64,000 nt of DNA from an uncultured Acidobacteriota bacterium (GTDB taxonomy: Bacteria > Acidobacteriota > Vicinamibacteria > Vicinamibacterales > UBA2999). Below, in pieces: positions 1 through 64,000 of the stretch (positions are counted from its first letter, which is position 1; each line of letters opens with the position of its first letter). Location: assembly GCA_963841905.1 (NCBI GenBank), contig CAWJEM010000024.1, positions 384,017 to 448,016 on the forward strand. Direction: 5' to 3'. The translations under genes were made by a program, and so were the position numbers. The notes under the pieces are model-generated. The model saw only the letters and a list, made by a program, of their open reading frames with translations. It made no database searches and was not told the DNA's origin.

Positions 1-875
1 TCTCGCGCGCGACGAGCCCATCACGGGTCGTGCGTGCCACGCCAATCGCTCTTTGCCTCCACGAGCACGCCGCCCTGTGGAGACGCATGTCAACCGAGCC
101 TCGGGAAGGCGATGGTGTGCTCAGTGTCGTCGCCCAGCGCGTGCTGGATCAGTTGAGAACACGCGGCGCGCTGTTTTCGCACGAATTGGTCACGTCTATG
201 GAGGTGGCGGACGAAGACGTGCGACAGGCGCTAGCCGAGCTCGTCTCGGCGGGCCTCGCTTCGTCGGATGGATTCGCCGGACTTCGCGGGTTGTTTCTCG
301 ATCGCGACCGCAGCCCGCGCGAGAGCCAGATGGCGGGTCGCTGGACCGCGCTTGCTCGGCCCGACCAGGAAGCTCGGCCCGACGAGGAGGCCGTGAGCCT
401 GCAGGCACAAGCTCTACTCCGGCGGTATGGCGTGGTGTGCCGGCGAATGCTGACGCGCGAGCCGAACGCGCTGCCGTGGCGCCTGCTGACCCGCGAATAT
501 CGTCGCCTGGAGGCACGCGGCGAAATCCGCGGAGGACGCTTCGTCTCGGGCCTTTCGGGCGAACAGTTTGCGCTGCCCGCTGCGGTTGAGCGACTCCGTG
601 AAGTCCGCCGAACCGATCCCGACCACCGGCTGATCGTGATCAGCGCCGCCGACCCGCTGAACCTCGCGGGAATCGTCACGGCCGGCGATCGCGTCCCAAC
701 CATCGCGGCCACACGCATCGTGTATCGCGATGGCGTGCCGCTGGCAGCGTTGGAGGGCGACTACATTCGGCCGCTGGCGACCATCGACCCCTCGCTCGCG
801 TCAGACGTCGCGAGCGCGCTGGCCGGCCGGCGCGTGCCGCCGGTGATCAGCGGATTCGTTGGACGCGCGGGATAG
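1..875 (+). CDS. lhr: Lhr-family ATP-dependent helicase, C-terminal part (5' end outside window)
   Basis: ORF 30..875 stays open to the window edge. The tail ...RYGVVCRRMLTRE...LEARGEIRGGRFVSGLSGEQFALPAAVERL... is the conserved Lhr C-terminal region. Stop TAG 873-875. Confidence 0.75.
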   Translation, partial: SRATSPSRVVRATPIALCLHEHAALWRRMSTEPREGDGVLSVVAQRVLDQLRTRGALFSHELVTSMEVADEDVRQALAELVSAGLASSDGFAGLRGLFLDRDRSPRESQMAGRWTALARPDQEARPDEEAVSLQAQALLRRYGVVCRRMLTREPNALPWRLLTREYRRLEARGEIRGGRFVSGLSGEQFALPAAVERLREVRRTDPDHRLIVISAADPLNLAGIVTAGDRVPTIAATRIVYRDGVPLAALEGDYIRPLATIDPSLASDVASALAGRRVPPVISGFVGRAG

Positions 876-878
876 CTT

Positions 879-913
879 CCGGTAGCCGGTGGCCGGTAGC
901 CGGCAGCCGTGCT
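879..913. repeat. Five tandem 7-nt units (CCGGTAG-type)
   Basis: CCGGTAG CCGGTGG CCGGTAG CCGGCAG CCGTGCT fills the gap between convergent stops (873-875 plus strand, 916-918 minus strand). Confidence 0.8.
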
Positions 914-915
914 CG

Positions 916-1962
916 CTAAGCGTGGCTTCCGCCTTCAGGCGGAAGATCCCTGATCATGGTGAGAAGACGGCCCGTGGTGACGAGGATGATCGGGCCGATC
1001 ACGAGCCCGATGAAGCCGAAGGCAGCGACGCCACCGAGTAAGCCAAAAAAGATCACAAACCCGCTCACCGACGTCCTGCCGCTCAGCAGCAACGGACGGA
1101 GAATGTTGTCGGCCATGCTGATTGCGAGCACGCCGACGAGCAGCATGCCCACCCCGCGTCCGATCTCGCCCGACAGCAGCAGCCACAGGCAGGCCGGCGC
1201 CCACACGAGCGCAGCGCCTACGACCGGGATGAGCGAGCTGAATGCAATCACGACGCCCCAGACCACCGGTGGGTTGATGCCCAGCACCCAGAACGCTATG
1301 CCGCCAATCGTGCCCTGGGCGACAGCGACGAGCAGGCCGGCACCGACACTGGCAATCACGAGATCCCGTGTGTCGCGCATCAATCGCTCACATTCCTCGG
1401 CCGGAAGAGGCAACACACTACACACCTGGCGACTCAACCTGTCGCCATCGCGGAGCATGAAGAAGAGCGCGAAGAACATCGCGACCAGAAGCCCCAGCGT
1501 CGCGAAGATGTCAGCGACGATGGCGCTCGCGCGCGGGACCATGAAGGCAAGCACGCGTTGGACGCCCTCGGCGACGAGCTGGGTGGGATCATCCGGCAAC
1601 GCGATCGGGCTCTGGGCCCGGGCCACTTCCCAGATCCGCTCGATCTGTCGAGGTGCGGTCAGCGAAGTCTGCTGCAGATAGTTGGTGACCTCCGGCGCCT
1701 CTTGCAGGAGCGCTGATACGAGCAGGACAGCCGGCGCGACGATCAAGAGGCCGGCCATCATGGTGACAACGATCGCGGCGCGGCTGGGTCCGATTCTCGA
1801 CGCGAGCCCCTCCTGAAATCCGTGAAAGACAATCGCCAGGATCACGGCCCATCCCAGGGGCTGAAGGAACGGGCCAAGAATGCGCAGCGAGAGGTAGCCC
1901 GCGAGCAGCACGAGCAAGTAGAAGAACGGGCGCTGCAACGCCTCTTTAGTGGTGTCAGTCAT
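916..1962 (-). CDS. AI-2E family transporter (PerM/UPF0118-like)
   Basis: 348-aa polytopic membrane ORF. The N-terminus ...PFFYLLVLLAGYLSLRILGPFLQPLGWAVILAIVF... and Gly-rich C-terminal helices are typical of the family. Confidence 0.8.
   Translation of the reverse strand: MTDTTKEALQRPFFYLLVLLAGYLSLRILGPFLQPLGWAVILAIVFHGFQEGLASRIGPSRAAIVVTMMAGLLIVAPAVLLVSALLQEAPEVTNYLQQTSLTAPRQIERIWEVARAQSPIALPDDPTQLVAEGVQRVLAFMVPRASAIVADIFATLGLLVAMFFALFFMLRDGDRLSRQVCSVLPLPAEECERLMRDTRDLVIASVGAGLLVAVAQGTIGGIAFWVLGINPPVVWGVVIAFSSLIPVVGAALVWAPACLWLLLSGEIGRGVGMLLVGVLAISMADNILRPLLLSGRTSVSGFVIFFGLLGGVAAFGFIGLVIGPIILVTTGRLLTMIRDLPPEGGSHA
922..948. repeat. REP-like palindromic element, copy 1
   Basis: GTGGCTTCCGCC-TTCA-GGCGGAAGATC, with an 8-bp stem CTTCCGCC/GGCGGAAG. 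Near-identical copies lie at 19826-19852 (inverted) and 48491-48516. Here it encodes the last codons of the transporter. Confidence 0.7.
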
Positions 1963-1984
1963 AAGCCGGTCCTGCTCGCGTCCC

Positions 1985-2890
1985 TTAAGGCGTCAGGTCC
2001 GGCCGATAGTCCCCGATGAACGACATGATTGCTGACGCTTCTACCATGTCGCGGGCGCGGAATCGAACCGAGTGCGAGTCGGTACGCTCGAAAATCGGCA
2101 GATAGGCGAGCACTTCGGACGGCAGGTAATTCTTGAAGCTGACGTCGACCGTGACCGGCGTCTGCACTTTGTGCGGCTTGAAGTCTCCGAGGCGGGCAAA
2201 TGCTGCACCAACACGCTGGCGAATCAACGCGTAGGATGCCTGGGGCGTGATCGTGTTCGCCGAATGAAAGCCGAGGCTGCGCTTCGTTTCAGCCGCCTCC
2301 ATCCCACCCACAAGCTTCCCCACCTCCGCAATCGCCGCGTCATCGCCCGACATCATCACAATCGGCACACCGAAGTGGCCGGCAATCGCGGCGTTCCACG
2401 ATCCCTCCGTGACATTCGTGCCGTTCAGAGCGACGCGTGTCAAATTCGCACTCGAAAAGGTGTGAGCGCGCACGCCGGTGACGTTGTTGGTGCCCGCGTG
2501 GTACCCGATGAAAATCGCGGCGGTGACCGAGGCGTCGATGCCCGCGACCATTCCAAGGCGGCGCGGCCACGAGCGAATCACGCGCACGTCAGGTGGAAAC
2601 TGGTCGATCAACAGGTTCTCGCCGTTGCCATGCGCGTCGGCAACGACGATCTCGGTGGCGCCGGCCTCTTTAGCGGCTTCGATGGCGGCGAGGGCCTCGC
2701 GCGTCATGAACTCGCGAAAGCGCCCGTACTCGAAGCCCGCCGGCGAAAGCTGATCGCCCGTCACGGCTCCTGCAACGCCTTCCATGTCGACAGAGATGTG
2801 GACTTTCAGCTGACGAGGTTGCGTGTTTGTTGGCTGGTTGGCGGACAAGGACAATGCGGCAACCACGACGATGGCGATCACGCGAAGCAC
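1985..2890 (-). CDS. Peptidase family M55 (DppA-type D-aminopeptidase)
   Basis: 301 aa with a signal peptide, followed by the ...HISVDMEGVAG... and ...VADAHGNG... motifs of M55. Confidence 0.75.
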   Translation of the reverse strand: MLRVIAIVVVAALSLSANQPTNTQPRQLKVHISVDMEGVAGAVTGDQLSPAGFEYGRFREFMTREALAAIEAAKEAGATEIVVADAHGNGENLLIDQFPPDVRVIRSWPRRLGMVAGIDASVTAAIFIGYHAGTNNVTGVRAHTFSSANLTRVALNGTNVTEGSWNAAIAGHFGVPIVMMSGDDAAIAEVGKLVGGMEAAETKRSLGFHSANTITPQASYALIRQRVGAAFARLGDFKPHKVQTPVTVDVSFKNYLPSEVLAYLPIFERTDSHSVRFRARDMVEASAIMSFIGDYRPDLTP

Positions 2891-2921
2891 GTTGGCTCCC
2901 TCCTGAAAAACTCACTCGTTT

Positions 2922-4985
2922 TCATCGTCCGGTCGTCTGCGACGCCTGCGGCTGCAGGTACTTGTTGAACCAGTTCACATATCGCTGCAGCCGATCGCGC
3001 TCGTAGCTTGGAATCGTCAGGCTGTGGAACTGTCCGGGATAAATGACCAGCTCGGTATCGATGCCAAGGCTCTTGAGCGCCTGATACATCTGCTCGCCGC
3101 CTGTGATCGGGACGTTGAAGTCTTTCTCGCCGCCGAGAAACAACGTCGGCGTCTTGATTCGATCGGCGTGAAGGAACGGATACGACACCTTCAGGTACGC
3201 CTCGGGTGCTTTCCACGGCAGCCCGATTTCGTGTTCCCATTGGATGATGTACTGGTCGAGGCCGTACAGCCCGAGCTGCATGGAGCTGCCAGCGCCGCTC
3301 ACCGCGGCCTTGAAACGCTGATCGGTCGCAATCGTGTAGTTGGTGGAAATCCCGCCGTAGCTCCACCCGCCAATTCCCAACCGATTCGGATCAGCGATGC
3401 CCTGTCGAACGGCTTCGTCAACCGCGCCAAGCAGATCCGTTACCTCGAGGTTGCCCCAGTCGGCGTAAATGGCTTTCTGATACGCATTTCCACGCCCGGC
3501 GCTGCCTCGGTAATTGATCGCCAACACGACGTACCCCTGCGCCGCCAACAGCTCGCGATCGAAGCTGAACGCGTGCTCGTCCTGCGCATTCGGTCCACCG
3601 TGAATGATGAGCAGCGTTGGATATCGCTGTCCTGGTTTGAATCCGGCCGGCTTGACGATCAGGCCGTGCACCTCGGTGCCGTCCTTGCTCTTCGACGTGA
3701 AGTCCTCGGTCGTCGCCAACTGCAACTCGCCGACGACCAGGTCGTTGTGTTTGGTGAGCTTCCGAAGCGCCCCGTTCTCCAGCGCGTGAATCTCTGCCGG
3801 CTCGGCAGGCGTTGTCGTCAGCACAGCAAAGTGTCCGTCCTTGCCAGGGCTGAGCGCGCGAACTGACCGTCGTCCGCTGCTGAGGGCCGTGACGGCTTTG
3901 GCCGAAGCCCCGACGACCGCTACGGAAGCGACCTGTTGCGTGCGGTCGTCCTGAAGGAGGAACGACAGGGTATTGCCGTCGGCAGACCAGTGAAGGTTCG
4001 ACACCGCTCGATCGAAAGCGGGCAAGAGCAGCGCCGGGACAGACACCGGCGACGTGGCCGCAGCCGGCACCGTCGCGATCTTGCTCATTTCGTAAGCGCC
4101 AAACCGATCGATATCGCCGACGAGAATGGCGATGCGCTGGCCGTCGGGACTCCACGCTGGACGGCCGGCCTCGGCTTCTGGCGTGCTCGTCAGCCGGCGC
4201 GGCACAGCCCCTTCGCGAGCCTCAATGACCCAGAGATCTTCGTTCTGCGTGCGATCGGGATCTGCGTGCGCGCGCTTGCTGCGAAAGGCGATCTGCTTGC
4301 CGTCCGGCGACCACGCCGGACTCTCATCGTCTACCTGACCACTGGTCAGAACCGATGCGGCCTTGCTCGATAGATCGAAGACCGCGATGTGATCGTAGGT
4401 TCGCTTGAGATAGCCGTCGCGATCCTGCTTGAAGGCATAGCGGTCGACCACAATCGGCGGCGCGGTCTTCCGTTTCCAGCCGTCCTTCTTTTCGGGCTCG
4501 TCATCCGGATCCTCGTCGCTTTTGACGAGGGCCAGCCGCATCGAATCGGGCGCCCAGACGACGTCCGACACGCCGCCTTTGATGTCGCTGATCTTCTGCG
4601 CTTCGCCGCCACGGCGATCGAGCAACCATATCTGCGAGCCCTTCTTTTTCTCGTCCTCCGTGCCTCGGGATGAAACAAACGCGAGATACTTGCCGTCCGG
4701 ACTCCAACGCGGCGATGACTCGTTGTCGGTCGAGAAGGTCAATCGGCGCTGCTCAGTGCCATCCCACTTCACCATCCAGACGTCAGTGTTGCGCTTATCA
4801 GCTTCAGCATCGATGGTGGTGACGGTGTAGGCCACCCAGGCGCCCTCGGGGGAACGCTGCGGATCGGCCACAGTCAGGAGTCGCGAGTGATCGTCAACCG
4901 TGATCGCTCTGCGAACTTGCGTTATGCCGCCGACCGGCAGAACGACAACGGTGAAAAGCGCGAGGAGTCCCGAGATGGTGCGCAT
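2922..4985 (-). CDS. S9 family serine peptidase (prolyl oligopeptidase/acylaminoacyl peptidase-like)
   Basis: 687 aa with a signal peptide and repeated SPDG/WSPDG propeller blades. The C-terminal alpha/beta-hydrolase domain carries the GGWSYGG nucleophile elbow. Confidence 0.85.
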   Translation of the reverse strand: MRTISGLLALFTVVVLPVGGITQVRRAITVDDHSRLLTVADPQRSPEGAWVAYTVTTIDAEADKRNTDVWMVKWDGTEQRRLTFSTDNESSPRWSPDGKYLAFVSSRGTEDEKKKGSQIWLLDRRGGEAQKISDIKGGVSDVVWAPDSMRLALVKSDEDPDDEPEKKDGWKRKTAPPIVVDRYAFKQDRDGYLKRTYDHIAVFDLSSKAASVLTSGQVDDESPAWSPDGKQIAFRSKRAHADPDRTQNEDLWVIEAREGAVPRRLTSTPEAEAGRPAWSPDGQRIAILVGDIDRFGAYEMSKIATVPAAATSPVSVPALLLPAFDRAVSNLHWSADGNTLSFLLQDDRTQQVASVAVVGASAKAVTALSSGRRSVRALSPGKDGHFAVLTTTPAEPAEIHALENGALRKLTKHNDLVVGELQLATTEDFTSKSKDGTEVHGLIVKPAGFKPGQRYPTLLIIHGGPNAQDEHAFSFDRELLAAQGYVVLAINYRGSAGRGNAYQKAIYADWGNLEVTDLLGAVDEAVRQGIADPNRLGIGGWSYGGISTNYTIATDQRFKAAVSGAGSSMQLGLYGLDQYIIQWEHEIGLPWKAPEAYLKVSYPFLHADRIKTPTLFLGGEKDFNVPITGGEQMYQALKSLGIDTELVIYPGQFHSLTIPSYERDRLQRYVNWFNKYLQPQASQTTGR

Positions 4986-7129
4986 ACGGAACTATACACA
5001 CAGGGCACCCCGCAGGACCCGACGGGGGATCTCGCCAGGCGAGGGTTGCCGCGAGGCGACCGTGAGCAGTCCTGATCAGTGAGGGCCCGGGCTTTGGCCC
5101 GGGCTTTCTTGGTTAACAGCGCCCCGACATAACACGCAGCAATGACGAACAGCAGCGGGCGAAATCCGGAGACCAAGGATAGATACTCGGCCACGCCACC
5201 AGCCATCGCGCCAAGCAGATTGGCCCCGAAATCCAACGGGACCGATTTCGAGCGCCTGAACGCGGAGCCGAAGAGCAGCCCGGCGCACAGAATCGGACTG
5301 AACATCAGGGCCGCATAGAACACCGACTCCGCGGCACGGCTTTCGAACGCCACGCGTCCGACGGGCACGAGGTAGTTGACGGCCAGCAGAGCGAGCAACA
5401 CCGCGCCGACGCGCCACGGACGTGTGACATCCCATCGCGAAATCACGAAGTTGGCGGCGAGCGCCATCACCAGTACCGACGCGATCGCCAACGACGCCAC
5501 CACCCATGTCGATCCCCACAGCAGCGCAAACTGGATGATCGACCTGGTTTCAAGCAGCATGAAACCGGCGCCTAGCAGAAAGAAGTGCCACGACCATTGG
5601 CCGCGATGGCCGCGCAGCGCGGCTCCCACGGCCACGATCGACACGACAACGATCAAGGCGAGGGCCGCAAGGTAATGTGCGGGCACATGCCGGTCACGCA
5701 GATACAGGAACGGCCAATCGTCGGTGGCGGGTTCGATGCTCGCGTCACGTCGATGCGCGTGCGGCGGACTCGGCCGGACCGATCGACCGAACTGCGTGAC
5801 GCGATCGGGAATCGGAACATCGGCGGGAAGGGATGCGACCCGCGGCCCGGCCAACATGACGCCTAGATAGCCATTGGCTTCGTGCACGTGCACCCGCGGC
5901 TCGGCGCCAAACGCGACCGCCGCTGTATTGGCCAGGCGATCCACCAGCCAGCGTTCGCGGAAGTAGTTGTAGATCACGAGCACGCCGTTGGGCCTGAGGC
6001 GATCGCGCACGGCGCGGAACGACTCCTCGGTGAACATATAGCTTTCGAGGCGAACACCGGAGAAGCTGGATTGCAGCGTCAATGAGTCAATCAGCGCAAA
6101 TACCACCATGTCGTACTGCTTGTCCGTCGTCCGCAGAAAGTGTCGCGCGTCGTCGTTGACGAGATGAACTCGCGGATCGCTGTAGGGACGCTCGGGATGT
6201 CGTTCTCGACCGAGCTGGAGGATGACCGGGTCGATATCGACGGCATCCACACGCTTGGCCCCGTGTTTCAGCGCGGCAGCAACGTCAGTGCCGGATCCTG
6301 CGCCCAACACGAGCACATCGTCGAAGGTGTCGCCAAAGGCGACGTAGGGCCACTCGTAGAAGTACTCCTTGTGGGCGAGCGGCGCCATCGACTGGTGAAA
6401 CGTGTTGTTGACGTCGATGATGGTCTCTTCGCCGCTCTGACGGACGCCGATCTTGTAATACGGTGACCAGAGGGCCTCGCGTCCCAAGATGTGAATCAAC
6501 ACCAGCGAGACGGCGAGCAACACGCAGCCCCCAATCGGCCCGATCCAGGATTGGCGTCTGGCGCCGTCCTGCACGAGAAATGGCAACGACGCGGCGAAGG
6601 CGATGGCGAACCAGGCCGTCGGCGGCAGCTCCAGCCATGACATCAGTGCAAAGACGATGATCCCCGCGAGACTGCCGGCTAGGTTGAGGGAGTAGGCCCG
6701 CAACGCCTCGAGCCGCTCCATCTCGCGCGCCATCTGCTGCGCGAGGGCGGCAAACAGCGCGGCCACAACCGCAAACAGCAACGGCAACAGCAGCCAGCTC
6801 TCGACCAGGACGATGTCGTCGCCGGTGCCGCTCGAGAAATAGATGCTGCCGGAGGTGCGGACGTTCACCTCGAGACGGAAGAAATAGACGGCCCCGACAA
6901 CCAGCGCCTGAATCAGCGGAAACCAGGAGAACAGGCGACGGCGTGAGGACGCGAGGAGGCAGCCCACTCCGATTCCGAGAAAACACGCGAGCAGGATGAA
7001 GTTGGAAAAGTATGACAGCAGGCGGATGTACGCGGGCAGCCAGCGGAGAAGAGCGATCTCGAGAAACAGAACCAGGAAGGAGGAAAGAAAGATGGAGAAG
7101 CCCGGGCTCTTCGCCCGGCCATCAAACAT
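4922..7129 (-). CDS. Spermidine/spermine synthase-like methyltransferase fused to polytopic membrane domains
   Basis: 735 aa. Membrane regions flank LVLGAGSGTDV...VDAVDIDP...VNDDARHFL. The 3' tail crosses the 5085-5110 hairpin and overlaps the next gene by 64 nt. Confidence 0.75.
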   Translation of the reverse strand: MFDGRAKSPGFSIFLSSFLVLFLEIALLRWLPAYIRLLSYFSNFILLACFLGIGVGCLLASSRRRLFSWFPLIQALVVGAVYFFRLEVNVRTSGSIYFSSGTGDDIVLVESWLLLPLLFAVVAALFAALAQQMAREMERLEALRAYSLNLAGSLAGIIVFALMSWLELPPTAWFAIAFAASLPFLVQDGARRQSWIGPIGGCVLLAVSLVLIHILGREALWSPYYKIGVRQSGEETIIDVNNTFHQSMAPLAHKEYFYEWPYVAFGDTFDDVLVLGAGSGTDVAAALKHGAKRVDAVDIDPVILQLGRERHPERPYSDPRVHLVNDDARHFLRTTDKQYDMVVFALIDSLTLQSSFSGVRLESYMFTEESFRAVRDRLRPNGVLVIYNYFRERWLVDRLANTAAVAFGAEPRVHVHEANGYLGVMLAGPRVASLPADVPIPDRVTQFGRSVRPSPPHAHRRDASIEPATDDWPFLYLRDRHVPAHYLAALALIVVVSIVAVGAALRGHRGQWSWHFFLLGAGFMLLETRSIIQFALLWGSTWVVASLAIASVLVMALAANFVISRWDVTRPWRVGAVLLALLAVNYLVPVGRVAFESRAAESVFYAALMFSPILCAGLLFGSAFRRSKSVPLDFGANLLGAMAGGVAEYLSLVSGFRPLLFVIAACYVGALLTKKARAKARALTDQDCSRSPRGNPRLARSPVGSCGVPCVYSSVCAPSRDSSRFSPLSFCRSAA
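5085..5110 (+). terminator. Terminator-shaped hairpin with no plus-strand gene upstream
   Basis: GCCCGGGC-TTTG-GCCCGGGC followed by TTTCTT. It lies inside the 3' tail of the minus-strand ORF 4922..7129. Confidence 0.3.
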
Positions 7130-7746
7130 CTGAGGTACCTGACGCCTAACTTGGTGAGGGCCTCCTCTGGGCAGCCAGTCCAGCGTGCGACCGATCGATT
7201 GCCCATGTACTGCAGGTCGTCGATTCCCATTCGCGTCGTCCAGAAGCCCGCTGCGGTCAGATCACGGAAGCTACTGAAGAACGTCATGCCGTGTCGCAGA
7301 GGATGGGGTGTATCACCCGGCTTCACTACGGTGCGCGATGGCCAGGCAATATCGTCAAGCACCGCAGTCTGCTCGTTTGCCGCACAATCCACGAACGTCT
7401 TGTCGAACCGCTTCTGGCACTCGACATCCAGCCAGGCAAGCCCACCGCGCATCCCGACTTGCCGCGTCGGCTGATCGATCATCATGAAGTCCATGAACTC
7501 GGGCACACCGGCATCGGTGGCGCTGCCCGAGCGGTCGTCCGTGGGGATGATCAGATCGACGAGCACGCTCACCGATCGCCACTCGTGGGGCGTAAAGAAT
7601 TTCGGCTGAAAGGGGGTCCCGGCGGCGGCCGCCGCCTGCGCGACCTGCACCAGGTGGTGCGCATGGGCGGCTTCCGCCTCGGTCCAGGCGAATCCAGCGG
7701 CAAGCGGCGCGGACGCAAGCAATCGAAGCACGTCGCGACGTTCCAT
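6913..7746 (-). CDS. Gluconate 2-dehydrogenase subunit 3 family protein (Tat-exported small subunit of the GMC enzyme)
   Basis: ATG 7744-7746 shares a base with the upstream stop (TGATG). Tat leader MERRDVLRLLASAPLAAGFAW, then ...LIIPTDDRSGSATDAGVPEFMDF.... As written it runs 217 nt into the next gene. Removing one G at 7134-7135 gives ...LGVRYSDV* with a stop at 7122-7124 (208 aa). Confidence 0.8.
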   Translation of the reverse strand: MERRDVLRLLASAPLAAGFAWTEAEAAHAHHLVQVAQAAAAAGTPFQPKFFTPHEWRSVSVLVDLIIPTDDRSGSATDAGVPEFMDFMMIDQPTRQVGMRGGLAWLDVECQKRFDKTFVDCAANEQTAVLDDIAWPSRTVVKPGDTPHPLRHGMTFFSSFRDLTAAGFWTTRMGIDDLQYMGNRSVARWTGCPEEALTKLGVRYLRCLMAGRRARASPSFFPPSWFCFSRSLFSAGCPRTSACCHTFPTSSCSRVFSESEWAASSRPHAVACSPGFR

Positions 7747-9468
7747 CAGACACTCCCTACTTTTCGCTGATCGACGATGAACTCGCTGGTGCGCATGGCG
7801 AGCGCCAGAATCGTCCACGTTGGATTCTTGTCCGCCTGCGAGACGAACGGCCCGCCATCGGCAACGAACAGGTTTCTCACATCGTGCGCCTGGCAGTTTC
7901 GATTGAGTACCGAGCTTCGCGGATGGCTCCCCATGCGTGTCACGCCCAGCTCGTGGATGATTCGCCCACCGGGCTCGATGCCATAGCCATCTTCCGCGCT
8001 CGGCATGGGTGACAGCGGCGTCCCGCCCATCTCGTGGATGATGGCGCGGAACGTCTCCTGCATGTGCTTGACCTGTTTCAACTCGTAGTCCGACCACTTG
8101 AAGTGGAATCGCAGGACCGGAATGCCCCACTTGTCCACGACGGTCGGGTCGACCTCGCAATAGCTGTTCTCGTTCGGCACCATTTCCCCGCGACCGGAAA
8201 AGCCAACGGTCGCGCCATAGAAACGACGATAGTCGTCCTTGAGCTGCTTGCCGTAGCCGCCACCTGCAATGGGCCGTCCCGAGCTGTCCGTCCCGTTGTA
8301 TTGGTGAATGCCGCCAAGCGTGCCAAAGCCGGGCAATCGACGACCGCCGCCGATCTCGATGTGATAACCGCGCGGGAAGTCGAGCGTTCGATTGTCGAGC
8401 CACCAGGGCATGTAGAGATGGGCTCCGCTGGCCCCGTCCTCGTTGTGCGGAACGCTGTTCATCATCCGCGGGATGAAGCCGCGCACGCTCGTTCCGGTGG
8501 AATCGGTGATGTAACGGCCGACGCCGCCGCTGGAGTTGGCGAGCCCGTCCGGAAACTTCGACGACTTCGAGTTCAGGAGTAGTCGCGCCGTTTCGCAGGC
8601 GCTGGCGGCGAGCACGACAATCCGCGCGCGCACGTGATTCTCGCGACCCGTGGCCTTGTCGATGAAGGTCACACCGTTTGCGAGGCCGCTCTCATCCACC
8701 GTGACCTCTCGGGCCATCGCGTTCACGGTCAAGGTCAGACGTTTGGTTGCCAGCGCCGGTGGCAACAGCACCGACGGCGACGAAAAGTTCGCGTGCACGG
8801 AGCATCCGCGTCCGCACTGCCCGCAGTAGTGACAGGCCGGTCGGCCGTTGAGCGGCTGCGTCAGGATCGAGAGTCGCGACGCAACGCATGGGATCTTCAG
8901 CTTCTGTGAGGCTTCTTTGATCAGCAGCTCGTAGCAGCGCGGTCGTGGCGGCGGTTGAAAGAGGCCGTCGGGCTCGTTCGGCAGGCCCTCCTTCGACCCG
9001 AAGATGCCGACGAGCGTGTCGACGCGGTCGTAGTACCGGCTTCAAATCGTCGTACGTGATGGGCCAGTCGTCGCCGAGGCCATCAAGGCTACGGCGCCGA
9101 AAGTCGTCCGGGCCGAAGCGCAGGGAGATGCGGCCCCAGTGATTGGTGCGTCCGCCGAGCATGCGCGTGCGGAACCAATCGAAGCGGTCGCCCGCCGCCG
9201 TGGTGTAGGGCTCGCCGTCGAGCGTCCACCCGCCCAGGCCGGCGTCGAACTCGCCGAACTGCCGCTCAGGAATCGGCGCGCCACGTCTGGGCGAGTCGTA
9301 GGGCCACGCGAACATTCGCGAGTCGCGGCGCGTGTCCCACATGATGCCTGCCTCGAGCATCACGACGTCGGCGCCAGCCTCGGTGAGCACCTTGGCGGCC
9401 ATGCCACCGCCAGCGCCGGAACCGACGATGCAGACGTCGTAGATGTGGGAATTACGAATGATCTGCAT
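7746..9468 (-). pseudogene. GMC family oxidoreductase with the frame broken once (frameshift or base-call error)
   Basis: Pieces are 8692..9468 (YDVCIVGSGAGGGMAAKVL FAD fold) and 7746..8798. They join as ...DWPITYDDLKP|YYDRVDTLVGIFGSKEGLPNEPDG... if one G at about 9036 (AAG CCG G TAC TAC) is removed. Confidence 0.85.
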
Positions 9469-9538
9469 GCCTGCCCGCGAGCGATTCTACTTTAGCTCGC
9501 CCAGGTCGTTCGATCGACCCGAGGACAGGAAGTCGACT

Positions 9539-9766
9539 TCAAAGCACCGAAGTTTCTCGACGCGGATTGAATTCCAGGCGCATCGCGGGATGGCTGGTCG
9601 GATGCATGTAGCACCGAAAGACCGCGAAGAACCTGTGTTCTATAAGGCTTTGCTTTGCGTCAGTCTCCGTGTCGGTGCGCCAGTGTTCGAGGTTCAGATT
9701 GCCATCGGGACACTCGGGACACTTGCGGTTTCGGAGTCGCGGAACGGGCCAGGTGTTCTGCGCCAT
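9539..9766 (-). CDS. Hypothetical small Cys/His protein (weak call)
   Basis: 75-aa ORF in a 354-bp divergent intergenic region containing ...RKCPECPDG...FRCYMHPTSHP.... Third-position GC is lower than in neighbouring genes and I recognise no family. Confidence 0.25.
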   Translation of the reverse strand: MAQNTWPVPRLRNRKCPECPDGNLNLEHWRTDTETDAKQSLIEHRFFAVFRCYMHPTSHPAMRLEFNPRRETSVL

Positions 9767-9822
9767 GAGGCCGAGTGTAACTCACCTAACGTCCTTGCGG
9801 TTGGAGGCTGAGCTTCGCTAGC

Positions 9823-11343
9823 ATGCGCGGCAGAGGTGAGGCGATGGCGTCGAGACGCGATTTTGTGAAGACGATGGCGATCACGGGCGCGGGCTGGACG
9901 ATCGTTCCGCGACATGTTCTCGGCCGTGGCCAGACGCCGCCCAGCGACCGCCTGAATATCGCCGGCGTTGGCGTTGGCGGCATGGGCAAGATCAACCTCC
10001 TCAACCTCGCCACGCCCAACAACATCGTGGCGCTCTGCGATGTCGACTGGAACGTTGCCGGACGCGCCTGGGAGACGCTCGACGCCGACCTCAAGCGCGA
10101 GCAGGAGCGGCTGCCGAAGGTCACTGACGAGACGGCTCGCAAGAACAGTCTCGAGCGCATCGAGTCGCTGAAGAAGATCATCGCCCAGGATCTGCCGCGG
10201 ATGCAGCGACACACTGACTTCCGCGAAATGCTCGAGAGGCAAAAGGACATCGACGCCGTGGTCGTCGCAACGCCCGATCACACACATGCGGTCGTGGCCA
10301 TGGCGGCGCTGGAGGAAGGCAAGCATGTGTACGTTCAGAAACCACTGACGTGGTCCGTGGACGAAGCACGCCGCCTTGCCGCAAAGGCCAAGCAGACGAA
10401 GGTGGCCACCCAGATGGGCAACCAGGGTCATTCGTGGGACGACGGCCGGCGGGTCGTGGAATGGATCCAGGCCGGCGCCATCGGCGACGTGCGCGAGGTC
10501 CACGTGTGGACCAACCGTCCACTCGCCTACTGGCCGCAGGGCATCCCGCGCCCTCAGCCACAAAGAATCGCGACAGAGCTGCGATGGAACATGCCAGGGG
10601 TCATGGCGCGACTGGCAAACGCCATGGGCCTGTACTCGGTGCCCGAGAAGCTCCAGTGGGATCTCTTCATCGGGCCGGCGCCGCCGGTGGAGTATCACCC
10701 TGTGTATCACCCGTTCAATTGGCGCGGGTGGGCCGATTGGGGCGTCGGCGCCATCGGCGACATGGGGGCGCATCTCATCGATCATGCGTTCTGGGCGCTC
10801 GATCTCGGCTATCCAACGACCGTTGAAACCGTCTCGACGCCATTCGACAAGGCGTGCTTCCCCATGGCGACCACGACCTATTTCGAGTTTCCCGCACGAG
10901 GGTCGATGCCACCGGTCAAGCTCACGTGGTATGACGGCGGGCTGCTGCCGCCCAAGCCGGAGGAAATCGGTGAGGAGTCGCTCAACGCGACGGGTGGCGC
11001 ACTGCTCGTCGGATCAAAGGGGAAGTTGATTTACGACACGTACGGTTCCAACGCCCGACTGCTCCCGAAGTCGTTGCAGGACGCTGTTGGACCGCCGGTG
11101 CAGAAGCTGCCGCGCATCGCAACCAGTCATGAGTTGAACTGGTCGGACGCAGCGAAGGGGAAAGGCGAGGCGTCCACGCCCTTCGAGTACGCCGCGCGCC
11201 TGACCGAGGTCATGCTGTTGGGCATCGTCGCCCTGCGAGCCGGGACCAAGATCCATTACGACGGCGCGAAGATGAAGGTCACCAACAGTGCCAACGCCAA
11301 CGACTATTTGAGGCGGGAATATCGGCGCGGTTGGAATCTGTAG
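9823..11343 (+). CDS. Gfo/Idh/MocA family oxidoreductase with twin-arginine signal
   Basis: 506-aa ORF. The Tat leader [18 protein letters not shown] makes ATG 9844 the likelier start. Rossmann motif GVGVGGMGK. Confidence 0.85.
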
Positions 11344-11385
11344 AAAAACCTGCGGCGTCAAGTGGGGGCGACGGAGATCCACGCA

Positions 11386-11441
11386 GCCACGAAGGTCACG
11401 AAGCCCTCAAGAACAAGTCATGTTCTTCGTGTCTTCGTGGC
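11386..11441. repeat. Inverted tandem-repeat hairpin (CACGAAG units) between convergent genes
   Basis: GCCACGAAG GTCACGAAG ... AAGAACA-AGTCA-TGTTCTT ... CTTCGTGT CTTCGTGGC. It lies between stops at 11343 and 11464. Confidence 0.8.
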
Positions 11442-11463
11442 GTCGTCGTGAGTTCTTAATCGT

Positions 11464-12171
11464 CTAGAGCGGCCGGATCTTGATGTTTCGGTACCAGACC
11501 GGGTCGCCGTGATCCTGGAGCGCGATGTGGCCGCGCTTGCTGCGGCCATACATCGGGATCTTGCCGAACTTGCTCGCCTTCACGCGCGCTTCCCAGTCGG
11601 GACTCCACAGCTCGTAATCGACGATCTTCACGCCGTTCATCCAGTGCTCGACGTGAGAGCCCTTGACGAGCAGCCGCACGGTATTCCATTCCCCGACGGG
11701 CTTGGTGACATCGCGAACCGGTGGGTGCACGGCGTAATTCGATCCCGCCGACGTGATCGGGTCCTTGCCGTCCCGATGCACGGCGTTATCGAGGACCTGC
11801 ACCTCGGGTCCAGACCACCAGGCTGCGTCGCCCTCCTTGACGACGTGGAAGAAGATGCCGCTGTTGCCACCTTTGCCGAGCTTCCATTCGAGACTGAGCT
11901 CGAAGTCGCCGAATTCCTCGACAGTCAGGATGTCGCCACCCTCGGCTTCACGGGTGAGGACGCCGTCGATCGCTTTCCAACCGGTGCCCGGCGTCGGCGT
12001 CTTGAACCCCTGCCAGCCCGCCAGTGACTTGCCGTCGAAGAGCAGCTTCCAGCCCGCCTTGCGTTCCTCCGCTGTGAGACCGCCGGGAGTCTGCGCGTCC
12101 GTCATCACAAATGGCCAACCCACCAACAAGGCGACAAAGGCGACGGACAAGGCACGGAAGCACGGCAGCAC
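11464..12171 (-). CDS. DUF1080 (3-keto-disaccharide hydrolase, PF06439) domain protein
   Basis: ...GWKLLFDGKSLAGWQGF... and ...GHIALQDHGDPVWYRNIKIRPL* are family hallmarks. In the ORF track it is fused to the isomerase (11464..13011). Proposed own start is GTG 12169-12171, giving signal-like VLPCFRALSVAFVALLVGW. ATG 12115 is an alternative. Confidence 0.75.
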   Translation of the reverse strand: MLPCFRALSVAFVALLVGWPFVMTDAQTPGGLTAEERKAGWKLLFDGKSLAGWQGFKTPTPGTGWKAIDGVLTREAEGGDILTVEEFGDFELSLEWKLGKGGNSGIFFHVVKEGDAAWWSGPEVQVLDNAVHRDGKDPITSAGSNYAVHPPVRDVTKPVGEWNTVRLLVKGSHVEHWMNGVKIVDYELWSPDWEARVKASKFGKIPMYGRSKRGHIALQDHGDPVWYRNIKIRPL

Positions 12172-12232
12172 AGGAGCACGGAATAAACCATATAAAACCT
12201 TCCGTGTTTCCGTGGTTCCGTGTTTCCGTGCC
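12151..12232. repeat. Inverted tandem-repeat hairpin (CACGGAAG units)
   Basis: GGCACGGAAG CACGGCAG CACAGGAG CACGGAAT - loop AAACCATATAAAA - CCTTCCGTG TTTCCGTG GTTCCGTG TTTCCGTGCC. Confidence 0.85.
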
Positions 12233-12257
12233 TTTTCCTTGATCTCCTCCGCCAACG

Positions 12258-13129
12258 CTAGGAGTCGAGCTGCTTGCGGCAGGTACTCGAGGCATCGGGT
12301 TACCTCCTGAATGGTGTTGCCACCTTTGTACTGGTACTCGATGTTGGCGGGAATCGACCATTTCTCGTCACGAAGCAACCGGAGTATCGCACCAATGGGC
12401 GTATCGCCCTGACCGAACGGCACCGCCGGCCCCTGGTCGCGCTTTCGATCCTTGATGTGCAGCGTCAGAATCGACTCGTGATGCCGAAGCACGTAATCGA
12501 GCGCGTCGAAATTGGCAGCCGTGAAGTGACCGATGTCGAGGTTGACCTTGATCTGCGGCCCGACCTTCATCGCCTGCTCGAAATCCTGCGGCGTCGCAAA
12601 CTCGTTGGCATCAATCCGCGAGTGGTTGTGCATCCCGACCGGGAGCGCGTGACGAACGGCAACCGGCGCCACCCGCGCCACGGTCTTGATATTCGAGGAC
12701 GAGGTGATGCATGGCGCGCCGAGCGCCTTGGCCATCTCGAAGCCACGCCCGATTTCGGCGTCGGTAAAGTGCATCCCGAAAGCTGATGTTATAGGCGGAT
12801 AGAGCAATGCCCGCTTTGCTGAAGGCCTCGCCAATACGGCGGAACTCGTCGAGCGAGACGTTTTCGCGCCAGCGGCGAAGCTCTTCGCGCGAAACCCCTC
12901 GTGGCTCGACATGGGCCTGGTAGAGTTCGCAACTGTGCAGGCCGATTTTCGCGATCGCCGCGATCGCCGGCCCGATCTCCAGACCGCGAAAGCTGTAGCT
13001 CTGGACGCCAAGCGTCACACCCTTGTACTGCGCACTGGTTTCCTGAAATGCACGGACTGGCGTCCGCAATGCCGAAACGATGCCTCCGAGTGCAATCCAG
13101 TGCCATTCGCGTCGAGTCATCTGCGGCAT
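12258..13129 (-). pseudogene. Sugar phosphate isomerase/epimerase (xylose-isomerase-like TIM barrel) with the frame broken and the stop lost
   Basis: The N-terminal ORF 12611..13129 (MPQMTRREW..., GVQSYSFRGL) continues in ORF 11464..13011 (GMHFTDAEIGRGFEMAKALGAP, NLDIGHF). There is a +1 at about 12779 (AGC TTT C GGG). A second +1 at about 12283 would restore ...EYCRKQLDS* with TAG at 12258-12260. Confidence 0.75.
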
Positions 13130-13136
13130 GTGGACC

Positions 13137-14372
13137 CTACTCTACCGCAGCGCGAGCAACCGCCGGCTGGTATGTTTCGAGCCCGTCAGGACGCCACGGC
13201 AACACACGTTCCTGTTCCGCGCTCATATAGCACGCCATCAAGAGCTCGACCACTTCCAGCCCGGCGCGGAAATCCAATTCCGGTTGAACACCGTCGCGGA
13301 AGGATTGGATGAATGCACGATTCTCGTTCTCGTAGCCGTACTCGGCCGATTCATTGCCGACGATCGGCATCAGCCCCTGCTCGGCGTTCTGCTTTTCGAT
13401 CAGATCCTCGTCCACCTTGCCCTGCAGCCGCCTGGAGAAAAATACCTTGGTCGTGGTGTCGAGCGTGCTGATCGCGAGCGAATATTCAGGACCGAGCAAT
13501 TCCATCGAGAGTCGAAGGCCGGCGCCCACGTAGCTCCAGGATGTCGTGGCCTCGACTACCAGCGGCGTGCCCGCCTCGTCGACGTAACTGACGGACGCCC
13601 GCGCAAAATCCTCGGCGGGATGGCGGCCGTAGTCGATTGACGCGCCCATCATGTCCTTGAGCAGTGCGACATATTCGGGCCGCGACCACTTGAGCGTGGC
13701 AATCTGCGCCGATACCTTGACCGGCCTGATGCTGTGACGTGGGGCACTCGGCTGCGTCAACAGGTGCCGACCAACCTCGAGGCTGTGGCACATCATGTCG
13801 TTCAACACGCCGCCGCCCTGAAGGTCGCCGCGCCAGAACCAGGGCATGTGAGGACCGCCATGCTCCTCGGCCGCGCGCGCCAGGTACGGGCGCCCCGCCA
13901 GCGCGGCGCCGCGCGCCCACACAATCTCCTTTCCCCGTTCAACCCCAGGAGCAAACAACTGATTTTCGAGATACCCGTGCAGGACACCGGCACGTTCGGC
14001 CAACTCCAGCATCTTGCGAGCTTCGGTGACGTTACGTGCCAGCGGCTTCTCGCACGCGACACCAACGAGCTTGGCGCCGCGGGTCCGCGCGTGCACGATT
14101 TCCTCCATGTTGCCGACGCGCGCGTAGTTGGGACCGCAGAGCCAGATGCAGTCGATCGAAGGGTCCGCAACCATCTCGGCGATCGACGAATAGGCTTTCG
14201 CCTCTCCGACGTGCAGCGACCGGGCCAGCGCCGCCGCCTCTTCTGCGCGCGCGCGGCTCGGACTCCACACGCCGCGAACATCCGCGCCACGAACCGCCTG
14301 CCACGATCGAATGTGAAAGCGAGTGATGAAGCCACTGCCAATGAAGCCGACGCCGAGAGTCTTGTGAGGCAT
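13137..14372 (-). CDS. Gfo/Idh/MocA family oxidoreductase (cytoplasmic)
   Basis: 411 aa with the N-terminal Rossmann motif LGVGFIGSGFITRFH and no signal peptide. Confidence 0.85.
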   Translation of the reverse strand: MPHKTLGVGFIGSGFITRFHIRSWQAVRGADVRGVWSPSRARAEEAAALARSLHVGEAKAYSSIAEMVADPSIDCIWLCGPNYARVGNMEEIVHARTRGAKLVGVACEKPLARNVTEARKMLELAERAGVLHGYLENQLFAPGVERGKEIVWARGAALAGRPYLARAAEEHGGPHMPWFWRGDLQGGGVLNDMMCHSLEVGRHLLTQPSAPRHSIRPVKVSAQIATLKWSRPEYVALLKDMMGASIDYGRHPAEDFARASVSYVDEAGTPLVVEATTSWSYVGAGLRLSMELLGPEYSLAISTLDTTTKVFFSRRLQGKVDEDLIEKQNAEQGLMPIVGNESAEYGYENENRAFIQSFRDGVQPELDFRAGLEVVELLMACYMSAEQERVLPWRPDGLETYQPAVARAAVE

Positions 14373-14398
14373 GAGCGACTATAATCCCACCGCCGATT

Positions 14399-15598
14399 AT
14401 GACGTCGCCAATGGCTCGCCTCTCGATGATGATGTTCCTCGAATACGTCATCTGGGGATCGTGGCTGCCACTGCTGGCGCTGTATCTCGGTGACGTCCTC
14501 GGCTTCTCCGGCTCTCAGATCGGCTGGATCTTCGCCACCCCCGCCATCGCATGCGTCGTCGCCCTCTTCGTCGGCGGGCAACTCGCCGATCGGGTGATGT
14601 CCACGGAAAAGCTGCTGGCGGTACTGCACGTCGTCGGCGGAATCGCGATGCTGGCGCTGGCGTTCCAGACGACGTTCTGGGCCTTTCTCGTGATCATGCT
14701 CGCGTATCAACTGGCCTACATCCCGACGATGTCGTTGACCAATGCGATCGCGTTTCACCATGTGCAGGACGCGCGGAAGGATTTTGGCCGCATTCGTCTC
14801 TGGGGCACGATCGGGTGGATTGCCGCCAGCTGGCCGTTCGTCTTCATCCTGGCCGGCAAGACCGGTGAGGCGCTGGAAGCCGCGCTCTCGAGCATCTTCG
14901 TTGTCGCGGGACTGGCCTCGTTTGCACTGGCGGCGTTCTCGTTGACGCTGCCGGCGACACCACCGGGACGTGACGCGCAGGCCGCGAATGCGCCGCTCGA
15001 GGCGATCCGATTTCTGGCCGTGCCGGCCATTCTGGTGCTCTTCGTCGTGACGTTCATGGACGCGCTGGTCCACCAGGCCTACTTTCAGTTGACCAGTCCC
15101 TTTCTCGAGCGGGCCGGACTGCCGGCGAACTGGATCATGCCCGCGATGAGCATCGGGCAGATCGCCGAGATTGCGACCATGGCGGTCCTGGGCGCGGTCC
15201 TGAGCCGTTACGGCTGGCGGACGACGATGGCCGTCGGCATTGCGGCGCATGCACTCCGCTTTTTCGTGTACGCGATCGGCGATCCCCTGTGGCTGATGGT
15301 CGCCATCAACGTCGTCCACGGAATGTGCTACGCGTTTTTCTTCGCGGCGGTCTACATCTTCGTTGACGAGTATTTCCCCAAAGATTCCCGCGCCAGCGCG
15401 CAAGGGTTGTTCAACCTTCTCATCCTCGGCCTTGGGCCGTTCTTCGGCAGCCTGCTCTGGGGGCGGCTGGCCGACAGCCTGCGCACGGGATCCGGCGACG
15501 TGGACTACCAGACGCTGTTTCAGGCGCCGGCGTGGCTCGCGGTGGCGGCGATGGTGCTGTTGCTGGTGGCGTTCAGGCCTTCGGCGCGCGTGGCTTAG
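14399..15598 (+). CDS. MFS transporter, nucleoside:H+ symporter-like family
   Basis: 399 aa and about 12 TM segments. The N-terminus MARLSMMMFLEYVIWGSWLPLLALYLG...FSGSQIGWIF matches the Nuc_H_symport pattern. TATAAT at 14379-14384 sits 14 nt upstream of the ATG. Confidence 0.8.
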   Translation: MTSPMARLSMMMFLEYVIWGSWLPLLALYLGDVLGFSGSQIGWIFATPAIACVVALFVGGQLADRVMSTEKLLAVLHVVGGIAMLALAFQTTFWAFLVIMLAYQLAYIPTMSLTNAIAFHHVQDARKDFGRIRLWGTIGWIAASWPFVFILAGKTGEALEAALSSIFVVAGLASFALAAFSLTLPATPPGRDAQAANAPLEAIRFLAVPAILVLFVVTFMDALVHQAYFQLTSPFLERAGLPANWIMPAMSIGQIAEIATMAVLGAVLSRYGWRTTMAVGIAAHALRFFVYAIGDPLWLMVAINVVHGMCYAFFFAAVYIFVDEYFPKDSRASAQGLFNLLILGLGPFFGSLLWGRLADSLRTGSGDVDYQTLFQAPAWLAVAAMVLLLVAFRPSARVA

Positions 15599-15615
15599 CA
15601 ACGTGCGCGCGCAGT

Positions 15616-15693
15616 GGTCCACGGTCCACGGTAGCCACGAAGGACGAAGCAATTCCGTTGTGGGGATCTTCGTGCCTTCGTGCCTTCGTGGCC
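15616..15693. repeat. Inverted tandem-repeat hairpin (GGTCCAC / CACGAAG units)
   Basis: GGTCCAC GGTCCAC GGTAGCCACGAAG GACGAAG - loop - CTTCGTGC CTTCGTGC CTTCGTGGCC. It fills the gap between stops at 15598 and 15695. Confidence 0.85.
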
Positions 15694-15694
15694 T

Positions 15695-16996
15695 CTACTT
15701 CCCTCCGAACAAATAGTCCAAGGCGAGATTCGCCATCACCCGCACGCCGACGGGCAACGCGGATTCGTCGGCAAAGAACAGCGGCGAATGATTGGCGGGC
15801 GCTGACTTGATGTCCCGATCTCGCGGAGTTACGCCCAGGAAGAAGAACATTCCCGGCACTTTCTGCTGATAGAACGCGAAGTCCTCCGCTATGCCGGTCA
15901 GCGGCCCAACGCGCACGTTTTCAGCACCCGCGACGCGACGTAAGGTGGGCGCCATCCTCTCCGTCAGATCGGGATTGTTGATGGTGACCGGGTAGCCGAT
16001 GCCATAGCTGATTTCAACGCTGCCGCCCATCGCCTCCGCAGTCTTCGTCGCAATCTCGCGGATTCGACGATGAATGTCCTTGCGGACGTCTTCGTTGAAG
16101 GCGCGGACCGTGCCTTGCAGCTCGGCGGTCTCGGGCACGATGTTGAACCGATTGCCCGCGTTGAAGGCCCCGATCGTCACAACCGCGGGCGCTTCGGTGA
16201 TGTTCACGCTGCGACTGACGATGGTCTGCAACGACATCACGATCTGCGAGCCAATGACAACCGGATCGACACCAGCCCAGGGCACAGCGCCGTGGGTCTG
16301 TCGTCCTTTGATGCGAATCGTAAACGAGTCGGCGCTGGCCATGAACGGACCTGGTCGGTACTCGATGGTCCCGGCGTGCAGCGGAAAGACATGCAGACCG
16401 AAGACGGCATCAACCTTCGGATTGTCGAGCACGCCCTCCTTCACCATCAACTCTGCGCCACCCTGCTCACCCGCCGGCGGGCCTTCTTCGGCTGGCTGGA
16501 AGATCAGCTTGATCGTTCCGGGAAGCTGCTCTCTCATGCGCGCAAACATCGTCGCGGCGCCGAGAAGAATCGCCATGTGGTTGTCGTGTCCGCAGGCGTG
16601 CATGACACCTACTTCCTGGCCATTCCAGGTCGTCCTGACCGTGGACTTGAACGGCAGTTCCACTTGCTCGGTGACCGGCAACGCATCCAGGTCCGACCGC
16701 AGGGCGACTACCGGGCCCGGCTTGCCGCCGCGCAGCACGGCTACGACACCGGTATGAGCCACCCCGGTTTGCACCTCGTAGCCAAGCCGCTTCAATTCCT
16801 CCGCGATGATCTTCGCCGTCCGCTGCTCTCGATTCCCCAACTCGGGATGCTGATGAAAATCCCGACGCCACGTAACTACCTGCGGCATCAACTCATGCGT
16901 CAAACGGTCGATCTGCGAGGAAAGCGGATTCGCCGACTGCGCGGCGGAAAAAACCGGGATCAAACACAGGGTGAAGGCAAGAGCAGCGGCGCGCAT
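15695..16996 (-). CDS. M20 family amidohydrolase (aminoacylase/hippurate hydrolase-like)
   Basis: The real start is ATG 16996 (signal MRAAALAFTLCLIPVFSAAQS). The 95 codons upstream in ORF 15695..17281 are read-through of the 13-mer array. Motifs: HQHPELGNRE and MHACGHDNH. Confidence 0.85.
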   Translation of the reverse strand: MRAAALAFTLCLIPVFSAAQSANPLSSQIDRLTHELMPQVVTWRRDFHQHPELGNREQRTAKIIAEELKRLGYEVQTGVAHTGVVAVLRGGKPGPVVALRSDLDALPVTEQVELPFKSTVRTTWNGQEVGVMHACGHDNHMAILLGAATMFARMREQLPGTIKLIFQPAEEGPPAGEQGGAELMVKEGVLDNPKVDAVFGLHVFPLHAGTIEYRPGPFMASADSFTIRIKGRQTHGAVPWAGVDPVVIGSQIVMSLQTIVSRSVNITEAPAVVTIGAFNAGNRFNIVPETAELQGTVRAFNEDVRKDIHRRIREIATKTAEAMGGSVEISYGIGYPVTINNPDLTERMAPTLRRVAGAENVRVGPLTGIAEDFAFYQQKVPGMFFFLGVTPRDRDIKSAPANHSPLFFADESALPVGVRVMANLALDYLFGGK

Positions 16997-17020
16997 GGCG
17001 GACAATTGGTACTCAACGGG

Positions 17021-17260
17021 GGTTCTCGACGACGGTTCTCCACAGGGGTTCTTCACGAGGGTTCTCGACGAAGGTTCTCCACGACGGTTCTCGACCGGGC
17101 TGTCGCACCTTTCGTCAAGAACCGTCGTCGAACCATCGTCAAGAACCATCGTCAAGAACCATCGTCGAGAACCGTCGGGAAGAATCGTCGGGGAGAACCA
17201 TCGCTGAACAATCGTCAAGAACCTAAGTAAAGAACCCTCGTGCAGAACCGTAATGAACAC
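17021..17260. repeat. Array of 13-nt units: 6 forward (GGTTCTCGACGAN), then about 12 reverse-complement (NTCGTCAAGAACC)
   Basis: Forward units occupy 17021-17098, a spacer 17099-17110, and reverse units 17111-17260 (decaying toward the end). It lies between divergent starts at 16996 and 17368. Confidence 0.9.
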
Positions 17261-17367
17261 CCAACGCCCGAATCCGGACACCTGCGGCCGTACTCCACAA
17301 CGGAACGACGCGATGAGCGCGTATTTTCCGAGTGTGCTCTGGCACGACCCTCGCTAAGTCACTGGCC

Positions 17368-19818
17368 ATGCTCAGCGATCTCCGCCTCGGCCTCCGCCAC
17401 TTCCTTCGTCGTCCTGGCATCGCCCTGGCGGCCGTTCTGTCGCTGGCGCTCGGGATTGGGGCGAACAGCGCCATCTTCAGCGTGCTGCACAGCGTCGTCC
17501 TCAACCCGCTGCCTTATCGAAGTCCAGAACGGCTGGTCATCCTGTGGGAGACCTCGTCGGATAACCCTGAGCGATGGGTGGCGCCCGCGAACTTCGTGGA
17601 CTGGCGGCGAGAGTCGCGGTCATTCGAATCGCTCGCGGCATTCGACGAGTTCTCGCCGACGCTCGCCGGTCGCGCGGAGCCCGAGCGGCTCCGAGCCGTC
17701 GGAGCGTCGGGGACGTTCTTCACGACGCTTGGGGTGACGGCATCGCTCGGCCGCACGCTGCTTCCATCGGACGATGAACCCGATGCGAGTGGCGCGGCGG
17801 TCCTGAGCCACGGACTCTGGACTCGCCTGTTCGGCGCCGCACCGGATGCGATTGGGCAGACGCTGCGACTCGACGGCCGCAGCTACACGATCGTCGGCGT
17901 CATGGGCACACGTTTCGAGTCCCCCCTGGCCGCGGGCGTCGATGTGTGGCTGAGCGGCGATCGGGGAATCCCGCGCACGTTTCCCTTCGGCGGAGACCTC
18001 ACCAATGTGCGCGATTCGCACATCATCTACGTCGTTGGCCGCCTGGCGCCGGCCGCCAGCCGCGAGGTTGCGCAGCAAGAGCTGAGCGCGATGATGGAGG
18101 CGCTGGCACGGCGCTACCCCGACACCAACGCCGGTCTTGGCGTCAACGTCCAGCCGTTGCACCAGGCCGTCGTCGGCGACCTCAGCGGAGTCCTGGGACT
18201 CATGCAGTTGGCGGTGGCGATGATGCTGCTCATCGCCTGTGCCAACGTCGCGCACCTGCTGCTCGGTCAAGCCGCGGGCCGGCAAGGCGAGATGATGGCG
18301 CGAGTCGCACTGGGCGCAGCGCGCGGGCGCCTCGTGCGTCAACTGCTGGCCGAAACAATGGTCATTGCCATTCCTGGCGGCGTGCTGGGGCTCTTGCTCG
18401 CCGCCTGGGGACTCGATGCGCTCGTCGCACTTGCCCCTCGCGGCCTTCCGCGCCTGGAAGAGATCGGCCTCCACCCAATCGTGCTGCTCTTCACCACCGG
18501 TGTGACTTTCCTGACCGCGGCCGTGTTCGGGCTGGGGCCGGCCTTTCAGTTGGCCCGGCAAAGCGCGCTCACGCCGAGCCACGCGTCATTCCGACTGACC
18601 GGCGGCCGGCATGTCAGGCGTTGGCATCACGCGATTGTCGTCACCGAGCTTGCGATGGCTCAGGTTCTACTCATCGGCGCCGGGCTACTGCTCGCGAGCT
18701 TTGTCGCCAGTCAGCGCGTGCCTCTCGGGTTCGAGACCGACGGGCGCGTCGCCGCAGATCTCAACCTCGCCCCCGACAAGTACCTGCGTCCCGTGTCGGC
18801 GGAAGCGTTCACCATCGATCCCGCTCTCAAGATCGGCTTCGTCCAGAGGGTCCTCGAGCAGTTGGAGTCGGCAAAGGGCATGCGAGCCGCGGCGGCCTCT
18901 TTTACATCCCCGCTCAGCGGGGCACCCAATCGTGGGATCCGCATCGAGGGGCGCCCGTCAGCAGCCGGACGCAACGAGGATGCGGCTGACTTTCAAGTCA
19001 TCACGCCGGATTTCTTCCGGTCCGTCGGTGCAACCCTGATTCGGGGCCGCACGATTGCCGACACCGACCGTGCGAACACGCCAGCAGTGGTGGTCGTCAA
19101 TCGGGCGTTTGCCGATCGTTTCTTCCCTGGCGTCGATCCCATCGGCCAGCGAATCCTGTTTGGCGAGCGTGCGGCTCACGAGGTGGTCGGCGTCGTCGAC
19201 AACATGCGCTACAGGTTCGTCGAATCACCGGCCGACCCGACCTTCTACATTCCGATCACACAGAACGCCGAACGTTGGCCGTTCCTCTCGTTTACGGTGT
19301 GGAGCGACGAAGAGGCGACGGTGACGGCAGACCGCTTGCGCAGTGCGATCCGCACGGCCGACCCTGGACAGGCGATTACGAGAATGCGGAGCTTCGACGA
19401 GATTCTGAGCACAGCGCTCGCCACGCGGCGCTTCAACACGCTGCTCGTGCTCGTGTTTGCTGGAGCGGCGCTGGTCCTGGCTGCCGTGGGCACCTACGGC
19501 GTGATGGCTTACGCCGTTTCGACGCGGACCCGTGAGCTCGGCGTGCGTGCCGCACTCGGTGCGAGCCCTCGGAGCCTGCTCCATCTGGTGGTTGGGCAAG
19601 GCGCAATGCTCACGGCAGTCGCGGTCGCGCTCGGCATCGGCGCCGGGCTCTTTCTCACGCAGCTGATGGCTGCGATGCTCTATGAGGTCACGCCCCGCGA
19701 TCCGCGGACGTTCGTCGGTGTCGCCGTGCTCCTCAGCCTCGTGGCGCTCGTGGCGACGTGGGTGCCGGCGCGGCGTGCCGTCAAGGTGAGTCCGATTCGG
19801 GCGTTGCGCGAGGAATAG
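17368..19818 (+). CDS. ADOP-type ABC transporter permease (MacB-like periplasmic core plus duplicated FtsX modules)
   Basis: N-terminus MLSDLRLGLRHFLRRPGIALAAVLSLALGIGANSAIFS and tail ...VKVSPIRALREE*. There are two 4-TM FtsX blocks and no adjacent ATPase gene. Confidence 0.85.
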   Translation: MLSDLRLGLRHFLRRPGIALAAVLSLALGIGANSAIFSVLHSVVLNPLPYRSPERLVILWETSSDNPERWVAPANFVDWRRESRSFESLAAFDEFSPTLAGRAEPERLRAVGASGTFFTTLGVTASLGRTLLPSDDEPDASGAAVLSHGLWTRLFGAAPDAIGQTLRLDGRSYTIVGVMGTRFESPLAAGVDVWLSGDRGIPRTFPFGGDLTNVRDSHIIYVVGRLAPAASREVAQQELSAMMEALARRYPDTNAGLGVNVQPLHQAVVGDLSGVLGLMQLAVAMMLLIACANVAHLLLGQAAGRQGEMMARVALGAARGRLVRQLLAETMVIAIPGGVLGLLLAAWGLDALVALAPRGLPRLEEIGLHPIVLLFTTGVTFLTAAVFGLGPAFQLARQSALTPSHASFRLTGGRHVRRWHHAIVVTELAMAQVLLIGAGLLLASFVASQRVPLGFETDGRVAADLNLAPDKYLRPVSAEAFTIDPALKIGFVQRVLEQLESAKGMRAAAASFTSPLSGAPNRGIRIEGRPSAAGRNEDAADFQVITPDFFRSVGATLIRGRTIADTDRANTPAVVVVNRAFADRFFPGVDPIGQRILFGERAAHEVVGVVDNMRYRFVESPADPTFYIPITQNAERWPFLSFTVWSDEEATVTADRLRSAIRTADPGQAITRMRSFDEILSTALATRRFNTLLVLVFAGAALVLAAVGTYGVMAYAVSTRTRELGVRAALGASPRSLLHLVVGQGAMLTAVAVALGIGAGLFLTQLMAAMLYEVTPRDPRTFVGVAVLLSLVALVATWVPARRAVKVSPIRALREE

Positions 19819-19825
19819 TACGCCG

Positions 19826-19852
19826 ATCTTCCGGCTGAAGCCGGAAGCCACG
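19826..19852. repeat. REP-like palindromic element, copy 2 (inverted relative to copy 1)
   Basis: GATCTTCCGGC-TGAA-GCCGGAAGCCAC, immediately after the permease stop. Confidence 0.7.
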
Positions 19853-19875
19853 CTAGTCAGGTAACATCTCCTCGC

Positions 19876-20850
19876 GTGAAGGCGATCCTCGTTCATCAGT
19901 TTGGCGGGCCTGAAGTACTGAAGCTCTCGGATGTTCCGGAACCACACCCCGAAGCGAATCAGGTCCTGGTGCAGGTTCATGCGGCCGGGGTGAATCCGTA
20001 TGACACCTACATGCGGACCGGCAACTACGCCATTCAACCGCCGCTGCCCTATTCGCCCGGCGCGGATGCTGCGGGCATCGTGGAACGCGTTGGATCTGGC
20101 GCGCACGGTGTGTCGAGCGGCGCGCGAGTCTACGTCACCGGCACGGTGGCCCACAAGAGTTACGGGGCCTATGCCGCGAAAGTGCTCTGCGAGCCACACC
20201 AGCTTCATCCGCTGCCGGATCGTCTGAGCTTCGCGCAAGGCGCCGGCGTCGGCGTGCCTTATGTGACTGCATTTCGCGCCCTGCACGATCGCGCGCGCAT
20301 TGGAGCCGGGGAAACACTCTTCATTCACGGCGCCAGCGGAGGCGTTGGCATCGCTGCCATTCAAATCGCGCGAGCATCAGGCCTGACCGTCATTGGCACT
20401 GCGAGCACGCAGGCAGGCCTCGACCTGGTGCAAAGGCAAGGCGCCCACCACGTCCTCAATCACCGCGAGGCGGGGTATCTCGACAAGCTGAAGGAGCTGA
20501 CCAACGGCCGAGGCCCCGACGTGATTCTCGAGAACCTGGCCAACGTCAACCTGGACAACGATCTCAGCGCCATGGCCTACGGCGGCCGGGTCGTCATCGT
20601 CGGGAACCGCGGGCGGATCGAGATCGATCCGCGCAAAGTGATGTCGAAGGATGGCGCCATTGTCGGCATGGCGCTGTGGAACACAACGCCTGAGGATTTT
20701 GCTCGAATCTATCGCGCGATCGACGCTGGACTCGAGAGCGGCGCACTGGCACCGGTGGTCGGCACCGAACTCCCGTTCGGCGAGGCCAAACGCGCCCACG
20801 AACTGGTGCTCGAACCGGGGGCGAAAGGGAAAATCGTCCTCGTCCCGTAA
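19876..20850 (+). CDS. NADPH:quinone reductase / zeta-crystallin-like MDR oxidoreductase
   Basis: 324 aa from a GTG start. MKAILVHQFGGPEVLKL...VNPYDTYMRTG...GASGGVGIAAIQIA. Confidence 0.85.
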   Translation: MKAILVHQFGGPEVLKLSDVPEPHPEANQVLVQVHAAGVNPYDTYMRTGNYAIQPPLPYSPGADAAGIVERVGSGAHGVSSGARVYVTGTVAHKSYGAYAAKVLCEPHQLHPLPDRLSFAQGAGVGVPYVTAFRALHDRARIGAGETLFIHGASGGVGIAAIQIARASGLTVIGTASTQAGLDLVQRQGAHHVLNHREAGYLDKLKELTNGRGPDVILENLANVNLDNDLSAMAYGGRVVIVGNRGRIEIDPRKVMSKDGAIVGMALWNTTPEDFARIYRAIDAGLESGALAPVVGTELPFGEAKRAHELVLEPGAKGKIVLVP

Positions 20851-20851
20851 G

Positions 20852-21922
20852 TTACTTCACCCGGGCCAGTTCCTCGTCGATCACGGACTGGAACTGCTCG
20901 AAGGGCTGTGCCCCAACTACCGGGCGCCCATTGACGTACATCGTCGGTGTCGAGTTGACACCGATCTGTTCCCCGAGCTTGAAGTCGGTCGAGATCGAGG
21001 CGGCGTACTTGTCGCTATCGAGGCAGGTGTCAAAGCGTCCCGTATCGATCTTGAGCGCCGCCGCGTGCTGCTTCAGGTTGGCAACCTCCATCCGCGCCTG
21101 ATTCGCGAAGATCAAGTCGTGCATCTGCCAGTACCTGTCCTGCTCTCCCGCGCAGTGTGCCGCCTGGTGGGCCTTGGGCGCCTGTTTGTGGTTCTGGAGC
21201 GGGAAGTCCTTGAATACGATGCGGACTTTGTCGCCGTAGGTGGCGCGAATCTTCGTGAGAGTCGGACCGACTCTCGCGCAGTACGGTCACTGATAATCCG
21301 AAAACTCGACGATCGTCACCGGGGCGGTTGCGGGACCGACCGATGGATCATCGTCCGAGATTTCGACGGCAATGCGGGGCGGCTCGAGCAAGATTCGCGT
21401 CGCGTTGGCTTTCTTCTTCAGATCATCCACGAGAATTGCGCGAGCCTGCTGCTGGCTATTGCCGGTCAGAAACGACCGAATCTGGTCACTGAGCTGCTCC
21501 AACGAACGCCCTTGAGCACGGTCTTTGTTGTCCTCGTAGAACTGACGCACGTCCGCTTCGGTGACGGGCTTTAGACGTTTCGCCGTCTCGTCTTCGGTGA
21601 ACTTCTGGACAGGGACGCCGGCGGTCTTCGCCGCCTGCTCGATCAGCAGGTCTCCCATCATCTGGTCGAGAACGTTGCGTCGATTCTGATAGAGGAGCTG
21701 CGTAATCCGGGAGCGCTCGGCCGGATCCATCGACTGCCAGCGGTCGTCGAGCTCCTTCATCGTGATCTTGCGGCCGCCGATTTCGGCGACGACGGCATCC
21801 GCCGTTTGTGGCGTCGAGGGCTGGGACTGGGTGGCAGCCTGCTGAGCCGGAGCGGTTTGGGCGTTGGAACAGGCAACCGTGATTGCGATCACGATGCCAC
21901 CCAGGGCAATCCTCATCCCCAC
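20852..21922 (-). CDS. DsbA-family thiol:disulfide oxidoreductase with an in-frame TGA at the CxxC position (candidate Sec)
   Basis: ORF 21287..21922 and the downstream frame ending at 20852 form one continuous frame (1071 nt). It reads ...[43 protein letters not shown]...GVNSTPTMYVNG.... The N-terminus has a lipoprotein-like signal. Confidence 0.8.
21257..21275 (-). promoter_or_regulatory. Candidate bacterial SECIS hairpin
   Basis: The mRNA reads UGA CCG UAC UGC GCG AGA GUC GGU CCG ACU CUC. GAGAGUC pairs with GACUCUC, leaving an apical loop GGUCC. This places G23 and U24, counted from the U of UGA, in the loop. Confidence 0.6.
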
Positions 21923-21944
21923 AGATTACACGTCTTCCGCCTGA

Positions 21945-22160
21945 TTAACGATCGCTGGGCTCATCGGGGCCTGAATCGTTGGAAAACATCAGCTTTTCGT
22001 AGCCGATGCAGCGCAGCACCGGTAGTGGCGGATACTTACGAAAGCGCTCGTCGGTAAAGGACCGCGTGCAGAGATGAAATGTCGAGCGGGCCGCCTGCAC
22101 GATCCGACAATGTTTGCAACTCGCGCAGAGTCCAACCGTCGGATCGTCAGAAGCGGGCAT
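21945..22160 (-). CDS. Small conserved Cys-rich hypothetical protein
   Basis: MPASDDPTVGLCASCKHCRIVQAARSTFHLCTRSFTDERFRKYPPLPVLRCIGYE.... It has five Cys and ends 22 nt upstream of the DsbA-like gene on the same strand. Confidence 0.55.
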   Translation of the reverse strand: MPASDDPTVGLCASCKHCRIVQAARSTFHLCTRSFTDERFRKYPPLPVLRCIGYEKLMFSNDSGPDEPSDR

Positions 22161-22285
22161 CGGTGATGAGTTTCCCTCGGTACTGCGCCCAACCGTCACT
22201 TGAAATTGCTGGCGATTGGGACGGGAAGCCTTGAGTAGACTGTCATTGAGGATGGACGGTTGTCGCGGAATGGGGGACTGATAGA

Positions 22286-23224
22286 ATGAACGTCATGTCC
22301 AGCCAATCGATGTTGGGCCTTCTCGGGGGCCTCACCCTGCTGGCGATCGCGAACGTTTCGGCACAGGCTCCGCAGGAACCCCAGACACCGGTCTTCCGCG
22401 GCAACGCCCGGACCGAGGTCCCCGTCTACGCGACGGTCCTGGACAGTTCGGGACGTTTGGTGCCGGATCTCGATCGTGCCGACTTCACGGTGCTGGACGA
22501 CGGCAAGCCGGTTGAGCTGACGCAGTTTTCGAACGCCACGCAGCCGTTCACTGCGGTCGTGATGATGGACACGAGCGCGAGCATGACCGCGAACCTGGAG
22601 CTGCTCAATCACGCCGCCGAGCAGTTTCTTCTTCGGTTGTTGCCCGTCGATCGCGCGCAGGTCGGGGCGTTCAACGACAAGATTCAGCTCAGTGGGAGGT
22701 TCACCAACAATCGCGACGAGCTCGTGGCCGCGCTCGACGATTTGCAAATCGGCAACCCGACGCGACTGAACGACGCGATCGCAACCAGCCTTGACGCGCT
22801 CGGGGGTATCGAGGGACGACGCGTCGTGCTGGTGTTCACGGATGGCGAAGACACCGCGAGCAAGCTCGGGTTCCGTACGGTCCTTGAGCAGGCACGAAAC
22901 GAAGAAGTGATGGTGTACTCGATTGGCCTGGAGTCCGAGTACTTCAACGGTCAGCGCATCACGCGCTCGCGCCCGTCACGGGACCTGCGAAAGATTTCCG
23001 ACGAAACCGGCGGCGGGTACTTCGAGTTGAAGAAGAACGACCAGCTCGCACCGACGTTCACTCGCGTGGCGCAGGAACTCCGGAGCCAGTACCTCCTCGG
23101 CTTCGCCCCTGCAAACCTGGACGGGAAGGTCCACAAACTCGACGTCCGCGCGCGCACCGGCATGACCGTACGCGCGAGAAAAAGCTACATCGCTACACCC
23201 GACCGCAAGCTGACGAGCAACTGA
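22286..23224 (+). CDS. VWA domain protein (VWFA-related acidobacterial domain type)
   Basis: 312 aa with a signal peptide, then ...PVFRGNARTEVPVYATVLDSSGRLVPDLDRADFTVLDDGKPVELTQFS...VVMMDTSASM (MIDAS). Confidence 0.8.
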   Translation: MNVMSSQSMLGLLGGLTLLAIANVSAQAPQEPQTPVFRGNARTEVPVYATVLDSSGRLVPDLDRADFTVLDDGKPVELTQFSNATQPFTAVVMMDTSASMTANLELLNHAAEQFLLRLLPVDRAQVGAFNDKIQLSGRFTNNRDELVAALDDLQIGNPTRLNDAIATSLDALGGIEGRRVVLVFTDGEDTASKLGFRTVLEQARNEEVMVYSIGLESEYFNGQRITRSRPSRDLRKISDETGGGYFELKKNDQLAPTFTRVAQELRSQYLLGFAPANLDGKVHKLDVRARTGMTVRARKSYIATPDRKLTSN

Positions 23225-23276
23225 AGGTTGAGCGCAATCAACAGCCAGCGGAGGCCTGGCTATTGATCGCGATCTT

Positions 23277-23363
23277 TGGTCACTGACCACTGACCGCTGG
23301 TCACCAGACGTCAGGCTTTTGCTACCTGCAGACTGGCCGCTGACCACCGGCCACCGGTCACTG
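23277..23363. repeat. Short-unit repeat cluster (GGTCAC/TGACC units)
   Basis: TGGTCACTGACCACTGACCGCTGGTCACC ... TGGCCGCTGACCACCGGCCACCGGTCACTG. The units are self-complementary. Confidence 0.7.
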
Positions 23364-23365
23364 TT

Positions 23366-23461
23366 TTAGATGAAGGCGAGAGACAGGATCGTCAGAGCCA
23401 GCAAAACGCCCACAGCCAGTTCGGCAGTACTCGAGAAATTCCATTCGTAGATTCGAAACAT
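23366..23461 (-). CDS. Candidate 31-aa single-pass membrane peptide
   Basis: ATG 23459-23461 is preceded by AGGAG 9 nt upstream. Sequence: MFRIYEWNFSSTAELAVGVLLALTILSLAFI*. It is below the ORF-track size cut-off. Confidence 0.3.
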   Translation of the reverse strand: MFRIYEWNFSSTAELAVGVLLALTILSLAFI

Positions 23462-23570
23462 TATCTTGTGCTCCTGACCTTCCCACTAAGGGTTGGACGG
23501 CGGCACTGATGGAATGGTTCCGTGCGAATTTGCTGAGAGATCTCGCGAAGCCGAGCCCCGCGGAGGTGCG

Positions 23571-24383
23571 TCAGGGCGTCGACTGCTTCAGTCTCGACCA
23601 GTCGGTCTTGGCAAGCACCTCGGCGAGCAGCTCCTCGTTGCCGCGCAAGACCACGGCGAACGTCTTGGGGGCGTTGGCGACGGAGACCGCATAGAGATCC
23701 TGGTCGCCTCGCCGATCGACGGTGGGCTTGGGGGAGTCGCCAAAGACCAGGCGGGCTTCGGCTGCCCGGAATCGATCACGAGCGGCGGTGCCAGTCCCTT
23801 CTTTGTAGGTGTTTGACGGCGTCGTGATGGTCCACACGGCCCCATTCGCGCTGGCCGCAATCTGCGGCGCGCGGGAGGATCCGATCTCGAAGGACGCTGT
23901 GGGCTCGAGGGTGATGGTGAGCTCGAGTTCGGCATCGATCCGTTCGCCAGCGACACCCTCGTCTTCGAGCGTGACCCCGTCAACGCTCGAGCCTTTCCCG
24001 GTCTGCTTCAGCTCTTTGAGCGCGCGATCGTAGGCGGCCTGGGCTTTGCGCTCGGCGGCGACGACGGCTTCCTGAATCCGCGCCATGGCTTCTGCGCCGG
24101 AGGCTTGCGTGTCTCGATGCAATGGGTTGGCGCGAACCACGACCGTTCGGTCATCCGGCTCGGGCCAGAGCACAAACCACTTGGCGCTTTCTCCCCCTCG
24201 AACGGGCACGTCGCCGTTGACGTCGGCTGCGGGGAATGGCAGCACCGGCCGTAGAACTTCAATCAGCGTTGCCATCCGGTTCGAGGGCTGGGTTGTCGCC
24301 GCACTCGAGCCACTAGCACACGCGAGGGCGACCGCCACCGCGACAGAGCGCGCGAGCCGCTCGAGCGAACGACGCCTAGACAT
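23571..24383 (-). CDS. Hypothetical secreted/lipoprotein
   Basis: 270 aa with the signal MSRRRSLERLARSVAVAVALACASGSS. I recognise no family. Confidence 0.6.
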   Translation of the reverse strand: MSRRRSLERLARSVAVAVALACASGSSAATTQPSNRMATLIEVLRPVLPFPAADVNGDVPVRGGESAKWFVLWPEPDDRTVVVRANPLHRDTQASGAEAMARIQEAVVAAERKAQAAYDRALKELKQTGKGSSVDGVTLEDEGVAGERIDAELELTITLEPTASFEIGSSRAPQIAASANGAVWTITTPSNTYKEGTGTAARDRFRAAEARLVFGDSPKPTVDRRGDQDLYAVSVANAPKTFAVVLRGNEELLAEVLAKTDWSRLKQSTP

Positions 24384-24443
24384 CTTCTAAGGCCATTATC
24401 GTGAGGACTGAAGCAAGTTTTCGCCAAGCCTTAGAAGATGTCT
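24378..24443 (-). promoter_or_regulatory. 16-bp perfect inverted repeat that includes the start codon of 23571..24383
   Basis: AGACATCTTCTAAGGC (24378-24393) pairs with GCCTTAGAAGATGTCT (24428-24443) across a 34-nt loop. The ATG lies inside the 3' arm of the mRNA hairpin. Confidence 0.5.
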
Positions 24444-24529
24444 CGCCCCGCGGAGCGGGGCAAAACAAACATAGTCCTAGCGAAGCGGAGCCTACGCGTC
24501 TCTGCTCGGCGGTTTGAGGCGGAGCTTCG

Positions 24530-25360
24530 CTAGGCTTTTTGTGTGACATGCCAGAAATCAGCGAGCAAGTTGACACTGACTTCGCGCCGATAGTCCGCCG
24601 TCGATCGCAAGTCGTCGATCGGCGCGATCTCGCCGCGCATCACCGCTTGCGCTTGTTTGAGGGAGCTCCCGGCCGTCAATACCCGCTCGGTGCGGCGAAG
24701 CCGAAGGACCGTGGGCGCGACGCTTCCCAACGCCACCCGCACCTCAGGGCCGCGCACGGCGGCGCACATGACCTTTGAAATCGCCTGCGCCCGTCGAGTG
24801 CCGACCTTCCGCCAGTACTGGCGGCCCTCGATCCGAGGGACTTCAATCGCCACGATGATCTCGTCCGGACGCCGCACGCTCGTTCGATAGCCCGTGTAGA
24901 ACGTGTTGAAAGGCACGCGGCGCACTCCCTCAGCGCTGCTCAGCATAATCGTCGCATCAGCGACCGCGAGCACCGGCAGTGCATCACCGGCCGGCGACGC
25001 GTTGGCGATGTTACCACCGAGAGTGCCCCGATTCTGAATCTGTCGGCCGCCGATCTCTCGGGACGCCGCGACGAGCATCGGGACACGACGCCGCACGAGC
25101 GGGGATTGAATCAGATCCGTATAAGTCGTCAACGCGCCGATGCGCAGCGTGCCTCGATCGTCGGCAATGCCTCGAAGCTCCTGCAGCGGCCAGAGATCGA
25201 CGAAGCGCTTCTCGGCCAGCGTTCCGAACTGGAGACTGACGTAGACGTCGGTGCACCCCGCCAATGGACTGAGCGGCCCCTCGTCTCGCAGCATTGTCAG
25301 GGCCTCGCGCAGCGTGCGCGGGCGAAGGAGCGACAGGGGTGAGACCGCTGTGCGCATCAT
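24530..25360 (-). CDS. Xanthine dehydrogenase family FAD-binding subunit (CoxM/XdhB-like)
   Basis: 276 aa with ...LLRPRTLREALTML...AGCTDVYV...GGRQIQNRGTLGGNIANASPAGD.... Confidence 0.85.
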   Translation of the reverse strand: MMRTAVSPLSLLRPRTLREALTMLRDEGPLSPLAGCTDVYVSLQFGTLAEKRFVDLWPLQELRGIADDRGTLRIGALTTYTDLIQSPLVRRRVPMLVAASREIGGRQIQNRGTLGGNIANASPAGDALPVLAVADATIMLSSAEGVRRVPFNTFYTGYRTSVRRPDEIIVAIEVPRIEGRQYWRKVGTRRAQAISKVMCAAVRGPEVRVALGSVAPTVLRLRRTERVLTAGSSLKQAQAVMRGEIAPIDDLRSTADYRREVSVNLLADFWHVTQKA

Positions 25361-25850
25361 TTACGTGACCTGACCAGACCCACCAGACCTACCCGCCCGC
25401 GCCCGACCCGCGCGAGCTCCTCTCCGCACAGACCGATAGATCGCTTCATATCCCGTGCAGCGACACAAATTGCCGGCCAGGGCCTCCTGAATCGCCTTCG
25501 TGCTGGCACCCCGTCGAACCGAGAGTGACGCCATGATCATCCCCGGCGTGCAGATGCCGCACTGCGCTCCGCCCTCGACGGCAAACGCCTCTTGAAGCGG
25601 ATGCAGCTTTCCCTTCGGCGCGACACCCTCGATGGTGGACACGATGGCGCCATCCAGATGCGCTGCAGGGATCAGAGCACGAATTGATCGGAAGCCCGTC
25701 GATCAACACCGTACACGCACCGCACTCCCCCTCACCGCAACCTTCCTTGGTGCCGGTGAGACCGCAGTCCTCTCGCAGGACATCGAGCGCTCGCTTCATC
25801 GGGTGCACGTCGAGCTGCCGCACGACGCCGTTGACCTTGCAAGTAATCAC
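25361..25850 (-). pseudogene. (2Fe-2S)-binding small subunit with the frame broken once
   Basis: Pieces are 25446..25850 (CGEGECGACTVLIDGLPINSC) and 25361..25642 (GAQCGICTPGMIMAS, CRCTGY). They join as ...INSC|LIPAAHLDGAIVSTIEGV if the extra T at 25676 is removed. Confidence 0.85.
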
Positions 25851-27970
25851 GCGTGCCTCACCGGTTTGAGTCGTGCCGCCTTCATCAACCGCTCGGGGGT
25901 CGCGGGAATGGCCCGCACGTCGAAGCCGACGTGTCGCAGCGCATTCACGATCGCTGGCGCCGGCCCGTCGATCGGCATCTCGCCAACCCCCTTGGCGCCG
26001 TAGGGCCCGTACTTATAGGGCCGTTCCAGAATCACTGTCTCGAGCGGCGGAGTATCGGGCGGCGTCGGAATGATGTAGTTGGTCAGCGTCGGGTTTGCCA
26101 TCCGCCCGTCGCGCATTACCACCTCTTCGAGAAGCGCGTATCCGATGCCCTGCGCGGTGCCACCTTCGACCTGGCCGGCCGCCATGATGGGATGAATCGC
26201 CTTGCCGATTTCGACCACGGCCGTGACCTTGGTCGGGTTGACCTCCCAGGTGGCCTGGTCGACTTCGAGTTCCACGACGTTGCAGCCCCAGCCATAGCTT
26301 CCGTACGCATCTCCCAGGTAACGGTCATCGTCCCATTGCAGCCCGGGTGGCCGCTCGTACTCGGCGGTCACGACGAATGATCCGTGCTTGCGGAAGTACG
26401 CGGCCGGCGAGTGGCCATCGAGCCGATCACGCATCTCTCGGGCGGCACGTTCGAGCAGGCGGCCGACGATCATACAGGTGCGAGAGGCGACGGTGGGGCC
26501 GCTATCCGGCACGCGATCCGTGTCCGCTTCTGAGATTTCGACGGCATCGTAGGGCAGCCGCAATGTGTCCGCGACGATCTGCGCGTGCATCGTTCGCGTC
26601 CCCTGTCCGATTTCGGTGGACGCGACCAGAATGCGGACTCCTCGTGGCGTGAGCTCGAGCGATGCCTTCGACGCCAGCTTCGTCTCGCCCGCGCCGGTAA
26701 ACCCGGAGCCGTGAAAGAAAAGCGAGAGGCCAATGCCGCGATGAGTCCCACGCCATTTGCGGCGTTTGGCGGCAAAGCCAGTACGCCGGACGGCCTCGCG
26801 CAGCACCGGCAGCGCGCTCGTGTCTTCGGCCAGCACTTGACCCGTGGCGGTGGTATCCCCTGGTTTCATCGCGTTCTTCGCGCGCAGCGTCACGGGATCC
26901 ATGCCCAGCGCATCGGCAATTCGATCCATGTGCACTTCGACGGCAAACTGCGTCTGTGGTGCCCCGAACCCTCTGAACGCACCGTTCGGCGGCGTGTTCG
27001 TGCGCATAGCCTTGCCACGAAGCCGCACGTTCGGACACGCATACGGGCCGGTCGCGTGAAGCACGCCACGCGACAGCACCACCGGGCTGAGCGTGCAGTA
27101 AGCGCCCGCATCGAGCATGACATCTATTTCCATGGCGACCAGGCGACCCTGCCGCGTCACCCCGGTTCGATGGCGCACGATCGAGGGGTGGCGTTTGGTG
27201 GTCGCCAGCATGTCCTCGACGCGGTCGTAAATCATCTTTACGGGTCGGCGCGCCTTCCGCGCCAGGAGCGCCGCGTGACACGCGATGTGTGACGGATATT
27301 CCTCCTTGCCGCCGAATCCGCCGCCCGTCTCCGTTTGTACGACTCTGACTCGGTGGGCCGGCAGACCCAGCAGCACGGTCAGTGACCGGTGCACGTAGTA
27401 CGGGCACTGCAGCGATCCGTACACGGTCATGCCATCGACTTGGGGCACGGCAATCACGCCGTTGGTCTCGATGTAGAGCTGCTCCTGATGCCCCGTGCGG
27501 TACTCGCCTTCGACCACGACGTCGGCAGCCGCAAATCCATCGGTGAGATTGCCCTTGTCGATCGCTATCGACTTGAAACTTCGGTTCGATCGCTCGGGAT
27601 CGAAGAGCGCTGGTTGCGGGGTGTAGTCGATCGGCACGCTCGCTGCCAGCAGGCGCTCGCGATCTTCATGGGCGAGCAACAGAATCGGCTCGGCGACGTG
27701 ATAGATCTCGTGCTCAGCCAGGCACGGTTGATCGTCGTCGATGAGCGCAACGATGTTGCGTCCGGGGACGTCGCGATAATCGACAACGGTAAAGGTCGCG
27801 GGATCGAAGTCGAGGCGAATACGGTCCAGCCGCCCCCGAGGAATCGTGGACCGGACGGTCCGGCCATAGAGCATTCCTGGGAAGGCAAGGTCGTCGATAT
27901 ATTTCGCGGCGCCAGTGACTTTGGCATCCGAGTCCTTCCGCCGAACGTTTCTACCAACGGCGCGTCGCAC
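25847..27970 (-). CDS. Xanthine dehydrogenase/aldehyde oxidase family molybdopterin-binding large subunit
   Basis: 707 aa and intact. Motifs include ...GGGFGGKE... and ...AFRGFGAPQ.... The stop overlaps the small-subunit start (ATGA). Confidence 0.9.
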   Translation of the reverse strand: MRRAVGRNVRRKDSDAKVTGAAKYIDDLAFPGMLYGRTVRSTIPRGRLDRIRLDFDPATFTVVDYRDVPGRNIVALIDDDQPCLAEHEIYHVAEPILLLAHEDRERLLAASVPIDYTPQPALFDPERSNRSFKSIAIDKGNLTDGFAAADVVVEGEYRTGHQEQLYIETNGVIAVPQVDGMTVYGSLQCPYYVHRSLTVLLGLPAHRVRVVQTETGGGFGGKEEYPSHIACHAALLARKARRPVKMIYDRVEDMLATTKRHPSIVRHRTGVTRQGRLVAMEIDVMLDAGAYCTLSPVVLSRGVLHATGPYACPNVRLRGKAMRTNTPPNGAFRGFGAPQTQFAVEVHMDRIADALGMDPVTLRAKNAMKPGDTTATGQVLAEDTSALPVLREAVRRTGFAAKRRKWRGTHRGIGLSLFFHGSGFTGAGETKLASKASLELTPRGVRILVASTEIGQGTRTMHAQIVADTLRLPYDAVEISEADTDRVPDSGPTVASRTCMIVGRLLERAAREMRDRLDGHSPAAYFRKHGSFVVTAEYERPPGLQWDDDRYLGDAYGSYGWGCNVVELEVDQATWEVNPTKVTAVVEIGKAIHPIMAAGQVEGGTAQGIGYALLEEVVMRDGRMANPTLTNYIIPTPPDTPPLETVILERPYKYGPYGAKGVGEMPIDGPAPAIVNALRHVGFDVRAIPATPERLMKAARLKPVRHA

Positions 27971-28173
27971 GAGACGACTTTAACTGATCGGCCGCGCTAC
28001 GCGCGCCGGGCAGAAAGGCCGGCCTTCGGCCGGATGGCCGCGCTTCGCGCGGAGGGCCTCGCCGCTCTTCACGGCTCGGAACGCCGTCCACGGGCGGACA
28101 GCGTTGGTGGCAAAACTTGGGCCGGCGCTGAACTCATCGGTCGCTTGGTCGGGGCTTTGCTACTCCCCGAAAC

Positions 28174-28902
28174 ATGACTACCTCATCTTTCCTCAATCGA
28201 TGCGTTTTCGTGATCTCCTGCTTGTCACTATTTCCCGTGGCGGCTGCGGGCCAACCCGTACCTGACGCGGGGCAGGTTGCCGCCGGTGCAGAGATCGGTA
28301 TGTTCATTCCAACAGACGAACAGCTCGAGCCAGGCATCACAGGTGGAGGGTTAATCGAGTTCTATGTTTCGCCGCGCGTGGGCATTCGTGGCTCGGTCCT
28401 CGGGATCAGCAATGGCTACGATCGCGAAGACAATGACAGCGAGCGTCAGCTGCGGTTCGGCGGAGACGTCATCTACAACTGGGAGTACGGGGCCGTCCAC
28501 CCGTTTCTCGGCGCCGGAGTCGGACTGCACCTGTTGCGCTTCTATCGTGACGGTGACAACGAAGGCCCAAACGACAACGAGTTCGGCGCCCAGGTCCTGG
28601 GCGGACTTGAGTTCTTCCTGAATCGAGCGTGGACGGTCAAAGGCGAGGCGCGTTACCAGTGGGTCGCCGATCGGCCGAACCTGGACCCTGACGGTCTCGG
28701 GCTGACGATAGGGCTGAAGCGGTACCTTCTGAGAGGCCTCGCCGCGCGATGGCCGCCGTCCGCCGAACGCAGTGAGGTGGCCATCGCGCCCGGAGGGCGC
28801 GCCGTCAACCCGAGCGGAGCGGGTTGCCCTCCGCGGGGCGCAGCGGCGGCCATTCCGCGTGGGCGAAGCGAGCGCGGCCTTCCGCCCGGCGAAGCGGCAT
28901 AA
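28174..28902 (+). CDS. Outer-membrane beta-barrel protein (OmpW/porin-like); stop probably lost by a +1
   Basis: Signal peptide, then alternating beta-strand pattern. The text reads ...GLTIGLKRY-L-LRG.... Removing C 28726 gives the canonical C-terminus ...GLKRYF* (TGA 28730-28732). The extra 57 codons run through REP-like intergenic sequence. Confidence 0.75.
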   Translation: MTTSSFLNRCVFVISCLSLFPVAAAGQPVPDAGQVAAGAEIGMFIPTDEQLEPGITGGGLIEFYVSPRVGIRGSVLGISNGYDREDNDSERQLRFGGDVIYNWEYGAVHPFLGAGVGLHLLRFYRDGDNEGPNDNEFGAQVLGGLEFFLNRAWTVKGEARYQWVADRPNLDPDGLGLTIGLKRYLLRGLAARWPPSAERSEVAIAPGGRAVNPSGAGCPPRGAAAAIPRGRSERGLPPGEAA

Positions 28903-28922
28903 TGGTGGCCGTTGGAGGCCCC

Positions 28923-30629
28923 ATGCGTATTTCACTCACCATCGCGATCGCGGGCGCGATGCTCGTCGTGACCACGCCATTCGCCCAGGCTCCTGGTGAT
29001 CGGCCGGCTGGAAACCCACGCGGCACACGATCGGTAGCCGTGGCCCGCAATGGGATGATCGCGACCAGCCAGGCGCTGGCGTCGGCGGCTGGCCTCAAAG
29101 TGCTGCAGGACGGCGGCAACGCCGTCGATGCCGCCATCACAGCGGCCGCCGTTCTCGCGGTCGTGGAGCCGACCATGAACGGCATCGGCGGAGATCTCTT
29201 CGCCATCCTGTACGACGCCAAGACGAAGAAGCTGCAGGCACTCGACGCCAGCGGCCGGTCTGCGCACACTGCCACCCCCGAAGAGTTCGCCAAACGCGGT
29301 CTCGAGCAGATGCCGGGCAACGGTGTCCTGTCCGTCGACGTGCCAGGAGTCGTGGAAGGCTGGAGCCAGCTCCTGCAGCGCTTCGGCACCATCACGATGG
29401 CCAAGGCGCTGCAGCCCGCGATTCGCTACGCGCGCGAGGGATTCCCCGTTCAGGAAATCCTGGCGGACGACTGGAACGATTCGACGAAGAAGCTCCAACA
29501 GGATCCGGCGGCCGCTGCCACGTTCCTTCCCAACGGTCGCGCCCCGAAGATGGGCGAGATCTTTCAGAACCCACGGCTGGCCAAGACGCTGGAGCTCGTC
29601 GCCGCGGGTGGACGGGATGCGTTCTACAAGGGCCCGATTGCGCGGGCAATCGTGGCCGACATGCGCGCACGCAATGGGTTGCTCGACGAACGAGACTTTA
29701 CGACCCACACCGCAGATTGGGTAGAGACGCTCTCGACCAATTACCGCGGCTATGACGTGCACGAGATGCCACCCAGCACCCAGGGATTCGTCGCGCTCGA
29801 GATTCTCAACATTCTCGAAGGCTTCGACATCAAGGCGATGGGTCACAACAGTGCCGAGTATCTGCACCACGTCACCGAAGCCAAGAAGATCAGCTTTGCT
29901 GATCGTGCCGCCTACCTTGCGGATCGCAGCGCGCTGCCAAAGGACATCATGAAAACGCTGCTGTCGAAGGACTACGCCGCGATGAGGCGAAAGGAGATCG
30001 ACCCGCAGAAGACCGGCACATACAAACCGGCGTCGCTCGGCGGCACCACCACCGCAGTCGTGGATTTCTCGGGCGTCGATCACGGCGACACCATCTATAT
30101 GACGGCCGCCGATGGTCAGGGCAACGTGATCTCGCTGATCCAGTCGCTCTTCGCATCTTTCGGATCGGGCATCGTCGCGGGTGAAACGGGGATTGCGCTC
30201 CACAACCGAGGCTCGGGCTTCACGCTGCAGGCCGGACATCCCAATCGGGTTGGCCCCCACAAGCGGCCGCTCCACACGCTCGTGCCGGCGATGATTCTCA
30301 AGGACGGCAAACCGTGGGTCTCGTTCGGCGTGATGGGCGGCGACAATCAGGCGCAGGCGCACGCACAAGTGGTGATGAACCTCGTCGACTTCGGCATGCA
30401 CATCCAGGACGCCGGCGAGGCCGCTCGCATGCGTCACGGTGGCGGCGAGTTGTCGCTCGAAAGCGGCATCGGTCCGGAGGTGCGCAAGGCCCTCGAAGCG
30501 CGCGGTCACAAGACGCGCGACGGCCGCGGCGCAATGGGCGGCTTCCAGGGCATCCTCATCGACCCGAGATCTGGCGTGCTGATGGGCGGCTCCGATCCAC
30601 GGAAGGACGGGCTGGCTATCGGATGGTGA
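28923..30629 (+). CDS. ggt: Gamma-glutamyltransferase
   Basis: ATG 28923 follows GGAGG. Signal MRISLTIAIAGAMLVVTTPFAQA, then ...GGNAVDAAI...GDTIYMTAADGQGN...MGGDNQAQ.... Confidence 0.9.
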   Translation: MRISLTIAIAGAMLVVTTPFAQAPGDRPAGNPRGTRSVAVARNGMIATSQALASAAGLKVLQDGGNAVDAAITAAAVLAVVEPTMNGIGGDLFAILYDAKTKKLQALDASGRSAHTATPEEFAKRGLEQMPGNGVLSVDVPGVVEGWSQLLQRFGTITMAKALQPAIRYAREGFPVQEILADDWNDSTKKLQQDPAAAATFLPNGRAPKMGEIFQNPRLAKTLELVAAGGRDAFYKGPIARAIVADMRARNGLLDERDFTTHTADWVETLSTNYRGYDVHEMPPSTQGFVALEILNILEGFDIKAMGHNSAEYLHHVTEAKKISFADRAAYLADRSALPKDIMKTLLSKDYAAMRRKEIDPQKTGTYKPASLGGTTTAVVDFSGVDHGDTIYMTAADGQGNVISLIQSLFASFGSGIVAGETGIALHNRGSGFTLQAGHPNRVGPHKRPLHTLVPAMILKDGKPWVSFGVMGGDNQAQAHAQVVMNLVDFGMHIQDAGEAARMRHGGGELSLESGIGPEVRKALEARGHKTRDGRGAMGGFQGILIDPRSGVLMGGSDPRKDGLAIGW

Positions 30630-30630
30630 A

Positions 30631-30732
30631 GGGCGTAGGGCATAGGGCGTAGGGCATAGACGGGCTCAGGGCCCTCAGTCCCTTTACCTCCTATGCCCTA
30701 TGCCCTATGCCCTGTGCCCTACGCCCTATGCG
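30631..30732. repeat. Inverted tandem-repeat hairpin (TAGGGCR 7-nt units)
   Basis: GGGCGTA GGGCATA GGGCGTA GGGCATA ... AGGGCCCT centre ... CCTATGC CCTATGC CCTATGC CCTGTGC CCTACGC CCTATGC. It fills the gap between stops at 30629 and 30735 exactly. Confidence 0.9.
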
Positions 30733-30734
30733 TT

Positions 30735-32012
30735 TCAGATAATCACCAGTATCTCGTTCGACGCCGGCCCGCCGCCGCAACGGTTTATGGCGCGGATGCG
30801 CGCGTAGTATCGACCCGGTGGCCCCACGACCGAGATCGACGTGCTGTTGCCCATGGATGCGACGAGCAGGTTGGCGAGTCCGGTCGCGGAGCCGACTTCG
30901 AGCTGGTAATTCTCGGCGTACGCGGCCGCAGCCCACGACAGCGACACAAACGCCCCTACCTGCGTGAACGTGAACGGTGCTGCCGAGCCTGGTTGTGGGC
31001 ATCCGGCCGGCGTGCCGCGCCAACCCAACTCGATCACCTCGAAGTCGTTGGCGGTCAGCGATCGGAATGCCGGATTCAGGATGTCGTTGGGCCAACGCGG
31101 ATCGAATGTGCCGCTGATGTACATGTCCGATCCGTTGTCGGCCACGATCAGCCCGTAGCGCTGGAAGGCGCGAAAGACTTTCTGAATCCCTGGGTGGAAG
31201 CCCGAGATGTCCTTGCTGGCCTTGAGTCGGAGGCGCGCGCCCATCGGCAGGGCTGAAGGATTGTTGCCGGCACGATGCGACGCCGGCCAGACGTAGCCGT
31301 TCGTCGCACGCACCGTGACTCGAAACGCGTGTCCAATCTCTTCGGGCGCGATGATCTCATCTGCCCGTACGAGGCCGGGAAGAATCGCGAGTCCCGCGGC
31401 GTCCGCAGACGTCCAGCCCTCAGGCCGCCGATGATTCGATCGCAAATCGAAGAAGGCCCCGGAGCCTGCCGTCCAGTGACTCCCATTCCAGCGCAGGTCG
31501 AACAGCTCGTAAAGGTGCTGGTTGTCGCGATCGACGATCAGCATGTGACGATCACCGCCGGCGCTGCTCGCGCCGGGATAGCCACCCTCAATCCAGTGCG
31601 GCTGCGTGATGGCTTCGTCGGGAATGGGATACGCGGCAACGCCAACGCCATCACTTTCATCCGGGTAGTAGAACTCCACCTGCCGCCGCGGCTGGTTCCC
31701 CGGTACGACGATGTAAGGGAACCCGTAGATCTCGGTGCTTCCGGGCGAGGCGTACGCGCCGAAATCTGGATGCAGGCGTCGAGTGCCTCCGTTGTTGATG
31801 AAGCTGATGAACTGGGACGACCGCGCGTCGACGGGCGCCTGACTGATGTCCTGGTTCCACCAGTTGTCGGGCGGAAAGAGCGGCATTGCGCCGGGCAGGG
31901 CACCTCCGCGTTCGGCGCTGCTGGCGTCCCATTGAGCCTGCAGCAGCGGATCCTGCGATCCGAGAATCGCAACGACGGCAACCAGGGTGGGGGCAAGGAA
32001 TCGTCTCAGCAC
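30735..32012 (-). CDS. Hypothetical secreted protein with C-terminal FN3-like domain
   Basis: 425 aa with a signal peptide. The C-terminus ...YQLEVGSATGLANLL...GRYYARIRAINRCGGGPASNEILV looks fibronectin-III-like. The N-terminal domain is unassigned. Confidence 0.6.
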   Translation of the reverse strand: MLRRFLAPTLVAVVAILGSQDPLLQAQWDASSAERGGALPGAMPLFPPDNWWNQDISQAPVDARSSQFISFINNGGTRRLHPDFGAYASPGSTEIYGFPYIVVPGNQPRRQVEFYYPDESDGVGVAAYPIPDEAITQPHWIEGGYPGASSAGGDRHMLIVDRDNQHLYELFDLRWNGSHWTAGSGAFFDLRSNHRRPEGWTSADAAGLAILPGLVRADEIIAPEEIGHAFRVTVRATNGYVWPASHRAGNNPSALPMGARLRLKASKDISGFHPGIQKVFRAFQRYGLIVADNGSDMYISGTFDPRWPNDILNPAFRSLTANDFEVIELGWRGTPAGCPQPGSAAPFTFTQVGAFVSLSWAAAAYAENYQLEVGSATGLANLLVASMGNSTSISVVGPPGRYYARIRAINRCGGGPASNEILVII

Positions 32013-32240
32013 GGTCAGCCGTCATCGCAAGAGTCCTGCCTGTGGGGCCTTGACGTTGAACCGCGCAGCCGCGTGCACGCCTGTCCTGCAACGTGACAGC
32101 AATGTGTGCTGGATGCCGTTCCTGATGGCGTTCGTGTTTGTGTTTCCCGCCTTCGCTTGCGGACGACGGGCCAAGCTATGGCGGGCAAGCCGTGGACCGT
32201 GATGATGCGCTGCTATCATGTGGCGCGGGGGAGGAAGGCA

Positions 32241-32921
32241 ATGCGCCAATCTGGAGTGATGGGAATTGCGCTGATGCTCGCGCTGTCGATCGGCTGCGGC
32301 AAATCAGAGGAGCAGAAAGCTGCTGAGCGCGCGGCTGAAGAGACGAAGAAGGCGGCAGAAGCGCTCGCCACGGCCGCACAGAAAACCGCCGAAGTGGCTA
32401 CCAAGGAGGGCCTGTCGGCCGCGGCCAAGGCACTCGAGGGATTCGCCGGCGCGATGGCCGGGACGGGTCCGGACGGCAAGCCCGTACAAGCGGTCAGCTT
32501 TCAGGCATTGCAATCGACGTTTCCCGACGTTCCGGGCTGGCAGCGAGCCGAACCGACCGGCGAACGCATGACGACTCCGATATCGTTCTCACAAGCCGAG
32601 GTCGACTACACGAAAGACAAGTCGCGGGTCGAGATGAAGATTGTGGACTCGGCGTTCAGCCAGATGCTCATCGCGCCGTGGTCGATGTTCCTCACTTCAG
32701 GCTACGAGAAGCAAACGTCCTCTGGACATGAGAAGTCGGTCAACGTGGCCGGCCACCCGGGCTTCGAGAAATGGAACAGCCGTCGAAATAGCGGCGAGCT
32801 CAACCTCGTCGTGAACAAGCGGTTCCTGGTCACGATTGAAGGCAACAACATCGAAGACACCAAGGTGCTCGAGGAGTTCGCAACCAAACTTGACGCCGCA
32901 AAGCTGGCCTCGTTGAAGTAG
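32241..32921 (+). CDS. Hypothetical lipoprotein
   Basis: ATG 32241 follows GGGGGAGGAAGG. Lipobox ...LMLALSIGCGK, then a Lys/Ala/Glu-rich linker. Confidence 0.6.
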   Translation: MRQSGVMGIALMLALSIGCGKSEEQKAAERAAEETKKAAEALATAAQKTAEVATKEGLSAAAKALEGFAGAMAGTGPDGKPVQAVSFQALQSTFPDVPGWQRAEPTGERMTTPISFSQAEVDYTKDKSRVEMKIVDSAFSQMLIAPWSMFLTSGYEKQTSSGHEKSVNVAGHPGFEKWNSRRNSGELNLVVNKRFLVTIEGNNIEDTKVLEEFATKLDAAKLASLK

Positions 32922-32923
32922 AT

Positions 32924-33925
32924 CTACAGACGGAAGCCCGCTCGAAGCGGATCGTCGCCATCGATCAGAAACGTGTGCTCACCGGTGATCCAGGCCGATC
33001 CTTGGATCTCCGGCACGATCGCGGCATGGTCACCCACAGGCCGTCGTCCCGCAATTCGCCCGACGAACAGCGTGCCGACGATGCTCTCGTGCACGAAGGG
33101 AGACTCTTCGGAGAGCATGCCCATTTCGCTGAGCACTGCCATCACCGCCGCTGTGCCCGTACCGCATGGCGATCGGTCGACCTCGGCGTCGGCGAAAATC
33201 GTGACGTTGCGCAGGTGCGCTTCGGGGTGCTGAGCGGGGGCCGTGAAGATGGTGCCGTAGATTCCATGCAGTCCTGCGTCTTCCGGGTGTGAGACCTGTC
33301 GCAGGCGCTCGACCTCCCGCTTGATCTCCATCCCCAGGCGACGGAGCTCTCCCAACCGTGACGCGTCGACCGCCAACCCTGCGGATTCGGCGTCGACAAT
33401 CGCATAGAAGGCGCCGCCGAACGCCACATCGACCGGGATGGTCCGCCCGCCGACGGTCACTGGGAGGCCGGCTTCCCAGACATACGAGGCAACATTTCGA
33501 AACGAGACGCTCGACACTCGGCGATGACCATTGACGTCGGTCACAGTCGCCGATGCTTCGATGCGACCAGCCGGCGAATCCAGAACGAGCTCCGGCCCGC
33601 CCGGCCAAATCAACTCCCGCTCGATGGCAATCGTCGTCACCGCAATGACGCCGTGACCGCACATCGTGCTCCAGCCCTCGTTGTGCATGAACAGCACACC
33701 GGCGTGCGCGCCACTCGTGACCGGCTCGGTGAGGATTGCGCCGTACATGTCGGCATGTCCGCGCGGCTCGAGCATCAGCGATCGGCGCAGGTGGTCGATG
33801 TGCTTCTGCGCCCACGCCCGTTTGGCCAGCATGGTGTCGCCTTCGGGACTTGGCAGCCCTTCGACGATCAGGCGGAGCGGCTCTCCCGCCGCGTGCGAGT
33901 CGATGGTGCGAATGCGGTGGATCAT
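32924..33925 (-). CDS. Proline racemase superfamily enzyme (4-hydroxyproline epimerase / proline racemase type, Cys-Cys)
   Basis: The real start is ATG 33925 (MIHRIRTIDSHAAGEPLRLI). The 64 upstream codons of ORF 32924..34117 are read-through of a repeat array. Both catalytic sites are Cys: ...STMCGHG... and ...DRSPCGTG.... Confidence 0.85.
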   Translation of the reverse strand: MIHRIRTIDSHAAGEPLRLIVEGLPSPEGDTMLAKRAWAQKHIDHLRRSLMLEPRGHADMYGAILTEPVTSGAHAGVLFMHNEGWSTMCGHGVIAVTTIAIERELIWPGGPELVLDSPAGRIEASATVTDVNGHRRVSSVSFRNVASYVWEAGLPVTVGGRTIPVDVAFGGAFYAIVDAESAGLAVDASRLGELRRLGMEIKREVERLRQVSHPEDAGLHGIYGTIFTAPAQHPEAHLRNVTIFADAEVDRSPCGTGTAAVMAVLSEMGMLSEESPFVHESIVGTLFVGRIAGRRPVGDHAAIVPEIQGSAWITGEHTFLIDGDDPLRAGFRL

Positions 33926-33941
33926 TTCGGCTGCCGATGGA

Positions 33942-34099
<158 letters not shown>

Positions 34100-34120
34100 T
34101 GTTAGAGCATTATTCACCGC

Positions 34121-35035
34121 ATGCGGTGCTTCTATTCCGACACGTTCGTTTTACCGCTGCCCGAGGGGCATCGTTTTCCGATGGCCAAGTATTCCGGCCT
34201 TCGGGAACGGTTGCTTCGAGATGGCATCGTGAGCGCCGCCGAGCTGCACGAGGCGCCTCAGGCGTCTTGGAAGGATCTGGGACTCGTGCATGCCGCTGGA
34301 TACCTCCAGGCGGTAGAGCAAGGGACGCTGCCGCGCGAAGCGCAACGGCGTATCGGGTTTCCGTGGTCGTCGCAGATGGTCGAGCGCGCCCGCCGATCGG
34401 TCGGAGCAACGATTGCGGCTGCACACGCCGCCGTTGACGAAGGGTGCGCTGCCAATCTCGCAGGAGGCACTCACCACGCCTTCGCCGACCGCGGCGAGGG
34501 CTACTGCGTCTTCAATGATGTGGCGGTTGCGAGTCGTGTTCTGCAGCGTGACACCGGCGTCCGGCGGATCGCGATCATCGACTGCGATGTGCATCAGGGC
34601 AACGGAACGGCCGCGATCTTCATGGGCGACGCTGACGTGTTCACTTTCTCGATGCATGGAGCGAGAAACTACCCGTTTCGCAAGGAAACGAGCGACCTCG
34701 ACGTCGAGTTGGAGGATGGCACCGGTGATGAGCCGTATCTCGCGCATCTTGCACATTCTGTGGACATGATCCTTCGAACGCATCGTCCGGAGATCGTGTT
34801 CTATCTGGCGGGTGCGGATCCGTTCGAAGGCGACCGGCTCGGCCGGCTCGAGCTGACCATTGATGGCTTGCAACGCCGTGACGAGCTGGTGATGGACCGC
34901 TGTTGCGGCACGGGCCTTCCAGTCGTGGTTACCATGAGCGGTGGCTACGCGACCAATGTGGACGACATCGTCACGATTCACGCGAACACGATACGTGTGG
35001 CATCGTCGATCACGATGAGCCCCCGCAGCACCTGA
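34121..35035 (+). CDS. Histone deacetylase family protein (acetylpolyamine/acetoin-utilisation type)
   Basis: 304 aa with ...GGTHHAFADRGEGYCVFNDVAVA...DCDVHQGNGTA.... Confidence 0.85.
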   Translation: MRCFYSDTFVLPLPEGHRFPMAKYSGLRERLLRDGIVSAAELHEAPQASWKDLGLVHAAGYLQAVEQGTLPREAQRRIGFPWSSQMVERARRSVGATIAAAHAAVDEGCAANLAGGTHHAFADRGEGYCVFNDVAVASRVLQRDTGVRRIAIIDCDVHQGNGTAAIFMGDADVFTFSMHGARNYPFRKETSDLDVELEDGTGDEPYLAHLAHSVDMILRTHRPEIVFYLAGADPFEGDRLGRLELTIDGLQRRDELVMDRCCGTGLPVVVTMSGGYATNVDDIVTIHANTIRVASSITMSPRST

Positions 35036-35109
35036 GGCACCCAATGCACCTTGAGCACCGAGGCACCAGCACCCGAGGCACTTACGGCACTAAGGCACCC
35101 TAGGCACCC
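35026..35109. repeat. Direct tandem array of about 10 GGCACC-containing 7-9 nt units
   Basis: CAGCACC TGAGGCACC CAATGCACC TTGAGCACC GAGGCACC AGCACCC GAGGCAC TTACGGCAC TAAGGCACC CTAGGCACC. There is no inverted partner. It spans the stop at 35033-35035 to 9 nt before ATG 35118. Confidence 0.85.
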
Positions 35110-35117
35110 TATTTCTT

Positions 35118-36104
35118 ATGCAACGCTTCCGTCTCCTGACCGAAGAACACGTCAAATCCTTGTTGCCGCTGCCGGAGCTGATAGCGGCCATGGAAGCCGC
35201 GGTCGCGCGGTTCTCGGCTGGCGAGGTGTTGCAGCCGGGACGCAGCGTGCTGACCGTTGGACCAACACGCGCCTTTTTCGGCCTGATGCCGGCCTACATC
35301 GAGCGACCCGCCCGGCTGGGTGCGAAGCTCGTCACGGTGTTCAATGAGAACCACGCGCGCGGGCTGCCGTCGCATCTGGCGACCATCGTGCTGCTCGATG
35401 CCGATACCGGCTCCCTCCTCTCGTTGATGGACGGGCGATATATCACCGAGATGCGGACGGCCGCCGTGTCGGCGGTCTCGGTTCGACACCTGTCCAGACC
35501 TGATGCCGGGACCGTGGCGATTCTCGGGAGCGGCGTCCAGGCGCGCAGCCACCTCCAAGCCTATGCTGAGGTACGCGCACTCAAGGAGGTGCGCGTCTGG
35601 TCCCCCAAAGCCGCCAGTCGCGATCGATTCGTCGCGGAAATGAGCGGCCATCCGTCAACGGCGATTCGCGCCGCCGAATCGGCGGAGAAAGCTGTTCGCG
35701 GAGCCGATCTCATAGTCCTTGCTACGTCGTCGGTGACACCGGTGATTGAGGCGGGCTGGGTCTCCGCCGGTTCGCACGTCGTCTCTGTCGGCGCCTGCCG
35801 ACCTGATCAGCGCGAGATGGCGCCAGACCTCGTGTCGCAGGGTCGGCTTTTCGTCGATTCCAAGGCTGCCGCGATGGTCGAGTCGGGTGACGTCGTCCTC
35901 GGGATCAACGAGGGGCGGTTCAGCCAGAGCCACGTGCTGGGCGAGCTCGGCGAAGTGGTGCTCGGCCGTATCGGCGGGCGAACGAGCGACAATGAGATCA
36001 CGATCTTCAAGTCGCTGGGGATGGCGGTTGAGGATGTGGTCTCGGCCGATCTCGTGTATCGGCGCGCGCTGGAAACCGGTGCCGGCACCGAGTTGATGTT
36101 GTGA
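35118..36104 (+). CDS. Ornithine cyclodeaminase / mu-crystallin family protein
   Basis: 328 aa with ...VAILGSGVQARSHLQAY... (Rossmann) and ...ITIFKSLGMAVEDV.... Confidence 0.85.
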   Translation: MQRFRLLTEEHVKSLLPLPELIAAMEAAVARFSAGEVLQPGRSVLTVGPTRAFFGLMPAYIERPARLGAKLVTVFNENHARGLPSHLATIVLLDADTGSLLSLMDGRYITEMRTAAVSAVSVRHLSRPDAGTVAILGSGVQARSHLQAYAEVRALKEVRVWSPKAASRDRFVAEMSGHPSTAIRAAESAEKAVRGADLIVLATSSVTPVIEAGWVSAGSHVVSVGACRPDQREMAPDLVSQGRLFVDSKAAAMVESGDVVLGINEGRFSQSHVLGELGEVVLGRIGGRTSDNEITIFKSLGMAVEDVVSADLVYRRALETGAGTELML

Positions 36105-37294
36105 TGCGAAAGGTTGCTTTCGTGGTCGGCGTCTGGCTCGTGGCCGTCGCGAGCGCGTCGCAGGCGGGCGCAAACCCGCAGTCTCAGGAGTTCGTGCGAC
36201 GCGCGTTCGATTTCGCTTACAACCTGGATCACCCCGAGGCAATTGATAGCCTCGAAAAGGCGCTCGCAGCCGATCCCAACGATCCGGATGCGCATCGGAC
36301 GGCTGCGGTCATCGCGTGGCTTCGCATCGGCTTCTTGCGCGGTTCGATCACGGTCGACGACTACCTCGGCAACGTTTCGAAACCAAACATCAATATGACG
36401 CCGCCCCCGGCGGACGAAGCCCAGCGGTTTCAGCGGCACTCCGCCCGCGCGTTGGAACTGGCCGAGGCCGCCATCAAGGCGCGGCCTCGAGATCCCGATG
36501 CGCTCTTTCGCCTAGGGTCGATCGTCGGCGTTCAGGCCTCTTACGGAGCAACGGTCGAGGGCAAGATCCTGTCATCTTTCAAGGCCGCAAGTCGCGCGTA
36601 CGATGCGCACGAGACGGTCCTGGAGGTGGATCCCTCTCGGAAGGACGCCGGTCTCATTGTCGGCACCTATCGCTACATCGTGTCCGCGCTGTCGATGCCG
36701 GTGCGTTTGATGGCCTACGTCGTGGGTTTTGGTGGCGACAAAGAGCGTGGTCTGCGGATGATCGAAGAGGCGGCCGCCTACCCAGGACTTACGCAGACAG
36801 ATGCGAAGTTCGCGTTGCTGCTTCTCTACAATCGCGAGCGACGCTTCGATGATGCCATGCGTGTCGTTCGGGAGCTGCAGAAGCAGTACCCTCGCAATCG
36901 TCAACTCTGGTACGAAGCCGGCGCAACCGAACTGCGAGCGAATCGTTATCGGGAGGCGGAGGCCGTCCTGGACGAAGGCATTCGACGCAAGGACTCGGAC
37001 CGTCGCGAACGGATGTTTGGCGAAGACGCGTTGTGGCACTACAAGCGGGGCGTGGCACGTGCGCGTCTTGGAAAGGCCGACCTCGCGCGAGAGGACCTGC
37101 AGATTCCGCTGGCCCGGGAGGCGCGCGACTGGGTGCGCGGCCGGGCCCATGCCGAGCTCGGCCAACTCGCGTTCCGGGCGGGCGACAGGGAACAGGCGCG
37201 ACGCGAGTATCGTCTTGCCATAGAGTTGGCCACGCGCGGCAACGATCCCTCGGGGAAAGCTGAAGCCGAAAGCCTACTGCGGCAGGTTCGATAA
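36101..37294 (+). CDS. TPR-repeat protein, secreted
   Basis: 397 aa. The start overlaps the previous stop (GTGATG). Signal peptide, then helical repeat pattern. Confidence 0.7.
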   Translation: MMRKVAFVVGVWLVAVASASQAGANPQSQEFVRRAFDFAYNLDHPEAIDSLEKALAADPNDPDAHRTAAVIAWLRIGFLRGSITVDDYLGNVSKPNINMTPPPADEAQRFQRHSARALELAEAAIKARPRDPDALFRLGSIVGVQASYGATVEGKILSSFKAASRAYDAHETVLEVDPSRKDAGLIVGTYRYIVSALSMPVRLMAYVVGFGGDKERGLRMIEEAAAYPGLTQTDAKFALLLLYNRERRFDDAMRVVRELQKQYPRNRQLWYEAGATELRANRYREAEAVLDEGIRRKDSDRRERMFGEDALWHYKRGVARARLGKADLAREDLQIPLAREARDWVRGRAHAELGQLAFRAGDREQARREYRLAIELATRGNDPSGKAEAESLLRQVR

Positions 37295-37298
37295 AACC

Positions 37299-37796
37299 AT
37301 GGCTCGTAGACGACGTTGGCCGTATGTCGTTCTGGGCATTGCCATTGTTCTCGTGTTTGTCGGCATCGGCGCCGTCATCGCGACGGTGGCCTGGTTCCAG
37401 GAGAACATGGAGGTGGCCTCGAGCACCCCGCGCGATGCCGAGGCCGAGTTCGATATCGTTCGGCAGAAGTTTGCTGGCCGCGAACCACTCCTCGAGCTGC
37501 ACGACGGAATACCGCGTTTCACGAAGGCGCGTGAAACCACGTCATCAGCCTCGAGCTCCCTCGAAACGCTCAACGTTCTCGTGTGGGATCCGGATGAAGA
37601 AAAAATCTTCCGCATTGGCCTTCCGTTTTGGCTGCTGCGACTGAAATCGGATCCCATCCGGTTCGGCGCCTACGCGTCAGGATTTGACGACGAAGGCGTT
37701 GTTCTGAGGCCCAGGGACATCGAGAAGTATGGCGCCGGCGTCATCCTCGACGGCACGTCCCCGGAGGGCGAGCGCATCTTGTTGTGGGCCCAGTAG
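37299..37796 (+). CDS. Hypothetical membrane-anchored protein
   Basis: 165 aa with the N-terminal TM WPYVVLGIAIVLVFVGIGAVIATVAWF. It begins 4 nt after the upstream stop. Confidence 0.55.
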   Translation: MARRRRWPYVVLGIAIVLVFVGIGAVIATVAWFQENMEVASSTPRDAEAEFDIVRQKFAGREPLLELHDGIPRFTKARETTSSASSSLETLNVLVWDPDEEKIFRIGLPFWLLRLKSDPIRFGAYASGFDDEGVVLRPRDIEKYGAGVILDGTSPEGERILLWAQ

Positions 37797-37805
37797 GTCG
37801 ACTCG

Positions 37806-37832
37806 GGTCAGGTCACGACAAACGACCTGACC
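37806..37832 (+). terminator. Hairpin after 37299..37796
   Basis: GGTCAGGTC-ACGACAAAC-GACCTGACC, a 9-bp stem with no U-tract. Confidence 0.3.
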
Positions 37833-37928
37833 GCAGGACACGTCACCCTCCGATTACGCCTTTCTGCGGCTCAGCCCGACGGCGCGCGGCTTGCAGTCCA
37901 CCCACATGCCTGCCTTCGGAGCGTCATC

Positions 37929-38324
37929 ATGACGAGTCATCGAGGAGTCCGACTGGCGGCTATCCTCCTGGCCTTCATCACGACTACCGCGTGCGGGTCG
38001 GTGTATACGCAGGGCCGGCCGCGGTATCCCAATTATCCGAACTATCCGAATTACCCGGGATCCCGAGGCGGTCGCGTGTCTCAGGATTTCGCCTACTCGC
38101 GCGGATACGACGACGGTTATCGACAAGGCCTGGATGCTGCGCGTGGCGGCGATCGGTACGACGTCCGTCGCGAGAGCTGGTATCGTAGCGGCGATCGCGG
38201 CTACGACCGACGCTACGGGCCGCGCACACAATACCGTCAGGTCTATCGCAGCGGGTTCAGCACCGGGTACGACGTCGGCTATCGCGACGGGCGCTATCGT
38301 GACGGACGCGGGCGGCGCTGGTAG
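37929..38324 (+). CDS. Hypothetical lipoprotein with Tyr/Arg/Gly/Asp-rich repeats
   Basis: Lipobox LAFITTTACGS, followed by PNYPNYPNYPG and repeated YD.GYR.G motifs. Confidence 0.55.
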   Translation: MTSHRGVRLAAILLAFITTTACGSVYTQGRPRYPNYPNYPNYPGSRGGRVSQDFAYSRGYDDGYRQGLDAARGGDRYDVRRESWYRSGDRGYDRRYGPRTQYRQVYRSGFSTGYDVGYRDGRYRDGRGRRW

Positions 38325-38330
38325 ACACGA

Positions 38331-38447
38331 AAGTTACAAGTTACAAGTTACAAGTTCCAAGTGGAGTTGGAAGTTCCGGGTATAGCTGCGGCGCCCTTGT
38401 GGCGCCGCAGTTTGTAACTTGCAACTTGTAACTTGTAACTTCTCAAC
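38331..38447. repeat. Nested hairpin: AAGTTAC heptamer arms around a 10-bp GC stem
   Basis: AAGTTAC x3, AAGTTCC ... CTGCGGCGCC-CTTGT-GGCGCCGCAG ... TGTAACT TGCAACT TGTAACT TGTAACT. It lies between stops at 38324 and 38443. Confidence 0.9.
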
Positions 38448-39876
38448 CTGGCAGCCGCAAGAATCTCTGGATCCTCGCGAACAGCGTGTCACGCACGGCG
38501 ACCTTGACTGGGGTGGCCGCCATGGCACGCGCGGAATCGAGCTCAGTGCGGCGGGTGGATACGACGCGACTGATGTGCTCGACCAGCCCCGGTCGCTCGA
38601 GCGCGATAGCACGGAAGCGCTCCGCCGGAATCTCCAGTGCCCTGACATCGTCAATGGCGCGAACCGTGGCCGTGCGCGGGTCGCCCGTCAGCATCGACAT
38701 CTCGCCAAAGAATCCTCCGCTCTCGATCGTCGCGACTTCCTGCCCCGAAGGCTCCAGGGTCACCCGCGCGCGGCCGGAAAGGACGACGTACATCGAGTCT
38801 CCGGCTTCGCCCTGGCGAACGATCGCTTCGCCGGCTGCAAAAATGTGCTCCTGAGCGGTTCGTGACAGCGTCAGACGCGCCTCGTCGGGCAGCGGAGAGA
38901 ACAGATCGATCCCGCCCAAGCGATTCGCTGCCGCACGCACGTCGCCCTCCGCCCGCAGCGGCAGCTCCTCGCGTGAGTACTCAATCTGGATCGGCCATGG
39001 GATCTCGATGTTCTTCCGCCGGAACGCGTACCAGATGCTGGTGCGGACTTGATCGCGCGCCTCGAGCTCGAGCGCGTAGTCCTCGATCCAGAACCAGATG
39101 CGGAACAGGAGCGCCGAGCCACCAAAGTCGTGCAGGAAGACCGCGGGCGCGGGTGTGCTCAGGACCAGTGGACATTGCCGCAGCGCCTCGGCTGCCGCGC
39201 TGCGCACTTCGTTGGGCGGCGTCATGTAGCTGGTGCCGACTTCGACGAACAATCGCGTCGGGACGGTTGGCTCGGAATGGTTGAGGATCGCCTCTTTCGA
39301 GATCAGGCCGTTCGGGACGATCAAGAACTGACCCGACTTGGTCAGAAGCTTCGTCGCTCGCCACGTGATCTCCTGGACCTGTCCCTCGTGGGCGCCAACC
39401 GCGATCCAGTGTCCGACCCGAAACGGCTTTTCGATCTGGATGGCCAGCCCCGAGAACAGATTGCCAAGCGTATCCTGCAGCGCAAAGCCAACCACTACTG
39501 CGCCGACCGCCGAGGTCGTCAGCAGCTGCTCCTTCATCAGGACAGTCGCCACAACCGTGAACAGCCCGATGAGGGTGACGTCCTGAACGATGGCTGGAAA
39601 GCGATCCGACGGCCGGTGCTCGCGCCAGGGATTGACCACCAGGGCGATCACGAGGTTGATGACGGCGAGGACGAACACCAGCCGCGCCAGCGCGGCGAGA
39701 ATCTCGACATCGCCGATGGCTTGCGTGACCGCGATCTCGAAGGCGACGAAGGCCAGCAGGAGCCAGGTCGAAAATCTCAGCCTGGATCGAACGAAACGGC
39801 TCGGGACTGCGACGAATAGCGCGAGCGTGATGATCAGTGCCACCACGCCGGCCAGCATCAGGGATGACGGAGACAT
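38443..39876 (-). CDS. MscS-family mechanosensitive channel with C-terminal cyclic-nucleotide-binding domain
   Basis: 477 aa with N-terminal TM helices, an MscS beta-domain, and a C-terminal CNBD ...GGFFGEMSMLTGDPRTATVRA.... Confidence 0.85.
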   Translation of the reverse strand: MSPSSLMLAGVVALIITLALFVAVPSRFVRSRLRFSTWLLLAFVAFEIAVTQAIGDVEILAALARLVFVLAVINLVIALVVNPWREHRPSDRFPAIVQDVTLIGLFTVVATVLMKEQLLTTSAVGAVVVGFALQDTLGNLFSGLAIQIEKPFRVGHWIAVGAHEGQVQEITWRATKLLTKSGQFLIVPNGLISKEAILNHSEPTVPTRLFVEVGTSYMTPPNEVRSAAAEALRQCPLVLSTPAPAVFLHDFGGSALLFRIWFWIEDYALELEARDQVRTSIWYAFRRKNIEIPWPIQIEYSREELPLRAEGDVRAAANRLGGIDLFSPLPDEARLTLSRTAQEHIFAAGEAIVRQGEAGDSMYVVLSGRARVTLEPSGQEVATIESGGFFGEMSMLTGDPRTATVRAIDDVRALEIPAERFRAIALERPGLVEHISRVVSTRRTELDSARAMAATPVKVAVRDTLFARIQRFLRLPG

Positions 39877-39884
39877 ACAGTCGT

Positions 39885-39989
39885 CAGTGACCAGTGACCA
39901 GTGCCGGTGCCGGTGGCCGGTCGCCAGTTGCCAGTCGCCGGCCCGAAGATAGAACGTCTCAGAACCGGGAACCGACCACTGGCAACCGG
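39885..39989. repeat. Short-unit tandem array with partial inverted partner
   Basis: CAGTGAC CAGTGAC CAGTGCC GGTGCC GGTGGCC GGTCGCC AGTTGCC AGTCGCC ... CCGACCACTGGCAACCGG. It lies between the start at 39876 and the stop at 39997 of same-strand genes. Confidence 0.8.
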
Positions 39990-39996
39990 AGACCTG

Positions 39997-41148
39997 CTAG
40001 GTGAGTCCCCCTTCTTTCTTGAACGCCGCGATATCCGCCGCGGTGATGGCTACCGCCACGGGCTTGGGATTCGGTCCGCCCTTCGCGTCGCGCTCCGGAT
40101 CGACTCCCCGGGCCGACTGCGCGGCACTGACCTGGGCCGACTTCTTCTCACCACCGCCACCGCCCGGCAGCATGCGTCCGAGCGAGCCGAAGCCTCGCTT
40201 CTGCGCCGCTGGCTCTTCTTTCTTCTCTTCGGGCTTGGCAGCCGGCTTCTCTTCGGCCTTGGCGGTGCTGCTGCCGGCGAGTCCCGCCGAACCGGCTTCA
40301 ACGACCGCGATGCTGGCCGCGGGCACCGGCTTGTAGGTAATGTTCTTGCTGTAGCGATCGGCGACAGTTGCTTTCCCGGCCAGCTTCTGCGACGTGATCT
40401 GTTTGGCCAGGCGATCGATCCGCTCTTTCATCGCCGGGTGTGATGCAAACAGCCCACGCTTTTCGGTTGCATCCTTGTTGCGCTCCTGGAGCCGAGTCAG
40501 AAAAGCACCCAGGCCCTGGGGCGCATAGCCGAGACGATTTGCAAGCGCGACACCCTTCTCGTCGCTCTCGTTCTCCTCGTCGCGCCCGAAACTGTTGTCG
40601 AGAATGCTCAGATAAATGTTGTCCACCACGCTATTGAAGAGAGCGGCGTTTCCGGACAGCGTCTCGTCGGCGCCCATCTGGATGGTCTTGTTCTTTTGAA
40701 TCGCCTTGATGGTGTGCCGCTCGGTGACGTGGATGATCTCGTGACCCAGCACGCCCGCCAGCTCCGCTTCGTCTTGAATGAGCGCCAAGGCACCGCGCGT
40801 GATGTGCACATAGCCACCAGGGGCCGCAAAGGCGTTGACCGCGTCAGTGTCGAGCACGATGAAGTTCCATGACAAGTTGGGCTTGGTACTGACCTGCGTC
40901 ATCGCAGTCCCCACGAGGGCAACGTAGCGATGGACGTTGGCGTCCTGGACCACACCATATCGGGTGCGGACGCGTTCGCTGACCGCCGTTCCAAGCTGCT
41001 GCTCCTCTGCCTCGCTCATGTGGAGTTCGCTGAGCTGCTGCGCGCGCTTGACCACGCCACCGATCTTGCCGAGCTGACTGGCGTCGTCTGCCCAGGCAGA
41101 CGCTGACAAGCCGACGCAAAGGGTTACCCCCACCAAAACTCGTCTCAT
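39997..41148 (-). CDS. M48 family metallopeptidase
   Basis: 383 aa with a signal peptide, HEIIH zinc motif (VLGHEIIHVTERH) and a Lys/Pro/Ala-rich tail. Confidence 0.8.
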   Translation of the reverse strand: MRRVLVGVTLCVGLSASAWADDASQLGKIGGVVKRAQQLSELHMSEAEEQQLGTAVSERVRTRYGVVQDANVHRYVALVGTAMTQVSTKPNLSWNFIVLDTDAVNAFAAPGGYVHITRGALALIQDEAELAGVLGHEIIHVTERHTIKAIQKNKTIQMGADETLSGNAALFNSVVDNIYLSILDNSFGRDEENESDEKGVALANRLGYAPQGLGAFLTRLQERNKDATEKRGLFASHPAMKERIDRLAKQITSQKLAGKATVADRYSKNITYKPVPAASIAVVEAGSAGLAGSSTAKAEEKPAAKPEEKKEEPAAQKRGFGSLGRMLPGGGGGEKKSAQVSAAQSARGVDPERDAKGGPNPKPVAVAITAADIAAFKKEGGLT

Positions 41149-43164
41149 GATCTCTTGACCTCGTAGATTGCAACCGGCTGCGACTTCCCTTTCACGACGA
41201 CCTCGCCCAGCGGACGAATATCATAGCGTCCTTTGAGCGCCTCTCGCGTGGCCTCGCTGATGATGATTCGCGAGCCATAGTCCTTGTTCAACGACTCGAG
41301 CCGCGCACCCAGATTGACGGTGTCTCCGATGACGGTGTAACTCATGATCGTGTCGGAACCGATGTTCCCTGCCACCATGTCGCCGGTGGAGATACCGATC
41401 CCGATGTCCAGACGTGGGCGTCCGGCCGCCTCCCATTCCGCGTTGAGCTCATCCAGCTCTCGGGTCATGGCGAGCGCCGCCTGCACGGCATGCTCGGCGT
41501 GATCGTCGTCGTCCAGCGGCGCGCCGAACAGGCCCATCACCATGTCCCCCACGAACTTATCGAGCGTCCCCCGGTGCTCGAACAGGATCCGCACCATTCG
41601 CGAAAAGTACTCGTTGAGGAGGCTCACGACCTGTTCGGGCGCCACCTTCTCCGACATCGCGGTAAAACCGCGCACATCCGAGAACAACACGGTCATTCTG
41701 CGACGTCGGCCACCCAGCGCCGCACGGGCCGGGTCGTCCATCAATTGCTCGTAGACGTCCTTCGGCACGTAACGCGAGAACAGCTTCTTGACCTGCCGCT
41801 TCTCACGGCCCTCGACGAAGTATTGCCACGCGAGTTGACCGACAAACGTCAGACCCACGGCCACCAACGGCAGGACCAATGGCGTCCAGACCCCGCCCGC
41901 GAACCACTGCAGGCTGGACCAGATGATGGCGCCCACCACGGCTGTCGTGACGCCGGCCAGGATCCACGGACTGACGACAGCCCCCGCAAGCCCGATGGTC
42001 AGCGCGCTGGCGAACGTCGCGACAAGCCCGCCAGGAAGCAATGCGAACTGCTCGAGCGTCCGTGCGCGAAGGAGCGCGTCGATGGCGTTGGCGTGGATCT
42101 CTGCCCCGGGTAACGGGGTGCCGAACGGCGTTGTGAAGACGTCGTACGTGCCTGAAGCGCTCGCGCCCACGATGACGATGCGATCCTTGAAGATAGACGG
42201 ATCGACGTCCGGTTTTTCCCCCTGGAGCAGCTGAATCTCCGAACGGAACAAGTCGTAAAACGATCGTCCCTCGAACGTCGTCACGCCGTCCGGCGTGACG
42301 TTTGGACCACGAAATGGAATCAGGATGCGACACGCCCGGGTGGACGCCCCGTAATAGTCGGGGACGCTTTGCTCCACGAGTGGGATCGCCGTTGACCCGA
42401 TCGTCAAGACACCTGGGGATCCGGAGACAGCGGCGGCGTCGAGGTTCTGCGCGAGGAGCGCCGTCGCAACCGAGAGCGACGGGACATCTCGCCCGGCAAC
42501 ATGAACAAAGGGAACCATTCGACGCGCGGGTCCATCAGCATCGACGACGCCGAAGGAGTGCCCAATCGCCCGCGCGGCTTTGGCAAGAATATCGATGGGC
42601 GGAATCAGTTGCGGCCGCGCCTCGACACAGTCGCCGGCCTTGAACGGTTGACTGAGCGAGGGAATCCCGTCGAGCGGCACATGCAACGCCTTCGAGGGAT
42701 CGAGCAGCTCTTCGGCCGCGGCATCTGCCGCGAGAATGACGTTGTCGGATTTCCTGATCGCATCCGCCAGCGCCTGGTCCGATTCGGTGCCGGTCCACTC
42801 TTCATCACCGATCGTGAAGCGGCGCAGATCCGGCTCGGTGAACAGAACGTCGTAGACCACAAGCTTCGCTGGCGCACGAGCGAGAAAGTCGAGCAGCGTG
42901 GCGTGCGCCAGTCGCGGCCATGGCCACCGCCCGACGATGCCCGCCATCCGACGGACGCTGTCGTCGTCGATTGAAACCACTACGATGTCGGGACTTGGGG
43001 CGGTTGGCTGTGCCGTGCGGCGGACGCGCCAGTCGTAGGTGGCGAGCTCGGCGCGTTCCAGCAGCCAGCTCGACATCCCCCACGCCACGAGCGTCGCAAC
43101 CGCCGCTATTGCAGCCCCGATAGCCTAGCTTGCCGAGCAGACCACGGCGGGCGGCATCGAACAT
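41145..43164 (-). pseudogene. CHASE2 sensor adenylate/guanylate cyclase with the frame broken near the 5' end
   Basis: ORF 41145..43088 carries the CHASE2 domain (IVVVSIDDDSVRRMAGIVGRWPWPR) and a class III cyclase (MTVLFSDVRGFTAMSE). The true N-terminus MFDAARRGLLGKL|AIGAAIAAVATLVAWG is recovered if one extra base at about 43125 is removed. Its stop overlaps the M48 start (ATGA). Confidence 0.85.
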
Positions 43165-43245
43165 CAAACGCACCCCGACGAGACGGGGCGGGCGGGCTCG
43201 GCGAGCATCGATGTCGAGTATACGGGAGGGGTCGAAGCTCCCCAG

Positions 43246-43311
43246 GAATACAATTACTGCATGCCCCGAGCGGCGACGACGAGCGACGTCTTCAACGCCG
43301 TCGCAGAAGCC
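43246..43311 (+). repeat. 66-bp direct repeat, copy A (arsR -10 box plus first 17 codons)
   Basis: 63 of 66 bases are identical to 47065-47130. It opens a 35-codon dead-end ORF, MPRAATTSDVFNAVAEA|DVARRND... Confidence 0.9.
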
Positions 43312-43413
43312 GATGTTGCCCGTAGGAATGACGCACGGCTGTCACGGTGGTCGCGCCGACCTTGACCGTCCGAGGTCGCGTCAGGCTCGACTCGGCGTTG
43401 GCGTTTCGGAATC

Positions 43414-43524
43414 TCAGTAGACGAGAGTAGGGCCCCGGGAAACGCCAAACATCCAGAACGCCAACACAATTGCCACTACCACGGCGGCTCGGAGAATGAT
43501 CTTCTCGCGTGTTGAAATTCGCAT
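43414..43524 (-). CDS. Candidate 36-aa single-pass membrane peptide
   Basis: MRISTREKIILRAAVVVAIVLAFWMFGVSRGPTLVY*. It begins 29 nt after the kinase stop. The RBS is weak. Confidence 0.25.
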   Translation of the reverse strand: MRISTREKIILRAAVVVAIVLAFWMFGVSRGPTLVY

Positions 43525-43552
43525 ACCTGCCCCAGAACGGAGCGGATCGCCA

Positions 43553-46194
43553 CTAGTTTCCGCGCCTCCAGTTCAGAATCAGTGTAATCGGGGAGGATGC
43601 CAGATCATCCGCCGCGACATTGATCAGGAAACGACCGTCGGCCGCGACATCGTATTGGGGGTTGAAAGGATTGACCGCCGCGCTTTCCACAAAGCGCGGG
43701 GCGAAGAGCGCGACTGGCGGACTGGTCTGAAACACTGATCCGGAAGCGCTGACCTGAACGGCCATCAGCTTGCCGTCTGCGGCAACGTAGAACAGCTCGC
43801 GGCCATCGCGACTCCAGCGGCCATGCACGCCCCCGCCCGTCGACACGTGCCACACCCGTTCACCGGCAGGAAACCCCCGCACCGCGATCTCGAAAGGACC
43901 CGATTCATTCGTTTGGTACAAGAACCATCGACCATCGGGAGACAAACGTGCACTGCTTTCATCAGCGGACGTGCCAACGAGCTTACGCGTTTCCGAGGCT
44001 GGACCGAGCCGATGCACCCACACGTCGCGGCTGGCGTTTTGCGGCGTGCTGTAAAAGAGCAGCCAACGACCGTCGCGCGAAATGTCGCTCGGCGAAATCT
44101 GCGAAACGCCGAGGGCCGCCGCGCCGAGGACCAAGCTTTCATGTCCCTCCGCGTCGAGGCGCGCCATGTAGATGTCGAATGTGCTGCCGCGACTGGATCG
44201 GAAGGCGATTGCATTTTCGTCGGGCATCCACACTGGGAACACTTCCTGCGCCGAATTCATCGTCAGTCGCGTGACGGCGCCGCCGGCACGATTGACGATC
44301 CAAATATCAATGTTGCCCCCGGGGCGGCGTGTGAGGGCGACCCGTTGGCCGCTCGGCGCGAGGACCGGGCCCGAGGGAAATTCGGCGTCAGAAGCCGCGA
44401 AAGCCCCTTGATCCTCACCGTTGCGGCCGAACCAGCGCAGTTGCGCGCCGGTGACGCGGCCGGGCCGATACGCCACTGGTCCCGCTCGTGAAATCGAGAA
44501 CGCGCTCCGGCCCACCGTCGAAGGTACCGGACTCGCCACTGCCTCCGGGACTCCGGTGACCATATTCCTCGCCTCGTCAAACGGCTGGACATACAACGTT
44601 CCTTCGCGAACATACATGACTTCGTTCGGCTCGCGGAACTCGGCGGTGCCGTCGCTTCGCAACAGGCGTGTGCGATCTGGGCTGTCGATCGCCGCCAGAT
44701 AGACTCCTCGCTTGTCGGGATCGCCGATCTCAAGAACAAAGAGAAACCGCCGTCCGTCAGGGTGCCAGGTGGGTGAGAGGTGAGCGCCTTCACCTGGTGC
44801 GTGCGACGTCACGGTCCGAACGGCTGACCCGGTGGCCGAGACGAGATGGATGGGTCCGGAGGCGTTCTGCGTGAACAAGATGTCGCCGTTGGTGCTCCAC
44901 GCCCCACTTCGGCCAGCCGGCGCGTCGGCGAGCGTGACCGCCGCACCGCCCGCCAGATCGATGCGCTTCAGTTTGCCGTAGGCAAAGAACCCGATGGAGC
45001 GTGCGTCGGGTGACCAGAACGGGTTGACCGCACCTTCCGTGTTCGGCAGTGGCATCGCGGCGGCGTTGTCGAAAGCCCGCAGCCACAACTGCGAGGGACC
45101 CGTCGCTCCACGGGCGGCGAACGTGATTCTCCGGCCGTCGGGAGACAGCGCAAACGAATACGCATCTGCAGCCGCCGGCGTGGCGATATCGAGGCGCAAC
45201 TCGCCGATGCGAGGTGTCGGCGATAGCCAGAGCGCGGCCGCGGCCGACGCGATTGCCACGACGGAGGCACCCGCGGACAGTTTCCAATTGATGCGCCGTC
45301 GACCGGGCTCGACGATGGCTTCACCATCGACGTTGCCGGCGGCCGCTTCTTCGATCTCGATGCGAACGGCGGTCGCCGAGTCGAGTCGCTGCGATCGTTC
45401 GCGTACGAGGCATCGTCGCAGCAGCCTGCGAAGTGACGAAGGCGTGGAAGCGGGCAACAGCGTCCAGTCCGGCGAGGTGTGGAGAACGGCCGCCATCGTT
45501 TCCGTAGCCGTCGCTCCGCCGAACGCTCGATGTCCGCTTAACATCTCGAAGAGGACGCACCCCAAGCTCCAGATATCGCTCCGCCGATCGACACTTAGAC
45601 CCCTCGCCTGCTCGGGAGACATGACGATGCGGTGCCAAACACGACTCCAGGTCCGGTCATCTGCATCGGGATCGTGCCGGAATCGGAACTGCCGTTCGCA
45701 AGGCCTGCCGGTACAACGGTCCGGGCCAGCCCGAAGTCGAGCACCTTGGCGACCCCGTCAGATCGCACCTTGATGTTTGCGGGCTTCAAGTCCCGATGGA
45801 CGATGCCGATCTCGTGCGCAGCTTCAAGCGCCGCCGCGATCTGGCGCCCGATCTCGAGCGCCTGATCAAGCGGCAGGCGACCCTGCCGAATCCGGGCGGC
45901 GAGGTCTGCGCCCTCGACGAACTCCATCACCAATGCGCGGCTTCCATCCTCGCTCAGCGCGACGCCGTAGATCTGCGCGACATGTGGATGGTTGATCGAT
46001 GCCAGCATCATGGCTTCGCGCTCGAACCGCGCGGCGCGCTCGGCATCACGGACAAACTGGTCGGGCAGAACCTTGATGGCGACGACGCGTCGGAGATCCG
46101 GATCGAGGGCCTTGTAGACTTCGCCCATCCCGCCGGCACCGAGCGAGCACTGAATCTCGTATGATCCGACGCGTGCGCCCGGGGCGAGTTTCAT
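43553..46194 (-). pseudogene. Ser/Thr protein kinase fused to a TolB-like beta-propeller, frame broken once
   Basis: Pieces are 45595..46194 ([28 protein letters not shown]) and 43553..45622 (SPEQARG..., repeated SPDG blades). The motif GTAS-YMSPEQ lacks one base at about 45623. Confidence 0.85.
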
Positions 46195-46312
46195 GGATAC
46201 CGTCGAGCTCGGCTGCGGATCACGTTTCTGTCACATGGGGAAGGGGCTGACCAGAGATCGAGAACGAACGTTATGCAAACCGCGAGACGGGCCTAATGTG
46301 TCCTATCGTGCG

Positions 46313-46480
46313 TCACCTGGTCGAGCGGAGAGATACCGAGTCTGGCCGTCGCCGCCAAGAAAAGCGCCATTCACCGTTTCCCCTGCCACGCCCAGCGGGC
46401 GTTTGCGCTGTGGGCAGCGCCAGGTAGAGCATGCCAAGAGCGAGAACCCCCAAGGACGACTGCAGGTGCCTGCCGTTCAT
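46313..46480 (-). CDS. Candidate 55-aa ORF with signal-like N-terminus (weak)
   Basis: GGAGGAG precedes ATG 46478-46480. Sequence: MNGRHLQSSLGVLALGMLYLALPTAQTPAGRG.... It could be the remnant of a longer gene. Confidence 0.2.
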   Translation of the reverse strand: MNGRHLQSSLGVLALGMLYLALPTAQTPAGRGRGNGEWRFSWRRRPDSVSLRSTR

Positions 46481-47046
46481 CCTCGTCTCCTCCGCGACGA
46501 CACGAAGCGATCACACGACATGCGGAGCCTAGGTCGGTTCGGGTCTCGTGGTCAAGGCCGACCGGACGGCCCTCGGCCGGACGCCATCGGCGACAGGGCA
46601 GCCGTAGGCAGCCATCGCCGCGATCGCCAGGAGGGCTGCGACCGCGCGACCCGCGTACCACACCGAAAAATCGAGCGTGACAGGGAAGTACGTGAGGACC
46701 CGGAACGCCAGCACCATGACCGCAAAGGCCAGAAAGCCAACACGCGGCGCTCATCCCGATACGTGCGGGTTCGGGCTCAGACCGGCCCGTTCTACAGACG
46801 ATCGACATCGCCGGCGTCGCCGCTTGCGCCATCTAGCCGAGCGGCTCCCAAAACCAATGACGTAGTCGAACACCACGCGGAGCGTCTCGCGCTTTTGTGT
46901 GGTGGGGCGAGGCTCGCGCGACCGCGGGGCCTCGCACCTACCCGAGGAGGAATGCCCAATGACTGACGGCGGGTTTCCAAGCTCAGGCCATCACGTGCCG
47001 ATTGTCCATGCTTCCCGCCGGGCCGCTGACCCGCGGCGTCGAGGTG

Positions 47047-47074
47047 TTGACATATTCCGTAATGGGAATACAAT
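47047..47074 (+). promoter_or_regulatory. Sigma-70-type promoter of arsR, probably giving a leaderless mRNA
   Basis: TTGACA (47047-52), a 16-nt spacer, then TACAAT (47069-74). The ATG at 47081 is only 6 nt downstream of the -10 box. Confidence 0.5.
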
Positions 47075-47130
47075 TACCACATGCCTCGAGCGGCGACGAC
47101 GAGCGACGTCTTCAACGCCGTCGCAGAAGC
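47065..47130 (+). repeat. 66-bp direct repeat, copy B
   Basis: Matches 43246-43311 with 3 mismatches and covers the functional arsR 5' end. Confidence 0.9.
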
Positions 47131-47416
47131 GCGACGACGGGACATCCTCGTCTACCTGGCGACGCGCGAGCGTCCAGTCGGCGACATCGTGGCCGCGCTC
47201 GACCTGCATCAGCCGTCCGTATCCAAACACCTCCGTGTGCTGCGAAACGTCGGCCTGGTGAACGTTCGACGAGAAGGTCGTCAGGCGTTTTATCGCACGA
47301 ACGTCCATGCCATTCGACCGCTCCATGAATGGGCCGGGATGTTCGAGCGCCATTGGAAGCACCAGCTCGCACGGATCAAGGAGCAAGCCGAAAGGGAAAC
47401 TCATGACTCTGACTGA
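47081..47416 (+). CDS. ArsR/SmtB family transcriptional regulator
   Basis: 111 aa with the wHTH ...RRRDILVYLATRERPVGDIVAALDLHQPSVSKHLRVLRNVGLVNVRREGRQAFY.... Confidence 0.85.
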   Translation: MPRAATTSDVFNAVAEARRRDILVYLATRERPVGDIVAALDLHQPSVSKHLRVLRNVGLVNVRREGRQAFYRTNVHAIRPLHEWAGMFERHWKHQLARIKEQAERETHDSD

Positions 47417-47852
47417 TTCAGCACTCGACAATCTGACGCTCAACATCACGCAGGAAATCCAGGTGCGCGCCCCGCTGGACGCCACGTTCGCAGCCGTCCT
47501 CGAACAGATGGGGCCGGCAAACGAAACACCAGATGGAAAGCCCCTTCCACTGGTCCTCGAGGCTGTTCCCGGTGGTCGATGGTTTCGCGATCTTGGTGAT
47601 GACGACGGCCACTTCTGGGGTCACGTTCAGGCGATCAAACGGCCGACACTGCTCGAGATCACGGGGCCGCTTTTCATCTCCGGCCCGGTGATGTCGAATA
47701 TTCAGTACCGCCTGCGAGAAGTCGACGGTGGTACGCTGATTGTCTTCCGGCACTCTGCACTCGGGTTCGTGCCAGACGACTATCGGGAAGGTCTTTCCAA
47801 GGGCTGGACGCCCCTGCTCGATCGCATTCGGAAGCAAGCTGAACGAACTTAG
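47403..47852 (+). CDS. SRPBCC (Aha1/START-like) domain protein
   Basis: ATG 47403 overlaps the arsR end by 14 nt. Contains ...ITQEIQVRAPLDATFAAVLEQMG...WFRDLGDDDGHFWGHVQAIKRPTLLEI.... Confidence 0.8.
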   Translation: MTLTDSALDNLTLNITQEIQVRAPLDATFAAVLEQMGPANETPDGKPLPLVLEAVPGGRWFRDLGDDDGHFWGHVQAIKRPTLLEITGPLFISGPVMSNIQYRLREVDGGTLIVFRHSALGFVPDDYREGLSKGWTPLLDRIRKQAERT

Positions 47853-47927
47853 GTTTCAAGGTTCCAGGGTTCCAGGGGTTCAAGGTTCTGAGAACTTTGG
47901 AACCTTGGAACGTTGGAACCCTGGAAC
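47852..47927. repeat. Inverted tandem-repeat hairpin (AGGTTCC 8-nt units)
   Basis: GGTTTCAA GGTTCCAG GGTTCCAG GGGTTCAA GGTTCTGA | GAACTTTG GAACCTTG GAACGTTG GAACCCTG GAAC. It lies between co-directional genes. Confidence 0.9.
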
Positions 47928-47947
47928 ATTTTATGAGGAGAAGTGTC

Positions 47948-48466
47948 ATGTCGATGATCCAAGCGTTGCAGCAGGAACTTGATGTCGAGATGGAAACGAC
48001 CCGGCGTGTCCTCGAACGTGTCCCGGGCGACCGTCTGAGCTGGAAACCGCACGACAAGTCGATGTCGCTCGGACAGTTGGCGCTCCACATTGCCACGCTC
48101 CCCGGCGCCATTGCCGAGATATCACAGCACTCGCCGTTCACCATGCCCCAGATCACGCAGCCGAGCGCATCGACGGCCGCGGAATTGATACCAGCCTTGG
48201 AAGAGAGCGTCGCCAACGCAAAGCGTCATCTCGGAACGCTCGACGATGCGGCGTTGACGAAGATGTGGCGTCTCGTGGACGGAGACAGGGAGCTTTTCGC
48301 GGTGCCGATTGGTGGGCTATTTCGCTCGGTCATGCTCAACCACTGGTATCACCATCGCGGGCAGCTCTCGGTGTATTTGCGGCAGTTGAACGTGCCAGTG
48401 CCGTCGATCTACGGGCCGAGCGCGGATGAAAATCCGTTTGCAGCGGCAAAAGCAGCGACTGTGTAG
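47948..48466 (+). CDS. DinB-family (DinB_2) protein
   Basis: ATG 47948 follows AGGAGA. Contains ...RLSWKPHDKSMSLGQLALHIA...MLNHWYHHRGQLSVYLRQ.... Confidence 0.8.
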   Translation: MSMIQALQQELDVEMETTRRVLERVPGDRLSWKPHDKSMSLGQLALHIATLPGAIAEISQHSPFTMPQITQPSASTAAELIPALEESVANAKRHLGTLDDAALTKMWRLVDGDRELFAVPIGGLFRSVMLNHWYHHRGQLSVYLRQLNVPVPSIYGPSADENPFAAAKAATV

Positions 48467-48490
48467 TTGCGATCAAATCACTCGCCCCTA

Positions 48491-48574
48491 TGGCTTCCGG
48501 TTTTAGCCGGAAGATCAGGCTTCAGCCGAAAGATCTGTTGTCCGCCGCAGCTTTAGCCGGAAGGCGGAAGCCAC
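48491..48574. repeat. Cluster of REP-like elements (one full copy, two partial)
   Basis: TGGCTTCCGG-TTTTAG-CCGGAAGATC (48491-48516), AGGCTTCAGCCGAAAGATC, and GCTTTAGCCGGAAGGCGGAAGCCAC. Confidence 0.65.
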
Positions 48575-48615
48575 AGGGGCATGTTACTCATGCCGCAATG
48601 CCACCACGTTCACTT

Positions 48616-48653
48616 GGTCACTAATCGCTGATCACTGATCACTGATCACTGAG
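48616..48653. repeat. Tandem CTGATCA heptamers
   Basis: GGTCACTAATCG CTGATCA CTGATCA CTGATCA CTGAG. It overlaps the stop codon (48646-48648) of the kinase gene. Confidence 0.8.
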
Positions 48654-51326
48654 TGGCAGTGGGTGCGCGTGCCTTCAGCTCTTCGAACCAGTTCAGCACA
48701 ACATGAATCTGCTGCGGGCCGGATTCGTTTGTGCTCGACGACCTAGCGCCCACGATTCGGCCGTCGGGCATGATGTCGAACGTGCGCTGGCTGGCGGGAT
48801 TGGAGAGCCCGAAACCTCGGGGGATGCCAACCGGCCTGGAGAACGTGAAGTTCGGGTCCGTTCTCACGGTGACGGTCATGAACCGCCCCGGCGCGGGCAC
48901 GAAGAACAGCTCCTTGCCTTCGCGGGACCACAGCGGCCGTCCACCGCGGGCAATCTGATACTTCGTGCCGGTTGGCGGAAACGGCTGAACGTAGGTGGTC
49001 GCTTCCGCCAGCCCCGCTTCGCCTACCTGGTACGCGATCCATTGGCCGTCTGGTGAGAACATCGCGTTGGTGGGAAGCGAGGAATCCTTGACGTCGCCGA
49101 ACGGCGTCGCTTTTCGATCCCGCATCGAAAGCATCCAAAGCGACGAGACAAGGTCCTTCTCGCGCTGAACAGGAGCACATCGCCGTCGGGAGACCACGAC
49201 TCGGGCACATGCGAGATGCCTCGGTCAGGTGTAGTGAGCCGCTCTGCTGTACCACCGTCGGCCGGTTGCCAGAAGACGGCGAGATCGCCTTCACGATCGG
49301 ATTGAAACGCCACACGCCGTCCATCGGCGGACCACAATGGGAAGCGGTTGTTGCCGCCGAAAGTGAGCCGCCGGATCGAACTCGAACCGGACAGCTCGTG
49401 GATCGAGACGACGGCCTCTTTGCCATCATGCGTGGCAAGCGCGATTCGCTTGCCATCAGGCGACACACGGGGGTAATCGTACCTCCCCGGCGGCAGCTTG
49501 AGCGCCTCTGCCCCGCCCTTGCGATCGAACAGCACGACATCCTGGTGCCATGCCGAGGGCGAGCCCGGCACGTAAACCAAAGAACCCGTGTTGGAGATGG
49601 CGAAGTTTGCCGAGCCTTCCGACCCAAACAGGCCGTCACGACGTACGCCTTCGACGACGGGCACAGCACCGCCACTCACCTCGAGCTTGGAAAGGTCGAA
49701 CGGCACCGCGAACAGGTTGGCCCCCGCTGCGTACACGATGTGGCCAGTCGGCACATACCGCGCATCGTTGCCGCCCTCAATGAGCGTCTTCCTCACGCCC
49801 GTTTCAAGCGACTGCACGACGACTTGCGCGGCATCCCAACGATCGATGTCGGGGCTCGTTCGCTTCGCAATCGAGAAGAGCAGCATGCCGTTGGGCAGCA
49901 GGTGGGGGCTAAACGCCACCTCCTCGGAGCTATTCAGCTCGAGAAGCACCGCTGGCTTGCCACCGTTCGGTGAGACCCGCATGATGGCACCATGCTGCGA
50001 AAACAGAATGCTGTCGTTGTTCCAGGTGATACTGGACGGGGCAATACCAACCTGGCAGAGGGTAACCGCAGTGCCCCCGCCGATGGGTATGCGCTTGAGC
50101 GCCGAATCGCCCCAGAACACCAGCGATTGACCATCGGGCGAGAAGACAGGGCTGTTAGGGCCGGGGCCGTTCCGGAGATCGCTCTGGCCTCGAGATCCCA
50201 CATCGACCGGAGAAACAAACCGTCAGCGGCCGCGTACACCACGCGCGTACCGTCCGGTGACACGGCGATAGTGTCGAATTACCGTCAACTGTTGTCCCTG
50301 TGGCAGCGAGAACGCGAATCGCGTCACCGAAACGGCCGGCGACGGCTCGCTCTTCCAAAGCAGAGCGACCGCCATGGCCGCGCCAAACAGCACACCGCCA
50401 AGGACGAGCATCGCCCGCCGCCAGACCGGGTGCGACGCAACCGGTGTTGACGGCGCTTCATGCGGCTGGTTGAGGAGGAACAGCGCCGTGGAGACATCGC
50501 CAATGCGCTCTTTCCGATCTTTACGCAGACAGCCCTGAATCAGCGCGCGGACCGCAGGCGGCACATTCGAGGGCAGCGCGTTCCAGTCGGGCTCGCCCTT
50601 GAGCACGGTAGCGAGCGTGTCAGACACATCATCGCCGTTGAAGGCCCGCCTGGCGGTCAACATCTCGTACAGCACACACCCGAAGGCCCAGACGTCAGCA
50701 CGCTTGTCGGCCGCGCGGCCTTTGGCCTGTTCGGGGCTCATGTAGGCGGCAGTGCCCAGGATCACGCCGACGCTCGTCATCATGGCCGGCGAGGTCAGCG
50801 TGGGCGAGTTGACCAGCGCGGCGGCGGCCTCCGCGCCCGCCGGCGGATCGACCGCCTTGGCAAGGCCGAAATCCAGCACCTTTACTGTTCCGTCCGGTCG
50901 CACCTTGATGTTGGCCGGCTTCAAATCACGATGGACGATGCCCTGTTCGTGTGCGGCCTCCAGCGCCTCGGCGATCTGCTTAGCGATCGGGAGCGCCTCG
51001 TCGATCGCGATTGCACCTTGTGCGATCCGATCGGCGAGTGTCTGGCCTTCGACGAGCTCCATCACGAGTGCACGGACCCCCTGCGAATCCTCGAGGCCGT
51101 AAATGTGCGCGATGTGCGGATGGTTGAGCGAGGCGAGCACTTGCGCTTCGCGTCTGAAGCGCGCGAGGCGTTCGGGATCGTTGGCCACGGCCGGGAGAAG
51201 CACTTTGATCGCGACGTCGCGATTGAGCGCACGGTCTCGCGCGCGATAGACCTCGCCCATGCCGCCCACGCCGAGTGTGGAAAGGACTTCGTATGAGCCG
51301 AGATGGGTCCCGACAGACAAGGCCAT
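48646..51326 (-). pseudogene. Ser/Thr protein kinase fused to a TolB-like beta-propeller, frame broken three times
   Basis: Pieces are 50223..51326 (kinase domain, TM), 49934..50263, 49023..50201 and 48646..49197. Junctions: ...GQQLTV|FDTIAVSPDGTRVVY (+1 at about 50280), ...ARAISGT|GPNSPVFSPDG (-1 at about 50170), ...SPDGDVLLFS|QREKDLVSSLWML (-1 at about 49170). Confidence 0.85.
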
Positions 51327-51507
51327 GGGGCGACGCTGATTCTAGCTGCTCAGCAGGCAGGGGGGAGAATGGGTATGGGGAAGGGAGAAGTGAACGCTGA
51401 GGGACGTCAAATATGCTGCGAGAAGGACGCGAAGGCCGCAGTGTGGTTCGTGATCTCTGTTTGAGACTCGGACTGCTGTGGCAGTGACTGCTTGAGAATA
51501 GGACAGC

Positions 51508-52060
51508 AATGGCCGACACACATTCGACGCGCGGTTTTTCGGGGCAGGCGAGGCGTTCAAGAAAATCTTTCGCACTGCAGGCGATGGCTAAGCGCGGCGA
51601 CTCGACGTGCGGTGATGGCGTCGCAAGGCGGCTGGACTAGACAGCTGCGCGCGCGAGCGCGGGACAGCGTCGAGAGATACGGCGGCTCGACGGCGGCGTT
51701 CGACAAGCTCGTTGGGCTGTTGCGCTACGTCGACGGGGACTACAAAGATCCGCGACCTTCGCGGCGCGCAGGCGCCAGCAGCGAAGCAGCGCTATGGCGA
51801 TCTCAACCTGAGTGGTGGAGCAACTGGCGCAGTGGATGTGCGAAAGGATCGCGCGTGTCGTCGAGAAACTTCGGTCAGGATCTTCTCGGCGCGCGAATTG
51901 AACGGATCCTGCTCGGTGTTCGTCGAGGGCGATATCTTCCGGATCGACACTACTCGGAAAGCGCCCGTCCACACGCTGTTTTTCGCTTTAAAATGTATGG
52001 AAGTTTTGGAATGTATAGTGAGAGAGTGCAAATCAGATGAAGATAATCGATCATGGCGAG
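51508..52060 (+). pseudogene. zwf: Glucose-6-phosphate dehydrogenase-like sequence, heavily degraded
   Basis: Scattered across frames: FKKIF..LQAMAKRGD, AAFDKLVGLLRYVDGDYKDP, VVEQLAQ.GCAKG.RVVVEK.FGQDL, SARELN...VF.EGDIFRID, VQI. Many indels are needed to join them. Similarity fades into the C-free block. Confidence 0.6.
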
Positions 52061-52129
52061 GCGCCTTCAGCGGCGTGACCATGCGCCAGTCAGGAGTTCG
52101 AGTTTCGCCTCGGTGTTGTCGTGGTAGCC

Positions 52130-52262
52130 AGAAGAGGAGAGAGGAGAGGGAGGTGAGGGAAGGAGGAGGAAGGGGGGGGGTGGAGAAGGGGGGGATGGGT
52201 GGAGGGTGATGTGGGGGAGAGTAGGAGATGTGGGGAGGGAGAGATGATAGTTGTGGAGATTG
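52130..52262 (+). other. 133-nt tract with no cytosine on the plus strand (core of a C-depleted G/A-rich block, about 51987-52520)
   Basis: I counted lines 52141-52260 and found zero C. G-runs such as GGGAGG, GGGGGGGGG and GGGGGGG recur. Confidence 0.9.
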
Positions 52263-52645
52263 CTTGGTCCGTGGTATGAGAGATAGATGGTGGTAGAGAG
52301 AGAATGTGGAGAGAGATAGCAGGGAGGAGAGATGGTGCTTAAGAGAGAGTTGGTGATGAGTGAGAGAGAGAGGGTTGTTTGCGCGTATGGATATGTGAAG
52401 AAGAGTGGCGGATGTGATGGTGCTGAGATGAGCAATCGGTTCGCGAATACGAGAGGGGAGTGGGGTTTTCTAGCGCAGGATATCGTATTCTGGCGGGTGG
52501 GCGAACTGTCTAAGTGAAGAAGGAGCTACGATTCATGGCTGATGCCGGAAGGAAGCTAGCACCGCTATCCGAGGTGAACGACGCCTACGCTGTCTCGTTA
52601 AGTTTCAGGTGGAACGCAGATTTATAGGTCGATACAATTCGACCT

Positions 52646-53541
52646 ATGACGGCTCGCATTTGCAGGAGCGCGGCGCTCGCCTGCCTCGTTCTCCTGGCGG
52701 CAACGCAGGTCTTTTCTCAACCGGCTGTTGCCCCGCCTGACCAGTTCTTCGACTCGAACGGCGTTCGGCTCCGATACGTCGAGCAGGGAAGCGGGCCAGC
52801 GATCGTCCTGATGCACGGCTATACCGGCACGCTCGATCGGCACTTCCTCGCTAACGGTGTTTTCGCGGATCTCGCGAACGATCATCGCGTCATCGCGTTC
52901 GACCTGCGAGGTCACGGCAAGAGTGACAAGCCGTACGACGCCGCCGGGTACGGCGAGGTGATGGCCAGCGACGTGGTGCGCCTTCTCGATCACCTGAAGA
53001 TCCAGCGCGCGCACGTGATCGGTTATTCGCTGGGCGCGATGATCGCGGGACGCCTCGCCACAAAGCATCCCGAACGGCTGATCAGTGTGGCGTATGTGGC
53101 GTCGCTTCCAGTTCGCGAGCAGGACTCATACCTCGACAAGTTCGCAGAGGAATCCGTCAAGGAGCTCGAGAGTGACATCCCGTTTCGCTCGTTGACGCTG
53201 GCGCTGCAACCGCCGGGCTCGAAGCCGCCCACGGATGATGAGATGCGGAAGATGATGGCTCCGCTTGTCGCTGCAAACGACGTCAAGGCGCTCGCGGCAT
53301 TGTGGCGCGGCTATCGCACGCTGAGCGTTCAGGATAGTGCGCTGTCGTCCGTGCCGGTGCCGATGATGGTCCTGATCGGCAGTGAGGATGCCAGTGCGCC
53401 GGGCGTGCCGGCGTTCACGAAGGCGCATCCGCACATCCGCACGCTCGTCGTTCCTGGAGCACAGCACGGCGGCCCACAGGGCGTGATGCGTCGGCCGGAG
53501 TTCAGGCTGCGCTGCGAGAGTTTCTGGCAGCGGCGCGCTGA
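52646..53541 (+). pseudogene. Alpha/beta hydrolase with the frame broken near the 3' end
   Basis: Signal peptide, VLMHGYTG, GYSLGA nucleophile elbow. ...RRPEF(AG)AALREFLAAAR* is restored by adding one base at about 53504 (TGA 53539-53541). The raw ORF instead runs to 53941, across the convergent gene. Confidence 0.75.
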
Positions 53542-53602
53542 GGCCGACAGGATGGCGCCGTGTTCATCAGTCGGCCCGCGGTCAGGCCCTCGATCAGAGG
53601 CA

Positions 53603-54433
53603 CTACAAAGGCCTCAGGTGCGCCTTCACCCACGCAATGCTCTGCGCAATGACGCGGCGCGTCTCGTCGGTGTCGTTCAGGATCTCGAAGCCGTGATCCC
53701 CGGCCGGATAGTTGATCAGCGACACCGGCGCGTTCTTTGCCAGCGCGGCGGCGACGAACGCGTCGATGCTGTCGTTCAGCGCCTTCGCGTCGCGCCCGGA
53801 GCGCACGACCAGCGTGGGTGGAAACCTGTCGCCGCGCTCCCGCGCCTGCACCAGGGCGGAATGCGGCGCCAGCCGCGCGTCCTGATCGCCTTCGCCGAGG
53901 GAAAGGATGGCATAGGTCAGAACGACGCACGACGCCGGTGACTTCTCGCCGAGCATCGTGCCCGCAACGGTCCCGCCCGCCGAGAAATGCCACGTGCAGA
54001 GCCGCGAGGCGTCCAATCCGTACTTCGCCGCGTTGCTCTTCAAATAGTCGACGAGAGCGAGGCTGTCGTCACTCGCCGCGGGCACGGAATTCCGATCCCT
54101 CGCCAGCCGTTTGTCGTAGTTCACCGCCGCGATCCCTTCCGCCGCCAGCACACGCGCGAACGACGTGTAGAACGCGGCCGTGCGCCAGTCGTTCACCGAT
54201 CCGCCGCTGACCAGCAGGACTACAGGGTAGGTACCGCGCGCCGCGGGCAGGTAGATGTCCGCCTTCAGCATCGTGTCCCCGGCTGTCCGGAAGACAATCT
54301 CGCCCTCCACGCGCACGGCCTCTGTGCCGGGCACCGAGTAGAAGACGGGGATCTTCATCATGTCGCGCGGCCCCTGTGCGCCTGCCGCGCCCACCGCGAG
54401 CAACAGCGCCGCGAGTCCGACCATGCTTCTCAT
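53603..54433 (-). CDS. Alpha/beta hydrolase (esterase/dienelactone-hydrolase-like)
   Basis: Start is probably ATG 54433 (MRSMVGLAALLLAVGAAGAQG). Contains ...VVLLVSGGS...WHFSAGG...AGDHGFE.... Confidence 0.7.
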   Translation of the reverse strand: MRSMVGLAALLLAVGAAGAQGPRDMMKIPVFYSVPGTEAVRVEGEIVFRTAGDTMLKADIYLPAARGTYPVVLLVSGGSVNDWRTAAFYTSFARVLAAEGIAAVNYDKRLARDRNSVPAASDDSLALVDYLKSNAAKYGLDASRLCTWHFSAGGTVAGTMLGEKSPASCVVLTYAILSLGEGDQDARLAPHSALVQARERGDRFPPTLVVRSGRDAKALNDSIDAFVAAALAKNAPVSLINYPAGDHGFEILNDTDETRRVIAQSIAWVKAHLRPL

Positions 54434-54514
54434 CGCATGCCTCGATCTATGCACTGCGTCTTGCAATCGCCGTGAACCTTCTTAAATGAAAACCCCGCGT
54501 AAGTAAGTGTTGTG

Positions 54515-55305
54515 TCACCGGGCACCACGCTTCCGATAAATCGTCCAGCGAACTTCGCGAGGCATCGGCATGAGCCGCTCCAGATCGAACCTTTCTTCGC
54601 ACCAGCGCTGCAGGCGTGGAAGACACTCGGCTCGCACGGGTTCAGGAACATCCCAGATATAGGACAGCTCCCCGTCGACCACACGCCGGAGAAACTGGCG
54701 AAGCGTGATCGCCGGGCCGGGGCCCATTTCGACCTCGCCGTCACGATGCAGCCCGAGGTCTTCGAGCTGCTCATCCACCTCGGTTTCGGAGCGAACACCA
54801 GGATGAAACGGCATTGGTACGCCGGCCTGTTCGAACAGCCTCCGAGCCTCCTCTCGAATCTGCACCCACTCCTCGTCAATCTGTCCGTTGCCCCATTCGT
54901 GCAGCAAGGAGCCCCCGACAGCGAGAACTCGATGGGTTTCGGCCAGAATGGCGGGCCAGTCGGGGTCAGATAGAGCAGTCGAGCGATCACGACAGCATCG
55001 AAGCGCCCACCGGGAAACGGCAGATGCGATCCTTCGGCTCGTATCGGGAGCACCTTGGTGCGGCCAGCCTTCTCTCGCAATTGCGCGAGCATGCCAGGAG
55101 CCGCCTCTACCGCCACGACGTTGCACCCGCGACCAGCCAGCGGAATGGCGACCCGGCCAGTGCCTGCGCCAATGTCGACAACAGCCGCGCCCGCTTGAAG
55201 CCGAGCGGCCATCCAAAGACGGCCCAGTTCGGTGTCGGAGATGGTCGCGCCATGTCGACGGTCGTAAACGCGCGCATTCGCAGAGAAGTCGACGCGTTCT
55301 CTCAC
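54515..55305 (-). pseudogene. Class I SAM-dependent methyltransferase, frame broken once
   Basis: Pieces are 54430..55305 (VVDIGAGTGRVAIPLAGRGCNVVAVE) and 54515..55378 (...DPDWPAILAETHRVLAVGGSLL...). The junction ...ARLLYL|DPDW lacks one base at about 54967. Confidence 0.75.
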
Positions 55306-55441
55306 AATCTGGCTTCCGCAGATTTCTGAATGTGGCCCAAATCGTATCGCAAGCGCGGGCCCTCATCGGACAGTCCATCGCCGGCCGAGATCGTCAACTG
55401 GTCAGGGAACGGCAGAACTGCAATACACTGCCCCCCGGCGC

Positions 55442-55560
55442 ATGGCCGAGCTAAAAACCGGCCCAAAAAACGGCTCGTATGATGCTCCCCTCGGGGCAGG
55501 CGGCATGGGCGAGGTCTATCGCTCGCGCGACACGAAACTCAAACGCAGGTCCCCATCAGG
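55442..55560 (+). pseudogene. 5' end of a fourth Ser/Thr kinase gene that dissolves into C-rich sequence
   Basis: The ORF opens MAELKTGPKNGSYDAPLGAGGMGEVYRSRDTKLKR. The next codons still trace .VAIKVLP if several C are read as G. After that there is no recognisable coding. Confidence 0.5.
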
Positions 55561-55925
55561 TCCCCCCGGAATTTCCCACACACCCCCGCCCCCCTCCCAC
55601 CCTCCCCCCGCCAACCCGCCCCCCCCCCCACTAAACCACCCGCCCCCCCCCAAAAATAACGCATAGAGAACACCGCGACAACAGGTTCAGGACAAGCTGA
55701 TGAGCCGTCTCGTCTCTTATCGGAACTCGCCCGGGACGCGCCCCCCGCCCCCCTCCCCCCCCGCGCAGCGAGCCCATCAACCCATGAAATCCTCCGCTAC
55801 CATTCTATGTGGCGGGGGAGCGGCGACCCACCCCCCGCCGCCTGCCCCCTCCCCATCAACTAAATCACCATACCTCCCTCCCTCCTCCCTCTCCTTCTTA
55901 ACTACTGCCGCCACTCTCCTTCCCG
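55546..55925 (+). other. C-rich, G-poor low-complexity block
   Basis: Runs of C7-C11. There is no G in 55845-55908 (64 nt). Its strand bias is opposite to that of the 52.1 kb block. Confidence 0.9.
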
Positions 55926-55942
55926 CGCACGATGTCACGAGG

Positions 55943-56680
55943 TCAGTACAGCGGCCTGAGGATCTGGCCGACCCGCGCGATACTACGGGCAACGAACTCC
56001 TCCCGTCGCGTCAGGACGAGGAAGAATGCGCCGACGATGAGGGCACTCATTGCTGAAGTGCCCAGAAGGTATACGGGACTGACCGAGTGCACTCGCCGGT
56101 ACTCATGAACCATCGCCACTAGAATGAACGCGATGGGCGCGAGACAGCCGGCAATTGCCACCCAGGGTGCGAACCCGACGATCGAGACCAGGATGCGGAA
56201 GGTAGCTGCCGACAATGCGACGGCGCTGGCGAGCACGATGAACCGCTTGTGGTTTGCCGGGCGGTGTCGCATGTACATCGCGGCTGCATAGAAGACAGCG
56301 AAGAGGATCCAGATCGCGAAGATCGGCACTCCCATCAGTTGCCAGAAGGGGTCGCCATTCGGCCTCGTGGCCATGTCCACCCGCACGACGGACACGATCA
56401 ACCCGACAGCGATCATTAGCGTGCCCAGTACAATGCTGGCCAGCCCGATCATGCGATGCGTGGCGACACGTTCGCTTCGAATGAGGCCGGCCTGCGCCGG
56501 CAGCAGGAGGTACCACGCGAAGAACGTCCACCCGTGCACGTGAACGAGCGGTGAGACCTCGGGATAGGCGCCACGGAACAGCGGTCCGAAGTACGTGAAC
56601 CAGAACCCGGCGAACGCCGTGGCGCTCATCGCCAGGGCGAGCCATAGGTAGAAGGCGTCGCGCTTCCTCGATACGACCAT
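55943..56680 (-). CDS. Hypothetical polytopic membrane protein
   Basis: Start ATG 56680 (MVVSRKRDAFYLWLALAMSATAFAGFWF). About 6 TM helices. I recognise no family. Confidence 0.6.
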   Translation of the reverse strand: MVVSRKRDAFYLWLALAMSATAFAGFWFTYFGPLFRGAYPEVSPLVHVHGWTFFAWYLLLPAQAGLIRSERVATHRMIGLASIVLGTLMIAVGLIVSVVRVDMATRPNGDPFWQLMGVPIFAIWILFAVFYAAAMYMRHRPANHKRFIVLASAVALSAATFRILVSIVGFAPWVAIAGCLAPIAFILVAMVHEYRRVHSVSPVYLLGTSAMSALIVGAFFLVLTRREEFVARSIARVGQILRPLY

Positions 56681-56747
56681 TGCCCACAGCTCCGTTCGAG
56701 GGGCCCCACGATGTGTCAAAGAGCAGCAGACAGATAGCCACCCTTCG

Positions 56748-57981
56748 CTACAGGATCCGCAGAAACGCAATGATGTCCTGAATATCCTGCTCGGTCAGCA
56801 GGATGTTCGAGTCGGTGATCGGAAAGCCGATATTCGATGTAAAGAAGAACACGTACTGTTCCATCACCTCTTCGAGTGTCTTTGCTGAATTGTCGTGGAA
56901 GTACGGCGCCGTACGCCGCACGCCAAAGAGCTGCGGCGTCTTGAACATGTTGGCGAAGAATGCTGGGTGGAGGATGCACGATTCCTTCGGAGGGAGCAGC
57001 CGCGCCAGGATCGGGATGTTGTAGACGCCGGTGATCATGATCCCCGGATCGGGCGAGCTGACGATCTGGGTCGTGTTGCACGCGTCGGTCACCGCGAAGG
57101 TGTGCACCGGGTTTCATCAGGTTTCGCGAGCTCACGAGAATGTCAAACGCACGCCAACCCAGGCGGCGCGCCCGTTGCGGCGGTCGTAAACTGGTTGGCC
57201 GTATTCAGGAGCGGCCCGCTGTGGCAGAACGCGCACGCACCCTTCTTGCTCGGTGGGTTCCACGGAGCGTCCACGAAGAACTCCCGTCCGCGCTTCTGTG
57301 ATGCGCTATGCCCTTCCGGGAGGGGCGGCGGCAGACCTCCGGCCGCGAACGCCTCAACACGTTGCTCGAGAAGAACCGCTTGTCCGACTGCTGGAACGCG
57401 GCGATCGCATCGAGTTGCTCTCGCGTCGGCGGAATGGTGGCTTGCGCATGCCGGTCGATCGCCCCCGATGCCTGGTCCTGCAGGTCCGCGTTTCGCAAGT
57501 CGTACATCAATGCGGGATCGAGCGCCGGGGTATTCAGCGTACTGGGAACACCCCTCGCGAAGACCACGGAGGTGGTGAGAGGATCGTCCAGGAGGACCAC
57601 CCCTTCCGGCAGTTCGCGCTCGATCAGAATCGTCGCGTGAGTCGCGATTCGGGTCGTGCCGCTGACGAAGTCGTCGAGGCCATCGTGCGCGAACAGGGGG
57701 TCCGACGGGTCATCCCCCAGGCGCTCGGCAACCTCTTCTGGATCGATCGTGCCGTCATCGCCGGAATGGCACGTGCGGCAGGTGCGGCCGTTGCCACCGA
57801 AAGTTTCACGGTCGAACAGACGCTTTCCTCGGTGGGTTCCTGCCGCCGACGCGTCTTCCGACATGACCGCGATAGGCGCTTGCTGCCTTGCGGCTGCCTC
57901 CAACCCCAGAAACAGCACCAACGCCACGACTCCAACGCGCGAGACACACTGCCACGGTCGATCGCCTTGTTCATGATTCAC
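56748..57981 (-). pseudogene. Di-haem cytochrome c peroxidase family protein, frame broken at least 4 times
   Basis: 57205..58074 carries CRTCH. A shifted frame carries ...EAFAAGGLPPPLPEGHSASQKRGREFFVDAPWNPPSKKGACAFCHSGPLLN.... 56748..57107 carries ...TAPYFHDNSAKTLEEVMEQY.... Breaks lie at about 57362 and between 57110 and 57180. Confidence 0.75.
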
Positions 57982-58137
57982 TCTCAGCCGGCAATTCCTT
58001 GACTCGTGCAGGGCTTTTGGATAGAACCGCGCAAGACGACCCCAAAACCCCTCACGACGGCGCGCGAATCTCATCCGCCGCGTGCGCGGAACTGCCGGAA
58101 TTGCACGGCCGAGACTGGTGTAGGGTCGGGAGGCCGG

Positions 58138-58731
58138 ATGGCGCAGCCGCCAGATGGAGACATCTCGCGGCTGCTCACTGCATGGAGCGCTCGTGAACCA
58201 GGAGCTGACGAGCGGCTGTTTTCAGCCGTCTACGCCGAGTTGCGCAAGATCGCAGCCTCCCAACGCCGGCCGAAGTCCGGGCCACAGCCTGCAGACGACT
58301 GCGTTGGTGCACGAGGCTTACCTGCGTCTGAACGGACAGCGCGGGGTGACGTGGAAGAATCGCGGCCATTTCTTCGCGATTGCTTCTCACGTGATGCGCC
58401 GCATCCTGGTGGACCATGCGCGACGGCGGAAAGCCGCGAAACGGGGCGGTGCGCTCGCGCCTCACCACTCGACGACGTCCTGCTGGCGGTTGCGGGACAG
58501 GTCGATCTGGTCGAGCTCGACCTCGCGCTCGAGAAGCTCGAGCAGCTGGATCCCCGGGGCGCGAAGGTGGTGGAGCTTCGCTTCTTCGCGGGTCTGACGG
58601 TACCGCAGGTGGCGGCCGCGCTTGGCGTCTCGCGCGCGACGATCGAGCGCGAGTGGACCGCGGCCCGCGCGTGGCTCCGCCGCGAGCTCAACGGGGGGCC
58701 AAACCAATGGGTGATCGCTACATCCGCGTGA
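58138..58731 (+). pseudogene. ECF sigma factor (TIGR02999-like), frame broken twice
   Basis: [41 protein letters not shown]..., then in another frame ...[17 protein letters not shown]...[31 protein letters not shown], then ...[44 protein letters not shown]. Breaks: +1 at about 58277 and -1 at about 58460. Confidence 0.8.
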
Positions 58732-61467
58732 AGGAGTTGTTTCTGCATGCGAGCAAGATCTCAAGCGGCGCGCGCGGCGCGTGGCTCGACAATGCGTGTG
58801 GTGAAGATGCCGCGTTGCGTGGCGAGGTGGAGTCCCTGCTGACCGCGGAGGAGGATGCCGCTCGAACGTATCTCCAGCCCGACGCAGCTCTCGTGGTTTC
58901 CGCCGGCTCGCGCGTTTCGCACTATCGCATCATCGAGCGGCTGGGTGAAGGCGGCATGGGCGAGGTCTGGCTCGCCCACGACGAGACGCTCGATCGTCGC
59001 GTGGCGCTGAAGTTTCCCGCCGCCGATGGTTCCGCGATCTGCTCGTCCACCAGCGGTTCCTGCGCGAGGCGCGGGCTGTAGCCGCGCTGGAGCACCCCTC
59101 CATCTGCCGCGTGTTCGAGCTAGGCGAGTTCGCCGGGCACACGTTCATCGCCATGGAGTACGTCGAGGGAGAGACAATGGCGGCGCTGCTAGGCCGCAGG
59201 TCGGGTGCCAGTCGAGCAGGCGCTGTCATGGGGCGTCGTCATCGCCGCGGCCCTGGAGGAGGCTCACCGGAAGGGGATCGTGCACCGGGACCTCAAGCCA
59301 GCCAACATCATGGTCACCGCGTCGGGCGAGATCAAGGTGATGGACTTCGGCCTCGCCCGCACCCTGCCCCGCCGCATTACGCCCGACGGTGGAGACTGGG
59401 CTCCGGCCACGGCCGCTGGCGTCATCGCGGGTACTCCACCCTATATGGCTCCCGAACAGTAGCGCGGGAACGGTGGACGAACGAGCGGACATCTGGGCAC
59501 TCGGGTGTGTGCTTTACGAACTGCTAACCGGTCGCGACCTTCAGTGATGTGAGCCCGGAGGTCTCATCGATGCGATTCTGCACATCGAGCCCCCGGCGCT
59601 CTCGAAGTATGACGCTTGACCCCGGGATCGCTCGAGCGAGTCGTGCGAAAGTGTCTGGCGAAGGATCCAAACGCGCGCTGGCAAACCGCACACGATCTCG
59701 GGACGAGCTGCAGTGGCTGGCGGAAGCGAGCGCGGAAGCGGGTTCCGGACTGGCGGTCCGACGTCGCGCAACCTCACACGGCAGGCGATCTGGGCGTCGA
59801 TTGCTCCGCCGGCTGATGTGACCGGCCTCGGCGTCCCCACTGTCGCCCGACGGCCGCACCTGGTCTTCGAAGGCTGGGGCGAAGCGGGGCCGGGCGATCT
59901 GTGGCTCCATGCCCTCGGCGGAACGGTGCGCGCGACTCCCCGGCACCAAATCAGCGGCGCAGCCGTTTTTTTCGCCTGACGGCCGATCGCTCGGGTTTTT
60001 CGCCGAGGGATCACTGGAGTCCTCGATCTCGCAAGCGGACGCAGCGTCACCCTCGCGGACGGCTGCAGGCTGTTTTCGGCGGGCACGTGGGCCGGAGACT
60101 CGCCGGGTCGTGATCCTCTTCTCGCGCGGCGTCAGCGCGGGTCTGTGGCGTATCGGGGGCGCAGGCGGATCCATCGCGCCCGTGACGTCCCTCGACTCGG
60201 TCGCGGCGAGTTCACACCTATGGCCACACTTCCTTCCTGATGGCCGACATTTCCTGTTCGTGGTTGCGGCTGGACGAGAACCCGGCATCTATCTAGGGTC
60301 GCTCGATCACGGTGCAATCCGGTGTCTGATCGAGACACCGCATATTGCGGGAACGGCGGTGGCGTATTCGCCAAGCGGACACCTCCTGTATCTCAGGGGG
60401 GGGACGCTCGTTGCGCAGCCATTCGACGTCACGCGGTTGGAGCTGACGAGTGATGCGGTGCGGGTGGCCGAGAGTGTTGCGTGTTATGGGCCAGGGGTTT
60501 CGTCATTTTCCGTTTCGGCCGAAGGCACGCTGGTTTTTCGTGAGGATGCCGGCTGGCCAGAGTGGCAACCGGTCTGGCTCGATCGCGCGGCACGAATCAG
60601 ATCGGATCAGCTGGTCCGTTACTGGTCCGGAACGCCCTTGTTTCCACCCAGCCGCGCCCCGGATGTCTTCCGGCCAAGCATTTCCTCCGACGGCCGCTGG
60701 CTCGCACTGACGCGGCGGCAATCGAATCGACACCCGCAGATCTGGATCTCGACCTTCAGCGTGGCACGGCATCGCCGTTTACCGTCGGCGCATTCAATGG
60801 GATGCCGATCTGGTCGCCGCAGGGTGATCGGCTGCTGTGGGGAAGGGCCGCTGACTCGGATCCTGACGTGTACGTGCGATCAATCGCCGAGTCCGGTGGA
60901 GGGGAGCTGCTGATTCACGATGCGGCCCGGCTTCAGAGATGGCCCAGCGATTGGTCGCGCAGCGGACGTTACGTGTCGTCCAGCAGGAAAGCCCTGGGCT
61001 GACGGGATGGGATCTGTTCGTCGTGGACCTCCAGCGGGAGGGCCGGCCGTTGCGTCCGTATCTTGCGACGGAGGCGATGGAACGAACCGGTGTGTTCTCG
61101 CCGGACGAGCGCTGGGTGGCCTACAGCTCGAACGTCTCTGGAGTGCTCGAGGTCTATCTGAGTACGTTCCCCGAGCACGGACGCCGATGGCAGGTTTCGA
61201 GGGGCGGCGGAATGCTGCCGCTCTGGGCCGCGACGGAAGCGAGCTGTATTACGTCGATCTGGAACAACGCCTCATGGCCGTACGGATCGACGATGACGGG
61301 AATCTGAGCCTGTCGGAGCCGAAGCTGCTCTTTCAGCACGAGTCAAGCGGCCATCTTGTCGTGGCCCCGGACGGCAGGCGTTTCTTGGCCTGCGCAGGGT
61401 GGGGCGAGCGGGAACCAAGCCATTCACGCTCGTTCTGGATTGGCCGCAGATCGTGCGGGAAACCTGA
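58707..61467 (+). pseudogene. Ser/Thr protein kinase (sigma-associated N-terminus, TolB-like propeller C-terminus), many frame breaks
   Basis: MGDRYIRVKELFLHASKI...[47 protein letters not shown], propeller SPDG blades, and tail PFTLVLDWPQIVRET* (TGA 61465-61467). These are spread over at least 7 ORF fragments. Confidence 0.8.
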
Positions 61468-61813
61468 GAAAGGAGCCGCGATCGAACGTAAGTCTGCGGA
61501 CGCATGTCGACCGTCTGCGCGGTGGCGATCCAGCCGATGCCGATGCGAGGCCAAACAGGACCGTGCGCAATGACCAGTGCCATGCGGGTGTCTCTGGCTG
61601 GGTGCGCCAACTCCATGAACGTCGCTGCGCAGCCGAGCCGTATTCGGGCGTGACTGACTGCGGCCTCACTCGTGGCGCAACGCCATGAGCGGATCCATCA
61701 GGGCACCGAGCGGCCGCAGCCCAAGGTGTCGAGATAAGTCGCCGTCGCGCACTCGACCGTTTGCAGCTCGATCCGGTGGCCTGGCCCTGGAAGCTGGTGA
61801 CACGGCTCGGGTC

Positions 61814-62673
61814 TCACTCGGTGTCGGCCCAGGTGCTCGACAGTTGCCGTTGCACGAACTGCAGGATGGCGCGCGACGTCTCGTCGTCGCTCTTCGCCAT
61901 CTCCGACCAAATCGTGTTGTGCGTTCGGCCGCGAATCATCCGCACGTCGGTCTCGCGCTGGCCAGCCTGCCCCAACGCGGTGACGAACTCGCCTTGCTGC
62001 TGTTGGCGCCACGTGTCGTCGCCATCGGCGTACAGCGGCGGCATCAGCGGCGCGTCCACTCAGACGTACGTCGCCGGTGACGCGGCCTTCCACACGTTTG
62101 CGTCGATACCCCACGTGTCTTTCGGACGATCGGGCGCGACGCCGGGGCGATCGACATAGAAGAAGCCACTCACCGGAACCACACCGCGGATATCTCGTGG
62201 CGTCAGTCCATGCACCGCCAGATACTTCGGATCGAGGACAGCAGCGCCGCGAGATAGGCTCCTGCAGAGTGCCCAATCACGAACAATTTACCCGGGTCGC
62301 CGCCGTGTTGCGCGATGTTGCGCTTGACCCACGCCACCGCGGCCGCGATGTCCTCGATGTGCGCGGGATGCATCACGCCGGGCGAGAGGCGGTGGTTCAC
62401 GACGACAGTGACGTGACCGGCAGACGCAAACCGCTGCCCGACGAAGGTCTGTCCCGACTTGTCCCCCTGCCGCAACCCGCCGCCGTGAATCGAGACGATG
62501 ACCGGGGCGTTGGTCGCTTTGTCGGGCGTATAGATGTCGAGTCGATCTTTCTTGTCAGGATAGTCCGCGCCCGCCACGTAGTCGACGTCGGAGACCACGC
62601 GGACCTGTGCGAACACCGTTGAGGCCACCGAGATGGCCATCAGCGTCATCAGAATGGCGACGTCGCGCTTCAT
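61814..62673 (-). pseudogene. Alpha/beta hydrolase (HGGG-type carboxylesterase) with one frameshift and one in-frame TGA
   Basis: ATG 62673. Motifs VSIHGGGL and VIGHSAGAYLAA. Junction ...AALLS|LDPKYLAVHGL (-1 at about 62240). TGA at 62059-62061 interrupts ...SPATYV*VDAPLMPPLYADGDD.... Confidence 0.7.
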
Positions 62674-62792
62674 ACGCCTCTCCATGGCAGAGCGATCGCC
62701 CCCCGGCGATGGCATGTGGTTACTTTACTCCGGTGCATGGCGCGGAGGTGACCGCGTCTCTGCGGTTACACTCGGGCAGTCCGGAGGTGCAC

Positions 62793-64000
62793 ATGGACAG
62801 TTCCCGGCGTCGTTTTCTCGCGGCCCTGCCGGCGGTGGGCCTGCTCAGGCGGCTCGAGGGCGCTGCCCAGGACTGCGTCATCACCAGATCCGCTCGGCGT
62901 GCGGCCGACTTCCCCGCCGCCGCGAGAGCCTGTATCTCGATGCGGCGTACATCACGCCGACGCCCCGGCCGGTGGTCGAGGCCGGCCGGGAGTTCGCGGA
63001 AAGCAAGGGCCGGCGGCCGATTTCGTTGGGCGAGATGTTCGCGCGTACCGACCAGGTGCGGGCAGCGTTCGCGCGGACTTGATTGGCGCGCAGCCGGCAG
63101 AAGTCGGGTTCCTGTTCCGGCCAGCGAAGGCGAGAACATCGTCGCCCACGCGCTCGGCTTGACGCGGGGCGACAACGTCGTCGTCGACGAGCTGCACTAC
63201 AACACCTCGTTCGTGCTGTATCAGACACTCGAACAGACGACGGGCGTCGAATTGAGGATAGGAAGGCCGGGAGGGCGGCATGAGGGCCGCTGATTCGAGC
63301 CACTCGTCGATCGGCGGACCCGGGTGGTGTCGGTCGCGTGGGTGTCGCACCAGAACGGATTCCGGCACGACATGCCGCCGATCGCCGAGCTCGCCCACCG
63401 TCACGGCGCCTGGCTCTATGCCGATGCGGTCCAGGCCGTCGGCATGTTCCCCATCGACGTCCGGGCCAGCAGCGTGGACGTCATGACGACCGGGACCTAC
63501 AAGTGGCTCCTCGGAAGCTACGGCGTCGCGCCCTTCTACGTGCGCAGCGAGCTGCTCGACCGGATCTCGCCCGACCGCATGGGCGCCTTGCACGTCGAGC
63601 GTGCGCTGCCGGATCGTCGATACGAGATCTACAAGACCGCCAAGAAGTTCGACTATGCGACACTCGCCTTCGGGCCGCTGTATCAGCTCCGGCGCGGCTC
63701 TCGACGTATCTCAATCGTGTTGGAGTGGCAGCGCATCGAAAGCCACACCGTTGGCGCTCGCCGACGAGCTTGGCCGCGGACTGCGCGCACGGTTTTTACC
63801 GTGCTCACCCCCGCCGGGAATCGATACCTCGATTGTCGCCTTCCGCAATCCCACGAAAACGGCGGCAATCGCCCGCACGGTGCTCGACCGCGCGAGCGCC
63901 CGCGTCAGCCTCCGAGAAAACGGCAGCCAGATCCGCGTGTCACCGGCGCTCTTCAACTCGTCGAACGACATTCGCCGCTTTCTCGATCTGGCCGATGAGT
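62793..64000 (+). pseudogene. Class V aminotransferase-fold PLP enzyme with Tat-like leader, many frame breaks, 3' end outside window
   Basis: MDSSRRRFLAALPAVGLL, ...LYLDAAYITPTPRPVVEAG..., ...EGENIVAHALGLTRGDNVVVDELHYNTS..., ...VSVAWVSHQNGFRHD...TTGTYKWLLGSYGVAPFYV..., ...IRVSPALFNSSNDIRRFLDL. These are spread over at least 5 frames. Confidence 0.65.

Follow-up and report, generated by a model that had tools for sequence, protein, structure and literature searches.

What are the short tandem arrays that take up so many of the spacers between genes in this 64-kb stretch of DNA (the window), and how did they arise? The best genome matches to the window are Vicinamibacterales MAGs, at 76–78% identity. 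An earlier note on the sequence had claimed tandem arrays at 13 or more intergenic sites, and arrays do occur at every coordinate that it listed, both with TRF and by direct reading. Its list was nevertheless incomplete, as the largest element (17008–17249, with a 13-nt unit) had been overlooked, and the arrays that it took for CACGAAG heptamers have a period of 8 (N+CACGAAG), not 7.

Arrays and hairpins in the intergenic spacers

With TRF (period 6–9, at least 3 copies, score of at least 40), 14 arrays are detected in the window, compared with a mean of 0.02 in 50 dinucleotide-preserving shuffles, 49 of which held none and one of which held a single array. Strict inverted pairs occur at 7.8 per 100 kb in the window, 0.16 per 100 kb in Pseudomonadota loci (644 kb) and not at all in other Acidobacteriota loci (185 kb). 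An inverted partner lies within 150 nt for 13 of the 15 window arrays, and several arrays repeat an exact dimer of two unit variants, 14 or 16 nt long (TRF). All arrays are intergenic, lying between the best-scoring flanking ORFs, and their gene contexts are convergent, co-directional and divergent. The ORF table agrees with the convergent stop codons quoted earlier (30629/30735, 38324/38443, 11343/11464, 15598/15695). The element at 12151–12232 appears intragenic because the upstream TIM-barrel gene carries frameshifts; comparison with a relative, L208, places the real stop of this gene, a TAG, at about 12263. The elements are as follows (z from RNAfold).

879–913: CCGGTAG ×4.4, direct; fills the 40-nt spacer between the convergent Lhr C-terminus and AI-2E transporter genes; weak self-pairing (z about −1.3).
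11386–11441: CACGAAG-family hairpin, GCCACGAAG-GT-CACGAAG, 21-nt loop, CTTCGTG-T-CTTCGTGGC (z −4.3); between convergent GFO/IDH/MocA oxidoreductase and 3-keto-disaccharide hydrolase genes.
12151–12232: 8-nt unit CACGGAAG ×4, 16-nt AT-rich loop, CTTCCGTG ×4 (z −9.2); co-directional spacer between the TIM-barrel gene stop and a 3-keto-disaccharide hydrolase start.
15616–15634: GGTCCAC ×2.4, a direct remnant adjoining the nucleoside symporter stop.
15638–15693: second CACGAAG-family hairpin, GCCACGAAGGACGAAG, loop, CTTCGTG-C ×2, CTTCGTGGC (z −3 to −4); ends 1 nt ahead of the M20 peptidase stop.
17008–17249: 13-nt unit GGTTCTCNACGAN × about 7, loop, inverted units × about 11 (z −7.7/−8.3); between divergent M20 peptidase and MacB/FtsX starts.
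23277–23363: GGTCACT/TGACCAC units with an inverted partner, in the spacer after a VWA gene; of the two strands, the minus strand gives by far the stronger hairpin (z −2.1/−5.4).
30630–30732: TAGGGCR ×4.3 (strict 14-nt dimer), 30-nt loop, YGCCCTA ×6 (z −10.8); fills the 105-nt spacer between the convergent stops of GGT and a hypothetical gene; on each strand, the 5′ arm reads as a G4-type motif.
33942–34099: GGTCCAC/GGCCTAC ×6.4, 13-nt loop, CCGTGGA/CCGTAGG ×14 (z −10.4); between divergent proline-racemase-like and deacetylase starts.
35026–35111: units containing GGCACC, in an irregular direct array that lacks an inverted arm (z +0.4 on the plus strand); deacetylase/OCD spacer.
38331–38441: AAGTTAC ×4.6, 49-nt loop, GTAACTT ×4.3 (z −8/−10.6); between convergent stops; the loop contains its own perfect GC hairpin (about 38386–38410).
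39885–39989: CAGTGAC/GGTGCC/CAGTTGC units with a shorter inverted arm; co-directional M48/MscS spacer.
47851–47927: AGGTTCCA ×4.8, 3-nt loop, TGGAACCT ×4.5 (z −8.7/−9.8); co-directional AHSA1/DinB spacer.
48610–48652: TCACTGA ×5, direct, no inverted arm (z about −1.2).

Fold predictions bear out the common architecture proposed earlier, in which tandem units, a loop and reverse-complement units fill a spacer: strong hairpins (RNAfold z −3.1 to −10.8) are predicted at eight sites (11380, 12145, 15610, 17000, 30630, 33938, 38325 and 47848). At 23270 and 39877 the hairpin is strong on a single strand only, and no significant hairpin was found by RNAfold at 879–913, 35026–35109 and 48616–48653, which are direct arrays only. 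Where arms are paired they also have a polarity, the 5′ arm having more G than C in 32 of 43 independent pairs and being purine-rich in 35.

Such elements could be RNA or DNA structures kept by selection, such as bidirectional or U-tract-independent terminators, mRNA-protecting 3′ stem-loops or insulators, with slippage as the quickest route to a longer stem. At six or seven convergent sites a very stable hairpin (z to −11) does begin 1–20 nt past the stop codon, and at the M48/MscS spacer an array persists while its unit changes between the window and the relatives L081, L082 and L083. Against this, no array passes a scan for a short loop followed by a T-run. Intrinsic terminators have a GC-rich stem, a 3–8-nt loop and a T/U run; the array loops are usually 13–50 nt and have no T-run. 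The 39 terminator-like hits (500–20400 and 29000–48900) are about as numerous as in shuffled sequence, and none of them matches an array hairpin; the hit at 11434–11452 overlaps the 11386 element only at its outer edge. With two of the largest elements between divergent start codons as well, the bidirectional termination suggested earlier finds no support as a general role. Three sites lack an inverted arm, closer outgroups (L001, L003 and L211) have short plain spacers, and selection for structure alone would permit compensatory change, yet the CACGAAG core is kept and its N is mostly mismatched. Selected structure is thus an unlikely account of these elements.

Several familiar features were also set aside. 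A CRISPR array has 24–48-nt repeats and unique spacers, whereas the units here are 7–13 nt and abut directly. Rfam returned nothing at gathering thresholds across the whole window, and at E ≤ 1 only chance microRNA-precursor models at the 12150 hairpin. The window contains no tRNA or tmRNA.

Unit families across loci and genomes

The units had been described as locus-specific, a different one at every site. This is incorrect: CACGAAG is found both at 11386 and at 15640, 12151 has an 8-mer variant of it, and GGTCCAC occurs at 15616 and 33942. The argument that no sequence is shared, and that a classical REP or MITE family is thereby excluded, also lacks support, as the same units occur in relatives at non-orthologous spacers and CACGAAG on at least 120 contigs. 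Since the units are not locus-specific, the earlier interpretation was only partly right. In the syntenic relative L083, the spacer that holds TAGGGCR in the window contains AAGTTAC units and a CACGAAG hairpin instead. GGYCCAC arrays are found twice in the window, in L210 (at the place orthologous to 15616) and in L083 (at a non-orthologous place), with a remnant in L208. The CAGTT...CAAAGG family, with the same inner boundary CCAGTTCAAAGG...CCTTTGAACTG, occupies three different spacers across L081, L082, L083 and L210, and GTTCGGR occurs twice in L210 and once in L141. Matches to 7-mer units that allow one mismatch arise near the chance rate, and therefore only exact or extended matches count. 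Dispersal across loci and contigs is seen for CACGAAG, CAGTT and GGYCCAC.

The CACGAAG hairpin pattern is present in at least 120 soil metagenome contigs, with flanks and loops that all differ and a locus GC of 38% to 71% among the matches listed. At least one of these contigs, L103, comes from a different phylum, Bacteroidota: its kynureninase is 79–85% identical to named Chitinophagaceae proteins. The ends of the element are sharp, pairing stopping at the GC cap in 71% of the copies listed, and the terminal inverted repeats GCCACGAAG...CTTCGTGGC are those of a MITE-like element. No direct repeat flanks the CACGAAG elements listed. GATC is enriched near the ends of the listed copies (15/116 left, 22/116 right) but stands on both sides in only 2/116, the number expected under independence, so this enrichment does not reflect a target-site duplication. 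No conserved interior was found in the listed copies, whose loops resemble one another in neither sequence nor length (median 16 nt). CACGAAG elements start with GCCACGAAG rather than a GTAG/CGTC tag, with weakly conserved positions upstream, and the other families have other ends. The matches listed fall into the gene-orientation classes at about the frequencies expected by chance, although these ORF-based classes are noisy in high-GC DNA and give only a rough guide.

In the copies listed the CACGAAG core is kept, but most spacer bases N are mismatched, with Watson-Crick pairing avoided at these positions (36 A.C/G.T versus 10 A-T/G-C). A core kept at 38–71% GC and in two phyla while loops and N vary would suit arrays of binding sites for putative sequence-specific proteins, acting on single strands or duplex, with one unit per 7–8 nt and different binders for different unit families. 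The avoidance of pairing at N and the consistent purine-rich 5′ arm point the same way. However, no candidate protein was found, the arrays have no tie to particular gene functions, and spacer content is freely exchanged from one close relative to the next, something that would not be tolerated at a regulatory site; this explanation is distinctly unlikely.

Other links were examined for the CACGAAG hairpin. A viral origin was rejected, as only 3 viral contigs match compared with at least 120 from metagenomes, as was a role of the 5′ arm in placing stop codons in all frames, as the CACGAAG arms contain none. Palindromes that reach into unique flanks, as expected from insertion into older hairpins or from local inverted duplication, are only weakly in excess (8% versus 2.7% with at least 3 nt). 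REP-like TTCCGSC hairpins occur in the window, and this motif is absent from all the CACGAAG loci listed (at least 120). A text search of the literature for CACGAAG array strings found none in the papers covered.

Turnover of spacer content and the origin of the arms

Comparison of six orthologous spacers, with L081 (93% nt identity) and L208 (93% aa identity) as relatives, indicates rapid turnover of the kind that the earlier note had asked about: three keep the array family and three hold a different element. Spacers that keep their array in these ~93% relatives show a changed copy number. The 17008–17249 element is retained in L208, L209 and L210 at other copy numbers (the 13-mer array differs among the window, L208 and L210) and is absent in L211, and the AGGTTCCA unit of 47851–47927 is kept at the orthologous L082 spacer in about 8+8 copies. 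The 12151–12232 element is found in L208 and absent in L210. At 38331–38441, L081 has a CAGTT-type array instead (about 93% nt identity), and the array at 39885–39989 is a derived form of the CAGTT family of L082 and L083, with the distal arm rearranged in L081. L083 and L208 have REP-type elements in spacers where the window has arrays. In a comparison with phase variation, copy number varies between relatives, and two arrays lie between divergent starts.

Two spacers show insertion-like gains: the racemase/deacetylase spacer (33942–34099 in the window) is 20–110 nt and array-free in relatives, and the deacetylase/OCD spacer (35026–35111) is 0–50 nt and array-free in L083, L001 and L003. That the arrays are an artifact of assembly or sequencing is hardly credible. 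Frameshifted genes and odd low-complexity tracts do occur elsewhere in the window, but orthologous arrays are present in independent JGI, ENA and NCBI assemblies, on short and multi-megabase contigs, at the same gene junctions and with sensible variation.

Slippage is seen in the near-identical strains L208 and L209, which encode an identical M20 protein and yet differ in their CAGTCTC array by unit indels and substitutions. This part of the common generating process proposed earlier stands. A purely local origin would involve slippage from a short local seed in each spacer and an inverted arm that intrastrand template switching (quasi-palindrome correction) both makes and keeps complementary, with units recurring solely by chance or mutational preference. 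Besides the unit indels, it is favored by blockwise expansions (identical units in blocks of 4, 4 and 3 in the right arm at 34001–34099), by an L208 element whose loop still contains part of an older array, by layered arms in L141, L127 and L174, by a single arm drifting alone in L083, and by loops that are unrelated within families. It is nonetheless improbable, given that the extended sequences GCCACGAAG...CTTCGTGGC and CCAGTTCAAAGG...CCTTTGAACTG recur at non-orthologous sites, that the CACGAAG hairpin occurs on at least 120 contigs, one of them from Bacteroidota, and that element ends are sharp.

The arrays are real, above chance, intergenic and hairpin-forming; their families are dispersed, and the content of the spacers turns over. 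On balance, they probably represent several families of small non-coding, REP/MITE-like dispersed hairpin repeats whose arms are tandem arrays remodeled by replication slippage. Each arm is a short tandem array of a 7–9-nt unit (13 nt in one case), and the element takes up an intergenic spacer, often the whole of it. Arms would lengthen, shorten and change unit through slippage, with new variants spreading along the arm, and over somewhat longer times the entire content of a spacer would be swapped for a member of another family. Families are common to related genomes at different loci, and at least one (CACGAAG) extends across many soil bacteria, including another phylum. Their spread suggests some copying process, for example single-strand or hairpin transposition without target duplication, or ectopic templated repair. 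The elements may be mostly selfish or neutral, with any effect on transcript 3′ ends or promoter spacing secondary. There is some reason to read part of the apparent replacement as drift in place, as GGTCCAC, CGGTCTC and CAGTCTC form a mutational series and L208 retains its loop remnant.

One point against copying is that loops are unrelated even among the two or three copies that a family has in the window. In REPINs or MITEs that had been copied recently the loops would be shared, so the arms may be made at each site rather than copied whole. Writing of the arms at each site by a sequence-specific process present in several phyla is quite improbable; as a candidate process, 3′ ends at a break or nick would be extended reiteratively on a template and then joined, with different unit families reflecting different templates. 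It would account for unit cores conserved across taxa with unrelated loops between copies, for older sequence trapped in a loop, and for a telomere-fusion-like polarity in which the purine/G-rich strand runs 5′ to 3′ toward the center on both strands. With regard to the dispersed-repeat reading, a tblastn search with the Y1_Tnp of L083 found no transposase or RAYT gene in the window, though 64 kb says little about a genome with a probable size of about 5 Mb.

Relation to known repeats and significance

REPs and REPINs are short imperfect intergenic palindromes with a GTAG/CGTC 5′ tetranucleotide, mobilized by RAYT (Y1) transposases. The elements here resemble them in being short dispersed intergenic palindromes with variable orthologous occupancy and no target-site duplication, but their arms are tandem arrays rather than single palindromes, they lack the GTAG/CGTC tag and their loops are unrelated. 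The elements that flank the Y1 gene of L083 are GTAG-type REPs rather than arrays. Like MITEs, the elements are small, non-coding, intergenic and dispersed, with conserved terminal inverted sequences; unlike MITEs, they have no target-site duplication, an unconserved interior and internally tandem arms.

The earlier note knew of no description of this class of element. Precedents do exist, the closest being cyanobacterial heptamer repeats and Xanthomonas GGGAATC convergent pairs; a concept search of the literature found no precedents beyond those compared here. In cyanobacteria, tandem 7-nt units lie in non-coding DNA, degenerate heptamers on both sides in P6b pair into a hairpin, and a given site varies between strains in copy number and in the class of repeat (PMC3488679, citing Costa et al., 2002). 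The window shares the tandem non-coding 7-nt units, the hairpin pairing and the strain variation in copy number and class. It differs in phylum and high GC, in having many unit families, also with periods of 8, 9 and 13 nt, that fill ordinary intergenic spacers, and in the spread of these families across loci and taxa. Xanthomonas GGGAATC arrays are intergenic and form 70–75 convergent pairs per genome, with potential stem-loops, and array length varies among related species while array type is kept (Rehm et al., 2015, PMC4692102). Opposed arrays of the same unit lie close together here too, with the same G-rich-arm-first polarity. However, Xanthomonas uses one unit genome-wide whereas many are found here, GGGAATC is absent, and most of the units are unable to form G-quadruplexes.

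With at least three head-to-tail copies, in intergenic DNA and above chance, the arrays are also of the heptanucleotide LSSR or STRR type. Long simple sequence repeats of 5–11 nt are intergenic, heptanucleotides are their commonest class in many bacteria, and polymerase slippage has been proposed as their origin (Mrazek, Guo and Shah, 2007, as summarized in PMC4679880 and PMC4692102); the summaries in these two papers make no mention of inverted arms, polarity or dispersed families. TAACTGA is one heptamer common to Beggiatoaceae, Cyanobacteria and Bacteroidetes, with no known transfer mechanism (MacGregor, 2015, PMC4679880), and is the reverse complement of TCAGTTA, the CAGTT-type unit of L081, L083, L210, L164 and L016. 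TAACTGA repeats are nearly all direct and just upstream of start codons, with one inverted case in 170 (PMC4679880), whereas inverted arms occur here in all gene contexts.

A shared 7-nt core across distant phyla, sharp ends and unrelated loops are together unexplained by RAYT/REP or MITE transposition or by plain slippage, the same puzzle that was raised for TAACTGA repeats in 2015. In the abundant, poorly studied Vicinamibacterales-like Acidobacteriota of soil, much of the non-coding DNA is taken up by these elements, and similar elements occur in Chloroflexota and Bacteroidota. The arrays change faster than their surroundings and could therefore be used to mark strains. They probably also break up short-read assemblies and make promoter spacing and transcript ends vary.

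Tandem arrays in the window

GC content in the window is 63%, and the genes it carries are common ones for housekeeping and transport; no tRNA genes or Rfam families were found across it. The deacetylase encoded there shares 76-78% identity with proteins from MAGs of Vicinamibacterales and other Acidobacteriota. TRF reports arrays at all 13 places listed in the earlier note, each of which was also read directly. With a period of 6-9, at least 3 copies and a score of at least 40, the window holds 14 arrays, against 0 in 49 of 50 dinucleotide-preserving shuffles and 1 in the remaining one. The inverted-arm arrangement was confirmed for 13 of 15 arrays, which have at least two reverse-complement unit copies no more than 150 nt away. 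Every array lies between the best flanking ORFs, in convergent (6 or 7), co-directional (4) and divergent (2) contexts, and the stop-codon coordinates first reported are correct. The observation is confirmed, in a stronger form than originally described, and the largest element had been missed:

17008-17249: array of a 13-nt unit with stems of ~100 bp, between divergent starts

That the spacers fold into long hairpins holds for most sites, but not for all. RNAfold compared with shuffles gives strong folding at eight sites (z -3.1 to -10.8 at 11380, 12145, 15610, 17000, 30630, 33938, 38325 and 47848), good folding on a single strand only at 23270 and 39877, and no significant hairpin at the direct arrays of 879, 35026 and 48616. 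Several arrays repeat an exact dimer made up of unit variants one transition apart. The (GGGCRTA)n arms at 30630-30659 and on the reverse strand of 30690-30732 give both strands canonical G-quadruplex motifs, a feature shared with the Xanthomonas GGGAATC pairs.

The array at 12151 appears intragenic because the window's copy of the upstream TIM-barrel gene is frameshifted; comparison with L208, a relative's locus, reveals the true stop of this gene. Other irregular features of the window are as follows.

12263-13137 (-): TIM-barrel (AP_endonuc_2) gene with two frameshifts, one near 12780 and a 1-nt insertion near 12275, giving an apparent 515-aa ORF that spans the 12151 array and extends into the following gene
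6913-8403 against 4922-7129 and 7746-8798 (-): long overlapping minus-strand ORFs
52130-52450: tract nearly without C (poly-purine, GGAGG-like)
55560-55920: C-rich tract nearly without G
~55470-55545 (+): Ser/Thr-kinase N-terminus LGAGGMGEVYRSRDTKLKRR, directly before the C-rich tract and fading into it

The TIM-barrel gene, which is split in the relative L210 too, is either a pseudogene or the product of sequencing error. The overlapping ORFs, together with a GMC oxidoreductase there whose N-terminal domain matches only partially, suggest further assembly frameshifts. The two low-complexity tracts lie on either side of a 3.1-kb stretch with hydrolase and methyltransferase genes and are complementary in composition only; gene decay, hypermutation or assembly noise could have caused them.

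Shared unit families and turnover of spacers

The earlier note held that the unit differs at every site, but this locus-specific reading is wrong. Hairpins of the form GCCACGAAG...CTTCGTGGC occur at both 11386 and 15638, an 8-mer related to them, CACGGAAG, lies at 12151, and the GGTCCAC unit is found at 15616 and 33942. Families also recur in relatives, whose orthologous regions were fetched through two flanking proteins, MscS and an M20 peptidase; the hairpin families include CACGAAG, CAGTT, GTTCGGR and GATTTGGT.

Relatives' loci
L081 (MscS): 98% aa; 93% nt over 5.9 kb
L082 (MscS): 88%
L083/L084 (MscS): 81%; multi-megabase contigs, syntenic over 15 kb
L208/L209, L210 and L211 (M20 peptidase): 93%, 88% and 87%

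The CAGTT-type family, with a constant inner boundary CCAGTTCAAAGG...CCTTTGAACTG, lies between M48 and MscS (L082, L083), between MscS and the next gene (L081), and between the 3-keto-disaccharide hydrolase and GFO/IDH/MocA oxidoreductase genes (L210). The spacer between GGT and a hypothetical gene carries TAGGGCR in the window versus AAGTTAC units together with a CACGAAG hairpin in L083, which also has a GGYCCAC array at a place non-orthologous to the window. In L210 the GTTCGGR family is found on either side of one small gene; it reappears in the metagenome locus L141.

L210 5960-6300 and 6885-7215: two ~340-nt hairpin arrays (GTTCGGR/GTTCTGA units) bracketing a small DUF2721 gene

Comparison of orthologous spacers, which the earlier note had proposed, shows copy-number change, exchange, gain and drift. 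Although their M20 proteins are identical, L208 and L209 differ in a CAGTCTC array by unit insertions and substitutions. The 13-mer array is kept at differing copy numbers in the window, L208/L209 and L210 and is absent from L211, the AGGTTCCA array is kept in the window and L082, and the CACGGAA array is common to the window and L208 and absent from L210. Three of the six spacers comparable with relatives at the ~93% level hold a different element, with coding flanks near-identical as far as the last codons.

Exchanged spacers
MscS and next gene: AAGTTAC in the window, CAGTT in L081
M20 peptidase and nucleoside symporter: CACGAAG and GGTCCAC in the window, CAGTCTC in L208
3-keto-disaccharide hydrolase and GFO/IDH/MocA: CACGAAG in the window, a REP-like pair in L208, CAGTT in L210

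Gains are seen in the deacetylase-OCD and racemase-deacetylase spacers, which are short and without arrays in L083 and in the outgroup loci L001 and L003. Drift in place is seen in the units GGTCCAC, CGGTCTC and CAGTCTC, which make up a mutational series; one arm has been homogenised to a new unit variant in L083, and L208 retains a remnant of an ancestral GGYCCAC array inside the loop of a newer array.

A separate family of simple REP-like hairpins, GATC-TTCCGSC-N4-GSCGGAAG-CCACGC, occurs in the window (3 copies versus 0.06 expected). The L208 spacer that holds an inverted pair of them corresponds to a CACGAAG hairpin spacer in the window, and none was found in the CACGAAG metagenome loci listed (at least 120).

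REP-like hairpins and a transposase gene
Window 922-947, 19824-19853, 48492-48515 (and 48549-48575); L208 6700-6780: GATC-TTCCGSC hairpins
L083 11354-12582 (and L084): Y1_Tnp (RAYT-like) gene between GTAG-type REPs GCGGGACTTTAGTCCCGC...CTACGTACGT

The Y1_Tnp gene of L083 occupies the spacer between MscS and the next gene, where the window, L081 and L082 have tandem-unit hairpins.

Distribution across metagenomes

A scan with the pattern GCCACGAAG-N(10-40)-CTTCGTGNCTTCGTGGC found the CACGAAG hairpin in at least 120 metagenome contigs, whereas among viral contigs only three match; no occurrence of the array string was found in the literature searched. Among the matches listed, the flanks differ for every copy, locus GC ranges from 38% to 71%, and the consensus is GC, 2-3 units of CACGAAG+N, a variable loop, 2-3 units of CTTCGTG+N, and GC. 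The loops of these matches are unrelated, AT-rich (39% GC versus 64% in flanks) and of median length 16 nt, and 71% of copies have pairing that ends at the GC cap. In the 5' arm the spacer base N is a purine, in the 3' arm it is a pyrimidine, and opposed bases form A.C or G.T in 36 cases versus Watson-Crick in 10 (our own chi-square test, p ~3e-4; matches listed). GATC is enriched immediately outside either end of the listed elements, not jointly on both sides, and is therefore ruled out as a target-site duplication. The kynureninase of L103 shares 79-85% identity with named Chitinophagaceae proteins, which places this carrier in that family and indicates that CACGAAG hairpins cross phyla.

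L127 3658-3855 and L174 5451-5627 (metagenome loci): CACGAAG hairpin nested within the loop of an outer GCGCGAAG/CGCAAAGG-unit hairpin

Besides their CACGAAG hairpins, the loci listed have 44 strict inverted pairs built from different units (period 7, n=24; period 8, n=15; period 9, n=5). Among the independent pairs of these loci, the 5' arm is purine-rich in 35/43 and has G>C in 32/43, a clear polarity that is valid on both strands since the arrangement equals its reverse complement; the Xanthomonas convergent GGGAATC pairs are oriented alike, with the G-rich arm first (PMC4692102). In these loci 8-mer units are shared between contigs above chance (GATYTGGT in four loci, ATTGCAGG in two), and 7-mer matches with one mismatch allowed come close to chance expectation. 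The density of strict pairs, per 100 kb, is 7.8 in the window, 0.16 in Pseudomonadota (37 loci), 0 in other Acidobacteriota (12 loci) and 1.65 in Chloroflexota, which indicates proliferation specific to certain lineages. The Chloroflexota loci L013 and L016 have unlike units in one orthologous spacer.

Function and origin

Bidirectional termination, suggested earlier as a selected function, is not supported as a general role: no array hairpin meets a simple terminator definition, and terminator-like matches are near the shuffle level. Arrays are present in all gene orientations, and outgroups are without them. The arrays may act in U-tract-independent termination, in mRNA 3'-end protection or on divergent promoters; none of these roles accounts for the conserved unit cores or the freely exchanged content.

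Precedents include cyanobacterial STRR and P6b heptamer hairpins (PMC3488679), the Xanthomonas GGGAATC pairs (PMC4692102), TAACTGA repeats (PMC4679880) and Geobacter heptamer elements (PMC2700814). No known spreading route fits elements whose loops are unrelated and whose ends are sharp, which lack a target duplication, keep a consistent polarity and share a unit core across phyla. That the arms are made by a site-by-site 'writing' process is possible, with low probability. The earlier note had set the arrays apart from REP- or MITE-type families, but the best account is that of dispersed REP/MITE-like hairpin families with tandem-unit arms, whose units recur across loci; slippage would quickly remodel these arms, and the element in a given spacer would often be replaced by another.

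What the first reader, a model, noticed from the sequence alone, without database searches (positions are those of the whole stretch)
17021..17260. 240-bp array of 13-nt units (6 forward, about 12 inverted) in a divergent promoter region
GGTTCTCGACGAN occurs 6 times in exact 13-nt register (17021-17098). After a 12-nt spacer, its reverse complement NTCGTCAAGAACC occurs about 12 times, with increasing decay (17111-17260). The array lies between the M20 amidohydrolase start (16996, minus strand) and the ADOP permease start (17368, plus strand). Any promoters and operators for both genes must therefore lie in or next to it. The 13-nt period is not a codon multiple and differs from the 7-8 nt period elsewhere. 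It could be a cruciform or hairpin element, or a reiterated binding site. ORFs reading through it (GSRRRFSTGVL...) are artefacts.
Basis: seen in the sequence. Interest (0 to 1): 0.6.

Follow-up and report, generated by a model that had tools for sequence, protein, structure and literature searches.

The report
Hypervariable 13-base convergent repeat array
The 240-base block between the peptidase and permease genes is real, but it is not a control element specific to this gene pair. It is one of at least 53 copies of a young, fast-changing repeat family (two facing runs of a 13-base unit) that fills gaps between genes in a few closely related soil Acidobacteria, and the likely promoters lie beside it, not inside it.

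Summary
Observation confirmed. Positions 17008-17098 hold 7 units of GGTTCT-NN-ACG-NN. A 12-nt spacer follows, then 11 inverted units at 17111-17249. All 10 exact core matches in the 64-kb window lie here (0.44 expected by chance).

- **Not locus-specific.** The genome (Vicinamibacterales) has about 270 loci built as unit array, spacer, inverted unit array, in about 11 unit families. The 13-mer family has 147 runs and at least 53 convergent pairs, and none with the opposite polarity.
- **Placement.** Arrays start a median of 4 nt after stop codons. They fill about 82% of their gaps and are rarest between divergent genes.
- **Young and restricted.** The 13-mer family exists only in a sub-clade of one genus and is absent from 400 other Acidobacteriota genomes.
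- **This locus.** Four close genomes carry the array, with different unit numbers. Two congeners have a 172-177-nt gap with no array but keep the flanking blocks: a TACAAT box beside the M20 ATG and a σ54-like TGGCACG-N4-CTCGCTA before the permease ATG.
- **No selected hairpin.** The arms do not co-vary, their sizes are uncorrelated, and sense and antisense RNA fold equally well.
- **Other tests.** No array-flanked RAYT gene and no reverse transcriptase were found.

Best reading: a slippage-driven dispersed repeat like the Xanthomonas GGGAATC pairs, with a sequence-constrained core. Function is untested.

The parts
15695..16996 (-). M20/M25/M40 amidohydrolase gene (secreted; the N-terminus MRAAALAFTLCLIPVFSAAQS looks like a signal peptide).
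   Evidence: Pfam PF01546 and PF07687. NCBIfam TIGR01891. Orthologues align from residue 1.
17005..17011 (-). -10-like box. It reads TACCAAT here, TACAAT in G005, G006, G008, G001 and G004, and TAGAAT in G007 and G002. It lies 6-8 nt upstream of the M20 ATG, which suggests a leaderless M20 mRNA. It is outside the array proper.
   Evidence: Alignment of the left flank in 9 genomes. That it acts as a promoter is an inference.
17008..17098 (+). Left arm: 7 tandem units of GGTTCT-NN-ACG-NN (the first is degenerate). The units read toward the centre.
17099..17110 (.). 12-nt non-repeat spacer, the loop of the potential hairpin.
17111..17249 (-). Right arm: 11 units of the same 13-mer on the minus strand (NNCGTNNAGAACC on the plus strand). 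Two units are shortened. The units read toward the centre.
17255..17282 (+). Conserved upstream block GAACACC-N14-GGACACC, also kept in the array-free relatives G001 and G004. It is a candidate regulator or activator site for the permease promoter.
   Evidence: Alignment of 6 genomes. The function is an inference.
17340..17356 (+). σ54-like promoter TGGCACGACCCTCGCTA (-24 GG at 17341-2, -12 GC at 17353-4), 12 nt before the ADOP ATG.
   Evidence: Conserved in 6 genomes. In G004 an in-frame TAG lies within this stretch (read by eye from the sequence), so it is non-coding there. rpoN is present in the genome. The motif is not general to ADOP genes, occurring near only 3 of 81.
17368..19818 (+). 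ADOP-family duplicated permease gene (MacB_PCD + FtsX, twice).
   Evidence: TIGR03434, 817 bits against a cut-off of 622. Pfam.

Best explanation
The block is one copy of a lineage-restricted, dispersed repeat family. Each copy is two independent tandem arrays of a 13-nt unit (core GGTTCT..ACG) that face each other.

Shown:
- The family belongs to a genome-wide class of about 270 such convergent arrays, in about 11 unit families.
- These arrays occupy whatever intergenic space is free. They abut stop codons, leave room at start codons, and are rarest between divergent genes.
- Each arm gains and loses units locally. Adjacent units are the most alike, and copy numbers differ between genomes that are about 95% identical.
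- The two arms of a locus evolve independently of each other.
- The array here is an addition in the ancestor of G000, G005, G006 and G008. It sits between two pre-existing promoter regions.

Inferred:
- Slipped-strand mispairing is the engine of unit gain and loss.
- The strong contrast between 9 near-invariant and 4 free positions, together with the strict polarity, means some sequence-specific agent constrains the unit. This could be a protein that binds it or a process that seeds it. The hairpin as such is not what is constrained.
- At this locus the array acts at most as a spacer between the M20 and permease promoters. It replaces the -35/upstream region of the M20 promoter. It is not their operator.
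For: - Genome-wide architecture and families.
- 13-mer family: 147 runs, 53 convergent pairs, 0 of the opposite polarity. Unit logo: unanchored positions 6, 9, 10 and 11 are 89-98% conserved, while 7, 8, 12 and 13 are variable.
- Placement: a median of 4 nt from facing stop codons against 27 nt from starts, and 82% of the gap filled. Arrays occupy 22% of convergent, 10.8% of tandem and 6.9% of divergent gaps (chi-square p = 1.5e-11).
- Local duplication: adjacent units share 0.428 identity at the variable positions, against 0.324 when units are shuffled among arms (p < 0.001).
- Independent arms: cross-arm identity is 0.316, against 0.320 for arms re-paired between loci (p = 0.68). Arm sizes correlate at r = 0.04.
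- Restricted taxon range: the triple-unit pattern gives 177 hits in G000, 79 in G005, 58 in G006, 11 in G008, 2 in G002, 0 in seven congeners and 0 in 400 other Acidobacteriota.
- Same locus: array present in G000, G005, G006 and G008 with left-arm units of 7, 6, 4 and 7. It is absent from G001 and G004, which keep the flanking blocks.
- Syntenic arrays change copy number at 95% identity and sometimes change unit at 80% identity.
- Gain or loss at single sites.
- The published analogue has the same placement rules (PMC4692102).
Against: - There are no transcript or read data.
- How the same unit reaches dozens of unrelated gaps is unexplained. There are no conserved flanks, spacers or target duplications, no array-flanked Y1 transposase and no reverse transcriptase.
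- Arrays persist at the same gaps down to about 80% nucleotide identity. This could mean selection for having an array there, not mere tolerance.
- Gene calls come from my own crude caller, so the start-codon distances are approximate.
Confidence: 0.6

Rival explanations
1. The arrays are reiterated binding sites for a clade-specific, sequence-specific protein that coats them. One model is the ω repressor of pSM19035, a ribbon-helix-helix protein that polymerises on 7-bp heptads and prefers direct or converging orientations. Another is a single-strand binder with one protein per unit. The arrays would then be a genome-wide set of protein-loaded sites (insulators or nucleoid organisers). The one here would sterically separate or dampen the two promoters.
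For: - The unit has a bipartite conserved core (GGTTCT, ACG) with free positions between, like a recognition site.
- Polarity is strict: 53 convergent pairs against 0.
- Arms do not co-vary, so the sequence is kept and the pairing is not.
- The preference of ω for converging heptads comes from my own knowledge and was not tested here.
Against: - No candidate protein was identified.
- About 21% of units are 11, 12 or 14 nt long, which would break a regular protein lattice.
- The unit can be replaced by an unrelated one at the same gap in G008.
- Placement right after stop codons in hundreds of gaps fits free-space filling at least as well.
Confidence: 0.2
2. The arrays are RNA-level elements. 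Transcribed as 3' UTRs, the two arms form a long hairpin that works from either side as a bidirectional terminator or as a 3'-end protector against exonucleases, as REP elements do in E. coli. The copy at this divergent locus would be a by-product with no such job.
For: - Arrays begin a median of 4 nt after stop codons, so they must be transcribed at about 290 gene ends.
- They are most frequent between convergent genes.
- Fold stability is strong.
- Canonical hairpin-plus-T-run terminators are at chance level in window 1-20000: 17 found against 14.0 +/- 3.9 in shuffles.
- In Xanthomonas, transcripts start or stop in such repeats more often than in controls (PMC4692102).
Against: - There is no compensatory co-variation between arms, and arm sizes are uncorrelated.
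- Sense and antisense strands fold equally well at 138 co-directional loci: mean difference -0.5 kcal/mol, sense better in 75 of 138, p = 0.37.
- There is no T-run.
- Arrays also sit inside short co-directional gaps and in 38 divergent gaps, where a terminator is useless or harmful.
- Arrays are dispensable between 95%-identical genomes.
Confidence: 0.15
3. This is the first reader's reading: the array is the operator or enhancer region of the divergent M20/ADOP pair. For example, it could be the upstream activating sequence for the σ54-like permease promoter, or a cruciform switch.
For: - It lies 11 nt from the M20 ATG and 90 nt upstream of a σ54-like promoter. σ54 promoters need upstream activator sites (established knowledge).
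- ADOP-like genes are mildly enriched next to 13-mer loci: 7 observed against 1.9 expected, p = 0.003.
Against: - Orthologous gaps in G001 and G004 keep the σ54-like box, the GAACACC..GGACACC block and the TACAAT box, but have no array.
- The seven ADOP-adjacent arrays face 5' ends 4 times and 3' ends 3 times, and only this ADOP has the σ54 motif.
- None of the 7 σ54-like sites upstream of genes has an array within 300 nt.
- Only 7 of 53 loci in the family lie between divergent genes.
Confidence: 0.04

Closest known systems
Convergent pairs of GGGAATC heptamer arrays in Xanthomonas campestris and X. axonopodis (Rehm et al. 2015, PLoS One, PMC4692102)
   Same: - Tandem arrays of a short unit, paired with an array of the reverse complement in convergent orientation (70-75 pairs per genome).
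- About 90% intergenic.
- Very close to or overlapping stop codons.
- 16% between convergent ORFs but only 7-8% between divergent ORFs.
- Not linked to mobile elements.
- Restricted to one genus.
- Function unknown.
   Different: - The unit here is 13 nt with a bipartite core and no G-tract, so the G-quadruplex rationale does not apply.
- About 11 unit families coexist in one genome, where Xanthomonas has a single family.
- Arrays here fill most of the gap.
STRR heptamer repeats of heterocystous cyanobacteria (Mazel et al. 1990; cited in PMC4692102) and TAACTGA repeats of Beggiatoaceae and cyanobacteria (PMC4679880)
   Same: - Dispersed intergenic tandem arrays of a fixed short unit.
- Several families per genome (STRR1-3).
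- Patchy phylogenetic distribution.
- No known mechanism of spread.
   Different: - Those are mostly single direct arrays. The Beggiatoa genome has 169 direct sets and 1 indirect set.
- TAACTGA sits just upstream of start codons.
- Paired inverted arrays are few in Nostoc.
- Here the convergent pair is the rule and the arrays hug stop codons.
REP / BIME / REPIN elements with their RAYT transposases (PMC3733652)
   Same: - Extragenic, high-copy, hairpin-forming and mostly downstream of genes.
- Several families per genome, lineage-specific and fast-evolving.
   Different: - REPs are single 20-40-nt palindromes with a GTAG or CGTC head, and they are linked to a RAYT gene flanked by its own REPs.
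- Here the arms are variable-length tandem arrays.
- The two Y1-transposase-like genes of the genome have no arrays next to them.
Heptad operator arrays of the ω repressor (pSM19035) and iteron or parC-type reiterated protein sites
   Same: - Contiguous short units in direct and converging orientation.
- A sequence-conserved core.
- Unit period not tied to the helical repeat (from my own knowledge).
   Different: - Those are a few sites at defined promoters or centromeres on plasmids, next to the gene of the binding protein.
- Here there are hundreds of chromosomal gaps in all orientations, and the arrays are absent from orthologous promoters in congeners.

Membership tests
Dispersed convergent short-tandem-repeat arrays (Xanthomonas GGGAATC type) | Head-to-tail iteration of one short unit. 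| tested here: met
   There are 7 + 11 units of 13 nt. The unit is longer than the 5-11 nt usually described.
Dispersed convergent short-tandem-repeat arrays (Xanthomonas GGGAATC type) | A second array of the same unit lies on the other strand, in convergent orientation and close by. | tested here: met
   The spacer is 12 nt here. Genome-wide there are 53 convergent pairs and 0 divergent-polarity pairs.
Dispersed convergent short-tandem-repeat arrays (Xanthomonas GGGAATC type) | The same unit occurs at many unrelated intergenic loci, near stop codons, and is rare between divergent genes. | tested here: met
Dispersed convergent short-tandem-repeat arrays (Xanthomonas GGGAATC type) | G-rich unit able to form a G-quadruplex. 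| tested here: not met
   The unit GGTTCTTCACGAA has no G-tract of 3 or more. This feature defines the G4 subclass only.
REP / REPIN-RAYT | A RAYT (Y1 transposase) gene flanked by elements of its own family. | tested here: not met
   There are two PF01797 hits (C24:224439, C4:162063), and neither has a convergent array within 2.5 kb.
REP / REPIN-RAYT | A single imperfect palindrome of 20-40 nt with a conserved GTAG or CGTC head. | tested here: inconclusive
   CGTC occurs in many right-arm units (TCGTCAAGAACC), but it includes variable position 8. The arms are tandem arrays, not a single palindrome.
MITE | Conserved internal sequence, terminal inverted repeats and a target-site duplication. | tested here: not met
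   Spacers and flanks are unrelated between loci. No duplication is seen at the filled and empty site pair.
Operator, iteron or enhancer (UAS) of the flanking genes | Conserved together with the promoters it serves across orthologous loci. | tested here: not met
   G001 and G004 keep the promoter-like blocks but lack the array. Other Vicinamibacterales have gaps of 53-220 nt with no 13-mer array.
Operator, iteron or enhancer (UAS) of the flanking genes | A cognate binding protein exists. | not testable with these tools
   No candidate was found, and this needs a pull-down or EMSA.
Intrinsic terminator | A G+C-rich hairpin followed by a T-run. | tested here: not met
   There are no terminator-like sites in 16900-17450, and both flanking genes point away from the array.
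CRISPR array | Identical repeats separated by unique spacers of similar length. | tested here: not met
   Units are contiguous, with no spacers between them.
Known RNA families (Rfam 15) | A match at the family's gathering score. | tested here: not met
   Only sub-threshold matches to miRNA-precursor hairpins: 36 bits against a gathering score of 95.

The most novel reading that the evidence does not exclude
The unit cores may be read, or written, by clade-specific sequence-specific proteins, one per family. The convergent arrays would then form a self-renewing, genome-wide punctuation system at gene boundaries in Vicinamibacterales and some other phyla. On this reading the 13-mer is a composite unit (GGTTCY from the octamer family plus CACGRR from the CACGGAA/CACGAAG families) that needs two readers. 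That would explain its bipartite core, and also the hybrid GGTTCC-CACGGG units seen in G002.
Probability: 0.12. Interest if true: 0.75.

Novelty: new variant of a known kind. Interest (0 to 1): 0.4.

Why it matters
- **Annotation.** This block and hundreds like it should not be read as operators, promoters or ORFs. The ORFs through it are artefacts, and the M20 start is at 16996.
- **Biology.** The 13-mer family adds three points to the little-studied class of convergent short-repeat arrays.
  - The class is not limited to 5-11-nt or G-rich units.
  - The two arms evolve independently and show no selection for pairing. This weakens the usual hairpin explanation and points to recognition of the unit sequence itself.
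  - A family can appear and reach at least 50 loci within a sub-clade of one genus.
- **Use.** Such arrays are a ready source of fast length variation for strain typing. They also offer a tractable case for asking how identical short repeats spread to unrelated sites without a recognisable transposase.

Tried and rejected
2. **Telomerase-like or reverse-transcriptase writer healing breaks.** This idea was attractive because the arms are independent and the polarity is strict. However, there is no RVT_1 gene in a 97%-complete genome, and there is no inner-versus-outer age gradient: edge units score 6.0 against 5.8 of 9 core matches (p = 0.18). The walk procedure that defines the edges biases both ends equally.
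3. **RAYT/REPIN.** Two Y1-transposase-like genes exist, but neither is flanked by arrays.
4. **σ54 enhancer.** None of the 7 σ54-like sites upstream of genes has an array within 300 nt. The strict motif is barely above its reversed control, 30 against 20.
5. **ADOP regulon.** The enrichment is mild (7 against 1.9 expected) and the geometry is inconsistent.
6. **Fold-back inverted duplication of one arm.** Rejected because cross-arm similarity equals between-locus similarity.
7. **RNA strand-asymmetry test.** Null result.
8. **Insertion signature at a filled and empty site pair (window 12152-12230).** No target duplication was found, and the direction of the change cannot be determined.
9. **Rfam.** Nothing above threshold.
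10. **Literature.** No paper on such repeats in Vicinamibacteria turned up in the searchable library.

Full report
**1. Observation**

Reading 16800-17500 shows the following:
- Six GGTTCT-NN-ACG-NN units lie in exact 13-nt register at 17021-17098, preceded by a degenerate seventh at 17008-17020.
- A 12-nt spacer follows at 17099-17110.
- Eleven reverse-complement units lie at 17111-17249, and two of them are shortened.

TRF reports both arrays (period 13; 5.5 and 10.9 copies). The repeat finder reports inverted arms of 78 nt at 76% complementarity. The core GGTTCTNNACG occurs 10 times in the window, all of them here, against 0.44 expected.

The flanking genes are an M20 amidohydrolase (15695-16996, minus strand) and an ADOP-family permease (17368-19818, plus strand). 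Orthologue alignments beginning at residue 1 support both start codons. The stretch folds far better than shuffles, as RNA (-118.1 kcal/mol, z = -7.1) and as DNA (z = -6.3).

**2. It is not a local feature**

TRF on the whole 5.58-Mb genome (24 contigs; the window is C24:384017-448016) found 292 pairs of the form unit array, gap under 200 nt, reverse-complement array. These merge into 270 loci in about 11 unit families:
- AAGTTAC, AAGGTTCC, AGGGCAT, GGTCCAC, CAGTGAT
- GGTGCGACA, GGTGCCTAG, GATTGGGT
- CACGGAAA/CACGAAGG, CACAGAGA
- the 13-mer

An anchor-based search for the 13-mer found 147 runs of at least 3 units. They form 53 convergent pairs and none of the opposite polarity.

Only the unit is shared between loci. 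Spacers and flanks are unrelated.

The unit profile from 553 units is G-G-T-T-C-T-[T/C]-[C/G]-A-C-G-[A/G]-N. The unanchored positions 6, 9, 10 and 11 are 89-98% conserved, while positions 7, 8, 12 and 13 are free. About 21% of the spacings are 11, 12 or 14 nt.

**3. Where the arrays sit**

I used my own codon-usage gene caller (4612 genes, 85% coding). It is crude, especially for start codons.
- The 270 loci overlap genes by only 8.6% on average.
- They occupy 22% of convergent gaps longer than 100 nt, 10.8% of co-directional gaps and 6.9% of divergent gaps (chi-square p = 1.5e-11).
- They begin a median of 4 nt (quartiles 0, 4, 10) after a facing stop codon, but 27 nt from a facing start.
- They fill a median of 82% of the gap.
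- The 13-mer family alone lies in 33 co-directional, 12 convergent and 7 divergent gaps, and 1 locus is genic.

This distribution is the opposite of what a promoter or operator element would show.

**4. Organism and taxonomic range**

Record titles of M20 orthologues place the genome in Vicinamibacterales, Acidobacteriota.

A three-unit 13-mer pattern gives these counts:

| Genome(s) | Hits |
|---|---|
| G000 | 177 (reversed-pattern control 0) |
| G005 | 79 |
| G006 (60% complete) | 58 |
| G008 | 11 |
| G002 | 2 |
| Seven other congeners | 0 |
| 400 other Acidobacteriota, including two congeners | 0 |

The AAGTTAC and GGTTCCNN families have nearly the same patchy distribution within the genus. 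Convergent pairs with unrelated units occur in other Vicinamibacterales, in Gemmatimonadota MAGs and in one Bacteroidota MAG among the 80 loci fetched. So the architecture is widespread, but each unit family is young and lineage-specific.

**5. The same locus in relatives**

The divergent M20/ADOP arrangement is conserved. The gap between the two genes varies:

| Genome | M20 amino-acid identity | Gap (nt) | 13-mer array |
|---|---|---|---|
| G000 | - | 371 | yes |
| G005 | 96% | 352 | yes |
| G006 | - | 304 | yes |
| G008 | 87% | 342 | yes |
| G001 | 83% | 177 | no |
| G004 | 83% | 172 | no |

- Left-arm unit counts in the four array-bearing genomes are 7, 6, 4 and 7. Right-arm units also differ in number and variant.
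- Other Vicinamibacterales have gaps of 53-220 nt, holding nothing or an unrelated heptamer.

Three things are conserved outside the array, including in the array-free G001 and G004:
- (a) A TACAAT-like box 6-8 nt before the M20 ATG (17005-11 here). This suggests a leaderless mRNA.
- (b) The block GAACACC-N14-GGACACC (17255-82).
- (c) TGGCACG-N4-CT(C/G)GCTA (17340-56), 12 nt before the permease ATG. This is a σ54-type -24/-12 pattern. In G004 the stretch contains an in-frame stop (read by eye from the sequence), so it is non-coding there. The genome encodes σ54.

The promoter-like signals therefore flank the array. Only the -35 region of the M20 promoter would fall inside its first units. No σ70 consensus pair is found in the gap.

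**6. How the arrays evolve**

In the 64-kb syntenic region, arrays are retained at the same gaps in G005 and G006 (about 95% nucleotide identity) with changed copy numbers. In G008 (about 80% identity) they are often retained too, and sometimes an unrelated unit occupies the same gap.

Three observations show how loci are inherited and how they come and go:
- An 8-mer array at 12152-12230 is present in G000 and G005 but absent from G006 and G008, with no target duplication.
- 13-mer loci on this contig have counterparts at the predicted G005 positions in 5 of 6 cases. Most loci therefore predate the G000/G005 split.
- G002's single 13-mer locus lies in a gap that in G000 holds only an ordinary small stem-loop.

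Identity at the four variable positions shows how units relate to each other:

| Comparison | Identity |
|---|---|
| Adjacent units, same arm | 0.428 |
| Units shuffled among arms (control for adjacent units) | 0.324 (p < 0.001) |
| Non-adjacent units, same arm | 0.384 |
| Units on the two arms of one locus | 0.316 |
| Arms re-paired between loci (control for the two arms) | 0.320 (p = 0.68) |

- Arm sizes are uncorrelated (r = 0.04).
- Both edges of an arm are equally decayed, so there is no growth polarity.

Each arm therefore behaves as an independent tandem array that turns over by local duplication and deletion. The arms are not copies of each other and are not kept complementary.

**7. 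Tests of function and mechanism**

- **RNA-level selection.** At 138 co-directional loci the sense strand folds no better than the antisense (mean -0.5 kcal/mol; sense better in 75 of 138; p = 0.37).
- **Canonical terminators.** These are at chance level in window 1-20000 (17 found against 14.0 +/- 3.9). This leaves room for hairpins to act as transcript-end signals, but it is weak evidence.
- **REPIN/RAYT.** Two Y1-transposase-like genes exist, and neither is flanked by arrays.
- **Reverse-transcriptase writer.** There is no RVT_1 gene.
- **σ54 enhancer.** No association was found.
- **ADOP association.** The enrichment is mild (7 against 1.9 expected, p = 0.003). The arrays face 5' ends 4 times and 3' ends 3 times.
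- **Rfam.** Only sub-threshold generic hairpin matches.

**8. Interpretation**

Shown:
- This is a dispersed, lineage-restricted, hypervariable repeat that occupies free intergenic space.
- At this locus it is an addition between older promoter regions.

Inferred:
- Slipped-strand mispairing drives unit turnover.
- The 9-of-13 conserved core and the fixed polarity reflect sequence-specific recognition or seeding, not selection for base pairing.

Unknown:
- It is not known how the unit reaches new gaps.

I put about 0.6 on [quoted passage not shown]. I put about 0.2 on genome-wide protein-binding arrays, about 0.15 on RNA 3'-end hairpins, and about 0.04 on a locus-specific operator or enhancer.

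**9. Comparison with known systems**

The closest published case is the set of convergent GGGAATC arrays of Xanthomonas (PMC4692102). They share the paired convergent layout, the closeness to stop codons, the under-representation between divergent ORFs, the restriction to one genus and the unknown function.

The differences are:
- The unit here is 13 nt, bipartite and not G-rich.
- About 11 families coexist in one genome.
- This analysis demonstrates that the arms are independent.

STRR and TAACTGA repeats are mostly single direct arrays (PMC4679880). REP/RAYT membership fails the RAYT-association test. I found no description of such repeats in Vicinamibacteria in the searchable library.

Earlier notes of this scan describe the same phenomenon in other windows. 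I treated them as leads. My results agree with them and add these tests:
- arm independence
- strand symmetry
- RAYT and reverse-transcriptase searches
- phyletic range
- local promoter architecture

**Verdict:** a new variant of a known kind, of moderate interest.

Noticed in passing
window 17340-17356: σ54-type -24/-12 box TGGCACGACCCTCGCTA lies 12 nt before the ADOP ATG. It is conserved in six genomes of the genus, and rpoN is present (C6:74733-75206). It would give an almost leaderless permease mRNA. Only 3 of 81 ADOP paralogues have such a motif.
   Followed up: partly
window 17005-17011 (minus strand): A TACAAT-like box lies 6-8 nt upstream of the M20 ATG in nine genomes, which suggests that the M20 mRNA is leaderless.
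   Followed up: partly
L122 about 2080-2330 (G002:C138:62583-62827) and G000 C11:116040-116264: This is the single 13-mer convergent locus in a genome that otherwise lacks the family, and it starts 7 nt after a stop codon. The orthologous G000 gap has only a small ordinary stem-loop. Its units alternate GGTTCTTCACGAN with 12-mers GGTTCCCACGGG. This hints that the 13-mer is a composite of the GGTTCC octamer core and the CACGRR core.
   Followed up: partly
window 12152-12230: A convergent 8-mer array (GCACGGAA / TTCCGTGT) lies between two co-directional minus-strand genes. It is present in G000 and G005 and absent from G006 and G008, with no target duplication. My gene caller wrongly fused the two genes across it.
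   Followed up: partly
window 30630-30731: The same convergent gap carries AGGGCAT/CCTATGC arrays in G000 and G006, a variant in G005, and an unrelated unit (GTCAGTT/AACTGGT) in G008. The position is kept while the unit is replaced.
   Followed up: no
window 1-20000: Canonical hairpin-plus-T-run terminators are at chance level (17 found against 14.0 +/- 3.9 in shuffles). σ70 consensus promoter pairs number 0, against 2.9 expected.
   Followed up: no
genome G000, whole: There are 81 ADOP-like permease paralogues (blastp E < 1e-20 over more than 400 aa) in a 5.6-Mb genome.
   Followed up: no
genus-level pattern searches: G002 carries the GGTTCCNN octamer family abundantly (71 hits) although its M20 is more distant (79% identity) than those of G001 and G004 (83%), which have none. 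The family distribution may not follow the species tree, through either loss or lateral spread.
   Followed up: no

Follow-up and report, generated by a model that had tools for sequence, protein, structure and literature searches.

The minus strand of the window (the whole 64-kb stretch of DNA that was analysed) carries at 20852..21922 a frame of 357 codons whose sole internal stop is a TGA at 21287-21289. Translation returned the frame that had been proposed, together with a candidate selenoprotein, in the initial annotation of this DNA. All features described below lie on the same strand. The gene starts with GTG at 21922 (ATG at 21916 is an alternative) and, judged by its frame, Pfam matches, selection and synteny, would be a complete selenoprotein gene coding for 356 residues followed by a TAA stop. 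Its product is predicted to be an extracytoplasmic lipoprotein thiol:disulfide oxidoreductase. Direct reading of the sequence identifies a signal peptide (21869..21922) that ends in the lipobox IAITVA-C18, which we take to match the PROSITE PS51257 pattern. The lipobox cysteine is invariant across the orthologue alignment (C6 of orthologue P0001) and Cys18 is the putative site of lipidation. A SurA_N-like helical domain is found at residues ~30–107 (21602..21835), where the matches to SurA_N_2/3 are both slightly under their gathering scores (PF13623, 27.1 bits; PF13624, 26.5 bits). The AlphaFold model of P0001 shows long, confidently modelled helices in this amino terminal region, whose helical part reaches approximately residue 170.

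The DsbA/Thioredoxin_4 catalytic domain spans residues 191–350 (20873..21352). In a Pfam search for which a cysteine was put in place of the internal stop, Thioredoxin_4 was matched over these residues with E=3.8e-35 and 122 bits (cut-off 23.2) and DSBA with E=7.5e-25 and 88.3 bits (cut-off 25.6), above the curated cut-off, which places the product in PF01323 and PF13462. ScsC and BdbD match the domain at E ~1e-16. The cis-Pro loop of the thioredoxin fold is assigned to Thr325-Pro326 (20945..20950), a pair that is invariant in the orthologue alignment (T306-P307 in P0001 numbering) and aligns to the TP of ScsC. A second cysteine pair located in a helical insert (21023..21154), Cys257 (21152-21154) and Cys300 (21023-21025), is invariant among orthologues (C238/C281 of P0001) and probably forms a structural disulfide. 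The structure model used is that of P0001, a Cys orthologue with 69% identity and a pLDDT of 88.8. Its comparison with 3GYK, BdbD and ScsC gave target-normalised TM scores of 0.80–0.87, featuring a thioredoxin fold with an inserted helical domain. The redox motif at residues 193–196 of the model opens helix 194–213.

The internal TGA (21287..21289) occupies the position of the amino terminal nucleophilic cysteine of the CxxC motif, as originally claimed: the first Cys of CP[FY]C falls in the TGA column in all of the best 120 full-length homologues. Read as selenocysteine (Sec212), the codon would generate the redox motif U212-P-Y-C215 (21278..21289), a UxxC arrangement as in described DsbA-like selenoproteins (PMC1088965). 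After the TGA the first start codon comes 55 codons downstream. When coding potential was scored with a codon model fitted to the window, this was the only in-frame TGA of the 64 kb for which it was good both before and after the codon. A crude GC3 screen had flagged ten other in-frame stops; all of them dropped out under the codon model and no second selenoprotein candidate is therefore retained. Reassignment of UGA (genetic code 4 or 25) was also rejected because TGA is the ordinary stop of 19 of the 47 predicted genes of the window.

The mRNA reads UGA CCG UAC UGC GCG AGA GUC GGU CCG ACU CUC ACG from the stop codon onwards, and its nucleotides 15–33, counted from the U of UGA, form the candidate SECIS hairpin (21257..21275), defined by fold, covariation, a codon null and a covariance model. 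The initial annotation had described a 7-bp stem with a GGUCC loop. The helix is the same, but ViennaRNA pairs G15–G22 with C26–C33 and so also closes G22-C26, yielding a stem of 8 bp (GAGAGUCG/CGACUCUC) with the 3-nt apical loop G23-U24-C25. The segment is a stable stem-loop shortly after UGA with a G in its small apical loop, a combination that is a feature of bacterial SECIS elements (PMC1088965). No Rfam family was matched, either in the whole window (gathering thresholds) or in 21150-21400 at E<=10. The isolated 23-nt hairpin has a folding energy of -12.1 kcal/mol (z=-2.9, ViennaRNA) while contexts of 46–56 nt reach z values of only -1.1 to -1.3. Note that the authentic Escherichia coli fdhF SECIS scores alike (z -1.33), so that the fold z of a single sequence does not discriminate. 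The hairpin segment doubles as coding sequence for (A)RVGPTL. Among 20,000 synonymous re-encodings of the same peptide with the codon usage of the window, only 0.065% folded as well (P=6.5e-4). The stem and loop use codons that are rare in the window, namely AGA (3.2% of Arg), ACU (6.4% of Thr) and GGU (13.8% of Gly). Being placed inside coding sequence, the SECIS dictates codons and one residue of A-R-V-G-P-T-L.

The same TGA and the same hairpin are present in the five closest species-representative genomes, whose proteins share 97% (L121), 95% (L122), 84% (L125), 71% (L123) and 66% (L124) amino acid identity with that of the window. The TGA is also found in metagenome contigs L054, L067, L053, L014, L010 and L037. 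These relatives are independent assemblies from different samples; one of the five is probably an Illumina assembly, as indicated by its label k127. The 144 codons that follow the TGA stay open in 6/6 TGA genomes and are under purifying selection in the TGA lineages. In this region the window and L125 agree in 131 of 144 residues, of which 48 show synonymous codon differences, and their differences at codon positions 1, 2 and 3 number 12, 7 and 54. Purifying selection in TGA-bearing lineages extends to both halves of the gene, before and after the TGA. In the hairpin, 97.9% of the alignment cells are paired across 18 distinct sequences (21–58% in slid controls), no bulge is found in the stem of any of the 18 clade members, and the covariation score was reached by 0/500 shuffles. 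Compensatory changes, one of the checks called for initially, affect three of the eight stem pairs and are mostly synonymous (e.g., AGA/ACU to AGG/ACC).

Sec and Cys forms occupy the same gene neighbourhood as positional orthologues. It had been cautioned that Cys orthologues might carry the same stem simply by amino acid constraint; no comparable hairpin was found in the syntenic Cys orthologues L200, L202 and L203 or in the close Cys relatives L126–L128, whose fold z ranges from -1.1 to +1.2 versus about -4 in the Sec orthologues. These Cys forms encode CARV[V/N/T]P[T/A]L with CGC/CGG/CGU-GUG/GUC-...-ACG/GCG codons. Every Sec form of the orthologue group has a Gly after ARV, and no Cys form of the group among the top 120 homologues has one; the loop GGU imposes this Gly. 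A neighbour-joining tree of both forms, built without support values, does no more than hint at a Sec/Cys mosaic.

The same organization extends beyond the orthologue group. With one DNA pattern, a metagenome scan recovered at least 120 additional genes for UxxC DsbA-like proteins. Among the matches listed, 85 of 94 Sec forms with a clear hairpin have GU in the apical loop versus 1 of 27 Cys forms, and fold z at equal GC averages -1.47 for Sec and -0.06 for Cys forms (Mann-Whitney P=2e-15). The covariance model R1 matches the window only at 21253-21279 (44.5 bits). Over 1.77 Mb, scores of at least 37 bits were confined to positions immediately following the TGA of such genes, among them seven sequences that were outside model building. 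The same SECIS was also seen in DsbA domains of Myxococcota (L189) and of tandem multi-domain proteins (L018), and a "fossil" copy is carried by a Cys form (L157).

The genes selA, selB, selD and the tRNA-Sec gene were not found within the 64-kb window or its fetched flanks. ARAGORN identified no tRNA-Sec in the window or in 40 loci, and tblastn with approximate E. coli SelD and SelA queries gave no credible match in the window or in any of the loci; the only matches were weak ones to a segment of SelA in two archaeal loci. A literature search on Vicinamibacter and selenocysteine retrieved nothing relevant. Selenocysteine use is documented in Acidobacteria (PMC1794560, PMC12013277).

Taken together, the conserved TGA, the Sec-specific covarying hairpin and purifying selection downstream support the candidate-selenoprotein reading, and the UGA at 21287-21289 is very probably read as selenocysteine via the conserved RNA hairpin. 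Alternatively, the true codon could be TGC or TGT, altered by a base-calling or assembly error or by a very recent nonsense mutation next to a coincidental hairpin. Base-level errors do occur in the window, as the initial annotation had warned, since its alignment with L121 has 31 gap openings in 3.8 kb (many small indels) and at least two of its genes look frameshifted. The errors found elsewhere in the window are, however, indels rather than substitutions. The search for TGC or TGT in other assemblies had the opposite outcome, the same TGA recurring in five species-level genomes and several metagenome contigs at 66–97% protein identity. The hairpin, with its improbable codon choices, goes with the TGA and is missing from Cys orthologues, leaving an error exceedingly improbable.

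A genuine termination at the UGA would yield a 211-residue SurA_N-only protein, the DsbA part being a decaying remnant or separately translated. Gene callers do end the gene there and no Sec machinery is seen in the window, but this reading splits the catalytic motif, faces the distance of 55 codons to the next start codon and does not account for a downstream region that stays open and changes mostly at third positions between lineages of ~80% DNA identity; it is considered very unlikely. The third possibility is a read-through of UGA without selenocysteine, by hairpin-stimulated near-cognate insertion of Trp or Cys or with the SECIS as a relic after loss of the machinery. UGA followed by C is a leaky termination context, and no Sec machinery was found in the window or its fetched flanks, both of which favour such a read-through. 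Against it stand the SelB-type GU loop at nucleotides 23–24, common to at least 85 other UxxC DsbA genes, and the purifying selection on the domain, since an enzyme with Trp as nucleophile is expected to be inactive. It is also unlikely that five species lost the machinery and all kept the TGA. Read-through without selenocysteine is accordingly given a small probability.

With selenocysteine inserted at the UGA, the product would be a DsbA-like (ScsC/BdbD-type) extracytoplasmic lipoprotein with Sec as the nucleophilic first residue of U-P-Y-C. During translation the hairpin located 11 nt past the UGA (nucleotides 15–33) would present G23 and U24 in its apical loop. SelB loaded with Sec-tRNA(Sec) would bind this loop and bring Sec to the UGA in the A-site, competing with release factor 2, and the ribosome would then proceed through the remaining 144 codons. 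The mature protein may cycle between selenolate/thiol and selenenylsulfide states and in doing so oxidise, reduce or isomerise envelope-protein disulfides, and its SurA_N-like helical domain probably serves in substrate binding or oligomerisation. SelB binding, selenium incorporation and the direction of the redox reaction are steps that we infer.

For the orthologue group, a SurA_N-DsbA lipoprotein of Vicinamibacterales-like soil Acidobacteriota, it is tentatively proposed that Sec with the GGUCGGUCCGACC-type SECIS is ancestral and that Cys replaced it several times independently. If so, each replacement by Cys would have freed the Gly imposed by the SECIS, which became Asn, Val or Thr, together with the rare AGA and ACU codons, providing a natural series to measure the contribution of Sec to oxidative protein folding. 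Selenium-dependent envelope redox chemistry would then be common in aerobic soil bacteria and systematically unannotated. Standard gene callers stop the gene at codon 211, and the top-ranked protein-search matches are all full-length Cys forms. An exact-product look-up of the 211-aa and 209-aa amino terminal fragments and of the neighbouring oxidoreductase gave no record. The practical value of the locus lies in annotation, as gene callers routinely split genes of DsbA-like UxxC selenoproteins in two. The selenium dependence of envelope disulfide chemistry is probably under-counted in the abundant soil Acidobacteriota, because callers end the gene at the UGA, yet one DNA pattern sufficed to recover the numerous genes described above. 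The locus is also a clean case of dual coding, in which an RNA element fixes rare codons and one Gly and matched Cys orthologues serve as controls. It is suited for tests of SelB-SECIS specificity beyond model organisms and of the role of Sec in a DsbA-type active site.

The DsbA-like selenoprotein family "form 1" (PF01323, UxxC) was first described in the Sargasso Sea selenoproteome in 2005 (PMC1088965), counted 45 genes in 41 organisms in a 2016 survey (PMC5029168) and is listed in reviews of 2022 and 2026 (PMC9312934, PMC13188914). The window protein shares with form 1 the DsbA domain, Sec in place of the first Cys of CxxC, widespread Cys homologues and, immediately after the Sec codon, a SECIS stem-loop whose small apical loop contains a G. 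It seems to differ from form 1 as described (published representative NIP15863.1) in its amino terminal lipoprotein signal and SurA_N-like helical domain, and in its host, a Vicinamibacterales-like soil Acidobacteriota. The nearest NCBIfam family is NF041057 (Rcas_1661 thioredoxin-like (seleno)lipoprotein), a DsbA-like lipoprotein family curated with both Sec and Cys forms. Its profile matches the catalytic domain with E=2.3e-36, but the window protein scores 125.6 bits, below the cut-off of 190, with only profile positions 83–246 aligned and a different amino terminal region. The protein is a relative of NF041057 and not a member.

The minimal SECIS of E. coli fdhF comprises nucleotides 15–31 with U17, G23 and U24; of these, G23 and U24 are conserved in the apical loop, and SelB is reported to bind at U17 and G23 (PMC8659212). 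The likeness to fdhF that had been proposed in the initial annotation stands for the spacing and the loop: the window hairpin also begins at nucleotide 15, after an 11-nt spacer, with G23/U24 in the apical loop, and GGUC occupies nucleotides 22–25 in both (checked in E. coli genomes). The window element has, in contrast, a perfect 8-bp stem and a 3-nt loop without the bulged U17 that the fdhF minimal SECIS requires, lacks an extended lower helix back to the UGA and has no primary-sequence homology to fdhF apart from GGUC. In the absence of the bulged U17, it resembles the fdhF element in spacing and loop without being identical to it.

The catalytic fold is that of ScsC (Proteus mirabilis 4XVW, Salmonella 4GXZ, Caulobacter 7RGV), BdbD (Bacillus subtilis 3EU3) and Wolbachia alpha-DsbA1 (3F4R). 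Target-normalised TM scores of the P0001 model against the solved structures of this group are 0.76–0.87, and the CP[Y/F]C-type motif (in the ScsC alignment) and the Thr-Pro cis-Pro loop are shared with it. ScsC, BdbD and alpha-DsbA1 all use Cys, however, and sequence identity is only 21–29%. ScsC too carries an amino terminal helical extension, but the amino terminal domain of the window protein is far longer (~170 residues) than in these proteins and, unlike theirs, SurA_N-like. The window gene adds to an already described family of DsbA-like UxxC selenoproteins; family and mechanism are both known and no current concept is changed.

The minus-strand dsbA-like frame at 20852-21922 translates as a single frame of 357 codons whose sole internal stop, TGA 21289-21287, is very probably a genuine Sec codon (Sec212) with its SECIS. 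Conventional ORF listing gives a 211-aa ORF (21287-21922), the next start after the TGA being an ATG 55 codons on. With Cys substituted for the stop, the protein matches the Pfam families Thioredoxin_4 (E=3.8e-35, residues 191-350) and DSBA (E=7.5e-25), while SurA_N_2/3 matches at residues 30-107 lie slightly under the Pfam cut-offs. The N-terminus, MGMRIALGGIVIAITVA-C, reads as a putative lipoprotein signal. When the sequence was re-read, translated and folded, the frame, the TGA position and the hairpin described in the initial annotation were right in every detail.

Reassignment of UGA is ruled out by the use of TGA as the normal stop in 19 of the 47 predicted genes of the window, and a codon model trained on the window finds an in-frame TGA with good coding sequence on both sides only at 21287-21289 within the 64 kb. 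The suspicion of base-level errors appears well founded. A GMC oxidoreductase (7746-9468, minus strand) is apparently broken in two: its N-terminal, FAD-binding part lies in ORF 8692-9468 and GMC_oxred_C in ORF 7746-8798, which overlaps the first in a different frame. The ORF of a PD40-repeat Ser/Thr kinase (43553-45622, minus strand) starts at position 164 of the kinase profile, with an overlapping ORF upstream (45595-46194). Frameshifts or indel errors are likely in both 7746-9468 and 43553-46194. Along with 31 gap openings per 3.8 kb relative to L121, the closest relative, these split genes suggest a long-read assembly with indel errors. The window and L121 share 96-98% DNA identity with many small indels, so the window was assembled independently and belongs to the species of L121 or to a sister species.

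An error or private nonsense mutation at the TGA itself is excluded, as the codon is kept in five other species-representative genomes. These are the closest relatives in GTDB (L121, L122, L125, L123 and L124, with 97%, 95%, 84%, 71% and 66% identity, respectively), all with TGA and, after it, P[YF]CARVGPTL. Of the five, four are Acidobacteriota MAGs from Microflora Danica (MFD-labelled), and the remaining one is a MAG whose contig label, k127, points to an Illumina assembly. In the relatives that come next (L126-L128, Vicinamibacterales) the codon is TGC or TGT and the peptide reads ARV[N/T]P[A/T]L. Cys also occupies the position in 120/120 of the best full-length homologues, which reach at most 69% identity and several of which are annotated Vicinamibacterales. 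The single-domain orthologues among these 120 read QCP[FY]C[A/S/G/Q]R[V/I][N/V/T]P[T/A][L/I], with Gly never following Arg-Val/Ile. The 144 codons downstream of the TGA are open and show coding-like evolution in the TGA-bearing lineages: the window and L125 agree at 131 of 144 residues, 48 of which are encoded by different synonymous codons, and the differences at codon positions 1, 2 and 3 number 12/7/54 (comparisons with L123 and L124 are similar). The UGA must therefore be decoded.

Counting from the U of UGA, ViennaRNA pairs G15-G22 with C26-C33 around a G23-U24-C25 loop (21257-21275, minus strand). The 7-bp stem with a GGUCC loop proposed initially is the same helix with its closing G-C pair left open; the predicted helix has 8 bp. 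The 46-56 nt context folds with unremarkable energy (z -1.1 to -1.3), and the authentic E. coli fdhF SECIS scores z=-1.33 in the same test, so that single-sequence folding has no discriminating power. When set against 5,419 E. coli genomes, the fdhF sequence used gave a 100% match inside fdhF. Codon usage carries more weight than folding energy. The stem uses AGA, ACU and GGU, which account for 3.2% of Arg, 6.4% of Thr and 13.8% of Gly codons in the window, and only 0.065% of 20,000 synonymous re-encodings of the peptide with window codon usage fold equally well.

Eighteen distinct Sec-form sequences of the "VGPTL" type were aligned, gap-free except for end padding on one shorter sequence. In the 8-bp helix 97.9% of cells are paired, and the compensatory double changes that were looked for occur in three pairs: A18-U30 to G-C (through AGA/ACU to AGG/ACC), G15-C33 to A-U or C-G, and G17-C31 to A-U. 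The covariation score was reached by 0/500 shuffles, and pairing is 21-58% once the 3' arm is slid as a control. The nucleotides of GUC-GGU-CCG-AC are invariant, third codon positions included. Three Cys orthologues have the gene order of the window, with a VWA protein, a small Cys-rich ORF, dsbA and a quinone oxidoreductase (two of the three also have an ADOP-type MacB/FtsX permease), and are on this basis positional orthologues. Their codons at the hairpin site are CGC/CGG-GUG/GUC-GUG/GUC/AAC-CCG/CCC-ACG, and nothing comparable to the hairpin forms there. That Cys orthologues might carry the same stem had been raised as a possible refutation; their fold z (the three syntenic orthologues and L126-L128) is -1.1 to +1.2 versus about -4 in six Sec genes. 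Across 1.77 Mb of DNA, a covariance model of the 27-nt element, R1, reaches at least 37 bits nowhere but immediately downstream of the TGA in such genes, seven sequences outside its training set among them; its one match in the window is at 21253-21279 (44.5 bits). Judged by these comparisons, the hairpin is a selected RNA element and no mere by-product of the peptide. In L157 501-540 (plus strand), which belongs to a Cys-form DsbA domain in a multi-domain protein of Nannocystaceae, "SKVGPTL" and the core GUCGGUCCGAC are retained but the lower stem is broken. R1 gives this Cys form, still with "VGPT", only 19.5 bits, and it looks like a fossil SECIS after Sec-to-Cys conversion.

The candidate-selenoprotein reading is supported by the TGA conserved in five relatives and by the covarying hairpin absent from the syntenic Cys orthologues. 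The best-supported reading is canonical bacterial Sec insertion: SelB with Sec-tRNA(Sec) would bind the apical GU of the hairpin, which starts 11 nt past the UGA, and the UGA would be decoded as Sec212, giving a putative U-P-Y-C redox centre within a DsbA fold. No tRNA-Sec, selA or selD is present within the window or any of the flanks analysed. In the AlphaFold model of a 69%-identical Cys orthologue (pLDDT 88.8), the N-terminal domain is long and helical, and the DsbA domain after it gives target-normalised TM of 0.76-0.87 against 3GYK, BdbD, ScsC and Wolbachia alpha-DsbA1. ScsC and BdbD are the nearest solved relatives by sequence. Across the orthologue alignment, neither the Thr-Pro cis-Pro loop nor a second pair of Cys residues varies.

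Directly upstream lies the small Cys-rich ORF (21945-22199, minus strand, 84 aa as listed) with the conserved core TVGLCASCKHCRIV...LPVLRCIGYE and no match in Pfam or NCBIfam. A 64-aa ORF at the same position by the L200 Cys orthologue matches it with 65% identity over 48 aa; L201 and L203 have similar-sized ORFs there. One possible role is as partner or substrate of the oxidoreductase. The gene is flanked by an ADOP-family duplicated permease (17332-19818, plus strand; TIGR03434, 817 bits) and an acidobacterial-type VWA protein (22286-23224, plus strand; TIGR03436), marker families that support the Acidobacteriota origin of the window. Subunits of a xanthine-dehydrogenase-family molybdenum hydroxylase are encoded nearby (24530-27970, minus strand). 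The large subunit matches TIGR03311, "selenium-dependent xanthine dehydrogenase", with 392 bits, far under the 830 cut-off; as evidence for a Se cofactor this is rejected as a coincidence of names only.

A metagenome scan with one degenerate DNA pattern, D-[YF]-Q-TGA-P-[YF]-C-A, gave at least 120 loci; in each of the 120 listed the frame is DsbA-like and stays open before and after the TGA, and the loci belong to many subfamilies. At equal GC content, downstream folding has a mean z of -1.47 in 119 Sec forms among the matches listed versus -0.06 in 111 Cys forms (P=2e-15), a perfect hairpin of at least 5 bp is found in 79% versus 24%, and GU is in the apical loop of 85/94 versus 1/27 hairpins. 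Apical-loop starts in these listed loci cluster at nt 23 (GUC/GGUC), nt 25-27 (CGUGA-type) and nt 38 (AGGU/AGUU), which suggests that SECIS solutions on this one CxxC helix arose independently several times or were heavily remodelled. In the nt-38 class listed, an extra GC-rich hairpin often precedes the SECIS. Tandem multi-DsbA proteins also occur: L018 (two matches on the minus strand) carries two UxxC domains and a separate copy of the same SECIS for each of them, and L189 2635 (plus strand, Polyangiales) has Sec in only the first of five DsbA domains. In a neighbour-joining tree without support values, the Cys forms of the orthologue group are interspersed with Sec forms at four places. 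Because these Sec forms share the same SECIS, the tree hints at an ancestral Sec that may have been repeatedly converted to Cys.

A small apical loop that contains a conserved G is typical of known bacterial SECIS elements (PMC1088965), and the loop features of the family agree with them. In E. coli, G23 and U24 are conserved in the apical loop, and U17 and G23 are reported SelB contacts (PMC8659212). The proposed likeness to fdhF holds for the spacing and for GGUC at nt 22-25, but the bulged U17 of fdhF is absent from the window hairpin. Sec use in Acidobacteria is documented by 3 families with 4 selenoproteins (PMC1794560) and by Occallatibacter riparius (PMC12013277); no literature on Sec specific to Vicinamibacterales was found. 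The first report of DsbA-like UxxC selenoproteins came from the Sargasso Sea in 2005 (9 sequences and a SECIS figure; PMC1088965); others followed from Deltaproteobacteria and Clostridia in 2006, a 2016 count gave 45 genes in 41 organisms (PMC5029168), and reviews of 2022 and 2026 list "DsbA-like protein form 1, PF01323, UxxC" (PMC9312934, PMC13188914). The NCBI "(seleno)lipoprotein" model NF041057 is related, with a match of 125.6 against a 190-bit cut-off that covers the catalytic domain only. The value of the locus is mainly in annotation and as a neat natural case of protein sequence constrained by an RNA signal. This kind of selenoprotein and its mechanism are already known and the locus is a further member, its subfamily with a SurA_N-like domain being possibly new.
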